Part shown: positions 1-64,000 of the stretch, piece after piece | How the letters are laid out: the number at the start of each line of letters is the position of its first letter | Numbering within the stretch: the stretch's first letter is position 1 | NCBI GenBank assembly: GCA_040756735.1 | Contig: JBFLYC010000020.1 | Location: 114-64,113 of the forward strand | Length of the DNA: 64,000 nt | Direction: 5' to 3' | Source: Bacillota bacterium | Lineage (GTDB): Bacteria; Bacillota; DSM-16504; Desulfitibacterales; Desulfitibacteraceae | Position numbers and translations under genes: made by a program | Notes under the pieces: generated by a model | What the model was told of the DNA's origin: nothing | What the model saw: the letters and a program-made list of their open reading frames with translations, nothing else | Database searches by the model: none

Positions 1-144
1 TTTATAATTGATTAATATAAAAGGTAGCACCATTCTTATTCTGAGAATTAGCTAATTAGTCGATTACTTTTCTTGACGCTTTGTAGACGCATCAGAATTA
101 TAATTTGAGCAAGAATAAGCAAGGAGAAGGGAGAAGTAAAAACG

Positions 145-2175
145 ATGTTGAAGAACATGGACATAGAAGCTGCCATGACAATTAAGCTGGATAACCAGTT
201 GCCGGAAATGCCGGAATTCGTGCCGGGAATCAGACGGGCGCCCCATAGGGGGTTTTCCTTAAACCAAAAACAAACTGAAATTGCCCTTAAAAACGCACTG
301 CGGTATGTACCGGAAGAATTTCACGATATTGTTGCGCCGGAGTTTCTGGAAGAACTGTTGACCAGGGGGAGGATTTACGGTTATCGCTTCAGGCCGCCTG
401 GACAGATCAAGGGAAAACCGATTGATAAGTATAAGGGGAACTGTATTGAAGGAAAAGCTTTTCAGGTGATGATAGACAACAATCTGGATTTTGATGTTGC
501 ATTGTATCCTTATGAGTTGGTTACCTACGGAGAGACAGGCAAGGTCTGTCAGAACTGGATGCAGTACCGCCTTATTAAAAAGTACCTGGAAGTAATGACA
601 GACCACCAGACACTGGTAGTGGAGTCCGGCCACCCCTTGGGCCTCTTTCGCTCCAGGCCTGACAGCCCCCGGGTGATAATTACCAATGCACTGATGGTTG
701 GCATGTTTGATAATGTGAAAGATTGGAATATAGCGGAACAAATGGGTGTGGCCAACTACGGTCAGATGACTGCCGGCGGCTGGATGTATATAGGCCCTCA
801 GGGAATTGTCCACGGCACATTCAACACCCTTTTAAATGCAGGCCGCATGAAGCTGGGAATCTCCGGAGATCAGGATTTGAGAGGCATGATTTTTGTTAGT
901 TCCGGCCTGGGAGGCATGAGCGGCGCACAGGCCAAAGCCATTGAGATTGCCAATGGGGTAGGCGTTATTGCCGAGGTGGACTACTCACGGATTAAAACGA
1001 GGCATGGCCAGGGTTGGGTCAATTTGATGTCTGATAACCTGGAGGAAGTATTCAGGTGGGCAAAAGAATATGCTTTAGCTGAAAAAGCTGTTTCTATTGC
1101 TTATCATGGGAACATTGTGGATTTGCTGGAATACGCAGTGGAAAAAAATATAAAGATTGATCTTCTTTCCGACCAGACATCCTGTCATGCGGTCTATGAA
1201 GGCGGTTACTGCCCGCAGGGACTTACCTTTGAGGAAAGAACAGAAATGCTGCGCAGTGACAGGGTAAAATTCAATGCCCTGGTGGATGAATCTCTGCGCA
1301 AGCATTTTAAGCTGGTTCAGGCACTGGTGGAGCAGGGCGCCTACTTCTTTGATTACGGCAATGCTTTCTTGAAGGCTGTCTTTGATGCCGGGGTGAAGGA
1401 GGTCTCAAAAAACGGTGTAGATGAAAAAGACGGCTTTATTTTCCCCTCCTATGTGGAAGACATCATGGGCCCAGAACTGTTTGACTATGGGTACGGCCCC
1501 TTCCGCTGGGTATGTTTAAGCGGCAAACCTGAAGACCTGAGAAAGACGGACAGGGCTGCCATGGAGTGTATCGACCCCAACCGCAGGGCCCAGGATCGGG
1601 ATAATTATGTCTGGATCAGAGATGCGGAGAAAAACAAACTGGTAGTGGGGACACAGGCCAGAATCCTGTATCAGGATGCCATGGGCCGAACCAGGATTGC
1701 TTTGCGATTTAACGAGATGGTTCGTAACGGTGAGGTAGGTCCGATTATGTTAGGTCGTGATCATCACGACACCAGCGGCGCTGATTCACCTTTCAGGGAA
1801 ACAGCCAATATCAAAGACGGCAGCAATGTGATGGCTGACATGGCTACCCAGTGTTTTGCCGGCAATGCCGCACGTGGCATGAGTCTGGTGGCGCTCCATA
1901 ACGGTGGCGGAGTTGGAGTCGGCAAGGCCATTAACGGGGGGTTCGGTATGGTACTGGACGGCAGCAGACGGGTTGACAATATACTCAATTCAGCCATGCC
2001 CTGGGACGTGATGGGTGGTGTGGCCAGAAGAGCCTGGGCCCGCAATGAAAACTCCATTACAACCAGTATGGAATATAACCGCGAGAACCAGGGGACTGAT
2101 CATATTACACTACCCTACCTTCCCCGGGAGGGTTTAGTGGAGGAACTGGTAGAAAAAGTCTTTGCCAATAAATGA
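145..2175 (+). CDS. hutU: urocanate hydratase (urocanase), long ~676-aa form
   Basis: 676-aa ORF with RBS AAGGAGAAGGGAG just upstream of ATG 145. Urocanase-typical stretches: GGWMYIGPQGIVHGTFNT, SSGLGGMSGAQAKA, MLGRDHHDTSGADSPFRET, ALHNGGGVG. Confidence 0.93.
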   Translation: MLKNMDIEAAMTIKLDNQLPEMPEFVPGIRRAPHRGFSLNQKQTEIALKNALRYVPEEFHDIVAPEFLEELLTRGRIYGYRFRPPGQIKGKPIDKYKGNCIEGKAFQVMIDNNLDFDVALYPYELVTYGETGKVCQNWMQYRLIKKYLEVMTDHQTLVVESGHPLGLFRSRPDSPRVIITNALMVGMFDNVKDWNIAEQMGVANYGQMTAGGWMYIGPQGIVHGTFNTLLNAGRMKLGISGDQDLRGMIFVSSGLGGMSGAQAKAIEIANGVGVIAEVDYSRIKTRHGQGWVNLMSDNLEEVFRWAKEYALAEKAVSIAYHGNIVDLLEYAVEKNIKIDLLSDQTSCHAVYEGGYCPQGLTFEERTEMLRSDRVKFNALVDESLRKHFKLVQALVEQGAYFFDYGNAFLKAVFDAGVKEVSKNGVDEKDGFIFPSYVEDIMGPELFDYGYGPFRWVCLSGKPEDLRKTDRAAMECIDPNRRAQDRDNYVWIRDAEKNKLVVGTQARILYQDAMGRTRIALRFNEMVRNGEVGPIMLGRDHHDTSGADSPFRETANIKDGSNVMADMATQCFAGNAARGMSLVALHNGGGVGVGKAINGGFGMVLDGSRRVDNILNSAMPWDVMGGVARRAWARNENSITTSMEYNRENQGTDHITLPYLPREGLVEELVEKVFANK

Positions 2176-2218
2176 AATCAAATTGCACTCAGCTAGGAAA
2201 GTGCCCGGTCTAAATGAA

Positions 2219-2269
2219 GTGCACCCAATATGTTAGACACAAAACTAACATTTGAAGGTGCACTTTTTT
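2219..2269 (+). terminator. rho-independent terminator after hutU
   Basis: Arms GTGCACC (2219-2225) and GGTGCAC (2257-2263) with an inner ATGTTAG/CTAACAT pairing, followed by TTTTTT (2264-2269). Confidence 0.75.
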
Positions 2270-2393
2270 CATTCTTTTCGTTCAGCTGCAAGAGAATTAA
2301 ATATTTCTTTTATTTTACAGGTTCTGATTAAGAGGAATGTGGCACAGGTATCAAGAATATGTGAAGAAAAGGTTTCTAAGGAGGCAGTCGGGG

Positions 2394-5300
2394 ATGAGTC
2401 TGATTGAGGTCAAATTATTTAACACCCCTACTGTATACAAAAATAATGTAAAAGTACTGTTTCCATTCCGTAAAGCGGAAGCATTATTTTACTACATGCT
2501 CATTAACCGCCAGGCCAGCCGCGATGAACTGGTCAATTTGCTGTGGAGCGAGTTGGATGAAGAAACAGCAAAAAAAAATCTCCGCAATGCAATTTATAAA
2601 GTAAAAAAGGTGGTTCATCCAGATATTTTGCTGTCACCGAAAAAATCAGTTGTGCTGCTCAATGCCGACATTGCCATGGAAATAGATATCAATACATTTA
2701 ACAACAAGGGGCAAAAAGGGCTGCAGGCTTATACCGGCCCGTTTCTTAAAGGGTTCTTTTTGAAGGACGGGGAGAACTTTGAAAACTGGATGCTGCAGAA
2801 GCGAGCCCAGTATCAAGATCGGTATATCAAGATGCTTTATGAACAGATCGAAGCCAGGCAGGGCGATAGTCTTCCGGTAGATGAACTGGCTCTTCGCATT
2901 ATTGAAACCGATGAGTTTGATGAGAGGGCATATCGGATCCTGATGAGGCATTACGCTGATGCAGGTGTGTATAATAAAGCTATTGAGCTCTATCAGCAAT
3001 TGTCTCAAACCTTAAAAGATGAACTGGGTATACAACCGGAGGAATTGACCACTGCACTTCATTTAGAAATCATCAATGAACGAAACCAGATCAATAAAGC
3101 AACCAACACGGAAAGGGAAGCATTCTTTTTTGGACGGAGAGAGGAACTGGCCAGCTTACAAAATAGCTATAACTTGCATCATAAGAGGAGTAAAACCACT
3201 GCGGTCATGATTCTTGGCGAAGCAGGAATCGGGAAGACCAGGCTTAAGGATTTCTTTTTTAAAAACCTTGCGGTTGACTACTATTTGTTGGAATCATTTT
3301 GTTACCAGGCTGAAGAAGAGTACCCGCTCAAACCCTGGCATCCTATTTTTTCCCGCATGGTGGAGGTCATTATCAAGGAAAGCATCAATCTACCACCAGT
3401 CTGGATAGGTGGGCTGACAACGCTTTTTCCGTCTTTTGCCCGTATTCAGATGGCCAAGCCGATTGAGCAAAGAGAAACCCAGATTGCCTTTACATACCAG
3501 TCGGCCATGGAAGCCATTTTGGGTATTGTAGCTGCCATCAGCAGGGAAAAAAAGCTGATATTGGTTTTTGAAGATATGCAGTGGATGGATGACATGAGCC
3601 GTCAACTGCTTAAAAGTATACTGCTTGCCCCTGACATTAATATCTTTTTTGTCGGCACATGCAGAAACGGGTATGAAGCGAAGATTGACGGGTGGCTTAC
3701 ACCATTGGTCAAGGAAGACCGGTTGGAAAAAATCCACCTTGAACGGTTTTCCATGGTCGAAGCAAGAGATTTTGTCCGGTTGCTTCTACCAGACAGAGAA
3801 CTGGAAGAACAAGAGTTCCAAAAAATATACCATGAAACAGAAGGCAATACTTTCTTCCTTGTGGAATGTCTCAACAGTATCAAAGCCAATGGTCAGTTTG
3901 ACAAAATGTCTTCCAAAATGCTTGATATTTTACAAAGCAGATTTTTGGATGTATCCGTTGAAGGGATGAAGCTGCTGCACCTCTTGTCTATGTTTTTTCA
4001 TCGTGTTCAGGTGGATATTTTGTCTGACCTCACAGGAAAAGATGAGCTGGACCTAATGGATATCCTCAGTGAACTGGTAGGTAAAGGGTTAATCAGGGAA
4101 GTTATTGAACCCCAAAAAATCAGTGTTGAATTTACTCACCAGAAATTAAGGGAATATATTTACGTACACCAGTCCGAATTTAAAAAACGGCTTCTCCATG
4201 AGAAAGTGGCGCAGGTTTTGGAACGCAGGTTGAAAAATGATTACCGTGATATGCTTCATTATTCCAAACTGATTCACCATTTCACACATGCGGGAAACAA
4301 TGCTGCAGCGCTGCAATATCACTTAAAAAACCTCACTATCTACCTGGACTACTGTCATGAGCTGTTTCCTGAAATTATTGATGTGCCCGGTAAACCTAAG
4401 CGGACTTTCTCCATCAGTGAAGAACAATTGCAGAAATATTTCTCCGAAGTGGAAAGCATACTGCAGCGCCTTGACTGTGATGATGATGATGGCAGGATTA
4501 TTCAAGACAGGATGACCTACATGTATATGAAAGGGCGCCACTTGATCCGTCAGGGAGAATACACAACTGGTGTGCAGTTGATCAAGGATTTAATCCGAGC
4601 GGCTGAGGAACAACAAAACAGTGACTTTTTGCTGAAAGGATATTTGCAGCTTGTTTATCACTGTATACAAACCCACCGGGTTAAGGAGATGAGCGAATTC
4701 CTTCAGTATGCGCAGCAAATTAATGAGCAAAGCCCGCGTTTTGAGACCGGCGGCATATTGCTGCGGCTGACCGGACTCTGCCATATGATGTCGGGAGAGC
4801 ATCAGAATGCGGAAAGATTCTTTAGGCAGTCCATTCTCTATTTTAGCAAAGATAAGAAGACAATGGAAAAATATGCCCTGAATATAGCTGCCTGCTACAA
4901 CTATCTGGGAGAAATCCGCAGGTACGCACGGGAGTTTGACCAGGCGCTGCAATGTTATCATCAGGCGCTAAGTATCTGCAAGGATACAAAGGTCTATAAA
5001 TCATATAGTTTTTTTAACACCTGTGCCGGACAGGCAGCCATGGACATGGGAGATGATGCAGGGGCATTGTCTTATCTTACTCAGGCGATAAAATACTACG
5101 AAGAATCTGATTTGGCATGGCGCCGTTCCATTGCCGAAGCATACCTTTCCTTACTCCTGATCAAGCAGGGTCAATATGCTGCGGCATGCCAACATCTCTG
5201 TACTGCAGATATTTATGCTGCAAAAATGCAAAATCCTTACGAGTCAGGACTGGTTATGTTGGTGAAAGGCAAAATCAGGGCATTGATGGACCTGGACCAC

Positions 5301-5438
5301 GAACTGGCAGAAGTATTTAGAGACAAGATCAATAAACCGGTTCAACACTATTGTGCAGGAAGCCTGGCTATATTTAAACACATAAGCTACTGTTATGAGG
5401 TGGATGCGGTCAAGTCTTTATTTAGTGAGTACAGCTAA
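2394..5438 (+). CDS. SARP-family (wHTH + BTAD) transcriptional regulator fused to a STAND-type P-loop ATPase and C-terminal TPR-like repeats
   Basis: ORF-track start 2337 trimmed to ATG 2394 (RBS TAAGGAGG 2377-2384). N-terminal wHTH/BTAD stretches (LRNAIYKVKK; AYRILMRHYADAGVYNKAIELYQQL...ELGIQP). Walker A GEAGIGKTRL, Walker B-like LILVFEDMQWMD, and a long helical repeat C-terminus. Confidence 0.8.
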   Translation: MSLIEVKLFNTPTVYKNNVKVLFPFRKAEALFYYMLINRQASRDELVNLLWSELDEETAKKNLRNAIYKVKKVVHPDILLSPKKSVVLLNADIAMEIDINTFNNKGQKGLQAYTGPFLKGFFLKDGENFENWMLQKRAQYQDRYIKMLYEQIEARQGDSLPVDELALRIIETDEFDERAYRILMRHYADAGVYNKAIELYQQLSQTLKDELGIQPEELTTALHLEIINERNQINKATNTEREAFFFGRREELASLQNSYNLHHKRSKTTAVMILGEAGIGKTRLKDFFFKNLAVDYYLLESFCYQAEEEYPLKPWHPIFSRMVEVIIKESINLPPVWIGGLTTLFPSFARIQMAKPIEQRETQIAFTYQSAMEAILGIVAAISREKKLILVFEDMQWMDDMSRQLLKSILLAPDINIFFVGTCRNGYEAKIDGWLTPLVKEDRLEKIHLERFSMVEARDFVRLLLPDRELEEQEFQKIYHETEGNTFFLVECLNSIKANGQFDKMSSKMLDILQSRFLDVSVEGMKLLHLLSMFFHRVQVDILSDLTGKDELDLMDILSELVGKGLIREVIEPQKISVEFTHQKLREYIYVHQSEFKKRLLHEKVAQVLERRLKNDYRDMLHYSKLIHHFTHAGNNAAALQYHLKNLTIYLDYCHELFPEIIDVPGKPKRTFSISEEQLQKYFSEVESILQRLDCDDDDGRIIQDRMTYMYMKGRHLIRQGEYTTGVQLIKDLIRAAEEQQNSDFLLKGYLQLVYHCIQTHRVKEMSEFLQYAQQINEQSPRFETGGILLRLTGLCHMMSGEHQNAERFFRQSILYFSKDKKTMEKYALNIAACYNYLGEIRRYAREFDQALQCYHQALSICKDTKVYKSYSFFNTCAGQAAMDMGDDAGALSYLTQAIKYYEESDLAWRRSIAEAYLSLLLIKQGQYAAACQHLCTADIYAAKMQNPYESGLVMLVKGKIRALMDLDHELAEVFRDKINKPVQHYCAGSLAIFKHISYCYEVDAVKSLFSEYS

Positions 5439-5549
5439 ACGCATAAATTTTTCAAATCGACATTCTATTGACGAAAAACTTTTATAATACTTATAGAATG
5501 GGGGATAGGGCAAACCTTTTCTCTCAAAAAAAAAGAAGGAGGTTCGTCT

Positions 5550-6872
5550 ATGGAATTAAAAACCAATCAACAACCGCAGACCATCTTCAGTACACCCAAT
5601 ATTCTTAAGTTTCTTCTCTTTAGCGCAGTTGGTATTTTCATGTTTTTTATTCCTATCACTATTAATGCCAGAACATCTATTCCGCTGGACCACATTGTTT
5701 CAGAAATCAGGGCTAACCTGCTTTCCTATGCCAGGATATACGCCTTGATTGTGATTGTTCTGGGCGGCCTGTATCCTTTTATCAAGAAAACCTGGAACAA
5801 AACAACGGTAACCATGATTTTTTCCATTCTAAAACTGTTGGGTATTGTTATTGCATTCATGGTTTACTTTGCCGTTGGCCCAGAGTGGATGTTGGCCAAG
5901 AATATGGGTCCCTTCCTGCTCAACTCTCTGGTTGTTCCCGTAGGACTTATTGTACCTATTGGCGCAGTATTTCTGGCCTTTTTAGTCGGATATGGCTTGC
6001 TGGAATTTGTGGGCGTCATTATGAAACCTATCATGCGGCCAGTCTTTAAAACACCGGGCCGGTCGGCCATTGACGCTGTTGCATCCTTTGTAGGCAGCTA
6101 TTCCCTGGGTCTTGTAATTACCAACCGTGTTTTCCGTGAAGGCAAGTATACTGTCAGGGAAGCGTCTATTATTGCCACCGGTTTCTCCACTGTTTCGGCT
6201 ACCTTTATGATTATCGTGGCCAGGACTCTTAACCTGATGGAGATGTGGAATCTCTACTTCTGGTCAACACTGGTGATCACTTTTATTGTAACTGCTATAA
6301 CCGTGCGTATCTGGCCTTTGAGTAAAAAGTCAGATACCTATTTTGACGGTGTGGGACAGCCGGAACCCTCATTGCAGGGCAACCTGTTTCAAAACGCCTG
6401 GGCAGAAGGGTTAGCCGCCGCAGCCAAGGCACCCGGCCTTTTACAAAGTGTTCAGAGTACGTTATCCGAAGGTTTTCGCATGGCGATGAGCATTCTGCCT
6501 TCTATTATGGCTGTGGGTTTGATCGGTCTGGCATTGGCGGAATATACACCGTTATTTGATGTGTTAGGCTATATTTTCTATCCCTTTACAGCAGTGCTGC
6601 AAGTTCCGGAACCTTTTCTGGCGGCCAAAGCCATCTCCATGAGCATAGCCGAAATGTTCCTGCCGGCTCTGCTGGCAACAAACGCTCCTTTGGCTACAAA
6701 ATTTGTGGTAGGTGTGGCCTGCGTGTCTTCAGTGCTGTTCTTTTCTGCATCTATTCCCTGCATCATGGCCACCGATATCGAAATCTCCGTTACCGAAATG
6801 GTCATTATCTGGCTGGAGAGATGTATTCTCACCATACTTATTGCCGCGCCTTTAGCCATGATCTTGTTCTAA
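5550..6872 (+). CDS. YjiH-family (nucleoside-recognition/Gate domain) polytopic membrane protein, putative transporter
   Basis: 440-aa highly hydrophobic ORF with RBS AGAAGGAGG 5533-5542. Stretches typical of the YjiH/COG3314 family: MKPIMRPVFKTPGRSAIDAVASFVGSYSLG, ATGFSTVSATFMII. Confidence 0.7.
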   Translation: MELKTNQQPQTIFSTPNILKFLLFSAVGIFMFFIPITINARTSIPLDHIVSEIRANLLSYARIYALIVIVLGGLYPFIKKTWNKTTVTMIFSILKLLGIVIAFMVYFAVGPEWMLAKNMGPFLLNSLVVPVGLIVPIGAVFLAFLVGYGLLEFVGVIMKPIMRPVFKTPGRSAIDAVASFVGSYSLGLVITNRVFREGKYTVREASIIATGFSTVSATFMIIVARTLNLMEMWNLYFWSTLVITFIVTAITVRIWPLSKKSDTYFDGVGQPEPSLQGNLFQNAWAEGLAAAAKAPGLLQSVQSTLSEGFRMAMSILPSIMAVGLIGLALAEYTPLFDVLGYIFYPFTAVLQVPEPFLAAKAISMSIAEMFLPALLATNAPLATKFVVGVACVSSVLFFSASIPCIMATDIEISVTEMVIIWLERCILTILIAAPLAMILF

Positions 6873-6913
6873 GCAGCTTAGCATAATTCAATTAGCTGGT
6901 TAAGTAGGATAAT

Positions 6914-6945
6914 GAGAAAGCGCCTGCTTTATGAGGCGCTTTCTC
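6914..6945. terminator. hairpin between the convergent yjiH-like and acs genes (possible bidirectional terminator)
   Basis: Perfect 11-bp arms GAGAAAGCGCC (6914-6924) and GGCGCTTTCTC (6935-6945). The acs stop codon (6929-6931) lies in the loop. Flanking T-runs are weak. Confidence 0.5.
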
Positions 6946-8899
6946 TATTGGAAGTGGATTGTGCTTTGATGAGCTGGTCAACTATGCCCTGGTCCGCCAG
7001 GGTAGTAGTATCGCCTAATTCTCTGTTTTCTGCAATGTCTCTTAAGAGGCGGCGCATGATCTTTCCGCTTCTTGTCTTTGGCAGTTCGACAGTAAAGAAG
7101 ATATCCTCAGGTCTAGCTAGTGCACCTATCTGTTTAACCACATGCTGCTTCAGTTCAGCTGCCAGTTCATTGGTTGCAGCAAATCCTTCTTTGAGGGTCA
7201 CGAAGGCTGAAATGGCCTGACCTTTAAGATCATGTGACCTGCCGATGACAGCAGCTTCCGCAACTGAAGGATGGTCAACCAGAGCGCTTTCTACTTCCAT
7301 AGTACCGATACGATGTCCGGAGACGTTGATTACGTCGTCTACCCTTCCCATGATCCAAAAATAACCGTCTTCATCAATGCGGGCGCCGTCGCCTGTAAAA
7401 TAGGTATTTTCGAACCTGCTCCAGTACTGGAAAACGTAGCGTTCAGTATCACCATAAATATTGCGCAGCATAGCCGGCCAAGGTGACTTAAGGACAAGGA
7501 AGCCCCCTGAGCCTTTGGGAACAGGATTATTTGCAGCATCTACTACCTGTGCGTTAACCCCTGGAAAGGCAACAGTCGCTGAACCTGGTTTTAAAGAAGT
7601 AACGCCCGGCAAAGGTGCAATCATAATCATACCTGTTTCAGTTTGCCACCAGGTATCTACTATGGGACATTTTTTGCCTCCGATATGTTCATAGTACCAG
7701 GTCCAGGCTTCAGGGTTGATGGGTTCGCCAACTGTTCCTAAAAGCCTCAGAGATGACAGGTTTTTTGATTTTGGCCATTGGGGCCCCCATTTCATGAAAG
7801 CTCTAATGGCGGTTGGGGCCGTATAAAAGATGGTGACCTTATATTTTTCAATAATCTCCCAGAAACGGTCTTTTTGCGGCCAATCGGGACTTCCCTCGTA
7901 CATGACCACAGTTGCGCCGTTAGCTAAAGGACCGTAAACAATGTAGCTGTGTCCCGTAATCCAGCCGATATCAGCCGTACACCAGTAGATATCATTTTCT
8001 TTGAGGTCAAAAACCATTTTATGTGTGGCTGCTACCCCTGTCAGATAGCCGCCCGTAGTATGGACGACCCCTTTGGGTTTGCCCGTTGTTCCGCTCGTAT
8101 ATAAAATAAACAGCATATCTTCTGCATCCATTTCTTCGGGCGGGCAGCAGGGATTAGAATTTTCCATTAACTGATGCCACCAGAAGTCTCTGCCATCCTG
8201 CATGGCGGCCAGACCCTTGTCACCTATACGGTTGACTACTACAACGTGTTCTACTGAGGAAGTGCCTTCTAAAGCAGAATTTACATTGTGCTTTAAGGGA
8301 ATGATGGCTCCCCGCCGATAACCGCCGTCTGCAGTAATAACTAGTTTTGACTGGCAGTCCTTTATTCTATCCTGGAGGGCATTGGGGCTAAAGCCTCCGA
8401 AGACAACACTGTGGATAGCTCCTATTCTGGCACAAGCCAGCATGGCAATGGGCAATTCGGGTATCATGGGCATATACATGGTTACCCTGTCACCTTTTTG
8501 AATGCCAAGGTCTTTAAGGACATTGGCAAAAGAGTTAACCTCATGCGCAAGTTGATGATAGGTCAGGGTTCTTGTGTCCCCAGGTTCTCCTTCCCAGATT
8601 ATAGCAGGTTTGGTCTTTCGGGAATTATTTAGATGCCGGTCCACACAGTTATGGGCTGCATTGAGTTTTCCACCTGCAAACCATTCTGCAAAAGGGGGTT
8701 TCCAGTCTAAAATTGTATCCCACTTTTTAAACCAGTCTAATTCCCCGGCTTGTTTTGCCCAAAAAGCCAGGTAATCTCCAGCTGCTTCGCTGTAAATCTC
8801 ATTATCTTGTACATGAGCCTGGGCAGTAAAATCTGATGAAGGTTTAAATATTCTCTCTTCCTTCAAGAGAGCCTCCAGAGTTTTTTCCGATGCGTTCAT
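6929..8899 (-). CDS. acsA: acetyl-CoA synthetase (acetate--CoA ligase, AMP-forming)
   Basis: 656-aa ORF with AMP-binding signature [17 protein letters not shown]-terminal [13 protein letters not shown] (carries the Lys that is acetylated in characterised Acs enzymes), and RBS GGAAGGAG upstream. Confidence 0.95.
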
Positions 8900-9050
8900 T
8901 TAATGAGTCTCCTTCCATCAATAGGTTTAGTTGTGAAATAGTTTTCCTTTTATAATATAGGCAATAGCTTATTAAATAAAGCAAAATGAGGCTAAAGGCG
9001 GGTAATGCCTGCTGACAGGTCAGTTTTGCAGGATATTTGGATGACATAAA

Positions 9051-9084
9051 GAAAAACCCCTGATTTTGAAATAATCAAGGGTTT
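9051..9084 (-). terminator. rho-independent terminator after acuA (separates acuA from acs)
   Basis: On the minus-strand RNA, AACCCUUGAUU...AAUCAGGGGUU forms an 11-bp stem with one G-U pair, followed by UUUUU. Confidence 0.65.
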
Positions 9085-9110
9085 AAGCTTTTTAGTCGTT
9101 TCTCACTTTT

Positions 9111-9791
9111 TTATTCTCCTAAAATACATAACTCCTGAAATTTGTTTACTGCTTCGCTGCTGACGTTTTGCCCAATTTTTACAGAGAATATGTTGGCTGC
9201 ATGGGACATAATGTCAGGATCATCTGTGGCACATGTAACAAAACCTACAGCATTGAACAATTTCTCCATTAGACTCCGGTACTGCCATACCGTTAGCCCA
9301 GTTGTTTTTAAATCCCAGTGCCAGACGAATTCGTTGGTAATGATAATATTATCTTCAAAGCGTCCTCCGGAAAATGCCAGATGTAGAATTTTAGAGGCGA
9401 GCTTGTATTTACGCCACTGGGGGCTTACTTCAATGCTGCCTAACTCCAGGAGCTGGGGCAGGCTTTTATGACTCCATCTCTGGAATTCATCCGGTGGGTG
9501 AATTGTCATATATGCTACAATAGTATCCTGCCAGAGCGCCACAAAAACCTTCCCTGTTGGAAGAGAGGCTATATCTTCAAGGGCTTTCTTTTGTTTATAA
9601 GGGGGTCTGAAGGTTTTCAACCCATCGTCCATATTCATATTAATGAGCATTTCCCAGGGGACAGGACCCTGGATGATTACAGTACCGGCTCCAGTTTGGG
9701 CAATATCCCATTCAAAATCTGAAGGTTTTTCCTGTAGCGCTGTTTTACCCTGACTTGCTCTTTGACCACAACCGTTAACCATTTGCAACAT
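9111..9791 (-). CDS. acuA: GNAT acetyltransferase AcuA (acetylates Acs)
   Basis: Collinear by eye with B. subtilis AcuA (TFRPP..Q..AL.DIA.LP.G; ELG.IEV.P..R; WHWDLK). Start moved to ATG 9791, which has better spacing from GAGGGGG. GTG 9800 is also possible. Confidence 0.85.
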   Translation of the reverse strand: MLQMVNGCGQRASQGKTALQEKPSDFEWDIAQTGAGTVIIQGPVPWEMLINMNMDDGLKTFRPPYKQKKALEDIASLPTGKVFVALWQDTIVAYMTIHPPDEFQRWSHKSLPQLLELGSIEVSPQWRKYKLASKILHLAFSGGRFEDNIIITNEFVWHWDLKTTGLTVWQYRSLMEKLFNAVGFVTCATDDPDIMSHAANIFSVKIGQNVSSEAVNKFQELCILGE

Positions 9792-9920
9792 ACTGCTCAC
9801 CCCCTCATAGCATTTTTTTACACCGGAAATCTGAAATTCCTTCTACCTTTATTATACGTATAGGGGAATAGTTCCTCAACATGAATTATAAAAAAATATT
9901 ATATAATCGATATGACCAGA

Positions 9921-11069
9921 TTATATAATAAGGTTTTTTTTCAGGCGTAAAAGACTTAGCTTGTTCTTTTCGGATATGTCTTTATGTTTCGGATTCAGTG
10001 GATAATCGCCTGGGTCATCATCCATTTTTTCTGGCAGCCTGACAGGGCTTACTTCTTGCCACTTGTGCAGCCAGGTACTTGGCATATCAATAGGTAAAGG
10101 ACGATTTGCGACCTCTGCCCAAACCATGGCCCATGCTCTTGGAACAACACGCCAGATATCATAACCTCCCCCTCCAACTGCTACCCAGCGTCCTTCACAA
10201 TATTCATGGGCAAGGTTGTGGGTTAATTGTGGAATTTCCCTCAAAGCCCTGGTTGTTAGTGATAAATGAGCCAATGGATCTAAAAAGTGATTGTCACATC
10301 CGTTTTGGCTGATTATTAGATCAGGTTTAAACCTTTTAGTAATTGAAACCAGCAAGTCTTCTAGACATTCAATATAAGACGTGTCGTGGGTATAAGGTTC
10401 CAAAGGAAGGTTAATACTATAACCTGCTCCCCTGTCAATACCCAGCTCGTCAATGCTGCCGGTACCGGGAAAAAGGTATGTTCCGCTTTCATGGATGGAC
10501 ACAGTAAGTACTTCCGGGTTGTTGTAAAACAGCCACTGAACCCCGTCACCATGGTGTGCGTCTGTATCGATGTACATAATGCGGGCTTTGTATTTTTGGA
10601 GCGCCCAGGCTATGGCCGCTGCCGCATCGTTGTAAATACAAAAACCGGAAGCCTTGTCAAATTGGGCATGGTGAAGACCTCCACCAATATTGAGGGCATG
10701 TTGGACTTTATTTTCCATTACCAGTTCAGCAGCTTTAATGGTTGCACCGACAACCAGACTTGCAGCATGATGCATACCCCGGAAAATCGGGTTATCCCCT
10801 GTTCCTAAACCGTAGCTGAGAGCTTTGCCTGAAGCTGTTCCTGTCAAGCCTGCTGCCTGGACCATCTCTATATAGAGTGGGTCATGGACCAGTTCCAGCT
10901 GGTCAAGGGCAGCATAATTAGGCTGCACAATATCTTCCGGTTGAAGTAGCCCTGCGGCCTCAAGCAGTTCAGTGGTTAGTTTTAACCTCAAAGGGTTAAA
11001 AGGATGCTGCTGTGAAAATTTGTAATCAAGAAATTCATGGGAATAAATATAAACTCCTTTGCCGGCCAT
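9921..11069 (-). CDS. acuC: class I HDAC-family protein deacetylase AcuC
   Basis: HDAC-fold motifs GGGLHHAQ, YIDTDAHHGDGVQ, GGGGY. ORF-track start 11213 overlaps acuB. ATG 11069 lies 1 nt after the acuB stop (11071-11073) and gives the usual N-terminus MAGKGVYIYS. Confidence 0.9.
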   Translation of the reverse strand: MAGKGVYIYSHEFLDYKFSQQHPFNPLRLKLTTELLEAAGLLQPEDIVQPNYAALDQLELVHDPLYIEMVQAAGLTGTASGKALSYGLGTGDNPIFRGMHHAASLVVGATIKAAELVMENKVQHALNIGGGLHHAQFDKASGFCIYNDAAAAIAWALQKYKARIMYIDTDAHHGDGVQWLFYNNPEVLTVSIHESGTYLFPGTGSIDELGIDRGAGYSINLPLEPYTHDTSYIECLEDLLVSITKRFKPDLIISQNGCDNHFLDPLAHLSLTTRALREIPQLTHNLAHEYCEGRWVAVGGGGYDIWRVVPRAWAMVWAEVANRPLPIDMPSTWLHKWQEVSPVRLPEKMDDDPGDYPLNPKHKDISEKNKLSLLRLKKNLII

Positions 11070-11070
11070 T

Positions 11071-11718
11071 TTAAATGCCTCCATCCATGGGCCAGGTAAC
11101 GGTAAAACCTGCTTTTTTAATCTCGCTGACAATGTGTTCCGGCATGATTGTAGCAATGCGCATGGATAGCAGGGTGTGTCCTGGCTTTTTCTTGGATTTC
11201 CTGAGAAATACACTATTAATATTAATTCCGTAGTTTTTGATTATTCCTGAGACATCAGCCAATATGCCCGGGCGGTCAACAAATTCAATTGTTATTAAAG
11301 ATCCTGGGTTTGTTGCTCCCATCAGCTCCACAAGAGAACGCAGCAGGTCGGTTTCCGTTACAATTCCCACCAGTTTTTCATCTTTGATAACCGGCAGACA
11401 GCCAATCTTATGCTCATAAAGGATACGGGCAGCTTCATCAACAGAGTCTAAAGGGTGAGCAGTGATAATGTTAGCTTTCATTATGTCCTTTACTTTTTTT
11501 GCTTTAAGGAGGTCAAGGTCTTCAGGCACAAAAATGGATGGTTTGGCATCTCTTAAATCCCTGTCTGAAACAATACCCGCAAGCCGGTCACCTTCTACCA
11601 CCGGCAAATGCCGTATGCGGTTTTCCTTGGCTTTTTGGAGAGCATCAAGAACACTGTCTTCAGGTTTTAATGTAATTAGATTTACCCTCATAACATCTTC
11701 TACCAACATGTTTTTCAC
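11071..11718 (-). CDS. acuB: CBS-pair + ACT domain protein AcuB
   Basis: 215-aa ORF with two CBS repeats (IRHLPVVEGDRLAGIVSDRDL; IGCLPVIKDEKLVGIVTETDL) and a C-terminal ACT-like segment. First gene of the acuB-acuC-acuA string. Confidence 0.85.
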   Translation of the reverse strand: MKNMLVEDVMRVNLITLKPEDSVLDALQKAKENRIRHLPVVEGDRLAGIVSDRDLRDAKPSIFVPEDLDLLKAKKVKDIMKANIITAHPLDSVDEAARILYEHKIGCLPVIKDEKLVGIVTETDLLRSLVELMGATNPGSLITIEFVDRPGILADVSGIIKNYGININSVFLRKSKKKPGHTLLSMRIATIMPEHIVSEIKKAGFTVTWPMDGGI

Positions 11719-11965
11719 CTCTTTATCATTTTTATCATTAAATATATGACTACATGATTAAGTTGGGATCGACTTTTATACTGGTTAACTCTTGATTAAA
11801 TATATTCTATTAATTATTCAGACTTCCTTTTGAGATTCTGTTTACTTTGGGGGCATTTCCGGTATACAATAATCTGGAGGTATAAAAAAGGACAAGATAT
11901 GTGACCTGAGCTGGCTTGATTATAGATTTATCAAGCTATTAAGTTAAAGAAGGGAGTTAAGGATT

Positions 11966-12517
11966 GTGGAATTAAAAATCATGCTGGGTATCATTGGTGT
12001 TTTGGTTTTGTTTGCTATTTTTACTTACAACCGTTTAATTACTCTCAGGAATGCTGTTAAAAATGCATGGGCCTCCATCGAAACCCAACTCCAGCGCAGG
12101 TATGACCTTATACCTAACCTGGTGGAAACCGTAAAAGGGTATATGGCACATGAGAAGGATGTTTTAGAAAGTGTAACTAAGGCACGCACGGCTTTTATGA
12201 ATGCTAATTCTGTTAAAGAGGCTGCCCAGGCAGAAAACATGCTGTCTGGAGCTTTAAAAACCCTCTTTGCAGTTTCGGAAAACTACCCACAGCTTAAGGC
12301 TTCCCAAAATTTTCTGATGCTGCAGGAAGAACTCGCAGGCACAGAGAACAAAATCAGCTATGCCAGGCAGCGCTATAATAATTCTGTGATGGACTACAAT
12401 ACTGCCATTCAAAAATTTCCTGCCAATATATTTGCCGGTATGTTCAACTTCAGGCAGGAAGAGTTCTTTGAGGTTGATAATCCAGATGCCAGGAAGGCTG
12501 TAAAGGTTAAATTTTGA
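11966..12517 (+). CDS. lemA: LemA family membrane protein
   Basis: N-terminal TM segment followed by YNRLITLRNAVKNAWASIETQLQRRYDLIPNLVETVKGY, the typical LemA core. GTG start with RBS GAAGGGAG. Confidence 0.9.
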   Translation: MELKIMLGIIGVLVLFAIFTYNRLITLRNAVKNAWASIETQLQRRYDLIPNLVETVKGYMAHEKDVLESVTKARTAFMNANSVKEAAQAENMLSGALKTLFAVSENYPQLKASQNFLMLQEELAGTENKISYARQRYNNSVMDYNTAIQKFPANIFAGMFNFRQEEFFEVDNPDARKAVKVKF

Positions 12518-12571
12518 TGATAGTCTAAATTCTAATGGTATTAATTCTAAGGCTATGGAAGGTATAGAACC

Positions 12572-13489
12572 ATGCAAATATATCAACAAATAAACAGGAA
12601 TAAAAGGAATACATTTTTGTTCCTCTTTGTTTTTATCCTGCTGATAATAGCCGTTGTCTATGCTGTAAGCTATTCCTTGTCGCCGGAATCAGCTTATATA
12701 GTGGCAACGATAGCTTTTTTAATTTCTGTGGTAGGAAGTTTTTTTACTTACTATTACAGTGACCAGATGCTGCTAAAAATGGCCAATGCCAGGCCCGTAT
12801 CAAGGGAAAGGGAACCTTTCCTCTATCATACCATTGAGGGGGTTGCCATAGCCTCAGGAGTGCCTACTCCCAAGGCTTATGTCATTGAATCCGATGTGCC
12901 AAATGCCTTTGCAACAGGTAGAAATCCTCAGAATTCTGCTGTTGCTGTGACCAGAGGACTGTTAAAACTCATGAACAGGGAAGAGCTGGAAGGTGTAATT
13001 GCTCATGAGATGGCCCATATTAAAAACTATGACATCCTGTTTTCCACTATTGTGATTGTTTTAGCAGGTACCCTTGTTTATGTTTCAGCCATACTGCGCC
13101 GGGCTTTCTTTTATGGAGGAGCCAGAGGAGGCGGACGCGGCAGGGGAGGCAGCAAAGGCAATCCCATAGTAATGATAGTAGGCATAATTACCATTGTCCT
13201 GGCACCTTTAATAGCAAAACTGATCCAAATGGCCATGTCGAGAAGCAGGGAGTATCTGGCTGATGCTACTGCAGCCAGAACTATAGGTTATCCGCTCGGT
13301 CTTGCTTCTGCCCTTGAAAAACTTGCTAATTATAGTAATCCTGATAGGGTGGAACGAGAAGGGTTTGCTAATGAAGCCACTGCTGGACTATTTATCATTA
13401 ATCCCCTCTCCAAGAACCTTAATGTTGATTCCGTGTTCAGCACCCATCCGCCCATTAAAAAGAGGATTGAAGTTTTGCGGAAAATGTAA
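12572..13489 (+). CDS. htpX: M48-family zinc metalloprotease HtpX homologue
   Basis: HEMAHIKNYD (HExxH), four hydrophobic segments, and the downstream EYLADATAAR glutamate motif. This is the usual LemA-HtpX pairing. Confidence 0.9.
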   Translation: MQIYQQINRNKRNTFLFLFVFILLIIAVVYAVSYSLSPESAYIVATIAFLISVVGSFFTYYYSDQMLLKMANARPVSREREPFLYHTIEGVAIASGVPTPKAYVIESDVPNAFATGRNPQNSAVAVTRGLLKLMNREELEGVIAHEMAHIKNYDILFSTIVIVLAGTLVYVSAILRRAFFYGGARGGGRGRGGSKGNPIVMIVGIITIVLAPLIAKLIQMAMSRSREYLADATAARTIGYPLGLASALEKLANYSNPDRVEREGFANEATAGLFIINPLSKNLNVDSVFSTHPPIKKRIEVLRKM

Positions 13490-13515
13490 ATTTCCAAAGG
13501 GAGCCAATTAGGCTA

Positions 13516-14220
13516 ATGAAAGAACTAATTAGAGAGGTTTTTGAATGCAATTTATGTTCTGACATAGCAGCGTTTGAAAAGACTTTTTATTACAACAATC
13601 CAAGCCCAGAGATTGGGATATTAATGCAGAATCCCGCATTCCCAAGTAAAAAAGAAAAATCTGAACTTCAAAATGCTATTACTTTTGAAGAACAGATTCA
13701 AGTCCAGGTGAAATATCTTAGGGAATGGGTCTCAAATTCAGGGCACTTTTTTAAGCCGTTTTTTATCCTTTTGAAACAAAAAGGGTTAATTTCATATGAT
13801 GAACTGGCAAATTACAGATACTCAGGTGGGTATTTATCGGACTTTTATTTCTTTGATGCAGTTAAGTGTAGGTCTGTAACAAAAGATATAACGCTGGAGC
13901 ATTTTACTAATTGTTCTCGTTTTGTTGAGAGAGAACTAGATCAATTATCAAAGATAAAGATAATCTTTTCTTTTAGTTCTCGTACTTGGGAGCATTTCAA
14001 AGAAAAATTTAATCCAAGATTGGTTAAGAAAGACGTCCAACTAAATAATATGAAAGTCACATCTGCTCATGGCCACCATTTTAGTATTTTATACAAAAAT
14101 CGGATCATATATGTGATACCATTGGTTCATATGAGTGAAAGGATATTTAATAACCTTTTGAGGAATTCATATTTTGATTATCTTGAAGAGGGTTTGGACG
14201 AATTAGTAAATATCAAATAG
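13516..14220 (+). CDS. uracil-DNA glycosylase-superfamily-like protein (family 4/5-like four-Cys pattern, divergent catalytic motif)
   Basis: CNLC at residues 11-14 plus later VKCRS and TNCSR cysteines ~15 residues apart, which is the family-4 UDG 4Fe-4S pattern. GILMQNPAFPS stands where GEAPG is expected. IIFSFSSRTW and VIPLVHMSER stand where LG..A and HPS are expected. Visibly AT-rich. Confidence 0.45.
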   Translation: MKELIREVFECNLCSDIAAFEKTFYYNNPSPEIGILMQNPAFPSKKEKSELQNAITFEEQIQVQVKYLREWVSNSGHFFKPFFILLKQKGLISYDELANYRYSGGYLSDFYFFDAVKCRSVTKDITLEHFTNCSRFVERELDQLSKIKIIFSFSSRTWEHFKEKFNPRLVKKDVQLNNMKVTSAHGHHFSILYKNRIIYVIPLVHMSERIFNNLLRNSYFDYLEEGLDELVNIK

Positions 14221-14324
14221 GTTATCGGCACTTCGTCCAACGAGCCTGTAGAAAAAGCCCCCCAAAGCCACAATAAATAGTATAATAATGGGAAAAGTGA
14301 CAAACAGAAAAGGGGCATAAGTTA

Positions 14325-14930
14325 ATGGCAAAATATAAAATCCATTCATACGAACAGGCAATTTTACTACCCCATTGATTTTTCACAACAAATCCTTCCC
14401 AGTTGAACATACCTTGAACTATCTAATAGATAATCGGGTTGACCTTTCAGTATTTGAAAAAGAAATATAAGAACGATATAACAGGAGCCCCAGCATGAAA
14501 TCCTGGAATTATGTTAAAAATTATTATCTTTGCTTACTCAAAAGGTACCGTATCGTCGAGATCATTGCAGATGCCTGTAAAACAAACATAATCTTTAAAG
14601 CGCTAAGTGCCAATTCAGAGCTACATTTTACAACCATAGCATCATTTATATCCACCATGAAAGAAGAAATTATGCCTATATTCAGGAATATACTCATGGT
14701 TTGCTCAGAACTTGAGTAGATTGGCGGAGACATGTTTGCCACAGATGGCTGTAAGATCGGTTCCAATGCAGCCAAAGAATGGAGTGGACATTCAGAATGG
14801 GAATAGTGGAGCCGGTATTTTCCAATAATACATACTGCAAAAAAATGAACAGATTTACACTAAGGAGCAAAAAGCCAAGGTTAATATTCAATTGCTTCTT
14901 TTTTGTCTTGTACATACATTATATATTTAA
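14325..14930 (+). mobile_element. degraded IS1182/IS5-type (DUF772 N-terminus) transposase remnant with frameshifts and a large internal deletion
   Basis: Fragments in three frames: MAKYKIHSYEQAILLP; FPVEHTLNYLIDNRVDLSVFEKEI; RIVEIIADACKTNIIFKALSANSELHFTTIASFISTMKEEI...IGGDMFATDGCKIGSNAAKEWSG. The sequence then jumps straight to C-terminal-type fragments GIVEPVF...NRFTLRS and KAKVNIQLLLFCLVHTLYI*. Confidence 0.7.
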
Positions 14931-14998
14931 CTACAAATAGTATGCTATTATAGCAATGTGTGTTATAATATGGTTATGTGAGGTGTCATTATAATATC

Positions 14999-15301
14999 AT
15001 GTTAGTTATCCGTGGAGTACTACAAGAAGAATTTGAACGTCAAAATCGAATATTGCAATTATATGAAAGAAAAGTAGAAGGATTACCTAAGGGCAATATT
15101 GCTTTTAAAAAAATTAATGGAAGGCAATATGCTTATTTACAATACCGTGAAGGAAGAAAAGTAAACAGTCAATATATTCCTAATAATGATTTACCTGGAT
15201 TAGCAGCCAAGGTTAAAGAAAGAAAAAAGTACGAGAAAATGATTGAGGACATTAAAAAAGAAATTAAGTTTATACAAAAAGCCCTTCGTATTAAAATTTG
15301 A
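14999..15301 (+). CDS. small basic protein of unknown function, partner of the NTase-fold gene
   Basis: About 100 aa. Contains KGNIAFKKINGRQYAYLQYREGRKVNSQYIP followed by a Lys/Glu-rich helix. Ends 15 nt before the next gene. Start is uncertain (GTG 14978 or ATG 14999). Confidence 0.45.
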   Translation: MLVIRGVLQEEFERQNRILQLYERKVEGLPKGNIAFKKINGRQYAYLQYREGRKVNSQYIPNNDLPGLAAKVKERKKYEKMIEDIKKEIKFIQKALRIKI

Positions 15302-15316
15302 TTAAGGAGAATATAT

Positions 15317-16001
15317 GTGGAACAGACAAGAAAAGTTTTTTGGGAAACATTAAAGCTTTTTAAAGATATAAATCTACTGCAACATTTGTTATTGATTGGA
15401 AGCTGGGCAGAGTATATTTATGAGTTTGCCTATTATAAAGATTATAATGCTAATCTTAAAACTCTAGATATTGACTTTTTGATAAAAAACATTAATCGAC
15501 CTTCTGAGTCAATTAATATTAGCAAGATATTAGCGGACAATGGTTATGAAATGGATGTTGATTATTTAACTGGAGTAGCTAAGTTTTATAAGGATAATAT
15601 ATTAGAATTAGAGTTTCTTGTAAGTGAAAAGGGTAGGGGGCAAACTGAACCATATTTAATAAAATCTTTGGGTATTCGGGCTGAGGGTTTACGTCATATG
15701 GAAATGCTTATAAATAATTCAATTACGGTTGCTGTTAATGATTACGAGCTAGCTGTGCAGGTGCCATTACCCCAAGCTTACCTTTTACATAAAATGGTTA
15801 TTTCTGATAAAAGAACAGGATTAAAACAAAAAAAAAGATTTGAACTCGGTATTAAATTTACTTGAATATATTAAGGAAAAGCCTAATGAATTTAGGATGT
15901 TAAAGTACATTTTTGATGATAAGTTGCTAACAGGCCAAAAGAAAAAGGTGGTTAGTTTTTGCAGGAGAAATGAAATTTTATTATCAGAATTCTTAACCTA
16001 A
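15317..16001 (+). pseudogene. minimal nucleotidyltransferase-fold protein (GSU2403-like?) interrupted by a frameshift in an A9 tract
   Basis: RBS AAGGAG 8 nt before GTG 15317. NTase signature LLIGSWAEYIY...TLDIDFLI (G-S...D-x-D). The frame stops at 15865, but a 1-nt length change in A9 (15828-15836) continues as KKDLNSVLNLLEYIKEKPNEFRMLKYIFDDKLLTGQKKKVVSFCRRNEILLSEFLT* ending at 16001. Confidence 0.55.
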
Positions 16002-16005
16002 CAAG

Positions 16006-16038
16006 AAAAAGCCCCTTTGTTTTCATGAACAAAGGGGC
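16006..16038 (-). terminator. rho-independent terminator (minus-strand sense), second of two behind the small peptide gene
   Basis: Perfect 11-bp arms GCCCCTTTGTT (16011-16021) and AACAAAGGGGC (16028-16038). The minus-strand RNA ends in UUUUU. Confidence 0.7.
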
Positions 16039-16107
16039 AAAGAGAAGGGTAGAATAACCTTGAGTCAAAAACTATTATCTCACCATTCAGGTGAGGTCTT
16101 TTATAAC

Positions 16108-16311
16108 TTAGTGGCAGGCGCCGCCGCTGACGCCGTTGCCTATACCTTGGCTGACGCAGCTGCCTAGACCGCCCATTGCCTTCGCGCACTGGGCAACAGC
16201 TTGTCCGCCTTTTTCAGTGGCCATGAAAGAAACCACGTTTCCCGCCCCTGCAACTCCCGCAAAATAGAAAAGGGATACTGCAATGATTCCAACCGTCAGT
16301 AATCTTTTCAC
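16108..16311 (-). CDS. small secreted Gly-rich, three-Cys peptide (67-aa precursor)
   Basis: Strong RBS AGGAGG 7 nt before GTG 16311. Sec-type signal MKRLLTVGIIAVSLFYFAGVAGA. Mature part GNVVSFMATEKGGQAVAQCAKAMGGLGSCVSQGIGNGVSGGACH. Own hairpin CTCACC/GGTGAG at 16079-16095. Confidence 0.6.
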   Translation of the reverse strand: MKRLLTVGIIAVSLFYFAGVAGAGNVVSFMATEKGGQAVAQCAKAMGGLGSCVSQGIGNGVSGGACH

Positions 16312-16432
16312 AAAAATCCTCCTTTGCTGCTTTATAATATGTGTAAATGTTAGACAACCTAAATTTATACTAGATTTTTGTAAATAATAAGATTAAATTT
16401 TGAACTTTATATGAAATCTATAGTCAATAACT

Positions 16433-16451
16433 TCACAATTTGGTCACAATT
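16433..16451. promoter_or_regulatory. direct repeat with 11-bp periodicity, candidate OmpR/WalR-type response-regulator site
   Basis: TCACAATT-tgg-TCACAATT. On the minus strand this reads TGTGAC-N5-TGTGAA, one position off the TGTWAH-N5-TGTWAH WalR-type consensus. It lies in the divergent region between the peptide gene and the RR/HK operon and overlaps the -35 position of a TATAAT at 16467-16472. Confidence 0.4.
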
Positions 16452-16525
16452 AAAACACATTTTTTATATAATCATGGTATATTATGTTTTTGAAAGTAAA
16501 TATAACGGGATAAGAGGTGATACAG

Positions 16526-17212
16526 ATGACCATGCCAAGAATCCTGGTTGTGGATGATGAAGAAGGTATCAGGGAATTAGTGGCAATATATTTAAAAAAG
16601 GACGGTTTTTATGTGGATACCGCTAAAGACTCTGAGCAGGCTTTGCAAAAAACTGAGCAAAAGTCTTATGACCTGTTTATAATTGATGTCATGATGCCCA
16701 AGATAGATGGTTTTGCCCTGGTAAAAGAAATAAGAGGCTTCAGCGACAAGCCCATTATTATGCTCACAGCCCGGGGTGAGGAATATGAAAGAGTTTTAGG
16801 ATTTGAACTGGGTTGTGATGATTATGTGGTCAAACCTTTTAGCCCCAGGGAGTTAGTCCATAGGGTCAAGGTTATCCTAAAAAGAATAAGTGGTAATATG
16901 GGCCAGGGAGAAGCACTTCATTATCCCAGGCTGCTGGTTGACCCGACAGCTAGAAAAGTAATGGTTGATGGCAAAGAGATCGCCCTCACGCCAAAGGAGT
17001 TCAACCTTTTATATTATTTAGCCGGTAATCCGGGGCGTGTATACACCAGGGAGCAGATCCTGGAAAACATCTGGGGATATGATTATTTTGGTGATCTAAG
17101 GACTGTAGACACTCATGTTAAAAAGCTTCGAGAAAAGCTCGGTCGGGATGACGGACCTGATTATATTAATACTGTTTGGGGAGTAGGATATAAATTTGAG
17201 GTGACAGAATGA
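16526..17212 (+). CDS. OmpR/PhoB-family response regulator
   Basis: Receiver (ILVVDDEEGI, LFIIDVMMPKIDG, MLTARG) plus wHTH output (RVYTREQILENIWGYDYFGDLRTVDTHVKKLREKL). ATG 16526 is preferred over GTG 16517 because of its spacing from AAGAGG. Confidence 0.92.
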   Translation: MTMPRILVVDDEEGIRELVAIYLKKDGFYVDTAKDSEQALQKTEQKSYDLFIIDVMMPKIDGFALVKEIRGFSDKPIIMLTARGEEYERVLGFELGCDDYVVKPFSPRELVHRVKVILKRISGNMGQGEALHYPRLLVDPTARKVMVDGKEIALTPKEFNLLYYLAGNPGRVYTREQILENIWGYDYFGDLRTVDTHVKKLREKLGRDDGPDYINTVWGVGYKFEVTE

Positions 17213-18954
17213 TCAAACGAAGCATCATTGGGAAACTATGGTTTTCCCTTGTGCTGCTTATCATCATAATCTTGCTGTTTCTTAGTTTAGGCCTTTCTCG
17301 TCTTCTTGAAAACTTTTACTATTCACAAATATCTTCTGAATTGATGACTAGCGGGCAGCGCTTGGTTGAAGTAATTAATGCTAAAAATGAAACGGAAACT
17401 CTGGTTAGAGATCTTAACCTTCTGAGCCATTTCATTGATGCCCATATAGTTGTTGTGGATAGGCAGGGTTTTGTGGAGGCCTGTGATCCCATGATGGGAC
17501 TTCCCATAGGGTCCTTGTTTAAACCCGATGAATTGGAAAGGGTTTTTGCCGGCCAGACAGTCACAAAAAGGGGATATCATCACCACTTTAATGACCCGAT
17601 GCTTTCAGCAGCTGTACCAGCATTTAGTGATGGTGAAGTTAATAAAGTTGTCATGCTCTTTAGGCCAGTGGCGCCCATTACAGGTACAATTAATCATATG
17701 CAGCTGCTGATATTTTACGCAGCAGTTGCTGCTATAGTACTGGCAAGTGTATTTAGTTTTTTCTTGTCGAGGACTTTATCAAGACCTCTGGTTCAGATGA
17801 AAAATGTAGCTGCTGAAATGGCAAAAGGCAACTTTGAAAACAAAGTCTATGTTACCAGTACAGATGAAGTAGGACTCTTGGGCAACAGTCTTAACCACCT
17901 GTCTGAACAGCTTAAACTTAAAATAAGCGAGCTGTCTCATGAAAAGGACAAGCTTGCCAATGTCCTGGCAAGTATGTCAGATGGAGTAATTACCTTTGAT
18001 GCAGATGGTGAAATTGTATTAATTAACCCACCTGCACAAAAACTTCTTGAAAAAGACCCTGATGGTTTTGTCAATGATGAGTTTAGGCGGTTATTGCAAA
18101 ATGTAAAAGATACAAAAGCGCCTTATCAGGGCGACATTGAGTTTTCCGGAAAGGTTATTTCTGTGAGGTTATCACTGCTATTTTCTGATGGCCATGATGA
18201 GATCATTGGAGTTGTTGGCGTCCTGCAGGACGTTACCAAAGAGAGACATCTCGAGCAGATGCGCCGGGACTTTATAGCTAATGTATCTCATGAACTTAGA
18301 ACTCCCCTTAGTTTAATACAGGGTTATTCAGAAGCGCTCCTTGATGGTGTTGCTGCCAGTCAGGAAGAACGGGAGAAATATCTAAAAATTATTACCATGG
18401 AAAGCTTAAGATTAAAAAGAATGGTTAACGAATTTTTTGATTTGTCCCGGCTGCAAACAGGTCACTTCTCTTTAGTCAAGCAGCCTGTAAATATTCGCAA
18501 CCTATTAATTTCGCTAGTTGAAAAATACAAACCTAAAGTGGATAAGGCAAACCTGGAATTTCAATTTGAGATACCGGATGATCTCCATAAAGTCAATGGT
18601 GACTATGACAGGATCCAGCAGGTAATGATTAATCTGCTGGAAAATGCCCTAAACCACACTGAGAAGGGAAGTATTATTATTAAGGCCTTCCTCAAGGATA
18701 ACCATAAAGTATGCGTGGAAGTGGTTGATACCGGCCAGGGTATTCCAGGAGAGGAATTAGACATGGTCTGGGAGAGATTTTACAAAGCTGACAAATCGCG
18801 CAACCGCTCCAAAGGCGGTACAGGCCTAGGCTTAGCCATAGTTAAGAGCATTGTTGAGGCTCATGGAGGAGAAGTATGGGCACGCAGTACAGTAGGAGAG
18901 GGCAGTACCTTTGGCTTTTGCATCCCCGTTGTTTCAGGGGATGCAGTGAATTGA
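17209..18954 (+). CDS. sensor histidine kinase (2 TM, extracytoplasmic loop, HAMP, PAS, HisKA, HATPase_c)
   Basis: ATGA overlap with the RR gene. H-box SHELRTPLSLIQGYSEAL, N-box LLENALNHT, G-boxes DTGQGIP and GGTGLGLAIVKSIVEAHGG. Confidence 0.92.
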   Translation: MIKRSIIGKLWFSLVLLIIIILLFLSLGLSRLLENFYYSQISSELMTSGQRLVEVINAKNETETLVRDLNLLSHFIDAHIVVVDRQGFVEACDPMMGLPIGSLFKPDELERVFAGQTVTKRGYHHHFNDPMLSAAVPAFSDGEVNKVVMLFRPVAPITGTINHMQLLIFYAAVAAIVLASVFSFFLSRTLSRPLVQMKNVAAEMAKGNFENKVYVTSTDEVGLLGNSLNHLSEQLKLKISELSHEKDKLANVLASMSDGVITFDADGEIVLINPPAQKLLEKDPDGFVNDEFRRLLQNVKDTKAPYQGDIEFSGKVISVRLSLLFSDGHDEIIGVVGVLQDVTKERHLEQMRRDFIANVSHELRTPLSLIQGYSEALLDGVAASQEEREKYLKIITMESLRLKRMVNEFFDLSRLQTGHFSLVKQPVNIRNLLISLVEKYKPKVDKANLEFQFEIPDDLHKVNGDYDRIQQVMINLLENALNHTEKGSIIIKAFLKDNHKVCVEVVDTGQGIPGEELDMVWERFYKADKSRNRSKGGTGLGLAIVKSIVEAHGGEVWARSTVGEGSTFGFCIPVVSGDAVN

Positions 18955-19011
18955 CGCTGCATCAGGCTGGATGAAAGAAACTATTTCAAGAAAACACCAC
19001 AAAACACCATG

Positions 19012-19039
19012 GGCTGCTTATTTTGCTTGATGAGCAGCC
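19012..19039. terminator. hairpin between the convergent HK and cooS genes
   Basis: GGCTGCT (19012-19018) and AGCAGCC (19033-19039), with T-rich sequence on both sides. Confidence 0.4.
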
Positions 19040-19097
19040 AATAGTGTTTCTTTTTTCGTCCTGGCGTTCTTCCACCTCTTATATCCAGTTCCCACCT

Positions 19098-21008
19098 CTA
19101 ATTGATTCCTAACTTGGCACGTTTTTTGTTAATATGTTCTTCGATACCGTTGGCGGCTTCCACTGGATCGTCCCCAACCGCTACCTTGCCGCCGGTTAAG
19201 CCCTCGATATCCTGGGTCAAAAGCTTGGTAAGCTCCGGACCGCCGGCGACAGGCGGGACAGGCGATAAATGAGTGTAAAGGCCATAGGCCAGGGCAAAAA
19301 GTGCATCAATGGTAGCTTTTTGCTCAAGCCATTCAGGAGCGCTGACAGCTACAGGCAGGTCTGCTGTGTCAACACCTAAAGCATCGGCTACAGCAGTCAC
19401 CAGCATGGAGATTCTGCCGGTGTCCGTGCAGGTTCCAAAGCTTAATACAGGAGGAATTCCCAGGCTGCCGCAGATTTCTTTCAGTCCCGGACCGGCATAC
19501 TGCAAGGCGTCTTTATTGGCCATGCCTGCTACTTCTAGGCCATGGTTCCCGCAGCCACCTGCAACTATTAAGATATCTCTTTTAACCAACTCTTTAGCCA
19601 AGTTAACAGTGGTCCAATCTTGAGGTCCGTTTTTTAAAGTGGTGCAGTTTACTATAGCTACCACACCTTTGATTTTACCTGCTTTAATCACGTCCAGGAA
19701 CGGGTCTAGGTTACCGCCAAGGGCACCAAGTATAGCTTCAGTTGAGAAACCGGCTATGGCTTTGGTGGTTTTTTGAGGTACATATGGTTTTACATGCTGC
19801 CTTCTTATTGGATAGTTCGCTATTGCCCATTCCAAGAGCTTATGTGCAATGGATACTGCTTCAGGTGGTTTGTAATCGAGGTTCTTTTCAACTTTAGGGA
19901 TTCTTACAAGGTCGTTTATTGAAACCAGGGTAACCTTATATTTTTCTCCGTAAGGATGAAGATTTGGTGGGGAGCAGTTTTCATCCATGGCAAATACATC
20001 CACAGTTCCAGTTGCCAGCAAGGGCTCAATGGAAAGCCAGTTTCCTGTGTGACCTACAAAGACGTCATCCATGGGGAAACGCTGCAGTATTTCCTGCCCT
20101 GTTTCTATAGAGCCAATGATTCTTATTCCTTTAGCTCCGGCTTGTTTGGCCTTTTCCTGCCACTGGTATTTTTTAGCTTCGTATAACGTGGCGATGCCTA
20201 CCCAGGGTTCATGGCCGTTAAAGACTATATTAACATAGTCAGGGTCCATAATGCCCAAATCCATATTTACCTCGTGGGGGGTAGGCGTTCCAAAAAGAAT
20301 ATCCTGCACCATTTCCAAGGGTAATTGGGCCCCGTAAATACAGGCAATTCCTAAACGTAAAGCCTTGCGGGCCAGAGATATGTAGTCCCCGTCCACATTA
20401 GTCAAGCAGCTGGCAGTTGCGTCTTTAATTTCATGGAGTACCCCTGCCGGGTAGATAGCCAGATCCTGCCAGATTTTTTGCCTCTTTTTGGGTGCAAAGA
20501 TTTGGATTAGCTTGCTGGGCTCTTGATAATCCTTGGAAAGCTCGGCTATGAAATAATCAGCAAGTCTTTCAGCCACCTGTTCTTGGGAACCCGATGCGTC
20601 AATATTTAGTTTACCTGCCATGTCATAGAGTTTATTCTTATCAGTGATTCCATAAGGCGTTTTGCCTTGAGCCGTAGCTTTTAAGGTGCTGAAAGCCATG
20701 AAAGCATGGTGTGAATAAGTGGCTGTTCCCATCACATTTCTTAGGAGCATATCGCGCATGGCCATGGCATCCGGACTGATGCCGCACACACCCAGTTCAG
20801 CTCCGCTCTTGTGGGAAATCCTGCAAGGCCCGTTGCTGCACAGCTGGCAGCTTACTCCCTCGGTACAGAAGTTACAGCGAATTTTATCCTGGGGATCCAT
20901 TCTATCAAAAGCTGTGCTCATCCCGTCAGGTTTTAGTCTTTTTTCATACATTTCCTGGACCGAATCATGATAGCTGACCCGGCCGTCTATACGGTAATCC
21001 TTTGCCAT
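19098..21008 (-). CDS. cooS: anaerobic Ni,Fe carbon-monoxide dehydrogenase catalytic subunit
   Basis: 636 aa. N-terminal cluster region CNFCTEGVSCQLCSNGPCRI...GVCGI. Further CODH-type motifs FNGHEPW, AMDENCS, VNCTT, GGCGNHG, FGTCTDTGR. No cooF/cooC or acs genes adjacent. Confidence 0.9.
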   Translation of the reverse strand: MAKDYRIDGRVSYHDSVQEMYEKRLKPDGMSTAFDRMDPQDKIRCNFCTEGVSCQLCSNGPCRISHKSGAELGVCGISPDAMAMRDMLLRNVMGTATYSHHAFMAFSTLKATAQGKTPYGITDKNKLYDMAGKLNIDASGSQEQVAERLADYFIAELSKDYQEPSKLIQIFAPKKRQKIWQDLAIYPAGVLHEIKDATASCLTNVDGDYISLARKALRLGIACIYGAQLPLEMVQDILFGTPTPHEVNMDLGIMDPDYVNIVFNGHEPWVGIATLYEAKKYQWQEKAKQAGAKGIRIIGSIETGQEILQRFPMDDVFVGHTGNWLSIEPLLATGTVDVFAMDENCSPPNLHPYGEKYKVTLVSINDLVRIPKVEKNLDYKPPEAVSIAHKLLEWAIANYPIRRQHVKPYVPQKTTKAIAGFSTEAILGALGGNLDPFLDVIKAGKIKGVVAIVNCTTLKNGPQDWTTVNLAKELVKRDILIVAGGCGNHGLEVAGMANKDALQYAGPGLKEICGSLGIPPVLSFGTCTDTGRISMLVTAVADALGVDTADLPVAVSAPEWLEQKATIDALFALAYGLYTHLSPVPPVAGGPELTKLLTQDIEGLTGGKVAVGDDPVEAANGIEEHINKKRAKLGIN

Positions 21009-21043
21009 CTCTTATTCCTCCAAGAAGATATTATTTTCCTGAT

Positions 21044-21194
21044 TAGTACTACAGCGAAATTTAGCTATTAGCGGAGCCATCGGGACGGTTCGAGCGTCAC
21101 CGTAGCGCAGCGAAGGTCTGAAGGGAAGACGATGGAACCGTCCCCCATGGCTTAGCGATGTAACGAAACGAGTAACCTATCGCTGTAGTATTAG
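21044..21194. repeat. ~150-bp imperfect palindromic element in the cooS 5' leader (GGGACGGTTC core)
   Basis: Outer arms TAGTACTACAGCGA (21044-21057) and TCGCTGTAGTATTA (21180-21193). Inner arms GCCATCGGGACGGTTC (21076-21091) and GAACCGTCCCCCATGGC (21135-21151). Ends 36 nt upstream of the cooS ATG. Confidence 0.7.
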
Positions 21195-21283
21195 TATTGG
21201 TCAAATCAGCCTAAAACATAAACACTTTGTTAATTTATTTATTGTTAAAGTGACAATTATCATAGAAATAGGCGATGGTAAAA

Positions 21284-21291
21284 TGTAGAAT
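21284..21291 (+). promoter_or_regulatory. extended -10 element (TGTAGAAT) for the ygbA-like gene
   Basis: TGnTAGAAT-type extended -10, 29 nt upstream of ATG 21320. The -35 is poor. Confidence 0.3.
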
Positions 21292-21319
21292 GGTATATGG
21301 TGAAAAGGAGGTTTGAGAA

Positions 21320-21652
21320 ATGCAACATGAACAGCATGCAATAGTTGATAAAGATATCAAAATTTTAGTGGATTTCATTAGGGTGTTTTGTAAAGAAAAC
21401 CATAGCCAAGAGCCAAAGGAGATTTTGGAGGGGACCAATGTAAAACTGTGTAATGATTGCATGGAACTAGCTTTGTATGCCATAAAAAAAAGACAGCAAT
21501 GCAGAAAAGATCCAAAACCTGCCTGCAAAAAATGTGATACCCCGTGTTATGCCCCTAAATATAAGGCGAAGATTAGGGAAGTTATGAAATTTTCCGGTAA
21601 ATATTTTGTTTTAAGAGGCAGGCTGGATTATTTATATCATTATTTTAGTTAA
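21320..21652 (+). CDS. nitrous-oxide-stimulated-promoter (YgbA-like) family Cys-rich protein
   Basis: RBS AAAGGAGG. Family-typical pattern FIRVFCKENH...LCNDCMELALYAIKKRQQC...PKPACKKCDTPCYAPKYKAKIREVMKFSG. Confidence 0.75.
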   Translation: MQHEQHAIVDKDIKILVDFIRVFCKENHSQEPKEILEGTNVKLCNDCMELALYAIKKRQQCRKDPKPACKKCDTPCYAPKYKAKIREVMKFSGKYFVLRGRLDYLYHYFS

Positions 21653-21872
21653 GAGCTCAGAAAAAGCTTCAGGGATAGTGCAATATTTCCATCATGTTTA
21701 ATATCAATAACCCAGAATAGCAGTATTACCCATACTAATGATAATAAAAGATCTACCCAAGAGGGAGGTCTTTTTTGTTTTAAAAAATTCCAAATTATAT
21801 ATTTTTTAGGAAGGATTAATGCAATTTTTGAAGAATAAAAACATTAAATATTTGAGCAAACATTACAACTCA

Positions 21873-21886
21873 TGAACAAATGTTCA
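21873..21886. promoter_or_regulatory. TGAACA-N2-TGTTCA operator-like box (copy 1)
   Basis: TGAACAAATGTTCA. The 16-mer ATGAACAAATGTTCAA (21872-21887) is identical to 25844-25859. It ends 84 nt upstream of the 5'-nucleotidase ATG. Confidence 0.55.
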
Positions 21887-21970
21887 AAAACTTATAGCAA
21901 CCTTAACTTTTCTATAACCTAAAATTTACCAAGACAGTTTAGTATTAAAAATGAGATTGGAGGGTATCTA

Positions 21971-23788
21971 ATGAAAACAGTTAAAAAACTAGGATGTCTG
22001 CTCATGGTGATAGCGCTAATTATTGGTATTTTTGTGCCAATAAGCGGTTTCGCTGCCACCGAAACTACTACTATTGTTAATAATATAACAATGGTAAAAG
22101 AGAATTCGACAGAAGCAACTCAGTTGAATCAAGTTGATATTGTCACATTTAATGACTTCCATGGCAGCTTGGCAGAAGATCCCAGAGAAGGTAGAAATGC
22201 TGGTATGGCTAAGCTTGTAACTGCAGCTAGAGAAGCTTATGCAGCAAACCCTAATACCATAATTGTAGCTGGCGGAGATAACTACCAGGGTAGTGCATTA
22301 TCAAACTTGACCTATGGTGCACCTGTTTCAGCAATGATGAAGGCTATGGGAGTAACTGCTTCAGCTGTTGGAAACCATGAATTTGATTGGGGAGTTCACT
22401 TGATCGAACAGTGGGCTAGGGATGGTGGCTTTGAGTTCTTAGCTGCCAATATATATGACAAAGCCACTGGTGAACCGGTAACCTGGGCTAAACCTTATCT
22501 AATTATTGAAAAGGGTGGTATCAAGGTTGCTTTTATTGGGCTTGCCCATCCTGATACTGCTGTTTTGACAAAGAGGGAGTACGTTGAAGGAGTAGAGTTT
22601 ACTGATCCTGTTGAAGAAACAATAAAATGGGTTGAATATCTAAAAGATGGAAATGCACAAGCAGGAATACCCGATGTTATTATTGCTTTAACTCATATAG
22701 ATTCAGATCAGAACAGGGATACTAAAGAGATTACCGGTAATGTTGTTAAGCTGGCAAATAATGTTCCCGGATTAGATGCCATTGTATCCGGACATAGTCA
22801 TAGAAGTGTTGCCGGAACTGTAAATGGTGTAGCAATTGTGCAGGCAGGTGCCTATGGAAGAATGTTTGGCAAATTATCAATTATGTTAAATGAAGAAGGT
22901 AAAGTAATAGAAATTATACCTTCTCTTGATGATATATCCATGAGAAAAAGTGATATGATACCCAATCCAGAGGCTGCAGAACAATTTGAAACATTTAATG
23001 AAGAACTAAAGCCCATTCTCGAGGAACAACTGGGTACAGCAACTGCAGATTTTACCCATGACAGAACTCAGCCAAATGTATCATTGTTAGGCAAATGGGC
23101 TGCAGAAGTAATGAAAAAGAAAACAGGCGTCCAAGTGGCTATTCAAAATGGTGGCGGTTTAAGACGCACAATGGCTGAAGGCAAGATCACCATGGGTGAC
23201 TTATATGAGATAATGCCCTTTGATAATGGTCTGGTGACAATGGAACTCTCAGGTGCAGACCTTAAAAAAGCAATTGACCACGGTATCATGAATCCAAATG
23301 TTACAGATGGTCAATTTGCAGGGCTTATAGTTGTATTCGATGCAGAAGCGGAATTTGGCAATCGAATTGTTTCAATAACATTGGAAGACGGCACACCATT
23401 AGTAATGGATCAATACTATACGGTAGTTGTACCAGACTTTATTTTCACTGGTGGAGACAACTATGACTTCACGAATGCTAAAAATGTTGTAGAAACATAT
23501 ATTCCTGTAAGGGATATGTTGGTGGAAGCAGTAAAGGAAGCAAAAATATTAACTCCGGAACCGGTAACATACATAATTGAGAAATCTCAAGTTGCTGAAG
23601 TTGTTCAAGCGGTTATTGAAGAAGTTAAAGAGCCAGAAGTAATCATTTATGTAGTAAAAAGTGGTGATGTTCTTTCAAGAATTGCCAAAATGTTTAATAC
23701 CACTTATCAAAAACTGGCAGAATACAATGGAATTAAGAATCCACACTTGATTTTCCCAGGACAAAAAATTGAAATTCCTGTCCATTAA
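21971..23788 (+). CDS. secreted 5'-nucleotidase/metallophosphoesterase with C-terminal LysM cell-wall anchor
   Basis: Signal peptide MKTVKKLGCLLMVIALIIGIFVPISGFA. Metallophosphatase motifs VTFNDFHG, GGDNYQGS, GNHEFDWG, SGHSH. 5'-nucleotidase C-domain (IQNGGGLR, FTGGDNYDF). LysM YVVKSGDVLSRIAKMFNTTYQKLAEYNGIKNPHLIFPGQKIEIP. Confidence 0.9.
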   Translation: MKTVKKLGCLLMVIALIIGIFVPISGFAATETTTIVNNITMVKENSTEATQLNQVDIVTFNDFHGSLAEDPREGRNAGMAKLVTAAREAYAANPNTIIVAGGDNYQGSALSNLTYGAPVSAMMKAMGVTASAVGNHEFDWGVHLIEQWARDGGFEFLAANIYDKATGEPVTWAKPYLIIEKGGIKVAFIGLAHPDTAVLTKREYVEGVEFTDPVEETIKWVEYLKDGNAQAGIPDVIIALTHIDSDQNRDTKEITGNVVKLANNVPGLDAIVSGHSHRSVAGTVNGVAIVQAGAYGRMFGKLSIMLNEEGKVIEIIPSLDDISMRKSDMIPNPEAAEQFETFNEELKPILEEQLGTATADFTHDRTQPNVSLLGKWAAEVMKKKTGVQVAIQNGGGLRRTMAEGKITMGDLYEIMPFDNGLVTMELSGADLKKAIDHGIMNPNVTDGQFAGLIVVFDAEAEFGNRIVSITLEDGTPLVMDQYYTVVVPDFIFTGGDNYDFTNAKNVVETYIPVRDMLVEAVKEAKILTPEPVTYIIEKSQVAEVVQAVIEEVKEPEVIIYVVKSGDVLSRIAKMFNTTYQKLAEYNGIKNPHLIFPGQKIEIPVH

Positions 23789-23806
23789 AGAAACTGATAT
23801 ATATTT

Positions 23807-23844
23807 GCTAAAACGCTTTGTTCCTTGGAACAAAGCGTTTTAGC
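23807..23844 (+). terminator. terminator hairpin after the 5'-nucleotidase gene
   Basis: Perfect 18-bp arms GCTAAAACGCTTTGTTCC (23807-23824) and GGAACAAAGCGTTTTAGC (23827-23844). Confidence 0.6.
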
Positions 23845-23884
23845 TAGTCCATATTAATAATATACAGAAAATGAGGCGTGTCAG

Positions 23885-24342
23885 GTGAAACTCAATAAAT
23901 TGTTAATATCTGTAGTTCTAATTTCAATATTAATAAATAGTCTGTTTGCCTACCAGGCATATGGAGGAGACAAGACCTATAAAGAAGAGTTAACAGAATA
24001 CTATGAAAAGAAGATGGAAAAGCCTTTCTTTTTACTTATAGCTTTAGGCGGCTTAAAGGGAGCAAAAACAATCATCACCTTAGGCATTACTGGAATGATA
24101 ATCATTTTTGTATATATTCCCTATTAGGTGCCATCGGAGGAGTTTTTGTTGCAGGATTAATTGCTGGAGGGGCGATACATCTGATGCTTTTGTTTACAGC
24201 CTTTAAAATGACACCCAGAGAGATAGTTAATTTAGATTTGATAGCATCTGAAATAATTAGGGCTATGGCCGGAAGTATAGGCCTAATAAGCGCGATTCCG
24301 TTAACTGCATTTATTGGGGCCACCATGGGCAAAAAAAGGTAA
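23885..24342 (+). pseudogene. YibE/F-family membrane protein remnant (internal deletion plus frameshift)
   Basis: The first frame (23885-24127) matches the N-terminal TM region of the intact paralogue at 33602 (FFLLIALGGLKGAKTIITLGITGMIIIFVYIP vs GRIKGLKSIFSLIFTGIMIIFFLIPW). After the stop, another frame reads GAIGGVFVAGLIAGGAIHLM...IASEIIRAMAGSIGLISAIPLTAFIGATMGKKR*, the YibE/F C-terminal signature. Confidence 0.7.
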
Positions 24343-24537
24343 TTTTTGGCCCGGGAGATGTTCTGCTATTTCATAATAGCGGCAACCTGGTCCACTCTTC
24401 CGGTGGCAGTCGCCTTAACACGGTGGCGGCACTACCCAAAAATCACTGTATTGCAATAACCTCTTTGAGGGAGGCTGTTGTTATTTAGCCATGAACATTT
24501 ATAATTATAGGTATTATAAAATTAAAGGAGCTATTTA

Positions 24538-25338
24538 ATGAATGACATATTAATTGCAGTGATATTAGGCATAGTAGAAGGCTTAACTGAATTTATACCG
24601 GTTTCATCAACTGGTCACTTGATTATTGTAAGTAAGTTTGTAGAATTTGAAGGTCAATTTGCTACTACATTCAATGTTGTCATTCAAGTAGGAGCCATAC
24701 TCTCTGTAATAATTTATTTTCGGCGCAAACTCATTCCCTTTGGCAGGAACAAAACTATCTCGGAAAAGGCTTTGACATGGACCATTTGGAAAAAGACTAT
24801 TGTTGGTGTTCTTCCGGCGTTGTTTTTGGGCGCTTTATTTGGAAGCAAGATTGAGGAACTGCTGTTTAATCCTTTTACGGTATCCATTGCATTAGTTATC
24901 GGCGGAATATTTTTAATAATAATTGAAAAACAAAATAAATCAAATATCATTTCTTCCATTGAGAAATTGGATTATAAGACCGCATTTTTAATTGGAATTG
25001 TACAGTGTCTGGCCATGATACCAGGCACATCCAGATCGGCAGCTACTATAATAGGCGCAATGATTTTTGGATGCTCCCGTGTAGTAGCAGCAGAATTTTC
25101 CTTTTTCCTGGCTATCCCAACAATGATTGCCGCCTCTTCATATTCTTTGTTGAAATCAGGGTTTAGCTTAAATCTTATGCAAATCCAGACATTGTCTGTT
25201 GGATTTATAGTCTCGTTTATTGTAGCTCTATTAGTTATAGCAGGATTCATGAAGTATATTTCTCGAAACAGTTTCAAACCTTTTGGATATTACAGGATAT
25301 TGTTAGGACTGTTAGTAATTATATATTTTGCATTTTAG
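24538..25338 (+). CDS. uppP: undecaprenyl-diphosphate phosphatase
   Basis: 266-aa polytopic ORF. BacA/UppP motifs EGLTEFIPVSSTGHL and PGTSRSAATI. Confidence 0.93.
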   Translation: MNDILIAVILGIVEGLTEFIPVSSTGHLIIVSKFVEFEGQFATTFNVVIQVGAILSVIIYFRRKLIPFGRNKTISEKALTWTIWKKTIVGVLPALFLGALFGSKIEELLFNPFTVSIALVIGGIFLIIIEKQNKSNIISSIEKLDYKTAFLIGIVQCLAMIPGTSRSAATIIGAMIFGCSRVVAAEFSFFLAIPTMIAASSYSLLKSGFSLNLMQIQTLSVGFIVSFIVALLVIAGFMKYISRNSFKPFGYYRILLGLLVIIYFAF

Positions 25339-25424
25339 AATGTCATTAATGCCCTTCACAAATAAACTCTGCATCCTCCATTGTGTATTCTATTCCATGG
25401 GGGATTTTTATTTAAGGATAATAG

Positions 25425-25465
25425 CCCTTTGCACCTCATAGGACATGCAAAGGGTTTTGATTTTC
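25425..25465 (+). terminator. rho-independent terminator after uppP
   Basis: CCCTTTGCA (25425-25433) and TGCAAAGGG (25446-25454), followed by TTTTGATTTT. Confidence 0.75.
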
Positions 25466-25844
25466 TTAAAATACTCAGGGCAATATTTTTTGCATACATG
25501 GCGCTGGCAACTTTTATGAGGTTTATGATTTGTTATCTCATCCAAAAGGTAGCAGCCATCAGCAATAGCAGCCTGGAAATTGAACATTACAAAAATTAAT
25601 ATTGGTTTAATATGCCTTTTACCCTATATTTACTTTTTTATAACATGATATAGACAAAAAATTAACAGGGAGGACATATTAGGCATTGACGTAGCATGGG
25701 AGTGGCACACCTGTGAAAATAAGATGGCCGAAAGAATGAGTGTCTAGCTCCTGATGAGGGGTAAAATTTTAAAATTTTATGTTTTCCAAGCAGGATAAAT
25801 CCAAATTTTGTAGAATTAATATTGCGAACAAAAGTTATATACAA

Positions 25845-25858
25845 TGAACAAATGTTCA
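25845..25858. promoter_or_regulatory. TGAACA-N2-TGTTCA operator-like box (copy 2)
   Basis: TGAACAAATGTTCA within the identical 16-mer ATGAACAAATGTTCAA (25844-25859). A GAACAAA half-site lies ~20 nt upstream (25825-25831). It is ~200 nt upstream of the giant gene. Confidence 0.55.
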
Positions 25859-26055
25859 ATAAATGCATTTGCAGCGTTACAAAATAGATGATAGCAAGCT
25901 AAACCTTCAGTCAAGTGTGTTGCTTTATTAACGGTAAACAAAAATTTAATTTTAAAGAGAGGTGAAGAGAGTACACGTTTAATAACCGGGTGTAGTTAAA
26001 AAGGTTAAGTTAGATTGTTATTATTCTAACTAAAGGAAAAAAGGGAGGAAAGATT

Positions 26056-29000
26056 ATGCAAGGTAAAATACATAAAGGATTAAGTGTTTTATTGATACTT
26101 ACAATGCTTTTTAGTAGTCTATTTACTTTTTCTGACATTGGATTTATGTATGCAGAGGAAACACCACAATGGTTTGTTGAAACCTTTGATAATTGTGGAA
26201 ATACTGGAACAAGCTATACCACTGGGCACTTTGAAGGTAATTATGGAATCAGATGGGACTATATTGCTGCAAGAGGTAATTTAGATAATTATTCTATTGA
26301 TGGAAAAGGCTTAATGATTAGAAATGCATCTGAAAATGGTAAAATCTATGCTGAGTCTATTCCAGGGGGTATAGGAAGTTTTTCTGTTGACTTAAAGAAG
26401 GCCTTTACAGGTACAGCAGAACGTACAGTGCAGTTATTAATCAATGATATAATTGTGGATACATTCACCCTTGCACAATATGATCCTGAGACATTCCCTG
26501 TTCAGCAATTTGTAGTAACAGATATTAATGTTAGCGGTGATTTTAAATTAGAATTAAGGCACACGAATCCTTTAAGTGCACAAATTACCATCGATAACAT
26601 TAGATGGACCAGCTACACTGGTAACGGTGAAACACCACCACCAAACCTTACTCTCACCCATAACCCGGTAACAACTGCATGGGCAGGAGACGATATTAAC
26701 ATAGACTTTTCAGTAAATAATGCTATAGGTACCGTGACAGGTCATGTATACTATAAACCTGTAAGTGATAACGATTTTACTCCTATTAGCACAACCTCCA
26801 GTGCCATAATACCTGGTGATGAAGTAACAGAAAATATTGAATATTATATAGTAGTTGAGGACCAGGATGAAAGGGTGGCAAGAAGCCCGGAAACAGGGTT
26901 TCATGTTATTTCTGTCATGGAAAAACCAGAGCTGATAACCATAGCAGAAGCCAGATCCCTATCAGCTTCAACTGAAGTTAGAGTGGAGGGTATCATTACA
27001 GCTATCTTAGGCAGTGGACAAAATGTATATATTCAGGACGAGACTGCCGGCATAGTGATTAGATTAGGCTCTGCAGCCTTAAGCACAGGCTTGAGTGAAG
27101 GCGACAAAATCCAGGCAATTGGAACAATTGGAAGTTACGCCGGACTTGTTCAAGTAAATGTTGCCAATAAAATTGATTTAAAAACCGTAGAAGAAGGTGT
27201 AGGTGTACCTGAGGCAAAGCTTGTGACGATAGATGAAATCACCTCTAACCTGCAAGGACAGCTGTTAAAGGTAGAAGGTTTAGAGGTTGTTTCAATCGGC
27301 GCCCAAACACCTAATTATAATGTTGTTGCTAAAGATTCAGCAGAAAATCAAATCTTTTTAAGGGTTGAGAATACTGTTGACAAAACATTTTTCAATGTAG
27401 GTCAAGAACTTACTGTCACTGCTCCATTGGGTCAGTATAATGCTGATTTTCAATTAATGATCCGCAGAGCATCAGACTTAGAAGAGCTTGTTGATGAGTC
27501 AAAAGCAGCTCCGGTAACAGCCACACCGGAAGCTGGAGCAGTTGATGCAGGTACAGCAGTTACTTTATCGACAGTTACAGAAGGAGCAACAATTTACTAT
27601 ACAATAGGCGAGGGCGAGCCTCAGACTGAATATACTGAACCTATTATAATAAATATAGCAACAATAATTAAGGCTAAGGCAGTAAAGGAAGGTTTGGAAG
27701 ATAGTGAAATCCGCACCTTTGTTTACACAGTAAAGCAAGAGGGAGTATTATCTATTCTGGACGTTAAAAAGCTTCCAGTGAATACTGAGGCAGAAGTACA
27801 AGGTGTTGTAACGTTAGTTACCCACACAAATGAAGCTTATATTCAAGATGAATTGGCAGGATTGCAGGTTTTTATTTCTAATATCAAGAATAAAGTAAAA
27901 CCTGGTGATCTAATCAAGGCTAGAGGAAAAGTTTCACAATATAACGGTGAGTTGCAAATTGTTCCAAACTCATTAGATGACATAGATATACTAAGCAGTG
28001 ATAATCCTGTACCTGAGCCCTTAGAAGTAACCCTGCAGCAGCTTGTTCAAACACAGGGCCGTGTTACTGTAAGTCAAGCTCTGGATAATTACGCAGGAAA
28101 CGAAAAAACAATTACAGTAAGGGGTGTAATTACAGACGTCTTGCCAAATGGTGTATATGCTATGCAAATTGCAGATCCTACTGATCCAACAAAGGTATTA
28201 TCAGTTGCCTTACCTGCAGAATATAGAGAGAAATTTAATCCGGGCAATAATCCTGATGCAGTTGGCAGAATGGTGCTGGTAACAGGACAGGAGAAAGACT
28301 ATTATGGCAAGCCGGCAATAAGAAGAGTAGATAAATATGATCCCAATACTGGTATAACAACATATGGCAAATATCATGTTGGCTTTGATATTGAAGGTAT
28401 GAGGGTAACCACTGAGCCTTTTAAGGTTATTGCAAAAGACAATAATGGATTTACAGCTCGACAAGGGGATGTTGAAGTATATATATTCACGTTAAGGGCA
28501 TCAAACTATAATCATGTTGAAACAAAAATTGGTGACTGGTATTCCGCCACGGGAATTGCCGCTTACTACAATAGACCCCAGCTTAAGCTGGTAGATGGCA
28601 CGGATTTAAAATTCGAAGTTCCTCCTGGACAACAGGATCCTAGAGAACCTTTGGTCTTGGATATTAAACCAGGCAATTTTGTCTCTACATACGATAGAAG
28701 ACCATTGATTTCAGCAAGACTGGAAAAAACTGAAGCAGACATTGATTATGAAAATGTTAGATTGCTACTTAATGGAGAGAGTAAAGAATACACATTGGAT
28801 ATTGAAACAGGGATCATCACTTATCAGATTACTGAAGACCTGGACTATGGTGAGCATGATGTAGCAATTGTTGTTCCAGATGTAGAGGAAAGGGTGAAAA
28901 TATTTAACTGGTTCTTTAGAGTTGAAAAGGAAAATCCAACCTATAACTTCTACTATGGTATTCCCCACTCCCATACCGGGTACTCAGATGGCGCTGGGAC

Positions 29001-32000
29001 TCCGACAGCGGCCTTCAACCATGCCAAGAATAATAAATTGGACTTTCTATTTATCACTGATCACTCTAACTGGCTGGATGGTGTAGAAGAAGGGGGCGGC
29101 TATGGTTTTGAATATGAAGCAGCTGCCAATGAATACGTAGAAAAATTTAATCCGTTTACTGATGAGCCTTCCGAATGGATGAAGACAAGATTAGAGGCAG
29201 AAGCATTTAATCGAGAAAACCTTGGCACTTTTCTAGGGGTAAGGGGCTTTGAAATGACCTCCAGTACATGGGGGCACATGAATACAACTAATAGTGATAC
29301 CTATGTTGAAGCTAAAAAACAAATAGTATCCATTAGCCAATATTATGATTGGATTGTGGATGTGTCCAGCAGACCTGGGGCTAATGTATATAATGCATTC
29401 AACCACCCCAATTGGCCGGATGATTCTTTTAATAACCTGGCTTATGTACCAAAACTGGATAGATATATTAATGGAATTGAAGTTGCCAATGGAGCGCCGC
29501 CATATAGCTATTCCAGAGCTGAAGGGCACTATTGGAGATCCCTGGATAATGGATGGAGATTAGGGGCACTAAATGCTCAAGATAACCATGCGAAAAACTG
29601 GGGAGATCCGGATACATTAACAGTGGTTTTAGCAGAGGCCTTGGATGTAGATTCCCTTATCAACGCAATGAATGCAAGAAGATCCTACTCAACTGAAACA
29701 AGAACCCTGCAGCTGACTTTTAAAGGCAACGGTTATTGGATGGGTAGTGTTCTAGATGTTGAGATAGGTGAAAAAATAAACCTTGAGATCCTTGCTGAGG
29801 ATTCAAAGGTACCTATTGAGAAGCTTCAATTGATCACAAATGGTGGGTATATATTAGAAGAAAAAGTAGTTGGCGGGGCAAACAGTGCAGCATGGAACCT
29901 GGCAGTGGAAGCAACTGGAGGAGCCCAATGGTTTGTGGTAAAAGTAATCCACAGTAACGGGGCATGGGGTCATTCATCACCAATATTTACCACTGCCGGT
30001 GAAAATGATATAAAGCTTACAGCCATTAACGTTGACCCTAATCCCACTTTGCCGGGCTTTGAAACAAATATTGAAGCTACTGTAAGTAACATGGGGGTTA
30101 GAGGTATAGAAGGAATTCAGGTGAAATTCTATGCCAACACTATAAATGAAAACAACTTGATAGATACAGTAGACCTGGAAGGCAGACTCAATCCAGGCGC
30201 CAGCGCTGTATTAAGCGCAAAATGGCTGCCTGAAGGATACGGTGAGCAGCGGGTATTTGCAGTATTAACAGATATAGAAGGAGTAACCACTGTCACAGAG
30301 ATATCCATGAATGTAAAGGTTGTTAAACCAATAGGCAAAAAGATACTGTTTGATGGGGCTCATAACAATGCAGATGTACCGGGTACAGTTGTTAAAATAA
30401 TTGAAATGTTAAGATTGTACGGATATGAAGCTACAATAAACACACAAAAATTTACGCCAGAGCTTCTAGAAAGTGTAGATATTTTAATTATCAATATTCC
30501 ATTGAATGCAGCCAATAAATTTACAACTAATGAAGAAGATGCTATAGCTGATTGGGTTAAAGCAGGTGGTTCCATCATGCTGGCAGCCAAGTCCAATTTT
30601 AATCAGGATAGCACATTATTGAACAGTCTCATGGAAAAGCTGGGAAGTAGCATCCGCTTCAATGACGATAATATATACGAACCGGAAGATTCTGGCAAAT
30701 ATACGGGTGGAATGGTTTGGTCCATAGTAATGGATAATCTGCCACCAACTGAAAGTGGATTAAATGCCAACATGGAGGCCATACGAATATTCAGTGGATG
30801 TTCTTTGATAAATGCAGAGGGTGGGCCACTAGTAAATGATCCGGCAACAGAGCTGGAAATACTGCTATTGGCAAACGATACTTCATATACGGCTAACCCA
30901 GGACCTAATGCATATATTTACAATTTGATAGGAGAATTAAATGGCGGCACAATTCCTGTTATTGCCAAAGAGAAGGTTGGAAATGGTAGAATAATTGCAG
31001 CCGGAAGACACTTCTATTCAGATTTTGAAATAGGAAATAATGTTTCAAACACTGCATTGACTTTACAGGCAATTGACTGGCTGGCAGGATACGATAGAAT
31101 ACGGTCAATTGCTGATATCAGGGCTAATGCAAATGTGGGAGATGTTGTAACTGTTAGAGGTACTATCACAGCACCTACCAATCATTTTTTTGATGTAGTA
31201 TACATTCAGGATGAAACTTCAGGGGTAGCAGTATATGGTTCGCAAACGAAGGATAACCTGCCCCTGGGAACAGAAATTATAGCTACCGGTAAGGTAACGT
31301 ACTTCGAAGGAGAACTGGAATTAGCTTATGAGAACTATGATTACGAAGTAATTTATGTAGGTCCGGTAGAAAAGATAGAACCCTTGAAGGTATCCACCAA
31401 AGATGCCATGTCACCAGAGGTTGCGGGAATGCTTATAACCACTCAAGGAGTAATAACTGATTACGACCCGGTTGACGGTAACTTCAGAATTAATGATGGA
31501 AGCGGCAGTGCTTTCGTTCAAATTGATGGTTATCTAAACCTTGGAATTGAAAGATTTAAAATAGGAGATAATGTGTCAGTAACCGGTGTGGCATCCCACG
31601 GTTCCGTTGGTCCTAGAATCAGGGTGAGATATCCATCTGATTTGAAAGCTGTACAGCAAGAACCACCGGAGAAAGTAGAGATTAAAAGCGTAGAAGCAAC
31701 CAATGGACAAATAACAATAACATTGAATACAGCACCGGCAGAAGCACCAGATGAAAAAGACTTTACGGCAACAATAAGCATAAATGATGGAGAGGCAAAA
31801 GAATTAAAGCTAGAACATTTCTACTACGACGAAGATGTAACCGTAACCTTCACCTTTACTCCGGTAGCTGCAACAGAAGAAGAACAAAGAGTGATAGTTG
31901 CAGTAGCCTATGGTGATGGAACACCATGGGCTGCACAACCCTATACCATTGAAGCAGGGGACAGATCACAGTTCAATATAACTACTATTAGTAAACCTTC

Positions 32001-33507
32001 TGTAAATACACCATTTAGAATAAGCATCAGAGAAGCAATGGATACCCATGGAAACCTTCTTGATGGTAAGGTAAATGTAATAATTAAACATAATGAAGAA
32101 ACCTTGGTAAATGATATTGTAACATTTAACTTAGGCAGTGGAGTAATACCAGTAACTATATCTACTAAAGGGGAGCATCGGCTAGAGGTATTTATTGATG
32201 GAATCACTGCTCCAAAATCAGTAAGTGTATTAGTTGTCCCAATGGTTGAAATACAATTAGCTGAGGAAGATTATGATAAAGAGGGAAGGGTTACTGTTGA
32301 ATTAGGGGATATAGTGGAAGACACCAATGTAGAAATCATGTATGCCTTTGGTGAAGGTGAGACTAGAGTAGAATTGTCTATTGTAATTACTGTACCTACT
32401 GGAAGTGGTTTGCTTAGTATTTCTAACGTCGTATTAACCAATAATAGTCTAGTAATGAATCTGTCGGTGGATGGCTTAAATGAAAGAAAGGTATTCTTGA
32501 AGTTACCCAAGCCAATTGACATTCCTTCAGATCGGGTTGGAGCCTTCCACAGAAAAGGAGATGTTTGGGAATTTAGAATAGCAAATGTTATCGGTGATGA
32601 AGTAGAAGGTTATGAAGTAGAATTTGAAACGGATCTAAGCGCTATAGCATTGGCAGAAATAGTAGACGTACCTGCATCTATAGAAGCATCTGTAAGTAAT
32701 CGTAATAGAGTAACATTAAGCTGGGATGTCGTACATGGAGCAGCTTATGAATTGATTCGTAAAGTAAGTAACTCCGGAGCAGTAAAGATCATTCCAATAG
32801 AGGATACTGAATATGTGGATATAGCAGGATATAATACTACTTACCAGTATCAAGTAAGGGCTGTGAAGGAAGGATATCATTCTGATCTATCCCCCGCAGT
32901 GGAAGTTACTACTGGTTCTGCTCCCAGTAGCAGTAGTAAATCTTCTAAACCTATTGTTGACGAAGAGGAACCAGTTGAAGAAATAAAGGTTCATTTAACA
33001 GATATTGCCGGACATTGGGCTGAGGGATATATTAAGGAATTAGTAGCTTTGGGAGCTATTGATGGCTACAGTGACGGTACCTTTAGGCCAAATAACAATA
33101 TAACAAGGGCAGAATTTGTCAAGATTGTTGTTGGGGCCTTCAATCTTCAGGCTAAAGGCGAAAAAACATTTAAAGATACCGAGGGACATTGGGCCAGGGA
33201 TTATATTGCAACAGCCCATGCCCATGGGATTATTAATGGCTATAATGATAATACCTTTGGGGCAGAAGACTTTATCACCAGAGAGCAAGTGGTTTTAATT
33301 ATTTCCCGTGCAGCAGAATTAACTACTGTAAAATATGAAAAGAGATTTATAGATGATGAAAAAATTTCAAGCTGGGCCAGGGATGCAGTTTATATAGCTG
33401 CGACAAATGGTATAGTAGATGGTTATCTGGACAACACCTTCAGGCCGCAAGGAAATGCAACTAGAGCAGAAGCAGTAAAAATTATTGTTGAATCTCTAAA
33501 AAAATAA
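26056..33507 (+). CDS. 2483-aa S-layer-anchored multidomain surface protein: 4 OB-fold modules + PHP-family (CehA/McbA-like) phosphoesterase + CARDB/FN3/Ig-like spacers + 3 SLH repeats
   Basis: RBS AAGGGAGG and a signal peptide. OB modules: VRVEGIITAILGSGQNVYIQDETAGIVIRL (from nt 26977), AEVQGVVTLVTHTNEAYIQDELAGLQVFI (27790), ITVRGVITDVLPNGVYAMQIADP (~28120), VTVRGTITAPTNHFFDVVYIQDETSGVAVYG (31147). PHP motifs YYGIPHSHTGYSDG (28951-28992) and DFLFITDHSNW. Hex/chitobiase C-terminal-like GATIYYTIGEG. CARDB-like region ~30007-30330. Three SLH repeats ~32990-33500 (DIAGHWAEGYI.., DTEGHWARDYI.., SSWARDAVYIA..). Confidence 0.85.
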   Translation: MQGKIHKGLSVLLILTMLFSSLFTFSDIGFMYAEETPQWFVETFDNCGNTGTSYTTGHFEGNYGIRWDYIAARGNLDNYSIDGKGLMIRNASENGKIYAESIPGGIGSFSVDLKKAFTGTAERTVQLLINDIIVDTFTLAQYDPETFPVQQFVVTDINVSGDFKLELRHTNPLSAQITIDNIRWTSYTGNGETPPPNLTLTHNPVTTAWAGDDINIDFSVNNAIGTVTGHVYYKPVSDNDFTPISTTSSAIIPGDEVTENIEYYIVVEDQDERVARSPETGFHVISVMEKPELITIAEARSLSASTEVRVEGIITAILGSGQNVYIQDETAGIVIRLGSAALSTGLSEGDKIQAIGTIGSYAGLVQVNVANKIDLKTVEEGVGVPEAKLVTIDEITSNLQGQLLKVEGLEVVSIGAQTPNYNVVAKDSAENQIFLRVENTVDKTFFNVGQELTVTAPLGQYNADFQLMIRRASDLEELVDESKAAPVTATPEAGAVDAGTAVTLSTVTEGATIYYTIGEGEPQTEYTEPIIINIATIIKAKAVKEGLEDSEIRTFVYTVKQEGVLSILDVKKLPVNTEAEVQGVVTLVTHTNEAYIQDELAGLQVFISNIKNKVKPGDLIKARGKVSQYNGELQIVPNSLDDIDILSSDNPVPEPLEVTLQQLVQTQGRVTVSQALDNYAGNEKTITVRGVITDVLPNGVYAMQIADPTDPTKVLSVALPAEYREKFNPGNNPDAVGRMVLVTGQEKDYYGKPAIRRVDKYDPNTGITTYGKYHVGFDIEGMRVTTEPFKVIAKDNNGFTARQGDVEVYIFTLRASNYNHVETKIGDWYSATGIAAYYNRPQLKLVDGTDLKFEVPPGQQDPREPLVLDIKPGNFVSTYDRRPLISARLEKTEADIDYENVRLLLNGESKEYTLDIETGIITYQITEDLDYGEHDVAIVVPDVEERVKIFNWFFRVEKENPTYNFYYGIPHSHTGYSDGAGTPTAAFNHAKNNKLDFLFITDHSNWLDGVEEGGGYGFEYEAAANEYVEKFNPFTDEPSEWMKTRLEAEAFNRENLGTFLGVRGFEMTSSTWGHMNTTNSDTYVEAKKQIVSISQYYDWIVDVSSRPGANVYNAFNHPNWPDDSFNNLAYVPKLDRYINGIEVANGAPPYSYSRAEGHYWRSLDNGWRLGALNAQDNHAKNWGDPDTLTVVLAEALDVDSLINAMNARRSYSTETRTLQLTFKGNGYWMGSVLDVEIGEKINLEILAEDSKVPIEKLQLITNGGYILEEKVVGGANSAAWNLAVEATGGAQWFVVKVIHSNGAWGHSSPIFTTAGENDIKLTAINVDPNPTLPGFETNIEATVSNMGVRGIEGIQVKFYANTINENNLIDTVDLEGRLNPGASAVLSAKWLPEGYGEQRVFAVLTDIEGVTTVTEISMNVKVVKPIGKKILFDGAHNNADVPGTVVKIIEMLRLYGYEATINTQKFTPELLESVDILIINIPLNAANKFTTNEEDAIADWVKAGGSIMLAAKSNFNQDSTLLNSLMEKLGSSIRFNDDNIYEPEDSGKYTGGMVWSIVMDNLPPTESGLNANMEAIRIFSGCSLINAEGGPLVNDPATELEILLLANDTSYTANPGPNAYIYNLIGELNGGTIPVIAKEKVGNGRIIAAGRHFYSDFEIGNNVSNTALTLQAIDWLAGYDRIRSIADIRANANVGDVVTVRGTITAPTNHFFDVVYIQDETSGVAVYGSQTKDNLPLGTEIIATGKVTYFEGELELAYENYDYEVIYVGPVEKIEPLKVSTKDAMSPEVAGMLITTQGVITDYDPVDGNFRINDGSGSAFVQIDGYLNLGIERFKIGDNVSVTGVASHGSVGPRIRVRYPSDLKAVQQEPPEKVEIKSVEATNGQITITLNTAPAEAPDEKDFTATISINDGEAKELKLEHFYYDEDVTVTFTFTPVAATEEEQRVIVAVAYGDGTPWAAQPYTIEAGDRSQFNITTISKPSVNTPFRISIREAMDTHGNLLDGKVNVIIKHNEETLVNDIVTFNLGSGVIPVTISTKGEHRLEVFIDGITAPKSVSVLVVPMVEIQLAEEDYDKEGRVTVELGDIVEDTNVEIMYAFGEGETRVELSIVITVPTGSGLLSISNVVLTNNSLVMNLSVDGLNERKVFLKLPKPIDIPSDRVGAFHRKGDVWEFRIANVIGDEVEGYEVEFETDLSAIALAEIVDVPASIEASVSNRNRVTLSWDVVHGAAYELIRKVSNSGAVKIIPIEDTEYVDIAGYNTTYQYQVRAVKEGYHSDLSPAVEVTTGSAPSSSSKSSKPIVDEEEPVEEIKVHLTDIAGHWAEGYIKELVALGAIDGYSDGTFRPNNNITRAEFVKIVVGAFNLQAKGEKTFKDTEGHWARDYIATAHAHGIINGYNDNTFGAEDFITREQVVLIISRAAELTTVKYEKRFIDDEKISSWARDAVYIAATNGIVDGYLDNTFRPQGNATRAEAVKIIVESLKK

Positions 33508-33535
33508 AGTAATATAAATATAAAACAAGATAAAT

Positions 33536-33567
33536 GAAAGCTCTTCAGTATTGATTGGAGAGCTTTC
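33536..33567 (+). terminator. hairpin after the giant gene
   Basis: GAAAGCTCT (33536-33544) and AGAGCTTTC (33559-33567). The T-run is displaced (AAACTGTTCTTTTT). Confidence 0.5.
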
Positions 33568-33601
33568 AAACTGTTCTTTTTAAACAACGTGGAGGGTAAA
33601 T

Positions 33602-34768
33602 ATGAAAAACAAGGCAAATATAATAATAACTACCAGTATAGTTCTTGTTACCATAATTATTATTTATTCTTCAGGTATACTATTTAGAGGAATAGACCTG
33701 AGAAGAAAGGATCTTAACTTTGAAAAAGCACTAGTATTAAAGGTCTTCTCAGAGACTCTAAATAAAGATAGAACAATACCAAATATGTATCTTGGGCATC
33801 AAGATATCCAAGTGAAAATACTAACCGGAGAGTTTAAAGGGGAGATACATACTCTAAAAAATTCGTTAGGAAGAACATATAATGTTCATACAAGAGAAAA
33901 TATGGAAATTGTAGTCAGCATATATAGCCATGATGGTGTTATAGAAAGCATCATGGTTTATAGTCATTCAAGAAGTAAAACAATATATTTTCTTGTTGGC
34001 CTTTTCTTTATAGTATTACTTGCTGTCGGCAGGATTAAAGGTTTAAAATCCATCTTTTCTTTAATCTTCACAGGAATTATGATTATTTTCTTTTTAATAC
34101 CCTGGATTTTGAAGGGTTATAACCCAATTTTAATTGCCATTATTACTGCTTCCTTATCTACAATTGTAACCTTTTATATGGCAACCGGATGGAGCAAAAA
34201 GACACTGGCTGCTTCTACAGGAACGGTTCTAGGAGTTACTATCGCAGGAAGTATTTCTTACTGGGCAGGTAGAATTGCACAATTATCTGGGATGACAATG
34301 GATAAGGCAGAACAGCTAATTTACATAGCTGATGATACGGGTATGCAGGTTGGAGGACTTATGTTTGCAGCAATATTGATAGCTTCTTTAGGCGCAATCA
34401 TGGATGTGGCCATGTCAATTACTTCATCTGTATTTGAGATTCATGGTGTTAAAAAGAACCTCTCCAGGAAGGCCCTGTTTAAATCCGCAATGAATGTAGG
34501 ACAAGATATTATAGGCACCATGACTAATACCTTGATTTTAGCATTTACCGGAGGTTTACTAAATATGCTAATCATTGTTATGGCATATAGGATGCCCTAT
34601 GTACAATTTATAAATCTTGATCTTTTCGCTATAGAATTTATTCAGGGGTTAGCAGGTAGTATAGGAATTGTTTTAACTGTCCCATTAACAGCCTTAGCTG
34701 CTTCCTGGCTGGCAAAGGAGTTTATCATAAAAAACAATAAGCCTGGTAAAGTAAAGGCGACAAGGTAA
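33602..34768 (+). CDS. YibE/F family membrane protein (intact copy)
   Basis: 388 aa. N-terminal TM, a ~100-aa extracytoplasmic segment, then a polytopic core ending in FIQGLAGSIGIVLTVPLTALAASWL. Confidence 0.8.
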   Translation: MKNKANIIITTSIVLVTIIIIYSSGILFRGIDLRRKDLNFEKALVLKVFSETLNKDRTIPNMYLGHQDIQVKILTGEFKGEIHTLKNSLGRTYNVHTRENMEIVVSIYSHDGVIESIMVYSHSRSKTIYFLVGLFFIVLLAVGRIKGLKSIFSLIFTGIMIIFFLIPWILKGYNPILIAIITASLSTIVTFYMATGWSKKTLAASTGTVLGVTIAGSISYWAGRIAQLSGMTMDKAEQLIYIADDTGMQVGGLMFAAILIASLGAIMDVAMSITSSVFEIHGVKKNLSRKALFKSAMNVGQDIIGTMTNTLILAFTGGLLNMLIIVMAYRMPYVQFINLDLFAIEFIQGLAGSIGIVLTVPLTALAASWLAKEFIIKNNKPGKVKATR

Positions 34769-34777
34769 CAGGAAGGG

Positions 34778-35197
34778 ATGATTCTTATTATGGAAAAAAT
34801 CAAGAGAAAATTAGATGAATTAGAGGAATATACAGAGATTCTTTCAATGGTTTCCACCTATAGCAAGGAAGATTTCATGAATAATCCAATATACTATGGT
34901 GGTGCTGAACGATTTATTCTTCTGGGATATCATAATATTTTAGAGGCAAGCAAACTGATATGTGAGCATTGCCGTTTTTCGAATATACACAGTAAAGATA
35001 TTATAAAATCCCTTGAAATAAATAAAGTAATCCCACCGTGGCTTGTTAGTAACATAAATAAAAGAAAAAAATATATATTTACCTTAAAATATGATTATCT
35101 AAGACTTATGAACAAAGAAGAATTATACTTTCTTTTGAAGGACATAATAAGTGATTTTAGACACTTCAAAAAATATGTACTTGAATACATTATTTAA
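34778..35197 (+). CDS. DUF86/HepT-like (HEPN-fold) protein with degenerate active-site motif, no MNT partner
   Basis: 139 aa, AT-rich. The layout resembles YutE-type DUF86 (..LEEYTEIL..EDFMNNPIYYGGAERFILLGYHNILEASKLI..). At the position of the RN..VH.Y motif it reads KRKKYIFTLKYDY. Confidence 0.4.
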   Translation: MILIMEKIKRKLDELEEYTEILSMVSTYSKEDFMNNPIYYGGAERFILLGYHNILEASKLICEHCRFSNIHSKDIIKSLEINKVIPPWLVSNINKRKKYIFTLKYDYLRLMNKEELYFLLKDIISDFRHFKKYVLEYII

Positions 35198-35203
35198 TGA
35201 ATA

Positions 35204-35500
35204 CTACTCTATATCAACAGTCTTCCTATTTTTATGAGAAGTAGGTTTCTGTGATTTTTCTTTATTATTCACAAGAGGATTTTTATAAAGAATACCTGCT
35301 GCTAGAGCCGTGAGGGGAATAGGATAGATGAATCCAATGCTTCCAGACAATATCCTAATGACTTCTATGGAAATAGATTTTACATTCATAATACGAGATA
35401 ATGGTATATTAGAGGCGGTTAAAACCAATAAATGATGCATGGAAGCCCCTGTATAGGCTAGAATCAAAGTGTTTGACATTGTACCCATAATATCCTTTAG
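35204..35500 (-). pseudogene. YibE/F C-terminal fragment (5'-truncated)
   Basis: KDIMGTMSNTLILAYTG...IEVIRILSGSIGFIYPIPLTALAAGIL parallels the last ~85 aa of the intact copy (DIIGTMTNTLILAFTG...IEFIQGLAGSIGIVLTVPLTALAAS). An upstream in-frame stop lies at ~35501. Confidence 0.7.
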
Positions 35501-35603
35501 CTAGTGATTTTTGACATAACCATAATCGAAAAACAGAGAATGTCAATTAGGATTTAATACATTTAGAAAATTCTACATAAAGAGTACTCATGAACTGGTA
35601 ATT

Positions 35604-36410
35604 ATGTCAACTACAGATATTCATGCCCACGTAATGCATTATGATTACATGAAAGACAGCGTCGACGAAGGCATCGGTCTGGCGAAAGTAGCTACTTTGG
35701 TTCAACAGGTCAGGGGGAAATATCCCAATACAATTCTGGTTGATGCGGGCGATGTTATTCAAGGAAGTATTCTCGGTGACTTAGAAGCACTGGTAAAGCC
35801 CATACAAAAAGGTGATTTGCATGCAGTTATCGGGTCAATGAACATGATGGGTTATGATGCCGTCTGTGTGGGCAACCATGAGTTTAATTACGGGTTAGAT
35901 TTTTTAAAAAGGGCATATGAGGGAGCGCAGTTTCCCCTGGTAAATGCTAATGTTTACCAGGCAGGAACTGAGGACAACTATTTTACCCCTTATGTAATAC
36001 TGGAGCGGGAAGTAGATGGAAATTCCATTAAAATAGGGATTATTGGCTTTGTTCCACCACAAATTATGATCTGGGATAAAATCCGCATAGAGGGAAGGGT
36101 GTATACCAAGGGAATAGTTGAGACTGCAAAAAAATTTATTCCGGAGATGAAAGCTGAAGGAGCAACCTAATTATTAATAACTTTGTGGGCGAGACAGTAG
36201 CCAGGTTAAACACCTTTTTTGCCAGGGTAATGGAAAACAAAGTAGTACAGCTTATTAATTTTGTATTCCAATATTCTAGAGGTTGTTAAAGTAAATGCGA
36301 AAGAACTGAAAAGTTGGCTGGAAGTCTCGGCAGCTAACTTCAGCCAGATTGACCCAACAGCAATGAGGGGAAGCTGTTCTGATCAGAGGCTTCCTCATTT
36401 TTTATGGTGA
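35604..36410 (+). pseudogene. 2',3'-cyclic-nucleotide phosphodiesterase/3'(5')-nucleotidase (CpdB/YfkN-like) remnant
   Basis: The N-terminal metallophosphatase part lacks a signal peptide (STTDIHAHVMHYDY, DAGDVIQGS, GNHEFNYGLDFL) and stops at 36170. Further homologous pieces lie in other frames (NNFVGETVARLNTFFARVMENKVVQLI; VNAKELKSWLEVSAANFSQIDP...*36410). The catalytic C-domain is missing. Confidence 0.7.
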
Positions 36411-36498
36411 CTGACAGTAATTGAGAAAAAAAATTGTTAATCAAGGAGGAATTTTAAATAAAACGACGAATATGTATATGAACAAAATACCAAGATGT

Positions 36499-36512
36499 TG
36501 GACATTTGTTCA
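36499..36512. promoter_or_regulatory. TGAACA-N2-TGTTCA operator-like box (copy 3, inverted, 1 mismatch)
   Basis: TGGACATTTGTTCA is the reverse complement of TGAACAAATGTCCA. It also pairs with TGAACAAAAT at 36479-36488. It ends 32 nt upstream of the punA ATG. Confidence 0.5.
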
Positions 36513-36544
36513 TGCTTTGTATTTAATGCAAAAGGAGGGATTAG

Positions 36545-37363
36545 ATGGCGTTGGCAGATTTGTTGAATGAAACTGTAGGCTATTTAAGACAAAATACCGT
36601 TGAAAAGCCGGAAATCGGCCTTGTTTTGGGCTCGGGTCTTGGCATACTGGCCGAAAAGATTACTAAAAAGCAAGCAGTATCATATGCCGAAATTCCCAAT
36701 TTCCCGGTATCAACTGTAGAGGGGCATCAGGGACAGTTGGTTTTCGGTACTATAAGCAATAAAAGTGTAGTTGCCATGCAGGGCAGATTTCACTTTTACG
36801 AAGGTTATAGTTTAGCTCAGGTGACTTATCCTATACGTGTGATGAAGCTGCTGGGGGTAAAAACATTAATTGTTACCAATGCTGCCGGTGGTATTAATCT
36901 TAATTTTAAGCCAGGTGACTTGATGTTAATCTCTGATCATATCAATTTGCTCGGCAGCAATCCTTTGATCGGGGAAAATATACCAGAATTAGGGCCCAGG
37001 TTTCCCGATATGTCAGATGCATATGACAAGCAGTTGCGGGAAAAGGTAAAGCAAATAGCTGATGCTGGTAATATTGCCTTGCAGGAAGGTGTTTATGCAG
37101 CAGTGACAGGGCCGAGTTATGAAACGCCTGCGGAAATAAGGTATCTGCGAACTATTGGAGTAGATGCTGTGGGCATGTCAACAGTTCCTGAAGTAATTGT
37201 GGCCAATCATTGTGGAATAAAAGTAATCGGCATTTCCTGCATTACCAATATGGCAGCTGGGGTGTTAGACAAAAAACTCGACCACCAGGAGGTTATGGAA
37301 ACAGCAGCTTTGGTAAAAGAAAAATTTATCACGTTGGTTCAAAATATTATCACCAATTTATAA
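36545..37363 (+). CDS. punA: purine nucleoside phosphorylase (PunA type)
   Basis: 272 aa with RBS AAAGGAGGGA. Motifs LGSGLG, GRFHFYEGY, VTNAAGG, GPSYETPAE, GMSTVPEV. Confidence 0.93.
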   Translation: MALADLLNETVGYLRQNTVEKPEIGLVLGSGLGILAEKITKKQAVSYAEIPNFPVSTVEGHQGQLVFGTISNKSVVAMQGRFHFYEGYSLAQVTYPIRVMKLLGVKTLIVTNAAGGINLNFKPGDLMLISDHINLLGSNPLIGENIPELGPRFPDMSDAYDKQLREKVKQIADAGNIALQEGVYAAVTGPSYETPAEIRYLRTIGVDAVGMSTVPEVIVANHCGIKVIGISCITNMAAGVLDKKLDHQEVMETAALVKEKFITLVQNIITNL

Positions 37364-37495
37364 CATTTTTTATATTTATTAGGCAGGAATTTTTGCTTCC
37401 CATGAAGAATTAAAAGTTAGACGAACAAATAATCCTATTTCTGAACAAAATTTCATTTCAACGATTTAGTGATCGGTTGACAAAGGAGATGTCGA

Positions 37496-38167
37496 ATGCA
37501 AACTAAAGATATTGCTCAATATATTGATCATACCTTACTAAAACCGGAGGTGACCAGGAGGCAGATTATCAAACTTTGTGAGGAAGCCCAGGAGTATGGA
37601 TTTGCTTCAGTATGCGTCAACCCTTGTAATATAAATACTGCGTACCAGCAATTAAAGGGCAGTGGAGTTAAGATATGTACTGTCATCGGCTTTCCCCTGG
37701 GAGCTACTATTACAGCAGTAAAAGCATTTGAGACAAGAGAAGCGATTGCAGCCGGAGCTGAGGAGATAGACATGGTTATCAATATCGGTGCGCTGAAGGA
37801 CAGGAATGAGGTGTATGTTCACAATGATATTGAAGCAGTAGTCAAGGCGGCCCAGGGTAAGATTGTTAAAGTTATTATAGAAACGGGCCTGTTAACAGAT
37901 GACGAAAAGGTGCTGGCCTGCCAATTGGCCATGAGAGCCGGCGCTCATTTTGTTAAAACATCTACCGGATTTAACGCCAAAGGAGCAACGGAAGAAGACG
38001 TTCGGCTGATAAGAGATGTAGTTGGCTCCGAAATAGGTGTTAAAGCATCAGGAGGGGTCAGGTCCCTGAATGAGTTATTGGCTATGCTGGAAGCTGGAGC
38101 TACCAGAATCGGCACCAGCTCGGGGGTAGCCATTATCAATGGGAATGGAATAGAAGCTGCATATTAA
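37496..38167 (+). CDS. deoC: deoxyribose-phosphate aldolase
   Basis: 223 aa. [33 protein letters not shown] (Schiff-base Lys), VKASGGVR. Confidence 0.94.
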
Positions 38168-38329
38168 CTGGAACAACATATTTATTAAATCAACATATTT
38201 TTTTGGGCAGGAGGTGAAAAGTAACTCAAACTGCTGGCAAATATTTTGGAGAACTTCAACAATAGTTTTAGCAAAAAATGGGTGAATAAGGTAGTGGTTT
38301 TAGGTGTGGAGGATAAAGGGGTTGAAATA

Positions 38330-38728
38330 ATGGAAAATCTGGAAGAAAAGTTAATTGAGTTAGCGTTAAAAGCAAAGGAAAAAGCTTATGTCCCCTATTC
38401 CAAGTTTCGGGTGGGAGCAGCTCTACTGACTGAATCGGGGGAAATTTTCACCGGATGCAATGTGGAGAACGCTTCCTATGGTTTGACCAACTGTGCCGAG
38501 AGGACTGCTGTCTTTAAAGCTGTCAGCGAGGGGCATACCAGATTCAAAGCGATAGCAGTGGTTGCAGATTCAAAGCAGTATGTCTCCCCCTGTGGTGCAT
38601 GCCGTCAGGTGCTTGCCGAGTTTGGCCAGGATATACAGGTAATAATAGGTGATGCTGCAGGGAACTTTTTCAGTAAAACCGTTAGTGATCTGTTACCTTT
38701 TACCTTCACTAACAAGCAAATGGATTAA
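38330..38728 (+). CDS. cdd: cytidine deaminase
   Basis: ORF-track start 38246 trimmed to ATG 38330 (132 aa, the usual Cdd size). Zinc motifs CAERTA and SPCGACRQ. Confidence 0.9.
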   Translation: MENLEEKLIELALKAKEKAYVPYSKFRVGAALLTESGEIFTGCNVENASYGLTNCAERTAVFKAVSEGHTRFKAIAVVADSKQYVSPCGACRQVLAEFGQDIQVIIGDAAGNFFSKTVSDLLPFTFTNKQMD

Positions 38729-38872
38729 CCCCACCCGGACTCAGAAAACACAGTCTTGACATTCTTTCACGTCGATTTCTGGGGTGTTAATTATGATGGT
38801 TCGAGTAAAGCCTTGTGCCATCACTCTCGGCCTTTGCCGAGATGCTATTTAAATATGAGGAGGAATTGGATT

Positions 38873-39964
38873 ATGTTCGGTAAACGGATAAGGCCTATTT
38901 TGGCGCTGTTGTTGGTAATAATGATAGTTGTTGCTGGCTGTGGAGGTGCCGGGTCCAAACCTGCAGATCAACAACCAGTATTGAAGGTTGGCATGGTTAC
39001 AGACGCAGGAACCATTGACGATAAGTCCTTTAACCAGGGTACATGGGAAGGTGTACTTAAAGCTACTTCAGACTTTGGTTTAGAGAAAAGATATTTAAAA
39101 CCTGCAGGTACAACGGAAGCAGATTACATAAAAGAAATAGGCAACTTATACGATGCTGGTTTTAAATTGATTGTTTGTCCTGGATTTAAGTTTGAGACAG
39201 CAATTTTTCAAGCTCAGGATAAATATCCAGATGCCAAATTTGTTTTGCTTGATGGTTATCCCCATGCCGGAGATTGGAATCCGGTTGTTAAAGAAAACAC
39301 AGTTTCAATCTTTTTTGCCGAGCATGAATCAGGATTCTTGGCCGGTGTTGCAACCGCATTGCAACTGAAGGATGGAGAAGCCGGCTTCATTGGCGGAATG
39401 GAAATACCTGCAGTTCAGAAATTCAACTGGGGTTTCCAACAGGGCATCCAGTATGCAAATGATAACTTTGGCACAAATATGTCTATTAAGGCAGAAAATG
39501 TTGTGTATCAAGGAAGTTTTGATAATGTAGCTGCAGGTCAGCAGTTGGCTGCACAGATGTATGATAAAGGAGTAAAAGTTGTATTTACAGCTGCCGGTGG
39601 AGTGGGTGTAGGCGCTATTAATGAGGCAAAAACAAGAGCCAAGGCTGGTAGTGAAGTTTGGATTGTCGGTGTTGACGTTGACCAGTATGCAGAAGGTATT
39701 TATGAGGGCAACAAATCAATTATTCTTACTTCAGCAATGAAATGTATCGACCAGGCTGCTTATGATATGATTAAAGCTGAAAAGGAAGGCAAATTCCCCG
39801 GGGGAGAAATCCTTACTTTTAGTGCGCAAAATGACGGTATAGGTATACCTGCTGAAAACCCAAATCTTAGCAAAGATGTTGAAAGCAAGGTTGCAGAAGT
39901 TTTTGCACAATTAAAATCAGGCAGCCTTAAAGTATCAGATGTTCAAGGAGACTTGATTAAGTAG
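38873..39964 (+). CDS. BMP-family (Med/PnrA/NupN-like) nucleoside-binding lipoprotein of an ABC importer
   Basis: Start set at ATG 38873 (RBS GAGGAGG 38857-38863). Lipobox VVAGCGG. BMP-family stretches VTDAGTIDDKSFNQG, FAEHESGFLAG, GVDVDQY. Confidence 0.9.
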   Translation: MFGKRIRPILALLLVIMIVVAGCGGAGSKPADQQPVLKVGMVTDAGTIDDKSFNQGTWEGVLKATSDFGLEKRYLKPAGTTEADYIKEIGNLYDAGFKLIVCPGFKFETAIFQAQDKYPDAKFVLLDGYPHAGDWNPVVKENTVSIFFAEHESGFLAGVATALQLKDGEAGFIGGMEIPAVQKFNWGFQQGIQYANDNFGTNMSIKAENVVYQGSFDNVAAGQQLAAQMYDKGVKVVFTAAGGVGVGAINEAKTRAKAGSEVWIVGVDVDQYAEGIYEGNKSIILTSAMKCIDQAAYDMIKAEKEGKFPGGEILTFSAQNDGIGIPAENPNLSKDVESKVAEVFAQLKSGSLKVSDVQGDLIK

Positions 39965-40067
39965 CAGGGATTAATTACACTAAAAGAAAGGGACGGTTAA
40001 TCCGCCCCTTTCTTTTAGTTGCTTTGCTTTGTTATTTTAATTTTCAAAAGACTAGGGAGAGGACCTA

Positions 40068-41603
40068 ATGGAGTATGTTGTAGAAATGCAAAAAATTCGC
40101 AAAGAATTTCCCGGCGTAATTGCCTGTGATGATATAACCCTCCAATTAAAAAAGGGAGAAATTCATGCATTGCTGGGTGAAAATGGTGCAGGCAAGTCTA
40201 CTTTGATGAGTGTGCTTTTTGGCTTGTATCAACCGGATAGTGGTGTTATCCTCCTTAGAGGAAAGAAAGTTCACATTGCTAATCCCAACATTGCCAATGA
40301 CCTTGGAATTGGAATGGTACACCAGCACTTTAAGCTTGTACACAATTTTACCGTTACTGAAAATATCATTTTGGGTTTTGAAACAACAAAAGGACTAGTA
40401 GTCGATGTTCGTTCTGCTGCTAACCGTATACAGCAGCTTTCGGAACAATATAAACTCAATGTAAACCCCCATGCTAAAATATCTGAAATTTCAGTGGGGA
40501 TGCAGCAGCGTGTAGAAATCATTAAAATGCTTTATCGCAATGCGGATATTCTCATATTTGATGAGCCCACGGCGGTTTTGACTCCCCAGGAAGTAAAAGA
40601 ACTCATGAAAATAATGAAGGACCTAATTGCAGAAGGCAAGTCAATTATTTTAATCACCCATAAGTTAAAGGAGATTAAGGCAATTGCAGATCGTTGCACA
40701 GTCATTCGCAGGGGTAAGTTGATCGATACAGTTAGTGTAGCAGCTACCTCTCAAGAAAGATTAGCAGAAATGATGGTTGGACGTAAGGTTTCTTTTAAAA
40801 CAGAAAAAGAAAAAAGAGCTCCCGGGGAGACTATTTTGAGCCTGGAAAAGCTGTCTGTACGTAACCACCAGGGAGTTTTAGGATTAAAGAATTTCTCTTT
40901 AGAGGTACGCCGTGGGGAGATAGTTGGTATTGCCGGTGTTGATGGTAATGGGCAGGAAGAGCTTGTGGAAACCCTGATAGGACTAAAAAAGGCCGAGACC
41001 GGCGCCATATTTTTTAAGGACCTGAATATTACAAATCTATCCATACGGGATAGAATTAAGGAAGGTATGGCTCATATACCTGAAGATAGGCATAAGCATG
41101 GTTTAATTTTGGACTATACAATTGAGGAAAATTTGATTCTCTTAATTTATTATCAGGAACCATTTTCAAAAAACGGGCTTTTAGATTGGGACAGAATCCA
41201 CCAACATGCAGAAAAAGTAGTAGGGGAATTTGATGTTCGTGCCGGTCAAGGTATTGCAGCATCTGCTCGATCCCTTTCTGGTGGAAACCAGCAAAAGGCT
41301 ATAGTCGGACGCGAAATTGATCGAGATCCAGATCTGTTGATTGCGGTCCAACCTACAAGGGGGCTGGATGTAGGAGCAATAGAATATATTCATAAAAGGC
41401 TGGTGGAACAAAGGAATAAAGGGAAAGCCGTACTCTTGGTATCCTTAGAATTGGATGAGATACTTGACATATCTGACCGCATTGCATGCATAAACAATGG
41501 AGAATTAATTGGAATTGTTAATGCTGATGAAACCAATGAAAATGAAATCGGGTTAATGATGGCTGGCGTAAAGAGAGGTGTTACCCTTGAACCTAAAGAT
41601 TAA
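40068..41603 (+). CDS. ABC transporter ATP-binding protein with two fused NBDs (nucleoside/sugar type)
   Basis: 511 aa. First Walker A GENGAGKST, signature ISVGMQQRVEI, Walker B ILIFDEPT. Second NBD GVDGNGQEE, LSGGNQQK. Confidence 0.92.
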   Translation: MEYVVEMQKIRKEFPGVIACDDITLQLKKGEIHALLGENGAGKSTLMSVLFGLYQPDSGVILLRGKKVHIANPNIANDLGIGMVHQHFKLVHNFTVTENIILGFETTKGLVVDVRSAANRIQQLSEQYKLNVNPHAKISEISVGMQQRVEIIKMLYRNADILIFDEPTAVLTPQEVKELMKIMKDLIAEGKSIILITHKLKEIKAIADRCTVIRRGKLIDTVSVAATSQERLAEMMVGRKVSFKTEKEKRAPGETILSLEKLSVRNHQGVLGLKNFSLEVRRGEIVGIAGVDGNGQEELVETLIGLKKAETGAIFFKDLNITNLSIRDRIKEGMAHIPEDRHKHGLILDYTIEENLILLIYYQEPFSKNGLLDWDRIHQHAEKVVGEFDVRAGQGIAASARSLSGGNQQKAIVGREIDRDPDLLIAVQPTRGLDVGAIEYIHKRLVEQRNKGKAVLLVSLELDEILDISDRIACINNGELIGIVNADETNENEIGLMMAGVKRGVTLEPKD

Positions 41604-42645
41604 TAATGAATATGTATTGGCCCTGGTGGCTGTAGTATTGGGATTATTGGCGGGAGGAATTCTTATGCTGGTTGCAAAGAATAATCCCATTGAAGGTTTT
41701 ATATATTTATTCCGTGGTGGACTAATGAGCCTTGAACGTATAGGCAACACCCTGGCTACTGCCACACCTCTAATTTTTACAGGGCTTTCCGTGGCATTTG
41801 CTTTTAGGACCGGTCTATTTAATATTGGCGCTGCTGGTCAAATGTTAATTGGTGGTCTTTGTGCCATTGCTATCGGACTCACCTTTGCATGGCCTAAACC
41901 CTTACTGCTTACTGTCATGCTTGTTGCTGCAATGATTGGTGGAGGATTATGGGCTTCTTTGTCCGGTTGGTTGAAAGCTAAATTTAATGTTCACGAAGTT
42001 GTTTCCACTATTATGATGAATTGGATAGCTTATTGGACAGTTTATTATGTAGTGCCGAGATACTTTAAAGGCGATTTTATGGAGACGGAATCCAGAAGAA
42101 TTCCCTATGAAGCATCATTAAAGGTTCCCTGGTTGACTGATTTATTTAACGGATCTTATATTAATCTAGGTATATTCTTGGCTATTATATTTGTTATTAT
42201 TATTGCATTCATTCTAAATAGGACAACCTTGGGTTATGAATTAAAGGCTGTTGGGTTTAATAGACACGCGGCTGAAACTGCAGGTATAAATGTTAATAGG
42301 AGTGTTATTCTTGCAATGACCATTGCCGGTGCTTTGGCAGGTCTTGGTGGCGCCACTTTTTATGTTGGATATGCTTCCAATATGCAAATAGGGGTTTTGC
42401 CATCCCATGGTTTTGACGGGATTGCAGTGGCCCTGTTAGGCGCTAATTCACCTGGAGGCGTTTTAGGGGCAGCCGTTTTTTTCGGCCTGCTTCACACTGG
42501 AAAGGGTTTTATGAATGCTATGACTAATATACCTCCTGAGATAGCTGATACAATTATTGCAACTATAATTTATTTCTCAGCTACAAGTATACTGATTCAG
42601 AGATACTGGGAGAAGCTGAAGAAAAAGTTGGGAGGTGCAAAGTAG
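41578..42645 (+). CDS. ABC transporter permease (first of two)
   Basis: Polytopic ~350 aa of the BMP-importer permease type (FNIGAAGQM, GFDGIAVALLG). Start is uncertain: GTG 41578, or TTG 41587 with better spacing from GAGAGGTG. Confidence 0.85.
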   Translation: MLPLNLKINNEYVLALVAVVLGLLAGGILMLVAKNNPIEGFIYLFRGGLMSLERIGNTLATATPLIFTGLSVAFAFRTGLFNIGAAGQMLIGGLCAIAIGLTFAWPKPLLLTVMLVAAMIGGGLWASLSGWLKAKFNVHEVVSTIMMNWIAYWTVYYVVPRYFKGDFMETESRRIPYEASLKVPWLTDLFNGSYINLGIFLAIIFVIIIAFILNRTTLGYELKAVGFNRHAAETAGINVNRSVILAMTIAGALAGLGGATFYVGYASNMQIGVLPSHGFDGIAVALLGANSPGGVLGAAVFFGLLHTGKGFMNAMTNIPPEIADTIIATIIYFSATSILIQRYWEKLKKKLGGAK

Positions 42646-42646
42646 C

Positions 42647-43594
42647 ATGCTTTCCATTATCTTGGTGATTTTCCCATATGCCATTGCTTATACCATTCCC
42701 TTGCTGATTACAGCCCTTGGAGGTTTGCATAGTGAACGAAGCGGTGTTGTCAATATAGGCCTTGAAGGTCTTATGGTAATAGGCATGTTTACCGGGGCGC
42801 TGGTGATTTCCCAATTAGAGATGTCTTTTCCTGGTACTGCTATATGGATAGGTCTGTTAGCCGCATTTATTGCTGGAGCTGTTTTTTCTCTGTTGCATGC
42901 TTTTGCCTGTATCACTCTTAATGCCAATCAAGTTATTAGCGGGATTGCAATTAACATGATTGCCGGGGCTCTGACCACCTATTTGGCCAGAAACATTACC
43001 GGCAGTGGCAATATTCAGATAGTTCACGGACTTGGCAGGCAGAATATCCCGGTATTATCTGATATTCCAATCCTGGGCAAATTGTTTTTTACAATGAGTT
43101 ATCCCACAACATGGGTTGTTGTAGGAATTCTCATTATTTCCTGGTTTATCTTGTATAGGAGACCCTTTGGGCTGCGCTTGAGGGCCTGTGGTGAACATCC
43201 ACATGCAGCTGATTCTGCGGGCATAAATGTTTATTTAATGCGTTATATCGCTGTTATGATATCTGGAGCATTTGCAGGACTTGGAGGAGCCATCGTTATT
43301 GTTACATATTCCGGTGAATTTAATGGGACTGCAGCGGGTCTTGGATTTCTTGCTCTTGCTGCATTAATATTTGGACAGTGGAAGCCCCTTGGTATACTTG
43401 GTGCAACACTGTTTTTCGGATTTGCCAGTACTGTTGCTAATGTATCTCAAGTTATTCCAGCCTTGGCAGTGATTCCTGGCATTATCCTGAAAACCTTTCC
43501 TTATATCTTTACTCTAATTGCATTGGTGATTTTCTCGAAATCTACCCAGGCGCCCAGGGCCCTTGGGGAACCATACGACAAAGGTAAACGGTAA
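42647..43594 (+). CDS. ABC transporter permease (second of two)
   Basis: ATG 42647 lies 1 nt after the upstream stop, with RBS GGAGG 42631-42635. Polytopic (NIGLEGLM, RACGEHPHAADSAGINV). Confidence 0.88.
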   Translation: MLSIILVIFPYAIAYTIPLLITALGGLHSERSGVVNIGLEGLMVIGMFTGALVISQLEMSFPGTAIWIGLLAAFIAGAVFSLLHAFACITLNANQVISGIAINMIAGALTTYLARNITGSGNIQIVHGLGRQNIPVLSDIPILGKLFFTMSYPTTWVVVGILIISWFILYRRPFGLRLRACGEHPHAADSAGINVYLMRYIAVMISGAFAGLGGAIVIVTYSGEFNGTAAGLGFLALAALIFGQWKPLGILGATLFFGFASTVANVSQVIPALAVIPGIILKTFPYIFTLIALVIFSKSTQAPRALGEPYDKGKR

Positions 43595-43664
43595 GTATTG
43601 AAATTAATTGATTAGATCTGCATTGCTGTTAAAGAATACCCATTACAAACTGTCATCAAATACA

Positions 43665-43672
43665 TGTATAAT
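43665..43672 (+). promoter_or_regulatory. extended -10 promoter element (TGTATAAT) for the pdp leader
   Basis: A perfect TGnTATAAT with TACAAA 17 nt upstream (43644-43649). The predicted transcript would start just before the heptamer palindrome. Confidence 0.45.
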
Positions 43673-43680
43673 ACTAAAAG

Positions 43681-43766
43681 GAATACAGAAGTCAGAATAC
43701 AGGAGTAAGTAAAGGTACTGAATTTATTCTGAATTCTGGCTTCCGAATTCTGTATTCTGACATTCA
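43681..43766 (+). repeat. palindrome built from heptamer repeats (CAGAATA / TATTCTG) in the pdp 5' leader
   Basis: Left side: CAGAAGT-CAGAATA-CAGGAGT. Right side: TATTCTG-AATTCTG-GCTTCCG-AATTCTG-TATTCTG. Perfect 12-bp arms GTCAGAATACAG (43691-43702) and CTGTATTCTGAC (43750-43761). No T-run follows. Confidence 0.6.
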
Positions 43767-43859
43767 TGGTAGAATCCTGAGCTAAGTGCATAGTCAGTAA
43801 ATTTTATTATCGTCGTGTATTATGTAGAAAGATTATAGCCTATAAAAGGAGGTGCCTGC

Positions 43860-45191
43860 TTGAGAGTATATGATTTAATATTAAAGAAGAGGAACGGGTA
43901 TGAACTAAGTCGGGAAGAAATCAAGTTTTTGGTGTCAGGATATGTTAAAGGCATTATTCCCGACTATCAAATTGCCGCTTTTAACATGGCTGTTTATTTT
44001 CAGGGATTAACCAGGGAAGAAACCCTGCAATTAACCCTGGCCATGGTGGAATCAGGAGATCAGGTGTCTTTAAAAGAAATTCCAGGTATTAAGGTTGATA
44101 AGCATAGTACAGGAGGGGTAGGGGATACCACTACCTTGGTTCTGGCTCCTCTGGTTGCAGCAGCAGGAGTCCCGGTGGCCAAGATGTCAGGGCGAGGGCT
44201 GGGTCACACCGGAGGTACCATTGATAAGTTTGAGGCTATCCCAGGGTTCAAAACAAGTTTGTCAATTGATGAAATGATAGCGGCAGTTAAGACGGTTGGC
44301 GTTGCTGTAGTTGGTCAGACTGGAAACCTGGTGCCGGCAGATAAAAAGCTATATGCCCTGCGGGATGTTACCGCCACTGTAGACAGCCTGCCGCTTATTG
44401 CCAGCAGTATTATGAGCAAAAAATTGGCTGCCGGTGCAGATGCCCTGGTTCTTGACGTGAAGACAGGTGACGGCGCTTTCCTCAAAGATCTGGAGGAGGC
44501 CTTTGCCTTGGCAGAAATTATGGTGGAAATTGGTCAGGATGCAGGCCGGGAGACGGTGGCAGTCATCACCAATATGGATCAGCCTTTAGGGAAAGCTGTT
44601 GGCAATTCGCTGGAAATAGAAGAAGCCATTTTAACACTGCGGGGAGAAGGCCCGGCAGATCTTAAGGAGCTTTGCATAGTCTTGGGAGCGCAGATGCTAT
44701 ATCTGGCCAAGGCGGCTGACAGTGTCACGGCCGCCAGGGATAAGCTGGAAAAGGTGATTGCCAGTGGAGCAGCCTTGGCCAAGCTGAGAGAATTGATCAA
44801 ATCTCAGCAAGGAGATGAGCGGGTTGTGGATGATATGACCCTCCTGCCACAGGCCGCTAATAAAATTTCAATATTATCATCCAAAGCCGGATACATTCAG
44901 CGCATCAAGGCAGAGTCAATAGGCATAGGGGCTATGATGCTGGGAGCTGGTCGTGAGACAAAGGATTCAGCTATTGACCTGGCAGTAGGTATAACACTGG
45001 AGAAAAAGGTGGGAGACAGGGTTGAAGCTGGAGCAGAATTGGCTGTTCTCCATGCTAATGATGCTCAAGGCAATGAAAAAATTGCCGCAGTCCAGCAAAT
45101 GTTGTTAAGCGCTTATGAGATAGGTCCTGAGCCAGCTGAAAAGCCAAAGCTGGTGCAAGGGTATGTGGACAAAAACGGGCGAAAGAGCTAA
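43860..45191 (+). CDS. pdp: pyrimidine-nucleoside (thymidine) phosphorylase
   Basis: 443 aa, TTG start with RBS AAAGGAGG. Motifs [26 protein letters not shown], and a C-terminal alpha/beta domain. Confidence 0.93.
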
Positions 45192-45222
45192 AGCTAAACC
45201 AGTATAAGAGGGTGAAAGTAAA

Positions 45223-46191
45223 ATGACAAAAGTTTCTTCAGATAAAATTCAGATGGCTGTTCAGGCAGCACGTTTATACTATGAGTGCGATGAAAACCAG
45301 CAACAAATAGCCAAAAAACTAAATATTTCGCGGCCTCAGGTTTCCAGGTTGTTGAACCTGGCCCGGGAAGAAGGAATAGTGGAAATTAGAATTAACAGTC
45401 CCCTGGAAACTTACTCCAGGCTGGAAAATATTTTGTGTCATCACTTTGGTCTGAAACAGGTAATAGTTGTTCCAATGTCAACTACCGATAGCAATTTGGT
45501 CAAAAAGAATCTGGCCAGGGTGACGGCTAATTTTTTAGATCAAATAGTGGAAAATGGCCAGATTATTGGTATTCCATGGGGTTCAACCCTCAGTTATGTT
45601 GCCAAGTATTTGAAAGAACGGGAGACGAAGGATATCACTATCGTCCAGTTAAAGGGAGGAGTGGGGCGTATCTCCGGCAAAGTAGATACTTATCACCCGG
45701 TGATTACCTTCGCTCACAAGTTAAAAGCTACACCCTGTTTTTTACCGGCGCCAAGCATAGTTGACAACCTCCAAGTAAAGGAGATTCTAATGTCAGATGC
45801 CAAGATTAATGAAATACTGGAACTGGGAATAAAAGCAGATGTGGCTATTTATCCTATTGGCATTCCTGTGCCTGATTCAGTTTTGGTGCAGGCCGGATAC
45901 TTTACCCAAGAAGAGATGATTACTCTGCAAGAAAAGGGAGCAGTGGGGGATATATGTTCACGGTATTTTCTTGCCAATGGAGAAATTGTTGACCAGGATT
46001 TAAATGACCGCACCATTGGCATTGAGCTGGACAAGCTCCAGCTGAAAAAGTATGCCATAGCCGTTGCCGGAGGCAAAGACCATGCTCCGGGAATTTTAGG
46101 AGCTTTACGAGGAAAGTATCTCAACACTTTGATTACCGATGAGGCAGCAGCTCTTGAGGTAATCAAGCTGGCGGGAATAAAATCTGGTTAA
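45223..46191 (+). CDS. deoR: SorC/DeoR-type sugar-phosphate-binding transcriptional repressor (deoxyribonucleoside regulator-like)
   Basis: 322 aa. N-terminal HTH AARLYYECDENQQQIAKKLNISRPQVSRLLNLAREEGIV and a SorC-type effector domain (IGIPWGSTL, VQLKGG). It is the last gene of the nucleoside cluster, as with B. subtilis DeoR. Confidence 0.85.
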   Translation: MTKVSSDKIQMAVQAARLYYECDENQQQIAKKLNISRPQVSRLLNLAREEGIVEIRINSPLETYSRLENILCHHFGLKQVIVVPMSTTDSNLVKKNLARVTANFLDQIVENGQIIGIPWGSTLSYVAKYLKERETKDITIVQLKGGVGRISGKVDTYHPVITFAHKLKATPCFLPAPSIVDNLQVKEILMSDAKINEILELGIKADVAIYPIGIPVPDSVLVQAGYFTQEEMITLQEKGAVGDICSRYFLANGEIVDQDLNDRTIGIELDKLQLKKYAIAVAGGKDHAPGILGALRGKYLNTLITDEAAALEVIKLAGIKSG

Positions 46192-46200
46192 ATGAAAATT

Positions 46201-46232
46201 GCCCTTTACACCTTGTAGAACGTGCAAAGGGC
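46201..46232. terminator. bidirectional terminator between deoR and gdhA
   Basis: GCCCTTTACA (46201-46210) and TGCAAAGGGC (46223-46232), with T-runs on both strands. Confidence 0.65.
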
Positions 46233-46248
46233 TGTACTTTTGATAAAA

Positions 46249-47601
<1,353 letters not shown>

Positions 47602-47667
47602 TCATTTTTTAATTTTATTTTTATTAAATTTATTTTATTAGATTTTGCCATTTGTGATTTCAAGAAC

Positions 47668-47673
47668 ATTATA
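47668..47673 (-). promoter_or_regulatory. candidate -10 (TATAAT) of the gdhA promoter
   Basis: The minus strand reads AAAAATAGTATAATG, ~80 nt upstream of the gdhA start. Confidence 0.35.
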
Positions 47674-47751
47674 CTATTTTTTGTGGTATTGTGTATATTG
47701 TATACTTTATTATTTCAAGAATTTTTTTTAATTCGGTAATAGGGTTATAAA

Positions 47752-50709
47752 CTATACTTTTGCTTTATAGACGATACCTGTAGAGCTTCTGCCATCAATT
47801 TTAACCAGAAAGGGCTCTTTACTTCGAATTAATTTCACATATTTGGTCTGTTTTAATACCGGCTTATCAAGGAGCCATGCCCAATCTATTCTTTCTGTAA
47901 CATCGCTTTCGTATTTGACATGAAGATATCCCATATTAAGAGATATCAAGTTATGATAAAAATGACTGCCCAGTGATGGTTCAGCTTGAAGATCCATCCT
48001 ATCGGCTTCAATTACTACCCGAGCCTGGGACATTTGAGACCATGCCAGGGGGATCCCGAGCCAGCGGTCTGTCGTTCCCAATCTTCCAAACCCAATGAGA
48101 ATGCATTTGCGATCTTCTTCAAATAATTGTCTATTTAGCTTTCCGATTTCGACAGCTATTTGCATGGTATTTTTCAGTTCAAAAAGGTTCGGATCCACAA
48201 AAATTATGTCATGAATGTCCTGATAGATGCCGTTGCCTATTGTGTGCAGACTGGTGCATAATATTTCCTGATAATTGTCGGATTCTATTTTCACCTGAAC
48301 AGGTTCTTTCCCTACTACCATTGGTCTAATCTGCAAGAAGTAAAATTCCTTCGGTTTGGTGTTGTCTTTAGGAATATTTACTGCAAATTCGATTTCAACT
48401 TCAGAACCAAAAGCCTGTTTCCCCAAGTCGGTTAAATCTTTGATTATTTTCGTCAAGGGCAGCAGTCCGTGTTTGAGAATGGGAGAAAAGGTTATCAGCT
48501 TGGGGCCCTTGATATTAATATTATCAAAGATACAATCATTCTCTGGAGAATAGGTGCTCCCCACATATTTTAACGTATGGTCTTCTTCAGCTTTAGAGAG
48601 AGAAAGCTTTTCATAATTGCGACCATCATCAAAGCCAAGCTCAATATTAGATGAGTTATACAGATTTAATGCATAAAATGTAGATTGGGACTTTTTCAAG
48701 AAATCACCCGGATTTGCATAAGGTGGATTCATCTTGGGATAAGCAGGTGAAAAGCGGTATACCTGTCCACCCTCAACAATTATCTTTCCAAATCCCAGGG
48801 CTAGGCTGACTATACCGTCTTCTGGCTTCATATGAGAGTATGGATAGAAATTATATGATTGAGCCACCCCTGATACGACTGGATAGTAGTAGTCTCCATA
48901 CTGTTCACCAATCAATTCCTGAATTATAACAGCCATTCTTTCCTCTTCAATACGAATATCTGCATTTTTGGCATACTGTCTGGGGGAATTGTAAAAAACC
49001 GAAGCGTAAACAAGCTTGACTGCATCAGAAATTTGCTTGAATCTGACAGCTGTATCGGGATGATTGTTAGGTAAAAGGTATGTTTTATAAATCCCCGCAA
49101 AAGGTAACAGCTGTGAGTCTTCAAGAATGCTTGACGATCGAATTGCCAGAGGATAGTTGGCATATTGGATGAGAGTATATAAATTCCTGCTGATTCTGTC
49201 TGGAAGTTCAGCTTCCAGGAATTTTTGGGCTATAGCCTCTTCACTGCTTGAACTAGCCGTAAAATCATACAGCTTGTTGTTTTCCATAAACTCTTCAAAG
49301 ATTTCACTGCAGACCACAAAAGTAAGGGGTGTCTTTATGTTGATTCCCGGATATTTATCCACCAATTTTGATTCTGCAAGCAGGTGATTAAAAAACGCAA
49401 TTCCCCTGGCTTTCCCCCCCAGAGAACCACTACCAAGCTTAATAAAAGTGTTTTCCATATCCATTTTTGAAAGGCCAAAATCAAGGATTATACCGGACCT
49501 ATATCTCTTAAAATAATCCTTAAGTTTGTTAAGAAGCAGCTCTCTGAGCTCAGAAACACTGGAAAGGGTTTTCACATCAACCCGCCTCAGTTCTTCTGCA
49601 GTTTCAAATTCTGCACGGGCCCTGAACCATCTGGAAAAATGGTTATTGAGCGCATGATAGTAAAGGCTTTCATCGGGAAGATTGGGAATGATTTTTTCTA
49701 ATTCAGTTATATCCGTGGCTTCAGTAATTACTCTTCCGTCTGGATATTTAAAAATAAAATTGCCAAAACCATAGTTTTCTAGAATAAATGTCCTGAGCTC
49801 AAATAGCAGGTTAGGTGAGTTCTTGTCCAGATAATTCACATTAATTTGTTTCGCTTTTTCAGCATTTTCCTTTTCTTCTGATTGCAGCAGCAATGGCAGG
49901 TCAGGGGTTATTTCGTTAACTTTTTGGATCAGTTCAATACCTGCGTACGGGTTTACTTTGCCATCCTGCGGGAAACGAACGTCTGAAATAACGCCGAGCA
50001 GGTTGTGTCGATATTTCTCAATAATGGCCATGGCTTCTTCATAGGTTTCAGCAAGCAGTATTTTAGGCCTGGCCCTGACCCGAAGGAGTCTATGAGTGCT
50101 GTTTACAGCATGTGACACTAAATACCTCGTCTGTTTCATAATCTCAGTATATATGATGGAGAGAAATTGTGAGTAGTAAACAGGTGAATCCTCTACAACA
50201 AGGATCACCTGGACTCCCTGCCCGCAATCATCTTCCACGTTCTTGCGGTCTTCTACATACTTAATTATAGCCACCAAAATTTTGCTGTCTCCGGACCAGT
50301 GAAAAACCCTGTCAATGGCTTTATTTTCCCTTACCTGGTTAATCATTTCCGGAGTCAATCTTTCATAAGACAGCATAACCACAGATAATTCAGGGTACAG
50401 GTCTTTGACTTTTTTCCCAAACTCCAAGGGGCTCATGTCACTGATGCGGGACATTGTTATGACAAGATGGTATGTCCTTTTCCGAAGCGCCTCGAAGGCT
50501 TCCTGTGCACATGAAACTCTGTGAATCCTCGGCACAAAATAAATAAGTAAATCATAATACTCATTATAAATCCTTTCCGACAAACGGCCGTCTTCTTCAA
50601 GGACAAAACCGTCATATGATGTGGATACAATAAGTATTTCGGTGACCCTAAATTTCATTAGGTCATGAAAACTTAAAGATTTTGTGTTCGTACGGCCGAA
50701 TTGCTGCAT
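47752..50709 (-). CDS. two receiver-like domains fused to a PEP/pyruvate-binding (PPDK_N, ATP-grasp) domain; no swivel-His or PEP-utiliser TIM domain
   Basis: Start moved to ATG 50709 (G-rich RBS 5 nt upstream). REC-like 1: ILIVSTSYDG...HLVITMSRISDMS. REC-like 2: VILVVEDSP...LLGVISDVRFP...PLLLQS...YLDKNSP. ATP-grasp: IKLGSGSLGGKARGIAFF. The C-terminus (GFGRLGTTDRWLGIPLAW) has no TSH-type phosphohistidine motif. Confidence 0.65.
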   Translation of the reverse strand: MQQFGRTNTKSLSFHDLMKFRVTEILIVSTSYDGFVLEEDGRLSERIYNEYYDLLIYFVPRIHRVSCAQEAFEALRKRTYHLVITMSRISDMSPLEFGKKVKDLYPELSVVMLSYERLTPEMINQVRENKAIDRVFHWSGDSKILVAIIKYVEDRKNVEDDCGQGVQVILVVEDSPVYYSQFLSIIYTEIMKQTRYLVSHAVNSTHRLLRVRARPKILLAETYEEAMAIIEKYRHNLLGVISDVRFPQDGKVNPYAGIELIQKVNEITPDLPLLLQSEEKENAEKAKQINVNYLDKNSPNLLFELRTFILENYGFGNFIFKYPDGRVITEATDITELEKIIPNLPDESLYYHALNNHFSRWFRARAEFETAEELRRVDVKTLSSVSELRELLLNKLKDYFKRYRSGIILDFGLSKMDMENTFIKLGSGSLGGKARGIAFFNHLLAESKLVDKYPGINIKTPLTFVVCSEIFEEFMENNKLYDFTASSSSEEAIAQKFLEAELPDRISRNLYTLIQYANYPLAIRSSSILEDSQLLPFAGIYKTYLLPNNHPDTAVRFKQISDAVKLVYASVFYNSPRQYAKNADIRIEEERMAVIIQELIGEQYGDYYYPVVSGVAQSYNFYPYSHMKPEDGIVSLALGFGKIIVEGGQVYRFSPAYPKMNPPYANPGDFLKKSQSTFYALNLYNSSNIELGFDDGRNYEKLSLSKAEEDHTLKYVGSTYSPENDCIFDNINIKGPKLITFSPILKHGLLPLTKIIKDLTDLGKQAFGSEVEIEFAVNIPKDNTKPKEFYFLQIRPMVVGKEPVQVKIESDNYQEILCTSLHTIGNGIYQDIHDIIFVDPNLFELKNTMQIAVEIGKLNRQLFEEDRKCILIGFGRLGTTDRWLGIPLAWSQMSQARVVIEADRMDLQAEPSLGSHFYHNLISLNMGYLHVKYESDVTERIDWAWLLDKPVLKQTKYVKLIRSKEPFLVKIDGRSSTGIVYKAKV

Positions 50710-51031
50710 GCTGTCCCCCCCTTGTCGCAAGTTTTGTACTTATATTATAAACACATATTAGTATTTCGTTAAATCTGCAGCAAATTCATTGATTTATTAA
50801 AAAATTAGATGAGTGTACAGGGGATTCCTTTTATATACTAGTATACTTTTGACTTTTTTTACAAAGATCATATTCTTTAGGTATGCACATTATTTAATGG
50901 TCCTTAATTTTGTATATAAGATTATGTATACTTTTAATAAATGTAATTTTATGCAGGAAAATTTGTCACAAAAAAAGAAGATATAAATAGCCTATAAGAG
51001 AGAAATCCAAATTGGAAGGGAGTTAGGCTAA

Positions 51032-51460
51032 ATGATAATTCCATTTTTTCTTACACCCAAGCAAGAGGTTGTGTTTTTGTCTTACCGCTCCACTATGAGG
51101 CAAGCTTTGGAAAAAATGGAGCACCACAGGTATTCTGCTATTCCTATTATTGATGATAAAGGGAAATATGTGGGAACCATTACTGAGGGTGACCTCCTGT
51201 GGAAGATAAAAAACACTCCTGGATTAAGCTTTGAAAACACTCACAAAATTCCTTTAGCCGAAGTGCCTAGACATATGCAAAATAAACCTGTAAGTATTAA
51301 TGCTAAAATTGATGGGTTGTTGAGACTTGCTGCAACACAGAATTTTGTGCCGGTTGTGGATGATAACGGGGTATTTATTGGTATTGTAAAAAGAAGTGAC
51401 ATAATTGAACACTGTGCTAAAATGATAGATGACAGGCGGGAAAAAGGGCAGGCTTCTTAA
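51032..51460 (+). CDS. stand-alone CBS-pair protein
   Basis: 142 aa with two CBS repeats (YSAIPIIDDKGKYVGTITEGDLL; NFVPVVDDNGVFIGIVKRSDII). Divergent from the REC-PPDK_N gene. Confidence 0.85.
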   Translation: MIIPFFLTPKQEVVFLSYRSTMRQALEKMEHHRYSAIPIIDDKGKYVGTITEGDLLWKIKNTPGLSFENTHKIPLAEVPRHMQNKPVSINAKIDGLLRLAATQNFVPVVDDNGVFIGIVKRSDIIEHCAKMIDDRREKGQAS

Positions 51461-51502
51461 GGCCAAACCTGCCAATTCTTACTGGGGTTAGGAGGGGCAA
51501 TC

Positions 51503-52327
51503 ATGGACAAGAATTCAGAGTATTGGAAAGTCCAGTTAACCCCCAAGCATAAAGAGCAGTTGGACTTGGATTTGATAGATGAACTTAATCAAGACATGGA
51601 TTTATTTGATGATGAAGTGGAAAGCGCCAAGGCAAAGAAGCCAATAGTTGTTAGGTTGATTGGCTTTTTAACAGCCTTGGCGTTTTTGTTAATTGTTCTT
51701 GGTGGTTATCTGAAGGTGTTTACTCTTCCACCCCTTGATTTTTTGGCAAAATCAAGAGAATTAGCCAAAATATCACAGGTACATGAACTCAGAGAGGCTG
51801 TAGTTACAGTAAAGGCCCTTAACAGGCAGGGAACAGGTTTTAATATTGATTCTCAAGGGTTGATTGTAACCAATTATCACGTGGTCCGGGATGCTAGGCT
51901 TGTTTTTGTCGGTTTTGCAGATGGTACAATTCATGGTGTAAAAGAAGCTATACATTTTCCGGAGGTAGATCTTGCCTTGCTGGATATTGCCGGGGATAAT
52001 CTTCCTGTTCTAGCTTTGGAAAATGAGAATAACATGAAAACAGGGGATAAAGTCATAGTGATAGGAAACCCCCTGGGGTTTCCCCAGGTTGTGAAAGAAG
52101 GAGAGGTAGTTGGCCAGATCAGGCTGCAGGGCTGGGAGGACCCGGTCATAATGATTAAAGGGCCTATCTATTCCGGAAGCAGCGGCAGTCCGGTTTTTAA
52201 TGAAGAGGGCACGGTTGTGGCCGTGGTTTTTGGCACTTTAAAACAGCAGGCCAACAGTGAGCAGGTGGAAAACATTGGTCTTGCTGTACCTATAAACCAG
52301 CTTAAAGCTCGTTTTCATCGTCAATAA
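51503..52327 (+). CDS. membrane-anchored trypsin-like (S1C/HtrA-like, no PDZ) serine protease
   Basis: One TM segment (LIGFLTALAFLLIVLGGYL). Catalytic triad contexts TNYHVV, DLALLDI, GSSGSPVF. Confidence 0.85.
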   Translation: MDKNSEYWKVQLTPKHKEQLDLDLIDELNQDMDLFDDEVESAKAKKPIVVRLIGFLTALAFLLIVLGGYLKVFTLPPLDFLAKSRELAKISQVHELREAVVTVKALNRQGTGFNIDSQGLIVTNYHVVRDARLVFVGFADGTIHGVKEAIHFPEVDLALLDIAGDNLPVLALENENNMKTGDKVIVIGNPLGFPQVVKEGEVVGQIRLQGWEDPVIMIKGPIYSGSSGSPVFNEEGTVVAVVFGTLKQQANSEQVENIGLAVPINQLKARFHRQ

Positions 52328-52940
52328 ATGGTACAAAGGCAAATCCAGGGAATAGTTCCTTCTCGTATTTATCTTCTGCATGTTTGTGCAGCAGCACTAT
52401 ATGCCCATACAGGTCACTTAAAGGTATAACCAGTTTGCCTCCTGGTTTTAACTGGTGTTTTAAAAGGGGAGGAATGGTGGGTGCTGCAGCATTGACCAAG
52501 ATTCTATCAAAGGGTGCATGCTCAGGCCAGCCTTTTGCCCCATTTCCTTCTCGAAAATGCACATTGGTGTATGCCAGGTTTTTCAAGTTATTTTCTCCAT
52601 ATTCTTTCAGTCCTTTAATCCTTTCAATGGCAAATACTTTGCCTTGCTTTCCAACAATTTCTGCAAGCAAGGCTGTTGTCCAGCCAGAACCCGAACCCAC
52701 ATCTAATACCTTGTTATCCTTCTGGGGTTGTAATAGTTCCAACATAAAAGCGACGGTTAGAGGTTGAGAAATGGTTTGGTTCTCTCCAACAGGCAGGGGG
52801 CGGTCTTCATAAGCTCTGTCCATATACTCAGGAAGAATAAACTTACTTCTGTCCACTTTTAAGAAAGCTTCTTTAATAGCAGGAGTTTTTAATATTTTTT
52901 TATTTTCAAGGCTTTCCACTAATTTTTCTAACGAATACAT
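52302..52940 (-). CDS. pcm: protein-L-isoaspartate O-methyltransferase
   Basis: 212 aa. QTISQPLTVAFMLELL and the SAM motif VLDVGSGSGWTTALLAEIVG. Confidence 0.92.
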   Translation of the reverse strand: MYSLEKLVESLENKKILKTPAIKEAFLKVDRSKFILPEYMDRAYEDRPLPVGENQTISQPLTVAFMLELLQPQKDNKVLDVGSGSGWTTALLAEIVGKQGKVFAIERIKGLKEYGENNLKNLAYTNVHFREGNGAKGWPEHAPFDRILVNAAAPTIPPLLKHQLKPGGKLVIPLSDLYGHIVLLHKHAEDKYEKELFPGFAFVPFIDDENEL

Positions 52941-53196
52941 AGGATTCCTCCAAAAAAATATTAATCTGCTTACTTCTATTTTATCCCAAAAATTACTTTG
53001 CCTAAATCTAAAATCTAAAATATACCAAAAATTTTTATCACCCGTATCAGGTTATTTGTAGGATTGTGTCTGCAATTTGTCGAATATAACAAAAAGCCCT
53101 TTACTACATGATATTGAAGTAGATGAAGGGGGCAGGTTTTAAAAGATTGGAAATTGGTTATAGGTTATAGGTAATAAATAGTTGGAGGGGTATGAC

Positions 53197-54531
53197 ATGA
53201 AAAAAGTATTTGTGTTAGATACCAGTGTTTTACTGCAAGATCCCAATTCACTCTTTGCTTTTGAAGACAATGACCTTGTTATACCTGCAGTGGTTTTGGA
53301 AGAGATTGATAACAAAAAGAGATTAGGGGATGACTTGGGAAGAAATGCTCGTCAGGTGTCCAGGGCTCTGGATAAAATGCGAAAGTTGGGGCAGCTTAAT
53401 ACCGGGGTTGAGTTAGAAGGTGGAGGAACCTTAAGAATCGAGCTCAATCACAAGTATTCTCAGGTGTTGCAAGAGCATTTCCACGAGGCATCAAACGATA
53501 ACAGAATTCTTACTGTTGCCCTTAATCTGCTTAAGGAGGAAGGGAAGAAGCAATACCCCCAGAAGGTGATTTTAGTTAGCAATGATGCTTTGATGAGAGT
53601 AAAAGCCGATGCTATTGGCGTTCCTGCCCAGGAATACCTTTCAGATAAGGTTATTAAAAGCCAAGATCTTTTCACAGGGTATAGAGTGGTTAATGCAGAG
53701 CCCGCTTTAATTGATACGTTTTATGCCCAGAAAGGACTCGGCATTGATATTGAGCCCTTTAATAAAATGGAGATATATCCTCATGAATTTTTGATTATTA
53801 AAGATATGTATGGCTCCTCAAAATCCGCCCTTGCTTACTACAATCCCGAAAAACATGTGTTAGAACATCTCTATCTGGCAGATAAAGATGTCTGGGGTAT
53901 CCACGCAAGGAATACCCAGCAAAAAATGGCCTATCAACTATTATTGAATGACAACATTCCCCTTGTTACTTTAACCGGCAGGGCTGGAACCGGAAAAACT
54001 CTGCTTGCCTTGGCTGTAGGTCTGTATAAGACAGAAGAGCTTGGTTTGTTTAAAAAACTGCTGGTGGCCAGGCCAATTATTCCCATGGGCAGGGAAATTG
54101 GCTTTTTGCCAGGGGATAAAGAAGAAAAACTAAGACCCTGGATGCAGCCTATTTTTGATAACATGGAGTTCATTTTTGGAACACATAAGGAAGGAAGGAT
54201 TGAAGATATCATGGCCGGGTTAAAAAGGGTGCAGGTGGAGGCGCTGACCTTTATTCGCGGCAGAACCCTGCCAAAGCAGTTTATTATTATTGATGAAGCG
54301 CAAAACCTAACTAAACATGAAGTTAAAACAATTGTTTCAAGGGTTGGCGAAGGGAGCAAAATTGTGCTGGTGGGTGACCCCGAGCAGATAGATCACCCCT
54401 ACCTGGATTTTAGCAACAATGGCTTAACCTATATTGTCGAGAAGTTTAAGGATAATACTCTAGCTGGGCATGTTACTTTAGAAAAGGGAGAGCGCTCACC
54501 GCTGGCTCAGCTTGCAGCAGACATCCTTTAA
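53197..54531 (+). CDS. PIN-domain + PhoH-like ATPase (PhoH2/YlaK type)
   Basis: ATG 53197 is preferred (RBS GGAGGGG). PIN: VLDTSVLL...NDNRIL. PhoH: GRAGTGKTLLALA, IIIDEAQNLT, VLVGDPEQID. Confidence 0.9.
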   Translation: MKKVFVLDTSVLLQDPNSLFAFEDNDLVIPAVVLEEIDNKKRLGDDLGRNARQVSRALDKMRKLGQLNTGVELEGGGTLRIELNHKYSQVLQEHFHEASNDNRILTVALNLLKEEGKKQYPQKVILVSNDALMRVKADAIGVPAQEYLSDKVIKSQDLFTGYRVVNAEPALIDTFYAQKGLGIDIEPFNKMEIYPHEFLIIKDMYGSSKSALAYYNPEKHVLEHLYLADKDVWGIHARNTQQKMAYQLLLNDNIPLVTLTGRAGTGKTLLALAVGLYKTEELGLFKKLLVARPIIPMGREIGFLPGDKEEKLRPWMQPIFDNMEFIFGTHKEGRIEDIMAGLKRVQVEALTFIRGRTLPKQFIIIDEAQNLTKHEVKTIVSRVGEGSKIVLVGDPEQIDHPYLDFSNNGLTYIVEKFKDNTLAGHVTLEKGERSPLAQLAADIL

Positions 54532-54533
54532 GT

Positions 54534-54740
54534 ATCGGGGGACAGCTGAATCGGAGACAGTTCTCCTGAATCGGGTTGAATCGGGGGACGGCAACGATTC
54601 GGGGACACTTCTCCTGAATCGGGGTGAATCTGAATCGGGGGACGGTTCTTCGATTCAAAAAAATGAATCGGAGAACCGTCCCCTGATTCAAAAAAATGAA
54701 TCGGAGAACCGTCCCCTGATTCACCCTGATTCACTGATTC
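54534..54740. repeat. block of GAATCGG(G/A)GAC(G/A)GTTC-type palindromic repeats, including a perfect 33-bp tandem duplication
   Basis: Seven GAATCGG cores facing CGATTC/TGATTC complements. Hairpin units such as GAATCG-GGGGACGGTTCTT-CGATTC. Unit GATTCAAAAAAATGAATCGGAGAACCGTCCCCT at 54652-54684 is repeated exactly at 54685-54717. Confidence 0.85.
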
Positions 54741-54779
54741 ATTTTAGTTTAATTGCGGTGAAAGGGTGAGTGTGGAAAA

Positions 54780-56108
54780 ATGTGTGATACCTTTGTTGCC
54801 CTGGCAGGTGCAACAGCCAATGGAGAGGTATTATTTGCTAAAAACAGCGACAGGGAGCCAAACGAACCCCATGTTATTTTAAGGGTGCCCAGAAAGAAAC
54901 ACACCTGCGGTACCATGTTAAAGTGCACATATATAGAAGTGCCTCAGGTGGTAGAAACCTTTGATGTTATTCTGTTTAAGCCGTCCTGGATATGGGGTGC
55001 GGAGATGGGGGTCAATGAATATGGCCTCACAATTGGCAATGAGGCTGTATTTACCAAGGAGAAGCAAGGGCCTCCCGCTTTGCTAGGCATGGACATCTTA
55101 CGAATAGCCCTTGAAAGGTGCCAAAATGCCGGTGCAGCTTTAGACCTGATAATCTATTTACTGGAAAAGTACGGTCAGGGCGGTAAATGCGGGTTTACGG
55201 AGAATTTAAAGTATGACAACGCATTTTTAATTGCAGACAATAACACTGCCTTTGTAATGGAAACAGCCGGGCGGCAATGGGTGGTTAAAGAAGTTCATGA
55301 TGTCAGGGGCATATCCAATTCCTTGTCAATAGAACGGGACTTTGACAGGGCATCGGAAAACCTGATACAAAATGCCGTGAAAAAAGGTTGGGCAAGGAGC
55401 GCCGGAGATTTCGATTTTAAGAAGTCCTATGAAAAAGCCCTTTTTGCTCATTTTAGCTGTGGGGACTATCGCAGAAAAATTGTGGAAAATAGTCTGAAAA
55501 GCCGCCTGGGGAAACTAGCGCTGCAGGATATGAAGGACATCTTAAGACAGCATCATGAAGACTGCTGCGGCAGGGAATTTGCGACAGGCAGCATGAAAAG
55601 TATTTGTATGCATGCCGGGGGCTTGATTTCCAGTCAGACTACAGGCAGCTTCATAGTTGAATTGTTCAAGGGCAGCATAAAGATACTGGCTACCGGAAGT
55701 TCACTTCCTTGCGTGTCCATATTTAAGCCAATCTGGTTTACCCAAGGGGATAACAGCTTATTAGATGGGAATACTGGTTTTTGGGGAAAGCGAGAAATGG
55801 TGAACAGGATGTTTCTAGAAAACAGGATAAGTAATATGGATGAGTTTCTAGACAAAAAAAATAGCCTTGAACTGGACCTTGAGACAAGGGCAAAGGAAGC
55901 TGTCACTGATGAGGAAAAAATAGAGACCATGAAATATGCTTTCAAAGAAGAGCATAAGCTGCTAAATCAAGTAATTAATAAAAACATGGACAACAAACCA
56001 TTTATCAAAGGCGGTCTATATTTCAAGCATTACTGGAAAAAACAAAATTCGCGAATCAAAAGCTTGTTTCTTAATTCACAGACTATGGATTGTCATGATA
56101 CTCAGTAA
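54780..56108 (+). CDS. secernin-like C69-family Ntn-hydrolase (Cys2 nucleophile)
   Basis: MCDTFVAL...LFAKNSDREPNEP...KCTYIEVPQV...KPSWIWGAEMGVNEYGLTIGNEAV is collinear by eye with secernin/C69 N-termini. Confidence 0.75.
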   Translation: MCDTFVALAGATANGEVLFAKNSDREPNEPHVILRVPRKKHTCGTMLKCTYIEVPQVVETFDVILFKPSWIWGAEMGVNEYGLTIGNEAVFTKEKQGPPALLGMDILRIALERCQNAGAALDLIIYLLEKYGQGGKCGFTENLKYDNAFLIADNNTAFVMETAGRQWVVKEVHDVRGISNSLSIERDFDRASENLIQNAVKKGWARSAGDFDFKKSYEKALFAHFSCGDYRRKIVENSLKSRLGKLALQDMKDILRQHHEDCCGREFATGSMKSICMHAGGLISSQTTGSFIVELFKGSIKILATGSSLPCVSIFKPIWFTQGDNSLLDGNTGFWGKREMVNRMFLENRISNMDEFLDKKNSLELDLETRAKEAVTDEEKIETMKYAFKEEHKLLNQVINKNMDNKPFIKGGLYFKHYWKKQNSRIKSLFLNSQTMDCHDTQ

Positions 56109-56134
56109 TTTGGACCGCAGTTAGGAGAGATTAT

Positions 56135-56752
56135 ATGCCTGGCCAGGAGATCATTAAACTTGATGAACCTGATATAAGCGGTGGGCAGCCCTTGTTTAAG
56201 CTTCTTAACCAGCGGCGATCCCTTCGCAGCTATGCAAATCAGGCTTTGGATCTAAAAACCCTAGCTCAACTCCTCTGGGCCAGTCAGGGAGTGAAAATGG
56301 GGCAGTTTGGCCATGGCCTTAGAACAGCGCCCTCTGCCGGCGCTTTATATCCCATTGAATTATATGTGGCCGCCAACAATATTATAGGGTTAGAACCAGG
56401 TATTTATCGTTATGAAGCATTAGAACACGGGCTTAAAGCTATCCGGTTGGGAAGCTATGGACATCAACTGACCAGGGCTGCTTTGGGACAAGAAATGCTG
56501 GAAGAGGCTCCATGTGCCTTTTCATATGTTGCTAATCCCATGAAGAGCCAAATCAAATACGGTGATAGAGCATATAGATATATTTACTTGGAAGCGGGAC
56601 ACATTGCTCAAAATACAATCTTAGCAGCAGAAAGCTGCGGATTGGGAACGTGTAACATCGGGGCATTCTATGATGGGGAAATGAATGATATTCTTAATCT
56701 AGGCAAAGCTGAAACTATAGTATATATTACAGTAATCGGCTATAAGAAATGA
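56135..56752 (+). CDS. SagB/ThcOx-type nitroreductase-family protein
   Basis: 205 aa. RRSLRSYA, LAQLLWASQGV, RTAPSAGALYPIELYV, YLEAGHIAQN. Starts 27 nt after the C69 gene. Confidence 0.8.
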   Translation: MPGQEIIKLDEPDISGGQPLFKLLNQRRSLRSYANQALDLKTLAQLLWASQGVKMGQFGHGLRTAPSAGALYPIELYVAANNIIGLEPGIYRYEALEHGLKAIRLGSYGHQLTRAALGQEMLEEAPCAFSYVANPMKSQIKYGDRAYRYIYLEAGHIAQNTILAAESCGLGTCNIGAFYDGEMNDILNLGKAETIVYITVIGYKK

Positions 56753-56794
56753 CATTACAATGCCTGATGTATCAAGAACAGCTTTTATAGATTA

Positions 56795-56816
56795 AGCCGC
56801 CCGCAGGCGGCTTTTG
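56795..56816 (+). terminator. rho-independent terminator
   Basis: AGCCGCC-cgca-GGCGGCT followed by TTTT. Confidence 0.88.
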
Positions 56817-57025
56817 ATATTATCCTGTCTCGGAAAAGCAGGCAAATTATTAATGATTTTAAGCAAAACAATGATGTGTAAATACCTGGTGTAAAGAAAT
56901 AGATGCGGGTGAATTTCCAGCGCCGGAGCACGGTTTTACCATGGACGATGAAGTTTTAAATAGATTATATTAATCAACTAATTTCCATTTATTTTTCCAC
57001 CTAAGTAAAGTAGAATATTGAATTA

Positions 57026-59008
57026 GTGAAGGGTTTGCGAGACTTTGCAGTTAAATACTTTCAAGGTGGGAGATCTGTGGGTAACTTTAGAAGAAAAATA
57101 TTTTTAATTCTGATTTTGATTGTATTTACCCTGGGCGCTGGTACAGCGCTGTATATATGGAAATCCAAGCATTATGTAATGCCAAAAGGTTATGCAGAAG
57201 CTATAAAAGTCTGGGAGCAAAAAGGGTTAGCCTCTCCAGACCAGCGCAAGGCTGATGGCAGCGAACAGTACCCCTATGATGTTGTTGTTTGGGGAACTGA
57301 TCCGGAAGGTATAACTGCAGCTCTTGCGGCAGCGCGCAATGGTCTGCATACCCTATTGATAGACCATAGGGATAAGGTTGGAGGGTTGTTTACTCTTGGT
57401 CAGCTAAATTTTATTGACCTTAATTATGATGAATATCATGACCTGGTAACCAGGGGTATTTTTGAGGAGTTCTATAAAAAAGTTGGCGGCATGGTTTTTG
57501 ATGTTGACAGGGGCCAGCAGGTTTTTGAGGAAATGCTGGCAAAAGAGAAACTGCTCACTGTCCAGCTAAATCGGACGATGGTTGAGCCGAGGGTAAAAGA
57601 CGGCAGAGTTGTGTCGCTGGTGGTGGAAAACAGGGATACCCAGGAAGAGATATATGCCAAAATCTTTATTGATGCTTCCCAGGATGCTGACCTTGCTTTT
57701 CTAGCAGAAGTTCCCTTCACTGAAGGTTTTGAAGATATAGGACTGCCAGGAAAATTCCAGGCATCAACTCTGGTATTTACCGTTAAAGGCGTTAATTGGC
57801 CTAGAGTAATGTGGGAAACTCTGTTTGTTGATAAACGCATTAGTTCAAAGGCCACATTCACAGCGGCCTGGGGTTATGATGACCATATTAGAAAGTATAC
57901 CCCTGAGAGCGACAGAATAAGCTTTCGGGGATTTAATATGGCCAGGCAGAAAGATGGACAGGTTCTGATAAATGGATTATTGATTTATGGAGTTAGGTTT
58001 GATGATCCACAATCGAGGGCTGAAGGCAGAGAGATTGCCATGAAGGAAGCATACAACTTTGTCAGCTATGCCCGCGAAAACTTGCCTGGTTTCCAAAAGG
58101 CAGAGGTGAGCGCTTTTGCACCTGAACTCTATGTCCGTCAAAGCCGGCATATGCTTGGCTTATATCGTTTAAGTCTGGATGATGTTTTGGAGCATAGGGA
58201 TCATTGGGATAGAATTGGTTATGGGGGGTACCCTGTGGATATCCAAGCCGTGGATAAACATTTTCCAGGGCTTGCCATTGGAGAACCAACAAAATACGCA
58301 GTGCCCTTTAGAAGCCTGGTACCGCCAAATGTAATCAATTTGCTGGTAGTAGGCCGCTCAGCAAGCTATGATTCTCTTGCCCACGGAAGCGCAAGAATTG
58401 TGCCTGTTGGGATGGTAGGAGCGCAAGCAGCAGGTGTTGCTGCTGCCTATTCCTTGGCTGCACAAACAAGCTTTCATGAAATAGCCCAGAACCAAGAAGC
58501 CATTATTTTTATCAGGCAGATATTGGAGAGCCAGGGAGCCTTTGTTGGTCCGCCAAGGACTAAACCGCCCAAAATTATGGAACACCCTCAATATCCTGCT
58601 ATGAGGGAACTTAGAGAGTTAGGCATAATTGTAGGCGGATACAAGAACAATTACAGATTGGATGAACCCTTGAACAGTCAAACCTTTTTAAACTTGTTGT
58701 TCAACGGTACTCTTCGCACCCTTAATTTACAAGGAAGACCAGATTTAGCAAAGAAAATGTATTTTGTTACAGCTAAGGAAAACACAACGGTTACTTCAGA
58801 GAATGTGGGGGAGATCTTTGCCCATTTCCTAAAATTCAATCCGCATTTAACAGGTCTAGTTGGAAAGGAAGATTTGGAAGAGTTATTCACTAATGCAGTT
58901 TTTGGAGCAAGTTCTTCAACGGAACTTCCCAGGGGAGACCTTTATGAGGTTATTAGTCAGTACTTGAGTCTGCTTAAACAAAACCAGCAACCGGGTGGCC
59001 AAAACTGA
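57026..59008 (+). CDS. membrane-anchored FAD-dependent oxidoreductase (FAD_oxidored/PF12831-like)
   Basis: TM segment IFLILILIVFTLGAGTALYIW. Dinucleotide-binding VVVWGTDPEGITAALAAARNGLHTLLIDHRDKVGG. The start may be GVG-frame GTG 57077 (RBS GGTGGGAG) rather than 57026. Confidence 0.7.
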   Translation: MKGLRDFAVKYFQGGRSVGNFRRKIFLILILIVFTLGAGTALYIWKSKHYVMPKGYAEAIKVWEQKGLASPDQRKADGSEQYPYDVVVWGTDPEGITAALAAARNGLHTLLIDHRDKVGGLFTLGQLNFIDLNYDEYHDLVTRGIFEEFYKKVGGMVFDVDRGQQVFEEMLAKEKLLTVQLNRTMVEPRVKDGRVVSLVVENRDTQEEIYAKIFIDASQDADLAFLAEVPFTEGFEDIGLPGKFQASTLVFTVKGVNWPRVMWETLFVDKRISSKATFTAAWGYDDHIRKYTPESDRISFRGFNMARQKDGQVLINGLLIYGVRFDDPQSRAEGREIAMKEAYNFVSYARENLPGFQKAEVSAFAPELYVRQSRHMLGLYRLSLDDVLEHRDHWDRIGYGGYPVDIQAVDKHFPGLAIGEPTKYAVPFRSLVPPNVINLLVVGRSASYDSLAHGSARIVPVGMVGAQAAGVAAAYSLAAQTSFHEIAQNQEAIIFIRQILESQGAFVGPPRTKPPKIMEHPQYPAMRELRELGIIVGGYKNNYRLDEPLNSQTFLNLLFNGTLRTLNLQGRPDLAKKMYFVTAKENTTVTSENVGEIFAHFLKFNPHLTGLVGKEDLEELFTNAVFGASSSTELPRGDLYEVISQYLSLLKQNQQPGGQN

Positions 59009-59016
59009 TAGATTAT

Positions 59017-59058
59017 GAAGGGTTTTGTAAAAAAATACAGAACCCTTTGATTTTTTTC
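59017..59058 (+). terminator. rho-independent terminator
   Basis: GAAGGGTTTTG...CAGAACCCTT stem followed by TGATTTTTTT. Confidence 0.7.
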
Positions 59059-59246
59059 TTAAACACCCTATTTCAGCTTGATGCTTCCTAAGGGTATGAG
59101 TGAGAGGAATTTTATAACAGCTGACCCAGGTATTTTATTAAGAATTGTCAGATTGATAAGATAATTAAGATTGTTTTTTTTAGTTTAATCAAGTATCTTA
59201 GAGTTAAAACTGTTCTAGCAACATTGAAAATGGGAGGCAAAGGAGA

Positions 59247-60944
59247 ATGTCTTTAACTGTCAGGGAAGCTTTAAGAATTGGCAGTCTAGTTGATGCCAAA
59301 GTACTGGCTGGTGCAAATAACCTGGACAGGGTTGTTAGGTTTGTGGACATAATTGATGTTCCGGATGCTGCAATTTGGTTTCGTCCGGATTCTTTGCTGT
59401 CCACAACCTTTTATGCTTTAAAGGATAATATAGAAGCCCAGCTAAAAATGATCGATGATATTGTCGCTTGTGGCGGAGCGGGTTTAATTATTTTTTCTCC
59501 TGATCGTTATATTTCCGCCATAGATGAAAGGCTGATACAAAGGGCCGAACTAAGGCAGCTGCCCTTGCTGCAAATGCCTGATTCCTCTTATATTGACGTC
59601 ATAGTACCTGTTATGAGCGCTGTTTTGGACAAGCAGGTTGAAGCTCTAGAATATGCTCAGGAGATTCACCGCCAGATGACTAACCTTGTGTTAAGAGGAA
59701 AAGGCCAGTCTGAAATAATATCTTCTCTTTCTGCTCTTATAAAACACCCTGTATTACTGGCAGATGCCAATTTTATGTTCCTTGACTACGCCATGCCAAA
59801 GGAGGGCGCCTATAACCTGTCTTTAATGCATAGCCTGACCAAGCATTATGGTTATTTAGATTTATTTGATCATTATCCAAAAGAAGTTTTAGACAGGATA
59901 TCAAAGGAAAAAGGGGCATTCTATCACAGGTCATCTAAAAATAGCAGTACTATGGATCTCATGTTTCCAGTGGTTGCTGGGGACAATTTTTATGGGATCA
60001 TCATAGTCCCTGGGTTGTTGGAAGAATTAATTGGAGCAAAAACCATAGCTTTGGAGGCTGCTTCTACAGCTATTGCCCTTGAAATATTAAAGGAAAAGGC
60101 TATTAAAGATACCGAGCAGAAGCTAAAATTAGACTTCTTCAATGAACTGCTTCTTGGAAATATTAAATCAAGAGAAAATATATTTGCCCAGGCAAAACGT
60201 TTAGGGCTGGAACTTGAAGGCCAATATGGAGTAATGCTGATAGAAATGAATAAAGACAGTGGCTACTATAAAAGGCTCCTGCAAAGTGGAGCTGAAATCA
60301 GCAAGGAGCATCTTGAGGAAAAGCTCATGCGTTTAGTGAAAATGGGACTTGAACTGGAAAACCCTGGAAGCATTGTGACTGAAGCCCTTGGCAGCATAGT
60401 AGTTCTCCTGAGGCTTGTACCTCAATGGGACAAGGGTAAAAAAATTGAACATTGCAAGAAATGTATGGAAAGAATAAAAAATCTCATTGCTGAACGTATG
60501 AAAGAAGCGCCCATCTGTTTGGCCATGGGCAATATTTATGATGAGATAGAAAAGATTAGCACAAGTTATCTTGAAGCCTGGGAGACCCTTGATCTTGGAA
60601 AGAAATTATTTCACTCGCGTTTTACAGCAACCTATTCTGACCTGGAAGCATATCACCTGGTTAAAAGATTGTTTACAAACACTAGCGCCGTAAACCTTTA
60701 TGAAAAAATTTACGGAAAGCTTCTTGACTACGATAAGGAAAAAGGCGGGGAATTAGTGCAGACTTTGGAGACCTATATTCAGAGTAATTATTCCCGTATT
60801 AAAACTGCAGAAAAGCTGCATATTCATCGCAATTCATTAAACTACAGGCTGCAAAAGATCCAGGATATTATCAACATAGACATTGATCAAGCTGACAGCT
60901 TTCCCTTTTTGTTGGCTTCCATAGCAAGAAGACTTTCCAACTAG
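59247..60944 (+). CDS. PucR-family transcriptional regulator
   Basis: 565 aa with RBS AAAGGAG. N-terminal PucR-type sensor region and C-terminal HTH (IKTAEKLHIHRNSLNYRLQKIQDI). Confidence 0.85.
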   Translation: MSLTVREALRIGSLVDAKVLAGANNLDRVVRFVDIIDVPDAAIWFRPDSLLSTTFYALKDNIEAQLKMIDDIVACGGAGLIIFSPDRYISAIDERLIQRAELRQLPLLQMPDSSYIDVIVPVMSAVLDKQVEALEYAQEIHRQMTNLVLRGKGQSEIISSLSALIKHPVLLADANFMFLDYAMPKEGAYNLSLMHSLTKHYGYLDLFDHYPKEVLDRISKEKGAFYHRSSKNSSTMDLMFPVVAGDNFYGIIIVPGLLEELIGAKTIALEAASTAIALEILKEKAIKDTEQKLKLDFFNELLLGNIKSRENIFAQAKRLGLELEGQYGVMLIEMNKDSGYYKRLLQSGAEISKEHLEEKLMRLVKMGLELENPGSIVTEALGSIVVLLRLVPQWDKGKKIEHCKKCMERIKNLIAERMKEAPICLAMGNIYDEIEKISTSYLEAWETLDLGKKLFHSRFTATYSDLEAYHLVKRLFTNTSAVNLYEKIYGKLLDYDKEKGGELVQTLETYIQSNYSRIKTAEKLHIHRNSLNYRLQKIQDIINIDIDQADSFPFLLASIARRLSN

Positions 60945-61063
60945 TTAGGACTAATGATTGTGAAAAATGTCATAAAGCCTGTTGCCAGCGATATTAGGCC
61001 GATATAAAAAAAGGTGTTAAACAAAAATATTATATAATTTGAAAGTGGCACTGTACCAAGCAT
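60941..61063 (-). CDS. possible 40-aa hydrophobic peptide (not in the ORF track)
   Basis: AAGGAG 6 nt before ATG 61063. MLGTVPLSNYIIFLFNTFFYIGLISLATGFMTFFTIISPN*. Its 3' end overlaps the pucR-like stop by 4 nt. Supported only by the RBS and hydrophobicity. Confidence 0.3.
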   Translation of the reverse strand: MLGTVPLSNYIIFLFNTFFYIGLISLATGFMTFFTIISPN

Positions 61064-61141
61064 CTTCTACTCCTTTTACAGTAAATATTTATTTATTTTT
61101 CTTTTTTTTGAGTCATTCTCCTCACCTCAAGAACTAATTGG

Positions 61142-61193
61142 CTTTGTGCAAAATGCATGAAATACGGGAGATATTTATCACTATTGCACAAAG
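61142..61193. promoter_or_regulatory. 10-bp perfect inverted repeat upstream of the permease operon
   Basis: CTTTGTGCAA (61142-61151) and TTGCACAAAG (61184-61193), separated by 32 bp, ~200 nt upstream of ATG 61395. Confidence 0.35.
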
Positions 61194-61394
61194 GGGATTT
61201 TGATTTAAATGAATAAAATATTATATACAACTTGTAAAATTCAAAATAGTGTAAATTTAGCGTAATCAGCGGATAGGAATGACGAATACTGATTATTGAG
61301 GGGGGATAGTGGAGTCTGTAGTGTTGTTTGTGTTTTTAGGCATAGTTCAAGTGTTTATAGGTATTTAGAAAAGTCAAAGAAAGGAAGGTTGAAT

Positions 61395-63017
61395 ATGGCG
61401 CAACCTAGTATGTTTGTAAGAAAGGCAAGCGGGTTAGTAAGGTCATGGTCGGTTTTTGACGGATTTATTTACGCGTTCTTCTCAATCAATCTGGTGACCC
61501 TGGGTTTCTTTATCTTTTCTTTTGCTCCATATATACCCGAAGGCAACTTAATAACGGCTATTATCATAAGTGGTATCTTTATTATCTTTGAAGTATTTGT
61601 TTATGCACTTCTTGTAGCTGTAATGCCCAGAGCTGGAGGCGATTATGTTTGGCAGAGCCGTATCCTGGGCGGCGGGATCGGCTTTGTATTGTCGGTTACA
61701 GGCTGGGGTTGGATTCTCTGGCATTGGGTGCCTCTTTACGGTACAATGCTTGCTTACAATGTGTTTACTCCCATACTTGGTATTCTAGGAGGCTGGACCA
61801 ATAACCAGGGGTTAATGAACGGAGCCATGTGGTTTGTGTCAACAAACGGACTGTTTTTTAGCTCACTTGTGGTTATTGTACTTGCCTTCATATATGTAAG
61901 CCTTGGAATGAGCTGGTATGCAAGGATTCAAAAAGTGTGTTTCTTTATTGGAATGGCTGGCATGGCCACCTTCTTGGTCATGCTCCTTGCCAGCAGCAAA
62001 GCAGATTTCATCAGCGGCTTTAATCACTATGCCAGTGCTTTCTTTGGCGCAGGAGGCGGTGACACATACCAAAGCATTCTATTGGCTGCCTCTGAAGGTG
62101 GTTACAGCGCTGTACCCATGGGTAATGCTGCAATCGTCGCCAGTTTGGCATTAATACCTATGGTTGTCTTCTTTAACTTGTGGCCGAACTGGGGCGCTAC
62201 TTTGTATGGTGAAGTTAGAGGAGCTTCTGACTTCAAGAAGAATTTCTGGAGCATGGCTTCAGGTTTGATAGCTACTACTGTTTTAGCAGTTATTGTACTG
62301 GGTGCAATGGCTAAAGTTATTGGCTGGGATTTTTACCATGCAGCCAACTTTACTTTCTATGAAGGCACCTCAGAATTAAGTGTCTTTCCCTATCCAGCGC
62401 TTTTAGTCAGCTTCTTAACAGACAGTCCGGCCCTGCAGCTTTGGTTGTTAATAACTATGAGCGCTTGGTTCTTTGGATGGTGTGGAACTGTGTTCTTGTC
62501 TTCAACAAGGGTCATCTTTGCAGCAGCCTTTGACAGGATACTTCCCGAGTGGGTGGCGCAGGTATCAACTCGTTTTAGAGCTCCGGTTAATGCCCTCCTT
62601 GTAATGGCAATTCCGTCAGTATTAGTAAGCGCTGGTATGCATTACACGGAAAACCTCGCTACTTATGCCCTTAACGCTACTTTGGTTATTGCTGTCACTT
62701 ATCTCGGCACTACCATTGCTGCGATAATTTTGCCCTATAAGGAGCCTGAATTATACAACTCTTCATCCATTGCCAGGCTTAAGGTATTTGGCCTGCCATT
62801 AATCACGGTTACAGGTGTAATCTTTGCAGCCTTTTTGCTCTTCCTCTTCTACTACTGGATGACGGACGCTGTATATGGAGTTAACGAACCTGTATCTTAC
62901 CTTTACATTGCTGTCTTGTACCTGATTTCCATTGCTATTTATTTTGGTTCTAAATGGTTCCGTAAAAAGCAGGGAATAGATTTAGACACAATTCATAAGA
63001 GTATTCCACTGGAGTAA
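61395..63017 (+). CDS. APC-superfamily amino acid/polyamine-type permease
   Basis: Start set at ATG 61395 (RBS AAGGAAGG). ~540 aa with ~12 hydrophobic segments. N-terminus MAQPSMFVRKASGLVRSWS, and MPRAGGDYVWQSR is typical of APC carriers. Confidence 0.8.
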   Translation: MAQPSMFVRKASGLVRSWSVFDGFIYAFFSINLVTLGFFIFSFAPYIPEGNLITAIIISGIFIIFEVFVYALLVAVMPRAGGDYVWQSRILGGGIGFVLSVTGWGWILWHWVPLYGTMLAYNVFTPILGILGGWTNNQGLMNGAMWFVSTNGLFFSSLVVIVLAFIYVSLGMSWYARIQKVCFFIGMAGMATFLVMLLASSKADFISGFNHYASAFFGAGGGDTYQSILLAASEGGYSAVPMGNAAIVASLALIPMVVFFNLWPNWGATLYGEVRGASDFKKNFWSMASGLIATTVLAVIVLGAMAKVIGWDFYHAANFTFYEGTSELSVFPYPALLVSFLTDSPALQLWLLITMSAWFFGWCGTVFLSSTRVIFAAAFDRILPEWVAQVSTRFRAPVNALLVMAIPSVLVSAGMHYTENLATYALNATLVIAVTYLGTTIAAIILPYKEPELYNSSSIARLKVFGLPLITVTGVIFAAFLLFLFYYWMTDAVYGVNEPVSYLYIAVLYLISIAIYFGSKWFRKKQGIDLDTIHKSIPLE

Positions 63018-63041
63018 CAACCTTAAAAGGAGGTTCACGCA

Positions 63042-63980
63042 ATGACTACCATCTTTTTTACAACTGACATTCATGGTTCGGAAGTTTGTTGGAAAAAATT
63101 CATCAATGCGGGGAAGTTTTACAAGGCAGATATAATAGTTTTAGGCGGAGACATGACAGGCAAGGCCCTTGTTCCCTTTATTAAAGACAGCAAAGGAAAT
63201 TACAAGGTCTCCTTTTTAGAAGAAGATATGTATCTTAATGAGGTTCAAAAGGAGCAAATGGAAAAAACCATAGCAGACAGGGGCTACTACCCGATAGTTA
63301 TGACTGAAGACAGGTTTCTTGAACTGAACAGTAATCCTGAATTAGTTGAGGAATTGTTTGTAGAAAGGGTGGTTATGGCGGCTGAACGTTGGGTGCAGTA
63401 TGCTGAAGAAAGGTTGTCAAAGTGGGGTATTCAGTGTTTTATTTGCCCTGGAAATGATGATATGTTTGAGTTGGATGCAGTGTTTGCCAAGTCAAAATAT
63501 ATAACCCTGGCAGAAGGAAAAATCATAGATCTTGACGGCCACTACAATATGATCAGCACAGGTTGGTGCAACTATACGCCGTGGAATACCCACAGGGAAT
63601 GCAGTGAAGAGGAATTGGAGGAACGCATTGAAAAGATGGCCGGGGAGGTGCAAGACATGACAAGATGTATTTTCAATCTTCATGCGCCTCCCTACGGCTC
63701 AGGTTTGGATGAAGCGCCTGAACTTGATGAGAATTTAAGGCCAAAATACGCTGGTCGTTCACTAATTCCGGTGGGGAGCCACGCTGTGCGAAAAGTAATT
63801 AAAAAATATCAGCCTCTCCTGGCCCTGGTTGGTCATATACACGAGGGAAAAGGCATCAACCGCTTGGGTAAAACCCTTGTGGTCAATCCCGGCAGTTCAT
63901 ATGAACAAGGCAATCTTCTAGGAGCTATTTTGGAGCTCGATAAAAAGGGGGTAAAAAAGTATATCCTAACTTCGGGGTAA
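63042..63980 (+). CDS. metallophosphoesterase family protein
   Basis: 312 aa with RBS AAAGGAGG. Motifs TTDIHGS, GGDMTGK, PGNDD, NLHAPP, VGHIHEG. Confidence 0.8.
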   Translation: MTTIFFTTDIHGSEVCWKKFINAGKFYKADIIVLGGDMTGKALVPFIKDSKGNYKVSFLEEDMYLNEVQKEQMEKTIADRGYYPIVMTEDRFLELNSNPELVEELFVERVVMAAERWVQYAEERLSKWGIQCFICPGNDDMFELDAVFAKSKYITLAEGKIIDLDGHYNMISTGWCNYTPWNTHRECSEEELEERIEKMAGEVQDMTRCIFNLHAPPYGSGLDEAPELDENLRPKYAGRSLIPVGSHAVRKVIKKYQPLLALVGHIHEGKGINRLGKTLVVNPGSSYEQGNLLGAILELDKKGVKKYILTSG

Positions 63981-64000
63981 TAAGGTCAGGGGACACACCA

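Follow-up and report, generated by a model that had tools for sequence, protein, structure and literature searches.

We analyzed a 64-kb stretch of DNA from a Bacillota bacterium (the window), in which genes for surface proteins precede genes for nucleoside use. The first gene of interest encodes a secreted 5'-nucleotidase/cyclic-nucleotide phosphodiesterase-family protein with a hydrophobic N-terminus and C-terminal LysM. The second encodes a 2483-aa surface protein with a signal-peptide-like N-terminus, DUF5689, OB-fold, DUF6359 and PHP/CehA-McbA metallohydrolase domains, and three C-terminal SLH domains. In homologues of this giant protein, the same accessory domains come with EEP endonuclease, thermonuclease or 5'-nucleotidase modules. 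Sequence comparison found no solved relative of the giant protein's PHP domain. From this domain context, we predict that it is a surface nuclease or phosphoesterase. Downstream lie punA, an operon that begins with deoC, and deoR (Table 1). The DeoR protein had been described in the original prediction as the sole regulator of the cluster. This holds just inside 21.9-46.2 kb but not for the wider neighborhood, because a PhoB/PhoR-like two-component system is encoded at 16517-18954.

Table 1. Genes and predicted regulatory elements of the locus, in window coordinates
Feature	Position	Strand	Sequence	Evidence, score or distance
Sigma-H-type promoter, LysM 5'-nucleotidase	21812..21838	+	AGGATTA-N11-GAAGAATAA	pattern match
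Auxiliary half-operator, nucleotidase	21852..21867	+	TTGAGCAAACATTACA	direct-repeat (20-bp) match, 1 mismatch
Main DeoR-type palindrome, nucleotidase	21872..21887	+	ATGAACAAATGTTCAA	20.0 bits; 83 nt to nucleotidase ATG
Secreted 5'-nucleotidase/phosphodiesterase-family gene, C-terminal LysM	21971..23788	+		NF006934 4.5e-182, LysM matches
Sigma-H-type promoter, giant SLH gene	25792..25818	+	AGGATAA-N11-GTAGAATTA	pattern match
Auxiliary half-operator, SLH gene	25824..25839	+	GCGAACAAAAGTTATA	exact GAACAAA-N13-GAACAAA; 11.3 bits
Main DeoR-type palindrome, SLH gene	25844..25859	+	ATGAACAAATGTTCAA	20.0 bits; 196 nt to 2483-aa ATG
2483-aa surface protein gene (predicted target)	26056..33507	+		domain matches
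Sigma-H-type promoter, punA	36447..36473	+	AGGAATT-N11-GACGAATAT	pattern match
Auxiliary half-operator, punA	36478..36493	+	ATGAACAAAATACCAA	2 mismatches to B. subtilis core; 12.2 bits
Main box, punA	36498..36513	-	ATGAACAAATGTCCAA (- strand)	15.8 bits; 31 nt to punA ATG
punA, purine-nucleoside phosphorylase	36545..37363	+		NF006054 3.8e-124
Sigma-H-type promoter, deoC	37385..37412	+	AGGAATT-N12-GAAGAATTA	pattern match
Auxiliary half-operator, deoC	37421..37436	+	ACGAACAAATAATCCT	exact GAACAAA-N13-GAACAAA
Main box, deoC	37441..37456	+	CTGAACAAAATTTCAT	20.2 bits, top score in window
deoC, cdd, Bmp/PnrA-type nucleoside ABC importer (binding protein, ATPase, two permeases), pdp	37496..45191	+		
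deoR, SorC-family deoxyribonucleoside regulator	45223..46191	+		NF053881 348.6 bits; PF04198

The same 16-bp palindrome precedes the nucleotidase and SLH genes, and its reverse complement with one mismatch precedes punA, as had been predicted. The earlier distances of 84, about 200 and 32 nt from box to ATG agree with our recount of the intervening nucleotides. At up to three mismatches, the 64-kb window holds five matches to this 16-mer where 1.44 are expected, and none of 100 shuffles gave five. The deoC region had been credited with two half-sites. Both are present, but there is in fact a complete 14-bp box, TGAACAAAATTTCA, at 37442-37455. The full palindrome common to the four sites reads TGAACAAA[T/A][G/T]TTCA.

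Each palindrome is part of a larger arrangement. At all four sites, GA(A/G)CAAA lies exactly 20 bp upstream of the palindrome's own half-site; at the nucleotidase gene, GAGCAAA starts 20 bp ahead of the main-box GAACAAA. GAACAAA had been located correctly at 36480, 37423 and 37443, but the copy before the SLH gene occupies 25826-25832 rather than 25825-25831. The 16-bp auxiliary sites begin 10-19 nt past the promoter GAAT, and only their left half, GA[A/G]CAAA, is conserved. The promoter pattern AGGAWWW-N11-12-RNNGAATWW has exactly four matches in the window, one ahead of each operator, whereas 0.26 are expected and 0 of 100 shuffles reached four. These promoters have the same -35 AGGAWWW, -10 RNNGAATWW and 21-22 nt offset as SigH promoters of C. 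difficile and B. subtilis, the B. subtilis consensus string having been compared with the C. difficile promoter table only. The mapped C. difficile cwp27 promoter and the SLH promoter have exactly the same ending, TGTAGAATTA. In C. difficile SigH promoters with a mapped TSS (PMC7438776), we counted an AGGA-to-GAAT offset of 21-22 nt. This likeness suggests that the four units may depend on sigma-H and points to putative transcription start sites.

The flanks of the boxes had been called unrelated. It is true that there is no duplicated segment, but the half-site and the sigma-H-like promoter are common to all four. We find it very unlikely that the copies are a dispersed repeat or a recently duplicated promoter segment without regulatory meaning of its own. 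The upstream flanks of the nucleotidase and SLH boxes do align locally (score 29), but what they share is the sigma-H -35/-10 elements and the half-site, at slightly different spacings. Elsewhere, ungapped identity among the sites is at chance (0.25-0.37 versus 0.30), and the downstream flanks are unalignable.

Which protein might recognize these boxes? The published B. subtilis DeoR operator is ATTGAACAAAATTTCAATTACCAATTTACATATGTTCAA, with the core TGAACAAAATTTCA (PMC11229326). The half-site TTGAAC/GTTCAA is alike in the two organisms. At the window deoC (37442-37455) this core is matched at 14 of 14 positions; the sites at 21873, 25845 and 36479 each differ from it at two. The 8.3 kb of intergenic DNA hold four such matches where 0.38 are expected, a number reached in 1 of 1000 simulations. 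In an independent DeoR matrix built from ten sites, all from outside the window, the four main boxes take ranks 1, 2, 3 and 5 in the whole window, and three of them score at least 17 bits where 0.04 sites are expected in 64 kb. The protein itself falls under the curated NCBIfam equivalog cut-off of NF053881 (348.6 versus 420 bits), which counts against the assignment. It matches B. subtilis DeoR (PDB 8r7y; further structures are 7bhy and 4oqp) at 2.7e-74. The two proteins share the recognition helix NISRP(Q/T)VSRLL, including R34 and R39, which are reported to make base contacts in B. subtilis DeoR (PMC11229326). The VQLKGG lysine is also kept, and both regulators are linked to deoC and pdp.

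The original prediction also likened the arrangement to the palindrome plus half-site of B. subtilis. Both operators are indeed bipartite, pairing a full palindrome with a second site, some two helical turns off, of which one half is good, but the spacing is 20 bp in the window versus 22-23 bp in B. subtilis, and the order is mirrored, with the half-site first and the palindrome second. Moreover, the window operators lie downstream of the promoter (~+1 to +40), whereas the B. subtilis operator lies at -60 to -21; the window promoters are sigma-H-type in appearance, whereas that of dra-nupC-pdp is sigma-A-type. Unlike in B. subtilis, deoR stands at the operon end, and the dra-nupC-pdp operon includes none of the predicted targets punA, surface nucleotidase and giant SLH protein.

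Matching tandem boxes are found in the deoR-linked operons of four other organisms. DeoR orthologues with 66-70% identity occur in the MAG GCA_008633095, Alkaliphilus hydrothermalis and A. transvaalensis (loci L087-L089), where deoR adjoins deoC or pdp operons in which TGAACAAAATTTCA-type boxes stand in tandem at a spacing of 20-21 bp. Two of these loci (L088 and L089) have the same promoter-operator module, with an AGGAWWT-N-GAAT promoter ahead of the boxes. Unlike in the window, deoR is the first gene in these organisms and there is one operator per operon. Locus L124, a metagenomic deoR-deoC operon with a 47% identical DeoR, has TTGAACAAATGCTAAT-N5-TTGAACAAATGTTCAA in front, with the same perfect palindrome as the nucleotidase and SLH boxes. 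In an alignment of all eight operators, the upstream half-site is invariant at G-A-C-A-A and the palindrome at G-A-C-A...T-T-C. Phylogenetic footprinting thus supports the deo sites but not the nucleotidase and SLH sites: none of 79 nucleotidase orthologues (41-64% identity), nor the closest one (71%), nor any of three homologues of the giant protein had a DeoR-type box in front. Because the boxes are missing from every orthologue examined, this part of the regulon, which is purely predicted, would be lineage-specific rather than refuted.

Since operator identity, the recognition helix, the operons outside the window, the matrix ranks and the shared module all support it, we think that the SorC-family repressor DeoR, whose gene lies at 45223-46191, probably uses the box as its operator. 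The original proposal that the local SorC/DeoR-type protein uses the box gains support from the core, the helix and the relatives' boxes. The likeness to DeoR operators at the nucleotidase and SLH genes could instead be coincidental, the boxes belonging to another regulator or being non-functional sequence kept with the shared promoter. These two sites are conserved in none of the relatives examined, and near-matches to the core at three mismatches are common in AT-rich intergenic DNA (21 observed versus 18.5 expected). These readings are nonetheless improbable: the exact 16-mer is found twice and once more at 15/16, the auxiliary half-site keeps its register at four of four sites, matrix scores reach 20 bits where 0.04 sites of at least 17 bits are expected, and the boxes lie directly behind promoters that are all four of the same type.

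With its AT-richness and TGAA/TTCA arms, the palindrome might also be read as a CcpA cre site, Rex box or PurR PurBox, and the sequence of two auxiliary sites, CGAACAAA, is similar to a PurBox core. By pattern comparison only, the box lacks the central CG of a cre site, as noted originally, and its GAA-N6-TTC spacing differs from the GAA-N4-TTC of Rex boxes. Nor is there a pair of inverted PurBoxes spaced by 16-17 nt. We give these assignments very little credence; the 14/14 identity to the DeoR operator fully explains the sequence.

Could the nucleotidase and SLH boxes be LexA (SOS) operators, so that DNA damage would induce the two genes, with only the punA and deoC sites belonging to DeoR? 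The original prediction overlooked this alternative, as it did the common sigma-H-type promoter and the lack of conservation of the nucleotidase and SLH sites. With GAAC-AAAT-GTTC, the core fits the Gram-positive LexA box (GAAC-N4-GTTC) perfectly, and the palindrome center coincides with the C. difficile lexA and recA operators, GAACAAATGTTT (PMC4234289). An identical 14-mer, TGAACAAATGTTCA, lies between the TTGACA and TACACT hexamers in the promoter of an S24-peptidase (LexA-like) gene in L142. Moreover, when built on eight C. difficile sites with stable binding, a LexA matrix gives the boxes 13.9 bits, just under its training range of 14.7-19.2. However, the flanking bases, T before GAAC and A after GTTC, follow the DeoR pattern; in the C. 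difficile LexA sites, T precedes GAAC in 1/8 and A follows GTTY in 0/8. The DeoR matrix beats the LexA matrix by 5.3 bits. Both sites have the 20-bp auxiliary half-site and sigma-H-type promoter seen at deoC and punA, and the second LexA half is missing in three of the four auxiliary sites. The punA box, which matches these boxes at 15/16 positions with the flanks included, has a broken GAAC core, and the same palindrome stands upstream of the L124 deoR-deoC operon. Finally, the orthologues examined are not preceded by a LexA-type box, and DNA-repair genes are not involved. Compared with Gram-positive LexA (Cheo/SOS) systems, the flanks, half-site, promoter type and gene functions in the window follow deo, and we regard LexA control as unlikely.

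If DeoR is the regulator, its module would govern four units: the LysM 5'-nucleotidase, the SLH/PHP/OB-fold surface protein, punA, and deoC-cdd-ABC importer(-pdp-deoR), each ordered as sigma-H-type promoter, auxiliary half-site and full palindrome. By analogy with B. subtilis, a DeoR tetramer would bind the palindrome with one dimer and the auxiliary site with the second. The two dimers would cover ~+1 to +40, stopping initiation or promoter clearance, and deoxyribose-5-phosphate from deoxynucleoside phosphorolysis would free the DNA of repressor. Expression would then require transition or stationary phase (sigma-H) and deoxyribose-5-phosphate together.

The functions of the genes behind the four operators form one pathway. 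Extracellular nucleic acid would be cut at the cell surface and then dephosphorylated by the nucleotidase; nucleosides would enter via the Bmp-type ABC system and be degraded by PunA, Pdp, Cdd and DeoC. A surface nuclease-like protein, a surface nucleotidase and nucleoside-breakdown genes would thus be induced together. The novelty is modest, with repressor and operator already known, the predicted targets new and the promoter context different, and we see a sensible extension of a known circuit rather than a new kind of system. Nucleoside-scavenging regulons under CytR/DeoR also exist in Vibrio and E. coli, where nucleosides for uptake are supplied by secreted nucleases together with periplasmic nucleotidases (PMC4723616). 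The logic is the same, from extracellular DNA through nucleotides and nucleosides to uptake and catabolism, but those regulators belong to protein families unrelated to the window DeoR. Moreover, the V. cholerae nuclease Dns is controlled by HapR and not by a nucleoside repressor (PMC4723616), whereas a single repressor is predicted over every step in the window.

The half-site motif also occurs elsewhere. All matches had been described as intergenic, but further GAACAAA copies lie in coding DNA, and two further intergenic copies sit in terminator hairpins (~16010-16040 and ~23810-23840). A DeoR-like 16-mer is found within the gdh gene, at 47249-47264.

The B. subtilis DeoR operator, ATTGAACAAAATTTCAATTACCAATTTACATATGTTCAA, combines a palindrome with a second half-operator; tetramer binding requires both (PMC11229326). 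We found that the 14-bp core of this operator matches the box upstream of deoC at 14 of 14 positions; with 2 mismatches (12/14) it also fits the boxes of the nucleotidase and SLH genes, as well as the auxiliary site of punA. Four such matches in 8.3 kb of intergenic DNA compare with 0.38 expected, and only 1 of 1000 simulations gave four. The window boxes follow the 16-bp palindrome TTGAAC-N4-(G/T)TTCAA and score 15.8-20.2 bits with a DeoR matrix built exclusively from sites outside the window, namely those of relatives and the two B. subtilis half-operators. Across all window positions, this matrix ranked the four main boxes first, second, third, and fifth, and three of them scored at least 17 bits where 0.04 would be expected. 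These results support the original prediction of a DeoR-type operator for the local SorC/DeoR-type protein, which is extended here by a tandem register and by sigma-H-type promoters.

Features of the window and of compared loci (positions are in the window unless a locus is named)
Feature	Position	Description
GAACAAA copies in terminator-hairpin arms	about 16010-16040; about 23810-23840	intergenic
Two-component pair	16517-18954	PhoB/WalR-like response regulator and PhoR/PnpS-like histidine kinase
Box 1	21872-21887	exact 16-mer, upstream of the nucleotidase gene
Nucleotidase gene	21971-23788	secreted 5'-nucleotidase-family enzyme, C-terminal LysM domain
YibE/F remnant	about 23880-24340	degraded, 3' of the nucleotidase gene
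Box 2	25844-25859	exact 16-mer, upstream of the giant SLH gene
Leader of the giant SLH gene	25860-26055	about 197 nt, operator to start codon
Giant SLH gene	26056-33507	2483 aa; DUF5689, OB-fold, DUF6359, PHP/CehA-McbA metallohydrolase domain, three SLH domains
YibE/F gene	33602-34768	intact, 3' of the giant SLH gene
Intergenic region before the cpdB-like ORF	35197-35604	no box
cpdB-like ORF	35604-36170	188 aa
punA box	36498-36513	reverse complement of the 16-mer, one mismatch
Nucleoside genes	36545-45191	punA, deoC, cdd, Bmp/PnrA-type ABC importer, pdp
deoC box	37442-37455	complete 14-bp box
Intergenic region before pdp	43594-43860	no box
Inverted repeat	~43684-43760	266-bp spacer separating pdp from the ABC permease gene
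Regulator gene	45223-46191	SorC-family DeoR-like regulator
DeoR-like site in gdh	47249-47264	- strand
L142 operator-like site	1394-1427 of L142	metagenomic contig
L142 S24 (LexA/UmuD-like) peptidase gene	1500-2012 of L142
Half-site-like sequences	11160-11200 of L087	MAG GCA_008633095
Sigma-H-type patterns before nucleotidase orthologues (58-62% identical)	L006 9833; L007 9920; L008	Maledivibacter halophilus, Brassicibacter mesophilus, one MAG
Sigma-H-type pattern before giant-protein homologue	L005 9800	Proteiniborus
YibE/F genes in relatives	L085 12023-13207; L004 2605-3774; L005 8574-9716	adjoining nucleotidase gene or giant homologue

A sequence search bore out the claim that the exact 16-mer ATGAACAAATGTTCAA occurs twice and that its reverse complement recurs with one mismatch. 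At up to 3 mismatches there are five matches (1.44 expected), a number reached by none of 100 shuffles. All of the half-sites reported earlier were recovered, one with its position off by a single base, but what had been read before deoC as half-sites lies in a region that holds a full 14-bp box, TGAACAAAATTTCA. Each of the four window sites has a GA(A/G)CAAA half-site, its start exactly 20 bp 5' of the palindrome's own half-site. The remaining GAACAAA copies are in coding DNA, except for two further intergenic ones that form arms of terminator hairpins. The intergenic regions before pdp and before the truncated cpdB-like ORF contain no box; the former carries an inverted repeat, CAGAATACAG ... 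CTGTATTCTG, which may act as a terminator or processing site or be a further operator. Separately, the DeoR matrix places fourth in the window, at 16.7 bits, a site within the glutamate dehydrogenase gene gdh (TTGAACAGATTTTCAA). This site is in coding DNA about 1 kb beyond deoR, has no sigma-H promoter match, and may be a chance occurrence or an internal site.

The window sites resemble the B. subtilis operator in pairing a palindrome with a half-site about two helical turns away. However, the half-operator spacing is 22-23 bp in B. subtilis (counted from the published sequence) versus 20 bp in the window, the order of palindrome and half-site is mirrored, and the operator sits elsewhere relative to the promoter. 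The window arrangement recurs in relatives. Three DeoR orthologues (66-70% identity) adjoin deoC or pdp operons, in MAG GCA_008633095 (L087), Alkaliphilus hydrothermalis (L088), and A. transvaalensis (L089), and two TGAACAA..TTCA boxes, 20-21 bp apart, lie upstream of each of these operons. In a metagenomic deoR-deoC operon (L124), TTGAACAAATGCTAAT is followed by TTGAACAAATGTTCAA, a perfect palindrome identical to that of boxes 1 and 2. Altogether, eight operators, representing five organisms, line up in the same register, and linkage of the operator to deoR and deoxynucleoside catabolic genes was found at the punA and deoC sites as well as in all four of these loci. In L087, the deoC leader has more TTTGTT/TTGTTCAA half-site-like sequences 3' of the tandem operator, which may constitute a third DeoR site.

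Conservation in relatives, proposed earlier as a check, thus holds for the deo sites but not for the nucleotidase and SLH sites. No DeoR-type or LexA-type box was found at nucleotidase orthologues in 79 genomes or at the closest orthologue (71% identity). Giant-protein homologues from Alkaliphilus serpentinus, a Logan contig, and Proteiniborus likewise lack a box, and their loci show no conserved synteny. Because the relatives' genes have no box, regulon membership of the nucleotidase and SLH genes rests on evidence from within the window.

The candidate regulator resembles B. subtilis DeoR over its full length. Residues 7-311 align to the DeoR structure 8r7y (2.7e-74), and the nearest DeoR orthologues are from Alkaliphilus species. 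In the helix-turn-helix (LNISRPQVSRLL versus LNISRPTVSRLL in 8r7y), the recognition helix is conserved, including R34 and R39, which contact bases in DeoR (PMC11229326). The C-terminal part is a SorC sugar-phosphate-binding domain (PF04198). The NCBIfam DeoR equivalog NF053881 is by far the best-scoring family, although its 348.6 bits fall formally below the equivalog cut-off of 420. The alignment to 8r7y also retains the VQLKGG motif, whose lysine is the putative covalent deoxyribose-5-phosphate site. DeoR binds its effector covalently (PMC11229326).

What promoters might these operators control? Local alignment of the sequences 5' of boxes 1 and 2 scored higher than expected, and inspection revealed a common AGGA(A/T)T ... 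GAAT pattern. With the sigma-H consensus, AGGAWWW-N11-12-RNNGAATWW, there are exactly four matches on both strands of the 64-kb window, one before each operator; the expectation is 0.26, and none of 100 shuffles reached four. SigH promoters of C. difficile with mapped transcription start sites have the same AGGA-to-GAAT offset, as we counted it, and near-identical -10 regions (PMC7438776). The operators start 10-19 nt 3' of GAAT, so with a transcription start expected about 7-10 nt after GAAT they are predicted to cover about +1 to +40. The same promoter-operator module is present in L088 and L089, with a near match in L087, and L124 has a sigma-A-like promoter. A scan for generic sigma-70 promoters did no better on the window than on shuffles; its weak TTAATA-18-TACAAT over box 2 was set aside in favor of the sigma-H-type match.

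The strict sigma-H-type pattern also occurs without a DeoR box, before 3 of 77 nucleotidase loci (0.27 expected; in L008 it lies 34 nt before the estimated start) and upstream of the Proteiniborus giant-protein homologue. Since these relatives have the promoter pattern without the box, our data suggest that the nucleotidase and giant genes had a sigma-H promoter first and gained the DeoR operator later, in a lineage-specific manner.

We propose that a DeoR tetramer would span both parts of the operator, the auxiliary site plus the palindrome, immediately 3' of the sigma-H promoter and repress transcription, and that deoxyribose-5-phosphate would lift this repression. DeoR binding, the effector response, the start sites, and sigma-H dependence are what we infer, as is the enzymology of the giant protein. 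By the joint action of the four units, extracellular nucleic acid would yield nucleosides, and these, once imported, central metabolites. The giant protein is plausibly a surface nuclease or phosphoesterase, because in its homologues the same accessory domains bear EEP endonuclease, thermonuclease, or 5'-nucleotidase modules; a PDB sequence search with its PHP region gave no match. An Rfam scan of the window gave no match, so the giant gene's leader contains no riboswitch of a known family.

The boxes could also be read as sites for other repressors. A CcpA cre site, with consensus TGWAANCGNTNWCA, has a central CG; the window boxes are centered on AAAT or AAAA, and judged by pattern this reading is very unlikely. 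LexA control of boxes 1 and 2 is the main rival. Both hold a perfect Gram-positive core, GAAC-N4-GTTC, whose center is shared by the operators of C. difficile lexA and recA; the punA and deoC boxes each depart from this core at a single position. Several observations speak against LexA. The punA box is 15/16 identical to boxes 1 and 2, yet it breaks the core. A LexA matrix gives 13.9 bits, lower than all eight of its training sites, whereas the DeoR matrix does 5.3 bits better, and proven C. difficile sites seldom or never have the T and A flanks. The auxiliary half-site and the sigma-H promoter are common to boxes 1 and 2 and the deoC and punA sites, and the genes 3' of the two boxes encode a nucleotidase and a surface protein rather than the expected DNA-repair/SOS functions. 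A search for lexA genes among the compared Clostridia loci, from which local SOS boxes could be read, found none. On the metagenomic contig L142, the promoter of a gene for an S24/LexA-like protein carries a 14-mer identical to that in boxes 1 and 2. There (58% G+C), GAACAAATGTGC-N8-TGAACAAATGTTCA overlaps a TTGACA/TACACT promoter. This contig and L124 were the only informative stretches in a metagenome scan for GAACAAA-N13-14-GAACAAANNTTCA, whose 120 stretches, from diverse organisms, were mostly chance matches or unrelated repeats. DeoR control remains the reading that we favor for all four sites, although LexA may cross-bind.

We regard as very unlikely a further scenario in which the perfect palindromes of boxes 1 and 2 are dual-specificity operators, fitting the LexA core as well as the DeoR half-site (TGAAC/GTTCA). 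In that case, the nucleotidase and the surface nuclease-like protein would respond to DNA damage as well as to deoxyribose-5-phosphate, in addition to sigma-H, a double response from which the cytoplasmic deo genes would be exempt. Such operators would tie extracellular DNA scavenging to conditions of sibling-cell lysis, with built-in cross-talk between repressors of two unrelated families. At a practical level, the overlap of the DeoR and LexA motifs means that pattern searches can confuse them, a warning for automated regulon prediction in Firmicutes.

The proposed operator set is a variant of the known DeoR system with new predicted targets, and it does not overturn the current understanding of DeoR. 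If our proposal is correct, a single small-molecule-sensing repressor would govern the whole extracellular-DNA-to-carbon pathway of an uncultured Alkaliphilus-related Firmicute, from DNA cutting at the S-layer to deoxyribose cleavage. Two conditions would have to hold for the pathway to be switched on: transition phase, and deoxyribose-5-phosphate as the signal of available substrate. This would provide a functional context for the PHP/OB-fold/SLH protein and would show DeoR regulons to be capable of growing lineage by lineage, through operators set behind pre-existing sigma-H promoters.

Several neighboring genes are also of note. The cpdB-like ORF directly 5' of the punA promoter resembles CpdB-type 2',3'-cyclic-nucleotide phosphodiesterase/3'-nucleotidase enzymes over their N-terminal third only and is probably a truncated pseudogene. 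The two-component pair lies 3 kb 5' of the nucleotidase gene. Finally, a gene for a YibE/F-family membrane protein accompanies nucleotidase or giant-nuclease-like genes, both in the window and in relatives; for the degraded remnant 3' of the nucleotidase gene, a 52-aa PF07907 product is called in L086.

Follow-up and report, generated by a model that had tools for sequence, protein, structure and literature searches.

An apparent DeoR-type operator shared by surface phosphoesterase and nucleoside genes in an uncultured Alkaliphilus-like bacterium

Do cell-surface phosphoesterases and the nucleoside genes lying beside them form one unit for scavenging DNA and RNA? The question is raised by a 24-kb region within the 64,000-nt stretch of DNA analysed here (the window). 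The source organism is uncultured and Alkaliphilus-like, and is recorded solely from groundwater and biofilm metagenomes; a search for RNA runs returned none. The original prediction described a complete path from anchored esterases through an importer to cytoplasmic catabolism and a regulator. All of the genes that it named are found (21971-46191), with identities and surface-anchoring domains assigned from sequence, and the two surface phosphoesterases together with the nucleoside uptake and breakdown genes plausibly represent a DNA/RNA-scavenging unit.

Gene content of the region

21854-21886, +, composite DeoR-type operator of the nucleotidase gene (half-site GAGCAAA, 12 nt, palindrome TGAACAAATGTTCA)
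21971-23788, +, LysM 5'-nucleotidase (Metallophos, 5_nucleotid_C and LysM domains; Sec signal peptide)
23797-23854, +, terminator-like hairpin with 28-nt arms, 3' of the nucleotidase gene
24022-24336, +, decayed YibE/F remnant
24538-25338, +, bacA/uppP, a passenger without link to the pathway
25423-25520, no strand, rearrangement scar, a ~100-nt copy of the deoR/gdh junction (~78% identical to 46202-46300)
25826-25858, +, composite DeoR-type operator of the giant gene, overlapping a promoter-like site
26056-33507, +, SLH-anchored PHP-OB giant (2483 aa, signal peptide 1-33)
33535-33568, +, hairpin with a 15-bp stem, between the giant gene and yibEF
33602-34768, +, intact membrane protein of the YibE/F family, a partner conserved across the giant family
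34778-35197, +, HepT-like protein (139 aa, weak match)
35240-35497, -, second YibE/F pseudogene, of which the C-terminal ~87 residues remain; oriented divergently to the CpdB stub
35604-36170, +, dead stub (188 aa) of a CpdB-type 2',3'-cyclic phosphodiesterase/3'-nucleotidase
36480-36512, +, composite DeoR-type operator of punA (GAACAAA-N12-TGGACATTTGTTCA)
36545-37363, +, punA, purine nucleoside phosphorylase
37423-37455, +, composite DeoR-type operator of deoC (palindrome TGAACAAAATTTCA)
37496-38167, +, deoC, deoxyribose-phosphate aldolase
38330-38728, +, cdd, cytidine deaminase (ATG at 38330 likely)
38873-39964, +, Bmp/PnrA-like substrate-binding lipoprotein (lipobox VAGC)
40068-43594, +, ABC importer (double ATPase 40068-41603; permeases 41578-42645 and 42635-43594)
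43860-45191, +, pdp, pyrimidine nucleoside phosphorylase
45223-46191, +, SorC-family DeoR repressor, with B. subtilis DeoR as closest solved relative

The LysM 5'-nucleotidase resembles YfkN-type enzymes in their 5'-nucleotidase half, and its orthologues are widespread. The CpdB-like gene, suspected to be decayed, is indeed a truncated stub; it corresponds to residues ~50-270 of the ~640-aa CpdB proteins (the N-terminal part of the catalytic domain), and the signal peptide and everything downstream of this segment are missing. The predicted path is incomplete: the window contains no phosphopentomutase gene (deoB) and no demonstrated nuclease, with no recognisable endonuclease domain in the gene path, and of the three esterases the CpdB-like one is dead. 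The path is also interrupted by unrelated or unexplained genes, namely bacA, YibE/F and the HepT-like gene, the last of which immediately precedes the giant orthologue in four of five related genomes.

Bmp/PnrA-type nucleoside ABC importers are known from Treponema pallidum (PnrA) and B. subtilis (NupNOPQ). The local system, a Bmp lipoprotein, a double ABC ATPase and two BPD_transp_2 permeases beside cdd, deoC and pdp, resembles these with nothing unusual, and presumably transports nucleosides. The repressor matches B. subtilis DeoR (8r7y) with 253 bits, and scores 348.6 bits in NCBIfam, under the equivalog cutoff of 420. The helix-turn-helix is near-identical in the two proteins, the recognition helix reading NISRPQVSRLL here and NISRPTVSRLL in B. 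subtilis.

A composite operator at four promoters

The B. subtilis DeoR operator, ATTGAACAAAATTTCAAT-N14-TGTTCAA, combines a palindrome with a repeated half-site; it is bound by a tetramer, with deoxyribose-5-phosphate as effector (PMC11229326). The shared box of the original prediction is real and has a comparable composite form, GARCAAA-N12-TGRACA..TTCA, which occurs four times in the window against 0.01 expected. All four copies are on the + strand, intergenic and upstream of + strand genes (nucleotidase, giant, punA and deoC), with the same 12-nt spacing. Searching the window with TGAACAAATGTTCA gives seven strand-hits against 0.77 expected; the palindrome is exact at 21873 and 25845, and has one mismatch at 36499 and two at 37442. 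In the nucleotidase and giant operators the right half reads TTGAACA, the half-site contacted by B. subtilis DeoR, and the deoC palindrome is identical to that of the B. subtilis dra operator in its core (14/14). The giant's operator overlaps the promoter-like site TTAATA-18-TACAAT (25816-25845): its half-site lies inside the spacer, and its palindrome begins at the final base of the -10 hexamer. No operator was detected upstream of pdp-deoR. At an independent locus, in a Clostridia MAG (L010), GAACAAA-N12-TGAACAATAGTTCA stands directly 5' of deoR-bmp.

It is very improbable that the palindrome is instead a LexA (SOS) box, which would make the two surface genes inducible by DNA damage. The nucleotidase and giant sites do contain the Gram-positive SOS core GAAC-N4-GTTC, of which the window holds only three. 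However, the punA and deoC sites lack a perfect core and yet keep the extra half-site at its fixed spacing, a feature that fits tetrameric DeoR but not dimeric LexA; the palindrome is flanked by T/A rather than C/G, the target genes are classic for DeoR, and in L010 this composite also stands before deoR-bmp. The local DeoR presumably binds at all four sites. Because the operator geometry follows that of B. subtilis and the helix-turn-helix is near-identical, regulatory coupling is well supported at the sequence level, and there is a strong case that the nucleotidase, giant and deo genes would be co-regulated in this genome.

The giant, its YibE/F partner and their conservation

The giant has matches to DUF5689, CHB_HEX_C, OB fold, DUF6359, PHP/CehA-McbA, CARDB, GIFT-like and SLH (three) domains. 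N-terminal OB-type modules (DUF5689, OB, DUF6359) occupy residues ~295-760, the OB match scoring 37 bits against a Pfam cutoff of 27. The PHP/CehA-McbA metallohydrolase domain (~960-1270; 93 bits against an NCBIfam cutoff of 80) is followed by a beta-sandwich/CARDB region, the GIFT-like domain (~1430-1700), two further OB folds (~1745-1870), an Ig/FN3 stalk and the C-terminal SLH repeats (2300-2483). These three repeats indicate just anchoring to a cell-wall polymer, so that a capture-and-digest role for the S-layer itself was an over-reading. The metal site is intact, and its ligands (H971, H973, D978, H1003, E1066, H1074, H1117, D1176 and H1178) are all invariant among 15-16 giant homologues. 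The AF2 model of the domain (pLDDT 77.5, pTM 0.82) has a PHP fold. Most of the characterised proteins with similar structures act on phosphoesters of nucleic acids or nucleotides (RNase AM, Pol III alpha PHP, EndoQ, pAp phosphatase, PolX); the closest structures are 3e38 and 2anu, both without assigned function. The CehA/McbA name of the PHP family comes from carbamate (carbaryl) hydrolases.

In Bacillaceae, 'extracellular nuclease' proteins of the EEP type also contain the DUF5689/CHB_HEX_C/OB/DUF6359 module, and other members of the giant family have LTD or Metallophos domains. Of the proposal that the giant is a DNA/RNA phosphoesterase, the nuclease-type accessory modules and the intact PHP site stand, and from these we infer that it may act on nucleic acid. 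It is unlikely that the OB-like and beta-sandwich modules are there for adhesion or for binding a polymer other than nucleic acid, with the PHP domain hydrolysing another ester. Such a role would suit the nearest structures and the carbaryl-derived NCBIfam name, the frequency of GIFT-like, CHB_HEX_C and CARDB domains in glycan-related surface proteins, and Bacteroidales proteins that repeat the OB/CHB_HEX_C module with no catalytic domain. It fits less well with the above-cutoff OB match, with the company that the accessory module keeps elsewhere (EEP nucleases, LTD domains, 5'-nucleotidase fusions), with the DeoR-operator wiring in this genome, and with a YibE/F partner that is common to CpdB-type enzymes.

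Linkage of the giant to nucleoside genes is absent from all other genomic contexts examined. Within 10 kb of the giant homologues, nucleoside genes and a DeoR box are both missing in 12 of 12 other contexts (72% to 25% identity), as they are around the nucleotidase orthologues in 2 of 2; the predicted regulatory coupling of surface esterases and deo genes is well supported in this genome but has no counterpart in these contexts. In the nearest available relative the two orthologues are ~180 kb apart. The conserved unit is the giant with YibE/F, a partner that the original prediction missed. YibE/F adjoins a secreted metallophosphoesterase in 60 of 80 genomes, the neighbours being purple-acid-phosphatase-like enzymes (35), the PHP-OB giant (16) and CpdB/5'-nucleotidases (10). 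Pairs with CpdB/5'-nucleotidases are seen in Treponema, Fusobacteria, Vibrio and Atribacterota. The giant and the nucleotidase are each part of this older two-gene module of a secreted metallophosphoesterase and YibE/F, found elsewhere in relatives without a DeoR box.

The pairing with non-specific purple-acid-phosphatase-like enzymes points to phosphate or metal, not nucleosides, as the common theme. It is possible, if tentative, that the giant and the nucleotidase, each with YibE/F, are general phosphate-harvesting devices, which release inorganic phosphate or receive their metal cofactor from the partner; equally tentatively, phosphate status would be the main control and the deo neighbourhood secondary. 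Nucleoside genes are essentially never present at YibE/F loci, and an OmpR-type regulator and a PhoR/WalK-like kinase lie 3 kb upstream (16517-18954), although this two-component system falls under every curated cutoff. No Pho box was identified, whereas the nucleotidase and giant genes each have an exact DeoR-type operator, built like those at punA and deoC. Phosphate harvest and nucleoside use are, moreover, mutually compatible.

The region bears several scars. In an Alkaliphilus MAG an intact YibE/F, the counterpart of the 24022-24336 remnant, directly follows the nucleotidase orthologue. The scar at 25423-25520 holds a terminator hairpin and the gdh 3' end, and with its twin (46202-46300) brackets the giant-to-deoR block. 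The two YibE/F remnants, the CpdB stub and the duplicated gdh end argue for recent assembly of the cluster. These scars, the lack of conserved synteny and the ~70% similarity of the two surface-gene promoters over ~110 nt would also suit a coincidental adjacency of independent units joined by rearrangement. Since the promoters are alike, their boxes could descend from one duplication rather than from independent selection, as relics without regulatory effect. This is doubtful: the 16-nt box is identical while the flanks have diverged to ~70%, as selection on the box would predict, the half-site and 12-nt spacing are also retained, and the same architecture is seen at punA and deoC, outside any detectable duplication. 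The clustering and DeoR wiring point instead to recent, lineage-specific recruitment by rearrangement.

Proposed mechanism and relation to known systems

DeoR-controlled surface scavenging of nucleic acids, recruited in this lineage, best explains the whole, with a probability of about 0.55. Four promoters within 24 kb are most likely under a single SorC-family DeoR: those of the LysM 5'-nucleotidase, the giant, punA and deoC. The deoC promoter probably also drives the downstream genes, which are cdd and those of the Bmp lipoprotein and ABC importer. The giant would bind extracellular nucleic acid through four or five OB-type modules, and its PHP domain, with a trinuclear metal site, would cut phosphoester bonds; the nucleotidase would then strip phosphate off the freed nucleotides, and the nucleosides would be imported by Bmp-ABC and broken down by PunA, Pdp, Cdd and DeoC, with a phosphopentomutase presumably encoded elsewhere. 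Deoxyribose-5-phosphate, the effector expected by analogy with B. subtilis, would free the operators of DeoR. If so, a DNA-derived product would induce more surface enzyme. Of the predicted scavenging supercluster, the genes, the shared box and the probable coupling in this genome stand; conservation and completeness do not.

The original prediction is thus partly supported, and the cluster is best seen as a variant, particular to this lineage, of known routes for scavenging nucleic acids, with YibE/F as an unexpected lead. B. subtilis YhcR is wall-anchored and combines OB-fold modules with a phosphoesterase, and YhcR-like proteins also have a 5'-nucleotidase domain. ExeM/NucH-type nucleases and streptococcal SsnA/SWAN (PMC4118848, PMC9744736) are likewise large, surface-anchored proteins with OB-fold modules and a phosphoesterase domain, and also have LTD, DUF5689 or DUF6359. 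Catalysis in this group, YhcR included, is by EEP or SNase domains and anchoring by sortase; the giant has neither catalytic domain, but PHP/CehA-McbA and GIFT-like domains and an SLH anchor. The Paenibacillus SLH proteins P0062 and P0078 (uncharacterised entries) share the SLH anchor and the DUF6359/CHB_HEX_C module and would likewise bring a nuclease and a nucleotidase together on the cell surface, although in a single polypeptide, with an EEP nuclease and Metallophos/5_nucleotid_C and without a PHP domain. The PHP enzymes RNase AM/TrpH, Pol III alpha, PolX PHP exonucleases, EndoQ and pAp phosphatase Cv1693 share the fold and the full metal-ligand set, at 10-19% identity and moderate TM-scores; unlike the giant they are all cytoplasmic, and either small or within polymerases, and none is extracellular or OB/SLH-fused.

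In Vibrio cholerae and Shewanella, extracellular DNA is used by Xds/Dns or ExeM nucleases, CpdB and UshA phosphatases and nucleoside uptake, controlled by phosphate status (PhoB) and quorum sensing and not by a deoxyribose-phosphate sensor (PMC4714964, PMC3212620). The outside-to-inside order, from secreted nuclease to nucleotidase to nucleoside and phosphate uptake, is similar; these Gram-negative enzymes are periplasmic or secreted, with EEP or Endonuclease I catalytic domains, and their genes are scattered, whereas here they are clustered. The B. subtilis DeoR/dra-nupC-pdp system (PMC11229326) also depends on a repressor of the SorC family, near-identical in its recognition helix, and on a TGAAC..TTCA palindrome with a repeated half-site about two helical turns off, and it has deoC (dra) and nucleoside utilisation genes among its targets. 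It differs in having one operator-bearing promoter against four here, NupC in place of Bmp-ABC, a half-site offset of 22 bp against 20 bp, and an operator in the opposite orientation relative to transcription. Unlike that of B. subtilis DeoR, the regulon here has apparently widened to two secreted surface enzymes.

Gene content of the cluster

The original prediction described an outside-to-inside path for nucleic-acid foraging between 21971 and 46191, and every gene that it named was confirmed by the ORF listing and by Pfam and NCBIfam scans. The main features are:

21971–23788 (+), secreted, LysM-anchored 5'-nucleotidase (Metallophos, 5_nucleotid_C and LysM domains) with a visible signal peptide
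24022–24336 (+), YibE/F remnant, directly after the nucleotidase
26056–33507 (+), giant SLH-anchored PHP-OB protein
33602–34768, intact YibE/F membrane protein
35240–35497 (−), YibE/F remnant, beside the CpdB-type stub and divergent from it
35604–36170, dead CpdB-type stub, equivalent to residues ~50–270 of relatives of ~640 aa
downstream of the stub, in order: punA, deoC and cdd; the genes for a Bmp lipoprotein, an ABC ATPase and its two permeases; pdp; and deoR, of the SorC family

The nucleotidase scores 607 bits against the model of a YfkN-type subfamily, in the 5'-nucleotidase half. The Bmp lipoprotein carries the lipobox VAGC, and the importer consists of a duplicated ABC ATPase and two BPD_transp_2 permeases; this Bmp/PnrA-type importer is predicted to carry nucleosides. 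Three genes lying between these had not been mentioned previously, namely bacA, the intact YibE/F gene and a small HepT-like gene. The path had been called complete; however, no ORF of 150 aa or more encodes phosphopentomutase (deoB/drm), which links the phosphorylases to DeoC, anywhere in the window, so that catabolism is locally incomplete and deoB must sit elsewhere.

The HepT-like protein (139 aa, 34778–35197) gives a weak HepT/DUF86 match and is 54–64% identical to the copies of relatives. In four related genomes the gene is found directly 5' of the giant orthologue (L001 13031–13429, L003 9372–9764, L004 391–801 and L005 8864–9247), whereas in the window it lies 3' of yibEF. No partner nucleotidyltransferase adjoins it, and a PDB sequence search with the protein gave nothing useful.

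Two-component genes lie at 16517–18954, 3 kb 5' of the nucleotidase: one encodes a response regulator of the OmpR type, the other a HAMP-PAS histidine kinase (PhoR/PnpS/WalK-like). A PIN-PhoH protein is encoded downstream at 53182–54531. A link to phosphate limitation through these proteins is possible; the two-component system falls below all curated cutoffs, and a Pho connection can therefore not be claimed. Further nucleotide-related genes of the window encode a membrane protein with a Gate domain ('nucleoside recognition', 5550–6872), a PucR-family regulator of the purine-catabolism type (59247–60944) and, at its end, another calcineurin-like phosphoesterase (63042–63980).

DeoR and its candidate operators

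The regulator combines an HTH at its N-terminus with a SorC sugar-phosphate-binding domain (Pfam Sugar-bind, 239 bits) and is close to B. subtilis DeoR, which is its best match among solved structures (PDB 8r7y, E 2.7e-74). The recognition helices are nearly the same, NISRPQVSRLL in the window and NISRPTVSRLL in B. subtilis. The score against the NCBIfam equivalog is 348.6 bits, under the cutoff of 420, and orthology in the strict sense is thus uncertified.

The shared box that had been proposed is present: TGAACAAATGTTCA occurs exactly 5' of the nucleotidase (21873) and of the giant (25845), with one mismatch 5' of punA and two mismatches 5' of deoC, and a scan of the window returned 7 strand-hits against 0.77 expected. 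Alignment of the four upstream regions revealed a second element, a half-site GARCAAA that in each case stands exactly 12 nt 5' of the palindrome. The composite GARCAAA-N12-TGRACA..TTCA is found four times in 64 kb (0.01 expected), always on the + strand and each time preceding a + strand gene. The experimentally defined B. subtilis DeoR operator has the same kind of organization, ATTGAACAAAATTTCAAT followed after 14 nt by TGTTCAA, that is, a palindrome and a repeated half-site; it is bound by a tetramer, which deoxyribose-5-phosphate releases (PMC11229326). The palindrome 5' of deoC in the window, TGAACAAAATTTCA, is identical to the B. subtilis core at 14/14 positions, and TTGAACA, the right half of both the nucleotidase and the giant sites, is the half-site contacted at its bases in the crystal structure. 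A locus search with DeoR as the single protein led to only one locus, on an unrelated Clostridia MAG contig (L010); this locus carries the composite operator (1242–1274), where GAACAAA-N12-TGAACAATAGTTCA stands immediately 5' of that contig's own deoR-bmp genes. These adjoin a gene for an IF-2B/MtnA-like isomerase.

The Gram-positive SOS core, GAAC-N4-GTTC, is contained in two of the four sites, the two perfect ones, and the palindrome might accordingly be taken for a LexA box (CGAAC-N4-GTTCG) of the kind that precedes DNA-damage genes. This is unlikely, because the flanking bases, the target genes and the extra half-site suit DeoR and not LexA. We consider it highly probable that the four sites are DeoR operators. 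The giant is preceded by a promoter-like TTAATA-18-TACAAT, whose spacer contains the half-site; the palindrome falls at the start site, and this is a repressing position for the predicted operator.

Searches further afield gave little. Exact scans for the composite operator returned three chance-like matches in genome_contigs, one of them at a PTS/HAD locus (L008), and 18 in metagenome_contigs, none of which has nucleoside genes beside it. When a relaxed palindrome was sought in the fetched loci (1.28 Mb), no other phosphoesterase gene had a DeoR-like site 5' of it, one match (L113, at 7688) being doubtful. No riboswitch or leader was found by an Rfam search of 20–48 kb of the window, and a transcript search found the sequence in DNA metagenomes only. 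The gap of ~265–266 nt between the permease gene and pdp contains no DeoR site and folds no better than shuffled sequences (z = −0.76); an imperfect 29-nt inverted repeat with repeated CAGAATACAG / CTGTATTCTG motifs lies within it, at 43681–43757.

The PHP-OB giant and its YibE/F partner

The giant (2483 aa) opens with a signal peptide, after which come DUF5689, CHB_HEX_C, an OB fold and DUF6359. The PHP/CehA-McbA metallohydrolase domain is next, then CARDB and a GIFT-like domain; two further OB folds lead to an Ig/FN3 stalk, and three SLH repeats close the protein. The SLH match reaches 148.7 bits over three C-terminal stretches, and the Sec signal peptide was judged by reading the sequence. 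The window encodes neither CsaB, for a pyruvylated secondary cell-wall polymer, nor an S-layer. The OB fold scores 37 bits in Pfam (cutoff 27), DUF5689 and DUF6359 are also matched, and the PHP/CehA-McbA domain scores 93 bits against NF038032 (cutoff 80). The PHP ligands (HxH, D, H, E, H, H, DxH) correspond to H971, H973, D978, H1003, E1066, H1074, H1117, D1176 and H1178, and all of them are invariant in 15–16 homologues, down to 25% identity (alignments A2 and A3). An EEP domain was not detected in the giant: neither PF03372 nor PF19580 matched, and NF033681 reached 31 bits against a cutoff of 300, in the OB region only.

Since a Foldseek search with a 925-residue core was swamped by Ig-like matches to transglutaminases, the PHP domain was modelled alone (AF2, pLDDT 77.5, pTM 0.82). 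This model retrieved PHP structures only (E 1e-10 to 1e-4). The closest are 3e38 and 2anu, neither with an assigned function, followed by PsfC, RNase AM, the PHP domain of Pol III alpha, EndoQ, pAp phosphatase and PolX. A PDB sequence search with the PHP domain gave nothing useful, and no characterised member of the family was found.

The family is large: after clustering of representatives at 50% identity, it counts 217 clusters at E<=1e-30 and 1243 at E<=1e-10. Its members are mostly proteins of 1300–3200 aa that share a core of PHP, beta-sandwiches, the GIFT-like domain and two OB folds. The N-terminal module (DUF5689/CHB_HEX_C/OB/DUF6359) recurs in Bacillaceae EEP proteins named as extracellular nucleases (P0013, P0015 and P0038) and in two Paenibacillus SLH proteins that combine an EEP nuclease and a 5'-nucleotidase in one chain (P0062 and P0078). 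Other members join the PHP core to Metallophos or to a lamin-tail domain (P0359, P0209). These combinations suggest that Firmicutes possess a modular set of surface esterases for nucleic acids. Because of this domain company and the fold, a nucleic-acid or nucleotide substrate is the best guess for the giant, and we think it fairly probable that it acts on one of these.

Among 13 distinct contexts of the giant family, which reach down to 25% identity, 9 have YibE/F as the directly adjoining gene; giant and YibE/F form the conserved unit. To widen the sample, an alignment of YibE/F (PF07907) was used for a genome scan, and the directly adjacent genes were examined in the 80 loci returned (L039–L118). 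A secreted metallophosphoesterase stands directly beside YibE/F in 60 of them (75%). The neighbours comprise 35 purple-acid-phosphatase-like proteins (10 of 10 tested with Pfam agreed, the rest being assigned by BLAST to the catalytic region), 16 PHP-OB giants and 10 CpdB/5'-nucleotidases, the last in Treponema, Cetobacterium, Psychrilyobacter, Propionigenium, Vibrio owensii, a Clostridiales isolate and an Atribacterota MAG. The pairs span Clostridia, Bacilli, Spirochaetes, Fusobacteria, Vibrio and Atribacterota, and nucleoside genes are essentially absent from the 80 loci. Further loci bearing on the pairing are the window itself (33602–34768), L011, L013, L016–L019 and L119.

No solved relative of YibE/F appeared in a PDB sequence search, and no functional literature on it was found. 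Its invariant residues (M267, D268, M271, E279, D302, T306, M307 and N309) include membrane-embedded Met, Asp, Glu and Asn, which suggests an ion site, for a metal or an anion. The three types of partner enzyme have in common export, a multinuclear metal centre and the release of phosphate; on this ground we put forward two hypotheses, that YibE/F may load metal into the exported enzyme or that it may capture the released phosphate. The strong genomic rule that YibE/F stands beside a secreted metallophosphoesterase makes its function open to experiment.

Assembly of the cluster, proposed mechanism and known systems

The cluster had been presented as a supercluster; it is not conserved in the relatives. 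In five genomes with orthologues of the giant at 56–72% identity (two species and one MAG of Alkaliphilus, and two Caloranaerobacter), there are no nucleoside genes, nucleotidase or DeoR-like palindrome within 10 kb, and seven further contexts of more distant homologues gave the same outcome. The only nucleotide-related neighbour among the other giant contexts is a pyrB, pyrC, pyrK, pyrD, pyrF, pyrE operon ~4.5 kb downstream of the homologue P0002 (L016, 13384–18480); the proximity of this pyrimidine biosynthesis operon is probably coincidental. The best orthologue of the nucleotidase (71% identity) lies in the Alkaliphilus MAG, on the same 516-kb contig as the giant orthologue but ~180 kb away, among cobalamin genes and without the box; in Anaerosalibacter, too, the nucleotidase orthologue is not linked to the giant. 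An intact YibE/F gene follows the MAG nucleotidase, which explains the remnant at 24022–24336 in the window. With two decayed paralogues and one intact copy, each of the three surface esterases (nucleotidase, giant and CpdB stub) has, or formerly had, its own YibE/F.

The window bears further scars of rearrangement. The deoR/gdh junction (46202–46300, a terminator hairpin and the gdh 3' end) has a copy of ~100 nt at 25423–25520, ~78% identical and just 5' of the giant promoter. The 20.7-kb block that runs from this promoter to deoR is thus flanked by direct repeats, and it may have moved or been inserted as one unit. The nucleotidase and giant promoters are ~70% alike over ~110 nt, with the 16-nt box identical, and it is possible that the DeoR sites of both surface genes were inherited from one duplicated promoter. 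We read the cluster as a recent, lineage-specific assembly in which the putative DeoR sites have been kept by selection.

Gene identities, surface anchoring, an intact PHP site and four DeoR-type operators can be read from the sequence, and on these a mechanism can be proposed. DeoR would repress all four promoters. The OB modules of the giant would bind nucleic acid, which the giant would then cleave, and the LysM nucleotidase would strip phosphate from the products. Nucleosides would enter through Bmp-ABC and be broken down by PunA, Pdp, Cdd and DeoC, with the mutase encoded elsewhere, and deoxyribose-5-phosphate would relieve the repression, closing a product-induced loop. We give this DeoR-controlled surface scavenging, taken as a whole, a probability of roughly 0.55.

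In sediments and biofilms, a major route to P, N and C is to scavenge DNA and RNA from outside the cell, and to our knowledge the surface nucleases of anaerobic Firmicutes are mostly unidentified. If the DeoR regulon does reach the cell surface, as it appears to, the result would be a product-induced feed-forward loop; if the wiring is a local accident, what remains is an ordinary nucleoside operon with interesting neighbours. The giant family, a large uncharacterised set of extracellular PHP-OB proteins, offers a testable lead in itself.

DeoR operons and Bmp-ABC importers are textbook systems; compared with known DeoR regulons, that of the window is apparently extended to secreted enzymes. 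Use of extracellular DNA from outside to inside is established in Vibrio and Shewanella (PMC4714964, PMC3212620), and Firmicutes are known to have OB-fold nucleases anchored to the wall (PMC4118848, PMC9744736). The giant shares N-terminal OB-fold and accessory modules with the ExeM/NucH extracellular endonucleases but lacks their EEP catalytic domain, and it differs from the wall-anchored OB-fold nucleases in its SLH anchoring and in its catalytic domain, which is of the PHP type and not EEP or SNase. In a DNA-SIP study, DNA-consuming Fusibacteraceae were found to have nucleoside transporters and nucleotidases bound to the wall, yet none of the known nucleases, and unknown enzymes were suggested (PMC8289736); the PHP-OB family is a candidate for this missing nuclease. 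A wider and distinctly more speculative reading, which we hold to be rather doubtful, would join these points: PHP-OB giants would be a new class of cell-surface nucleases or phosphodiesterases, perhaps the unknown enzymes of DNA-consuming Clostridia (PMC8289736), YibE/F would be a membrane partner on which secreted metallophosphoesterases of three unrelated kinds depend for metal loading or phosphate capture, and the module would be wired to DeoR here, with DNA products inducing their own harvest. The novel points are the apparent reach of the DeoR regulon to secreted enzymes, the PHP domain on an SLH giant and the partnership with YibE/F; they do not amount to a new category of system.

What the first reader, a model, noticed from the sequence alone, without database searches (positions are those of the whole stretch)
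26056..33507. 2483-aa SLH-anchored protein combining four OB-fold modules with a PHP phosphoesterase core
A module with the pattern V.V.G.(I/V)T...(8-12)...YIQDE..G(I/L/V).V recurs four times, from nt 26977, 27790, ~28120 (degenerate) and 31147. To my eye it is the OB-fold found at the N-terminus of wall-anchored nuclease/nucleotidase proteins such as B. subtilis YhcR. Between copies 3 and 4 lie four regions. First, a PHP/CehA-type metal-phosphoesterase region (HSH at 28966-28974, then FITDHSNW, to ~30000). Second, a CARDB-like domain. Third, a ~250-aa flavodoxin/GATase-like region (KKILFDGAHNN...AIDWLAG). Fourth, Ig/FN3-like spacers. Three SLH repeats close the protein. Four putative nucleic-acid-binding modules flanking one catalytic core suggest a processive or multivalent polymer-binding surface enzyme. 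The first ~190 residues (WFVETFDNCGNTG...IDNIRWTSY) are a domain I cannot assign.
Basis: partly seen in the sequence, partly recalled or inferred. Interest (0 to 1): 0.6.

Follow-up and report, generated by a model that had tools for sequence, protein, structure and literature searches.

The report
DeoR-controlled surface PHP enzyme with OB folds
This giant cell-surface protein combines a metal-dependent PHP phosphoesterase core with three nucleic-acid-binding double-OB units and shares a DeoR operator with the neighbouring nucleoside-salvage genes, so it is most likely an uncharacterised kind of extracellular DNA-degrading enzyme.

Summary
ORF 26056-33507 encodes a 2483-aa secreted protein with three SLH repeats, and every motif sits at the stated coordinates.

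The conserved heart is a colinear supermodule of about 1000 aa: Ig, PHP barrel plus beta-sandwich (CehA/McbA type), CARDB, GIFT domain, double OB. It recurs in about 90 large Firmicutes proteins and in 69 of 75 further long representatives. All nine canonical PHP metal ligands are invariant in 86 homologues.

AF2 models are confident (pLDDT 89-92). They match the PHP protein BVU_3505, the RNase AM PHP domain, and the IFT52 GIFT domain.

New evidence on function:
- The promoter carries an exact Bacillus-type DeoR operator, shared with the adjacent secreted 5'-nucleotidase, PNP and deoC genes. Three of only four genome-wide matches lie in this locus.
- Relatives are fused to 5'-nucleotidase, LTD and Endonuclease_1 domains.
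- The genome lacks four classical secreted nuclease families.

Best reading, about 0.6: a surface-anchored nuclease that feeds DNA into nucleoside salvage. No activity has been shown.

The parts
25816..25845 (+). Promoter-like site (TTAATA-18-TACAAT) whose -10 abuts the DeoR box
   Evidence: a consensus match only.
25845..25858 (.). DeoR-type operator TGAACAAATGTTCA, 211 nt upstream of the ATG. A GAACAAAAGTT half-site lies about 20 nt further upstream.
   Evidence: Matches the B. subtilis DeoR operator quoted in PMC11229326.
26056..33507 (+). Gene for the 2483-aa SLH-anchored PHP-GIFT-OB protein
26056..26154 (+). Sec-type signal peptide (aa 1-33: basic n-region, hydrophobic core, MYA|EE)
   Evidence: Read directly from the sequence; inference.
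26161..26640 (+). Unassigned N-terminal domain (aa 36-195), shared with other surface proteins
   Evidence: No Pfam, NCBIfam or PDB match. Homologues. Its partners include the EEP-nuclease proteins P0097 and P0103.
26653..26925 (+).
   Evidence: No Pfam match. Conserved with P0002 and P0006.
26968..27510 (+). Double-OB unit A (DUF5689-type, aa 305-485)
   Evidence: PF18942, 48.7 bits. Aligns end to end with unit C, E 4e-6.
27526..27726 (+). CHB_HEX_C_1 / Fn3_assoc domain (aa 491-557)
27778..28620 (+). Double-OB unit B (aa 575-855). The first barrel matches PF01336 and the ExeM/NucH OB region; the second barrel is aa ~780-855.
28063..28380 (+).
   Evidence: PF19886, 35.6-38.8 bits.
28657..28920 (+). 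Ig-like domain that starts the conserved supermodule (aa 868-955)
   Evidence: Weak Big_13 match. All-beta in the AF2 model. Colinear in homologues.
28933..30000 (+). PHP barrel plus C-terminal beta-sandwich (CehA/McbA domain, aa 960-1315). Metal ligands: H971, H973, D978, H1003, E1066, H1074, H1117, D1176, H1178.
   Evidence: NF038032, 93 bits against a cut-off of 80. Ligands invariant in 86 sequences. AF2 pLDDT 91.9. Foldseek matches 3e38 (1.9e-12) and RNase AM 7ug9 (2.3e-5).
30013..30315 (+). CARDB domain (aa 1320-1420)
   Evidence: PF07705, 24.6 bits against 22.7. PDB profile hits 2kut and 2l0d.
30328..31110 (+). GIFT domain (GATase1-like fold, aa 1425-1685) with invariant D1433, H1436, N1438, N1523, D1538 and N1665, and near-invariant S1655 and E1658 (84 of 86)
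   Evidence: PDB profile hit to IFT52, E 1.8e-7, and to OST48. Foldseek 5fms_A, TMt 0.76. Invariants.
31123..31671 (+). Double-OB unit C (aa 1690-1872), the last part of the conserved supermodule
   Evidence: Two five-strand beta units in the AF2 model.
31678..32925 (+). Ig/FN3-like spacer region (aa 1875-2290)
   Evidence: Weak fn3, Filamin and RGI_lyase matches.
32989..33495 (+). Three SLH repeats (cell-wall anchor)
   Evidence: PF00395, 148.7 bits, three stretches. Sap SLH 6bt4, E 6e-12. The genome has a CsaB-like pyruvyl transferase and 37 SLH repeats.
33535..33568 (+). Terminator-like hairpin after the stop codon
21873..21886 (.). Identical DeoR box upstream of the secreted 5'-nucleotidase/LysM gene (21971-23788)
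36499..36512 (.). DeoR box (1 mismatch) upstream of the purine nucleoside phosphorylase gene
37442..37455 (.). DeoR box TGAACAAAATTTCA upstream of deoC, identical to the B. subtilis left-palindrome core
33602..34768 (+). YibE/F membrane protein gene, a conserved neighbour of this family
   Evidence: PF07907. Also adjacent to the homologue in L001 and L010.
45223..46191 (+). DeoR (SorC-family) repressor gene
   Evidence: NF053881, E 2.9e-104.

Best explanation
The gene encodes a Sec-exported protein anchored to the wall by SLH repeats. I read it as an extracellular nucleic-acid phosphodiesterase, most likely acting on DNA.

Proposed mechanism. Three double-OB units, plus a DUF6359 OB-like insert, hold the polymer. 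Two of these units flank the catalytic block. A trinuclear-metal PHP barrel cuts phosphodiester bonds. By analogy with characterised PHP nucleases (RNase AM, PolX and Pol III PHP domains) it probably acts exonucleolytically and releases 5'-mononucleotides.

The PHP barrel is permanently joined to a beta-sandwich, a CARDB domain and a GIFT domain with its own invariant polar site. The role of that GIFT site is unknown; substrate or product binding is my guess.

Proposed pathway. The LysM-anchored 5'-nucleotidase encoded upstream would dephosphorylate the mononucleotides. The BMP-type ABC transporter would import the nucleosides. PNP, Pdp, Cdd and DeoC would catabolise them. DeoR would repress the whole set until deoxyribose-5-phosphate accumulates.

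Shown here: the domain architecture, ligand conservation, fold matches, the shared operator, and the fusion partners. Inferred: the substrate, the polarity of cleavage, the products, DeoR binding, and the role of the GIFT domain.
For: 1. Catalytic competence. H971, H973, D978, H1003, E1066, H1074, H1117, D1176 and H1178 follow the canonical PHP ligand order and are invariant in 86 homologues. The region scores 93 bits against the NCBIfam CehA/McbA cut-off of 80. The AF2 model has pLDDT 91.9. Its best PDB matches are the PHP plus beta-sandwich protein 3e38 (E 1.9e-12) and the RNase AM PHP domain, a 5'-3' exoribonuclease (E 2.3e-5).

2. Nucleic-acid-type OB modules. PF01336 scores 37 bits. The OB region of the ExeM/NucH model gives E 1.1e-7. 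DUF5689 and DUF6359 are above cut-off. PDB profile hits include YgiW, YhaM and RPA2. In ExeM the YhcR-like double-OB region is essential for DNase activity (PMC6085458).

3. Regulation. The box TGAACAAATGTTCA lies at the promoter of this gene and of the 5'-nucleotidase. Variants lie before PNP and deoC. That is 7 strand hits at 5 positions, against 0.77 strand hits expected. Genome-wide there are only 4 matches in 3.67 Mb, 3 of them here, and none for the control pattern. The box matches the B. subtilis DeoR operator, whose effector is deoxyribose-5-phosphate. A DeoR homologue is encoded at 45223.

4. Context. The locus holds a secreted 5'-nucleotidase, PNP, DeoC, Cdd, a BMP-type ABC transporter and Pdp.

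5. Fusions in relatives, counted by hand. 14 carry Metallophos plus 5_nucleotid_C, 25 carry LTD, and P0043 carries Endonuclease_1. This is the same slot that the SNase or EEP domain fills in YhcR, ExeM and Xds.

6. The genome (99.4% complete) has no SNase, Endonuclease_NS, NucA/NucB or Endonuclease_1 gene.

7. The supermodule is a fixed unit. It is colinear in all homologues and present in 69 of 75 further long representatives.
Against: - No biochemical data exist for any member that I could find.
- The enzymes that give the family its name, CehA and McbA, are carbaryl hydrolases, not phosphoesterases. This point rests on my own knowledge.
- The DeoR box and the nucleoside genes are absent from all eight homologue loci examined, L001-L004, L006-L008 and L010 (L001 also with up to 2 mismatches; gene contexts). 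The regulatory link is therefore specific to this genome.
- OB folds and GIFT domains can also bind sugars. CHB_HEX_C and CARDB are common on glycosidases and proteases.
- The Pfam PHP model itself scores below its cut-off (21 bits against 26.4).
- A membrane-anchored EEP protein elsewhere in the genome could also act as a nuclease.
Confidence: 0.6

Rival explanations
1. It is a phosphatase or phosphodiesterase for small nucleotides (pAp, 3'- or 5'-nucleotides, cyclic or dinucleotides, short oligonucleotides), not a depolymerase. The OB units would only hold it near nucleic-acid debris.
For: Many PHP enzymes act on small phosphoesters; examples from my own knowledge are histidinol phosphatase, Cv1693-type pAp phosphatases and YcdX. 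The PDB profile search also hit small PHP phosphoesterases, 3e0f and 9etk. The DeoR and nucleoside context fits this reading equally well.
Against: Three double-OB units flanking the core, plus LTD and Endonuclease_1 fusions in relatives, suggest polymer handling. The locus already has a dedicated 5'-nucleotidase. The genome lacks four classical secreted nuclease families, so it has no obvious depolymerase apart from this protein and one membrane-anchored EEP protein.
Confidence: 0.15
2. It acts on a non-nucleic-acid polymer or glycoconjugate of the envelope or the environment, such as teichoic-acid phosphodiesters or phosphorylated polysaccharides. The OB, GIFT, CHB_HEX_C and CARDB domains would then bind carbohydrate.
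For: GIFT relatives include OST48 of the oligosaccharyltransferase complex. CHB_HEX_C_1 and CARDB are typical of glycan-active surface proteins. Some homologues carry CBM_4_9, F5/8 or pectate-lyase-like domains. The homologue in L003 lies near glycerol-3-phosphate genes.
Against: The OB modules match nucleic-acid OB families and the OB region of ExeM/NucH, not CBMs. The DeoR operator and fusions to 5'-nucleotidase and Endonuclease_1 point to nucleic acids.
Confidence: 0.12
3. It is a CehA/McbA-like hydrolase of carbamates, esters or amides, or a non-catalytic eDNA-binding S-layer adhesin in which the PHP barrel is only structural.
For: The best NCBIfam model is named after carbaryl hydrolases. 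It is a very large surface protein with many binding modules.
Against: All nine metal ligands are invariant across sequences that fall to 23-25% identity, which argues for a working metal site. Nothing in the context or the fusions suggests xenobiotic metabolism.
Confidence: 0.08

Closest known systems
B. subtilis YhcR; Shewanella ExeM / Vibrio Xds / NucH; streptococcal SpnA, SsnA and SWAN (wall- or membrane-anchored extracellular nucleases with N-terminal OB folds)
   Same: All are secreted, anchored to the cell surface, and carry tandem YhcR-type OB folds next to a metal-dependent catalytic domain. Relatives of the present protein also carry LTD and 5'-nucleotidase domains, as ExeM/Xds and YhcR do. 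The OB region is essential in ExeM (PMC6085458). The OB part of the NF033681 model matches aa 594-662.
   Different: Here the catalytic domain is a PHP barrel locked to CARDB and GIFT domains, not an EEP or SNase domain. NF033681 scores 31 bits against a cut-off of 300. The anchor is SLH rather than LPXTG or a rhombosortase signal. The OB units lie on both sides of the catalytic block.
PHP-family nucleases and phosphoesterases (RNase AM/YciV, PolX and Pol III PHP exonucleases) and the structural-genomics protein BVU_3505 (PDB 3e38)
   Same: They share the (beta/alpha)7 PHP fold with the canonical H-H-D-H-E-H-H-D-H ligand set. BVU_3505 also has the appended beta-sandwich.
   Different: Those enzymes are cytoplasmic or small. 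None is a giant surface protein, and none is fused to GIFT, CARDB or OB arrays. Sequence similarity is marginal: profile E 4e-4 to 0.5.
CehA/McbA family metallohydrolases (NCBIfam NF038032)
   Same: The protein passes the domain model's cut-off (93 against 80 bits), and NCBI names several homologues this way.
   Different: The enzymes that name the family hydrolyse the carbamate carbaryl (my own knowledge). Here the context, regulation and fusions point to nucleic acids.
GIFT domains of IFT52, OST48 and GldG
   Same: They share the fold: Foldseek 5fms_A TMt 0.76, and profile E 1.8e-7 to IFT52.
   Different: Here the domain is extracellular and fused to an enzyme. It carries invariant D-x2-H-x-N, N, D and N residues plus near-invariant S and E. 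I did not compare these positions with IFT52 or OST48.

Membership tests
PHP superfamily / CehA-McbA metallohydrolase domain | Profile match above the curated cut-off | tested here: met
   NF038032 scores 93 bits against a cut-off of 80. Pfam PF02811 alone is below threshold, 21 against 26.4 bits.
PHP superfamily / CehA-McbA metallohydrolase domain | Nine metal ligands in the canonical order (HxH, D, H, E, H, H, DxH) | tested here: met
   H971, H973, D978, H1003, E1066, H1074, H1117, D1176 and H1178 are invariant in 86 of 86 sequences. The canonical order is taken from established knowledge of PHP structures.
PHP superfamily / CehA-McbA metallohydrolase domain | PHP barrel fold | tested here: met
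   AF2 pLDDT 91.9 and pTM 0.91. Foldseek matches 3e38 at 1.9e-12 and 7ug9 at 2.3e-5.
PHP superfamily / CehA-McbA metallohydrolase domain | Metal-dependent hydrolase activity | not testable with these tools
   Needs an enzyme assay.
OB-fold nucleic-acid-binding domain (PF01336, YhcR-type) | Profile match above cut-off | tested here: met
   Unit B scores 37 bits against 27. Units A and C are below threshold for PF01336 but are homologous to unit B. DUF5689 and DUF6359 are above their cut-offs.
OB-fold nucleic-acid-binding domain (PF01336, YhcR-type) | Five-stranded beta-barrel | tested here: inconclusive
   The AF2 secondary structure of unit C shows two blocks of five strands. Coordinates could not be inspected, and units A and B were not modelled.
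OB-fold nucleic-acid-binding domain (PF01336, YhcR-type) | Binds nucleic acid | not testable with these tools
   Needs EMSA or a similar assay.
ExeM/NucH/YhcR extracellular nucleases | EEP or SNase catalytic domain | tested here: not met
   NF033681 scores 31 bits against 300 and covers only the OB part. No PF03372 or PF00565 match in the protein.
GIFT domain (IFT52/OST48/GldG) | Sequence profile and fold match | tested here: met
   PF23355 is below threshold, 21.6 against 27.2 bits. The family profile hits IFT52 at E 1.8e-7, and Foldseek gives TMt 0.76 to 5fms_A.
SLH-anchored surface proteins | Three SLH repeats, plus SCWP pyruvylation machinery in the genome | tested here: met
   PF00395 with three stretches. 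CsaB-like PF04230 at 176 bits. 37 SLH repeats in the genome. Localisation itself was not tested.
DeoR regulon (Bacillus type) | Operator matching TTGAACA-N-TTCAA at the promoter, and a DeoR gene present | tested here: met
DeoR regulon (Bacillus type) | DeoR binding and dR5P-dependent derepression | not testable with these tools

The most novel reading that the evidence does not exclude
The Ig-PHP-CARDB-GIFT-double-OB supermodule is a new class of extracellular nuclease machine that has not been characterised. It is widespread: 1294 representative clusters at 50% identity match its PHP plus beta-sandwich domain at E <= 1e-10. In this reading the GIFT domain is not a passive spacer. Its invariant D-x2-H-x-N...N...D...N positions, with near-invariant S and E, would form a second functional site, for example product binding, a second hydrolytic step, or a clamp that makes the enzyme processive. 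The conserved YibE/F or HupE/UreJ membrane neighbour would supply metal to the trinuclear centre outside the cell.
Probability: 0.25. Interest if true: 0.75.

Novelty: new variant of a known kind. Interest (0 to 1): 0.6.

Why it matters
To my knowledge, every characterised secreted bacterial nuclease uses a beta-beta-alpha-Me, SNase, EEP, PLD or NucB-type catalytic domain. A PHP-based surface nuclease would add a new catalytic solution to extracellular DNA turnover, which matters for nutrient scavenging, biofilm remodelling and the fate of environmental DNA.

It would also give a function to a large protein family currently labelled only 'CehA/McbA family metallohydrolase', and to a bacterial GIFT domain.

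This window offers an unusually testable case. An exact DeoR operator ties the gene to a complete pathway of 5'-nucleotidase, nucleoside ABC transporter and catabolic enzymes. Induction by DNA or deoxyribonucleosides, and growth on DNA, can therefore be checked directly.

Tried and rejected
- **Whole-model Foldseek.** The search with the 1011-aa model was dominated by meaningless multi-sandwich hits to transglutaminases and GH2 enzymes, with TM about 0.1. Only the IFT52 hit was usable. I therefore modelled the PHP part separately.
- **Single-sequence PDB search of the PHP part.** It gave only chance-level hits.
- **N-terminal domain.** It has no Pfam, NCBIfam or PDB assignment. There was only a weak hint, E 0.031 in 2 of 12 members, to a T9SS surface endonuclease family.
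- **Riboswitch or leader RNA.** None was found in the 717-bp upstream region or elsewhere in 21000-39000.
- **DeoR box in homologue loci.** None in L001-L004, L006-L008 or L010.
- **Nucleoside genes next to homologues.** Not found.
- **Other box matches.** The match at 47250 lies inside gdhA. The fourth genome-wide match lies inside an Uma2-family gene. Both are probably chance.
- **Literature.** Searches found no study of this family.
Full report
**Observation.** ORF 26056-33507(+) is open and encodes 2483 aa.
- YIQDE at aa 325, 595 and 1716.
- The V.V.G.(I/V)T...YIQDE pattern starting at nt 26977 and 31147, a looser copy at 27790, and a degenerate one near 28120.
- HSH at nt 28966-28974, followed by FITDHSNW.

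The N-terminus looks like a Sec signal peptide. This is read directly from the sequence.

**Domain map**:
- An unassigned domain, aa 36-195.
- A spacer with no family match, aa 200-290.
- DUF5689, aa 305-474.
- CHB_HEX_C_1, aa 491-554.
- A tRNA_anti-codon OB fold, aa 594-641. This stretch also matches the OB part of the ExeM/NucH model.
- DUF6359, aa 706-761.
- The CehA/McbA PHP-type metallohydrolase domain, aa ~960-1315. It scores 93 bits against a cut-off of 80.
- CARDB, aa 1324-1408.
- A region with sub-threshold IFT52_GIFT, ABC_transp_aux and DUF4350 matches, aa 1430-1544.
- A further OB/DUF5689-like stretch, aa 1693-1863.
- Weak fn3-like spacers.
- Three SLH repeats, which also match the Sap SLH crystal structure.

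**The repeats are three double-OB units.** Unit A (aa 305-485) aligns end to end with unit C (aa 1690-1872) at E 4e-6. The first barrel of unit B aligns with unit C at E 8e-10, and the C-terminal end of unit B (KIGDWYSATG...) aligns with the end of unit C. So there are three double-barrel units.

A family profile also hits the OB proteins YgiW, YhaM and RPA2 in the PDB. Nothing placed these modules in carbohydrate-binding families.

**A conserved supermodule.** A search with aa 955-1700 found 90 large proteins, mostly from Firmicutes. The closest is from Alkaliphilus peptidifermentans at 76% identity.

BLAST of aa 865-1875 against these proteins shows one colinear match of about 1000 aa in essentially all of them. 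The unit is: Ig, PHP barrel plus beta-sandwich, CARDB, GIFT, double OB. The majority consensus of the alignment also shows a double-OB unit immediately upstream. The catalytic block is thus usually flanked by OB units on both sides.

An exhaustive HMMER search with the PHP plus beta-sandwich part found 2413 representative clusters at E <= 1e-3, 1294 at E <= 1e-10 and 279 at E <= 1e-30. Of 75 new representatives of at least 1000 aa, 69 also have CARDB and GIFT, and 67 of those have the double OB as well. The supermodule is therefore a fixed evolutionary unit in a sizeable family.

The family is patchy among relatives. Only 2 of the 31 genomes searched carry it: the window's own genome, in single copy, and one of its 30 relatives.

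**The PHP core.** Nine residues are invariant in 86 aligned homologues that fall to about 25% identity: H971, H973, D978, H1003, E1066, H1074, H1117, D1176 and H1178. Their order (HxH, D, H, E, H, H, DxH) is the canonical trinuclear-metal ligand set of PHP enzymes, by established knowledge.

An AF2 model of aa 955-1320 is confident, with pLDDT 91.9 and pTM 0.91. Its best PDB matches are BVU_3505, a PHP barrel with an appended beta-sandwich (3e38, E 1.9e-12), and the PHP domain of RNase AM, a 5'-3' exoribonuclease (7ug9, E 2.3e-5). The second refutation condition, a missing ligand set, is therefore not met either.

**The GIFT domain.** The family profile hits IFT52 at E 1.8e-7 and also hits OST48. 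In the 1011-aa supermodule model (pLDDT 89.4, pTM 0.75) the only meaningful Foldseek match is the IFT52 N-terminal domain, with TMt 0.76.

The domain carries its own invariant polar residues: D1433, H1436, N1438, N1523, D1538 and N1665, with S1655 and E1658 conserved in 84 of 86 sequences. That suggests a functional site. I could not inspect coordinates to see where it lies relative to the PHP metals.

**Evidence on function: context and regulation.** The window is a nucleoside-salvage locus. In order, it holds:
- a secreted 5'-nucleotidase with a LysM domain (21971);
- UppP;
- the giant gene;
- a YibE/F membrane protein;
- a HepT-like protein;
- a truncated CpdB-like fragment;
- purine nucleoside phosphorylase, DeoC and cytidine deaminase;
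- a BMP-type ABC transporter;
- pyrimidine nucleoside phosphorylase;
- a DeoR homologue (NF053881, E 2.9e-104).

ATGAACAAATGTTCAA occurs identically 98 nt upstream of the 5'-nucleotidase ATG and 211 nt upstream of the giant gene's ATG. Variants lie before PNP (1 mismatch) and deoC (2 mismatches). That is 7 strand hits at 5 positions, against 0.77 strand hits expected; none of 100 shuffles reached 7.

In the whole 3.67-Mb genome the pattern TGAACAAANKTTCA occurs four times. Three are these promoter sites, and the control pattern gives none. The fourth lies inside an Uma2-family gene.

The published B. subtilis DeoR operator is 5'-ATTGAACAAAATTTCAATTACCAATTTACATATGTTCAA-3', and its effector is deoxyribose-5-phosphate (PMC11229326). 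The deoC box here (TGAACAAAATTTCA) is identical to the core of its left palindrome. The box before the giant gene combines the TGAACA and TGTTCAA elements. Upstream half-sites (GAACAAA) accompany the boxes.

At the giant gene the box abuts a -10-like TACAAT. A terminator-like hairpin follows the stop codon.

The gene is thus predicted to belong to the DeoR regulon together with the nucleotidase and the catabolic genes. DeoR binding itself is inferred.

**Evidence on function: fusions and genome inventory.** In the precomputed Pfam lists, counted by hand:
- 14 homologues also carry Metallophos plus 5_nucleotid_C;
- 3 more carry Metallophos alone;
- 25 carry the lamin-tail domain;
- one (P0043) carries Endonuclease_1.

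JGI names some of them 'DNA/RNA endonuclease YhcR with UshA esterase domain'. These are the partners of the EEP or SNase domain in YhcR, ExeM and Xds. In ExeM the YhcR-like double-OB region is essential for DNase activity (PMC6085458).

The genome, 99.4% complete, has no SNase, Endonuclease_NS, NucA/NucB or Endonuclease_1 gene. Its only EEP protein is a 353-aa membrane-anchored one.

**Anchor.** The genome has a CsaB-like pyruvyl transferase and 37 SLH repeats. The SLH anchoring system is therefore in place.

**Most likely mechanism.** I read the protein as a surface-anchored, DeoR-controlled phosphodiesterase. It would hold nucleic acid, most likely DNA, through its OB units and cut it at the PHP metal centre. 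By analogy with other PHP nucleases it is probably an exonuclease that releases 5'-mononucleotides.

The neighbouring 5'-nucleotidase would then dephosphorylate the nucleotides. The ABC transporter would import the nucleosides, and PNP, Pdp, Cdd and DeoC would catabolise them. Deoxyribose-5-phosphate would feed back through DeoR.

Confidence is about 0.6 for 'extracellular nucleic-acid phosphoesterase'. It is lower, about 0.4, for the exonuclease and 5'-product detail.

**Caveats.**
- No member has been characterised in the literature I could search.
- The enzymes that name the family are carbaryl hydrolases (my own knowledge).
- The DeoR box and the nucleoside genes are absent from all eight homologue loci examined.
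- OB and GIFT domains can bind sugars.

**N-terminal domain.** It remains unassigned. It does recur, sometimes in two copies, at the N-terminus of other large surface proteins. These include P0097 (CHB_HEX_C, EEP nuclease, T9SS tail) and P0103 (EEP nuclease, two 5'-nucleotidase modules, LPXTG). They also include fn3/BNR and YDG-domain proteins. It is therefore a general surface-protein module, not one specific to nucleases.

**Comparison and novelty.** Functionally the protein resembles the YhcR, ExeM/Xds and SpnA class of OB-decorated surface nucleases. It is not a member of that class, because the EEP or SNase catalytic domain is absent.

It is a member of the PHP superfamily and of the CehA/McbA domain family. 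That family is annotated in databases, but I found no functional study of this architecture.

I rate it a new variant of a known kind: a surface nuclease-like enzyme built on a PHP-GIFT catalytic supermodule. Interest is 0.6.

Noticed in passing
window 33602-34768; L001 16731-17894; L010 5088-6254: A YibE/F membrane protein gene lies directly next to the PHP-GIFT gene in three genomes: this window, A. peptidifermentans, and a genome of a different family. In the third it lies upstream rather than downstream. In two Bacillaceae (L007, L008) a divergent HupE/UreJ-type metal-transporter-like gene takes the neighbouring position instead. This may be a membrane partner, perhaps for metal supply.
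   Followed up: partly
window 34778-35197; L003 9464-9877: A small HepT-like (DUF86) gene lies near the giant gene here. One also lies immediately upstream of the Caloranaerobacter homologue.
   Followed up: no
L006 18069-19763; L003 16676-18403: A PGM_PMM-family mutase of about 570 aa follows the homologue in Natronincola directly, and in Caloranaerobacter with one gene between. I did not notice a phosphopentomutase (deoB) among the window's ORFs between 14 and 52 kb. A PGM2-type phosphopentomutase role is conceivable.
   Followed up: no
window 35604-36170 and 35204-35488(-): The 188-aa ORF matches only the N-terminal third of 2',3'-cyclic-nucleotide phosphodiesterase/3'-nucleotidase (CpdB-like, profile positions 28-218 of 648). 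It looks like a truncated remnant. The adjacent minus-strand ORF resembles a YibE/F C-terminal fragment.
   Followed up: partly
window 26161-26640 (aa 36-195): An unassigned domain of about 155 aa with invariant E, F, Y, W...IDN.W positions. It recurs, sometimes twice per protein, on T9SS-sorted Bacteroidota proteins and on Firmicutes surface enzymes. No Pfam or PDB match.
   Followed up: partly
window 25339-26055: The upstream intergenic region is unusually long at 717 bp. It has no Rfam match. Apart from the DeoR box and a weak promoter-like site, its content is unexplained.
   Followed up: partly
G000:C78:74055-75116 (L009 456-1517): A 353-aa EEP-family protein with an N-terminal membrane anchor. 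It is the only other candidate extracytoplasmic nuclease or phosphatase found in the genome.
   Followed up: partly
window 47250-47263: A 2-mismatch DeoR-like box lies inside the glutamate dehydrogenase gene. It is probably chance.
   Followed up: no
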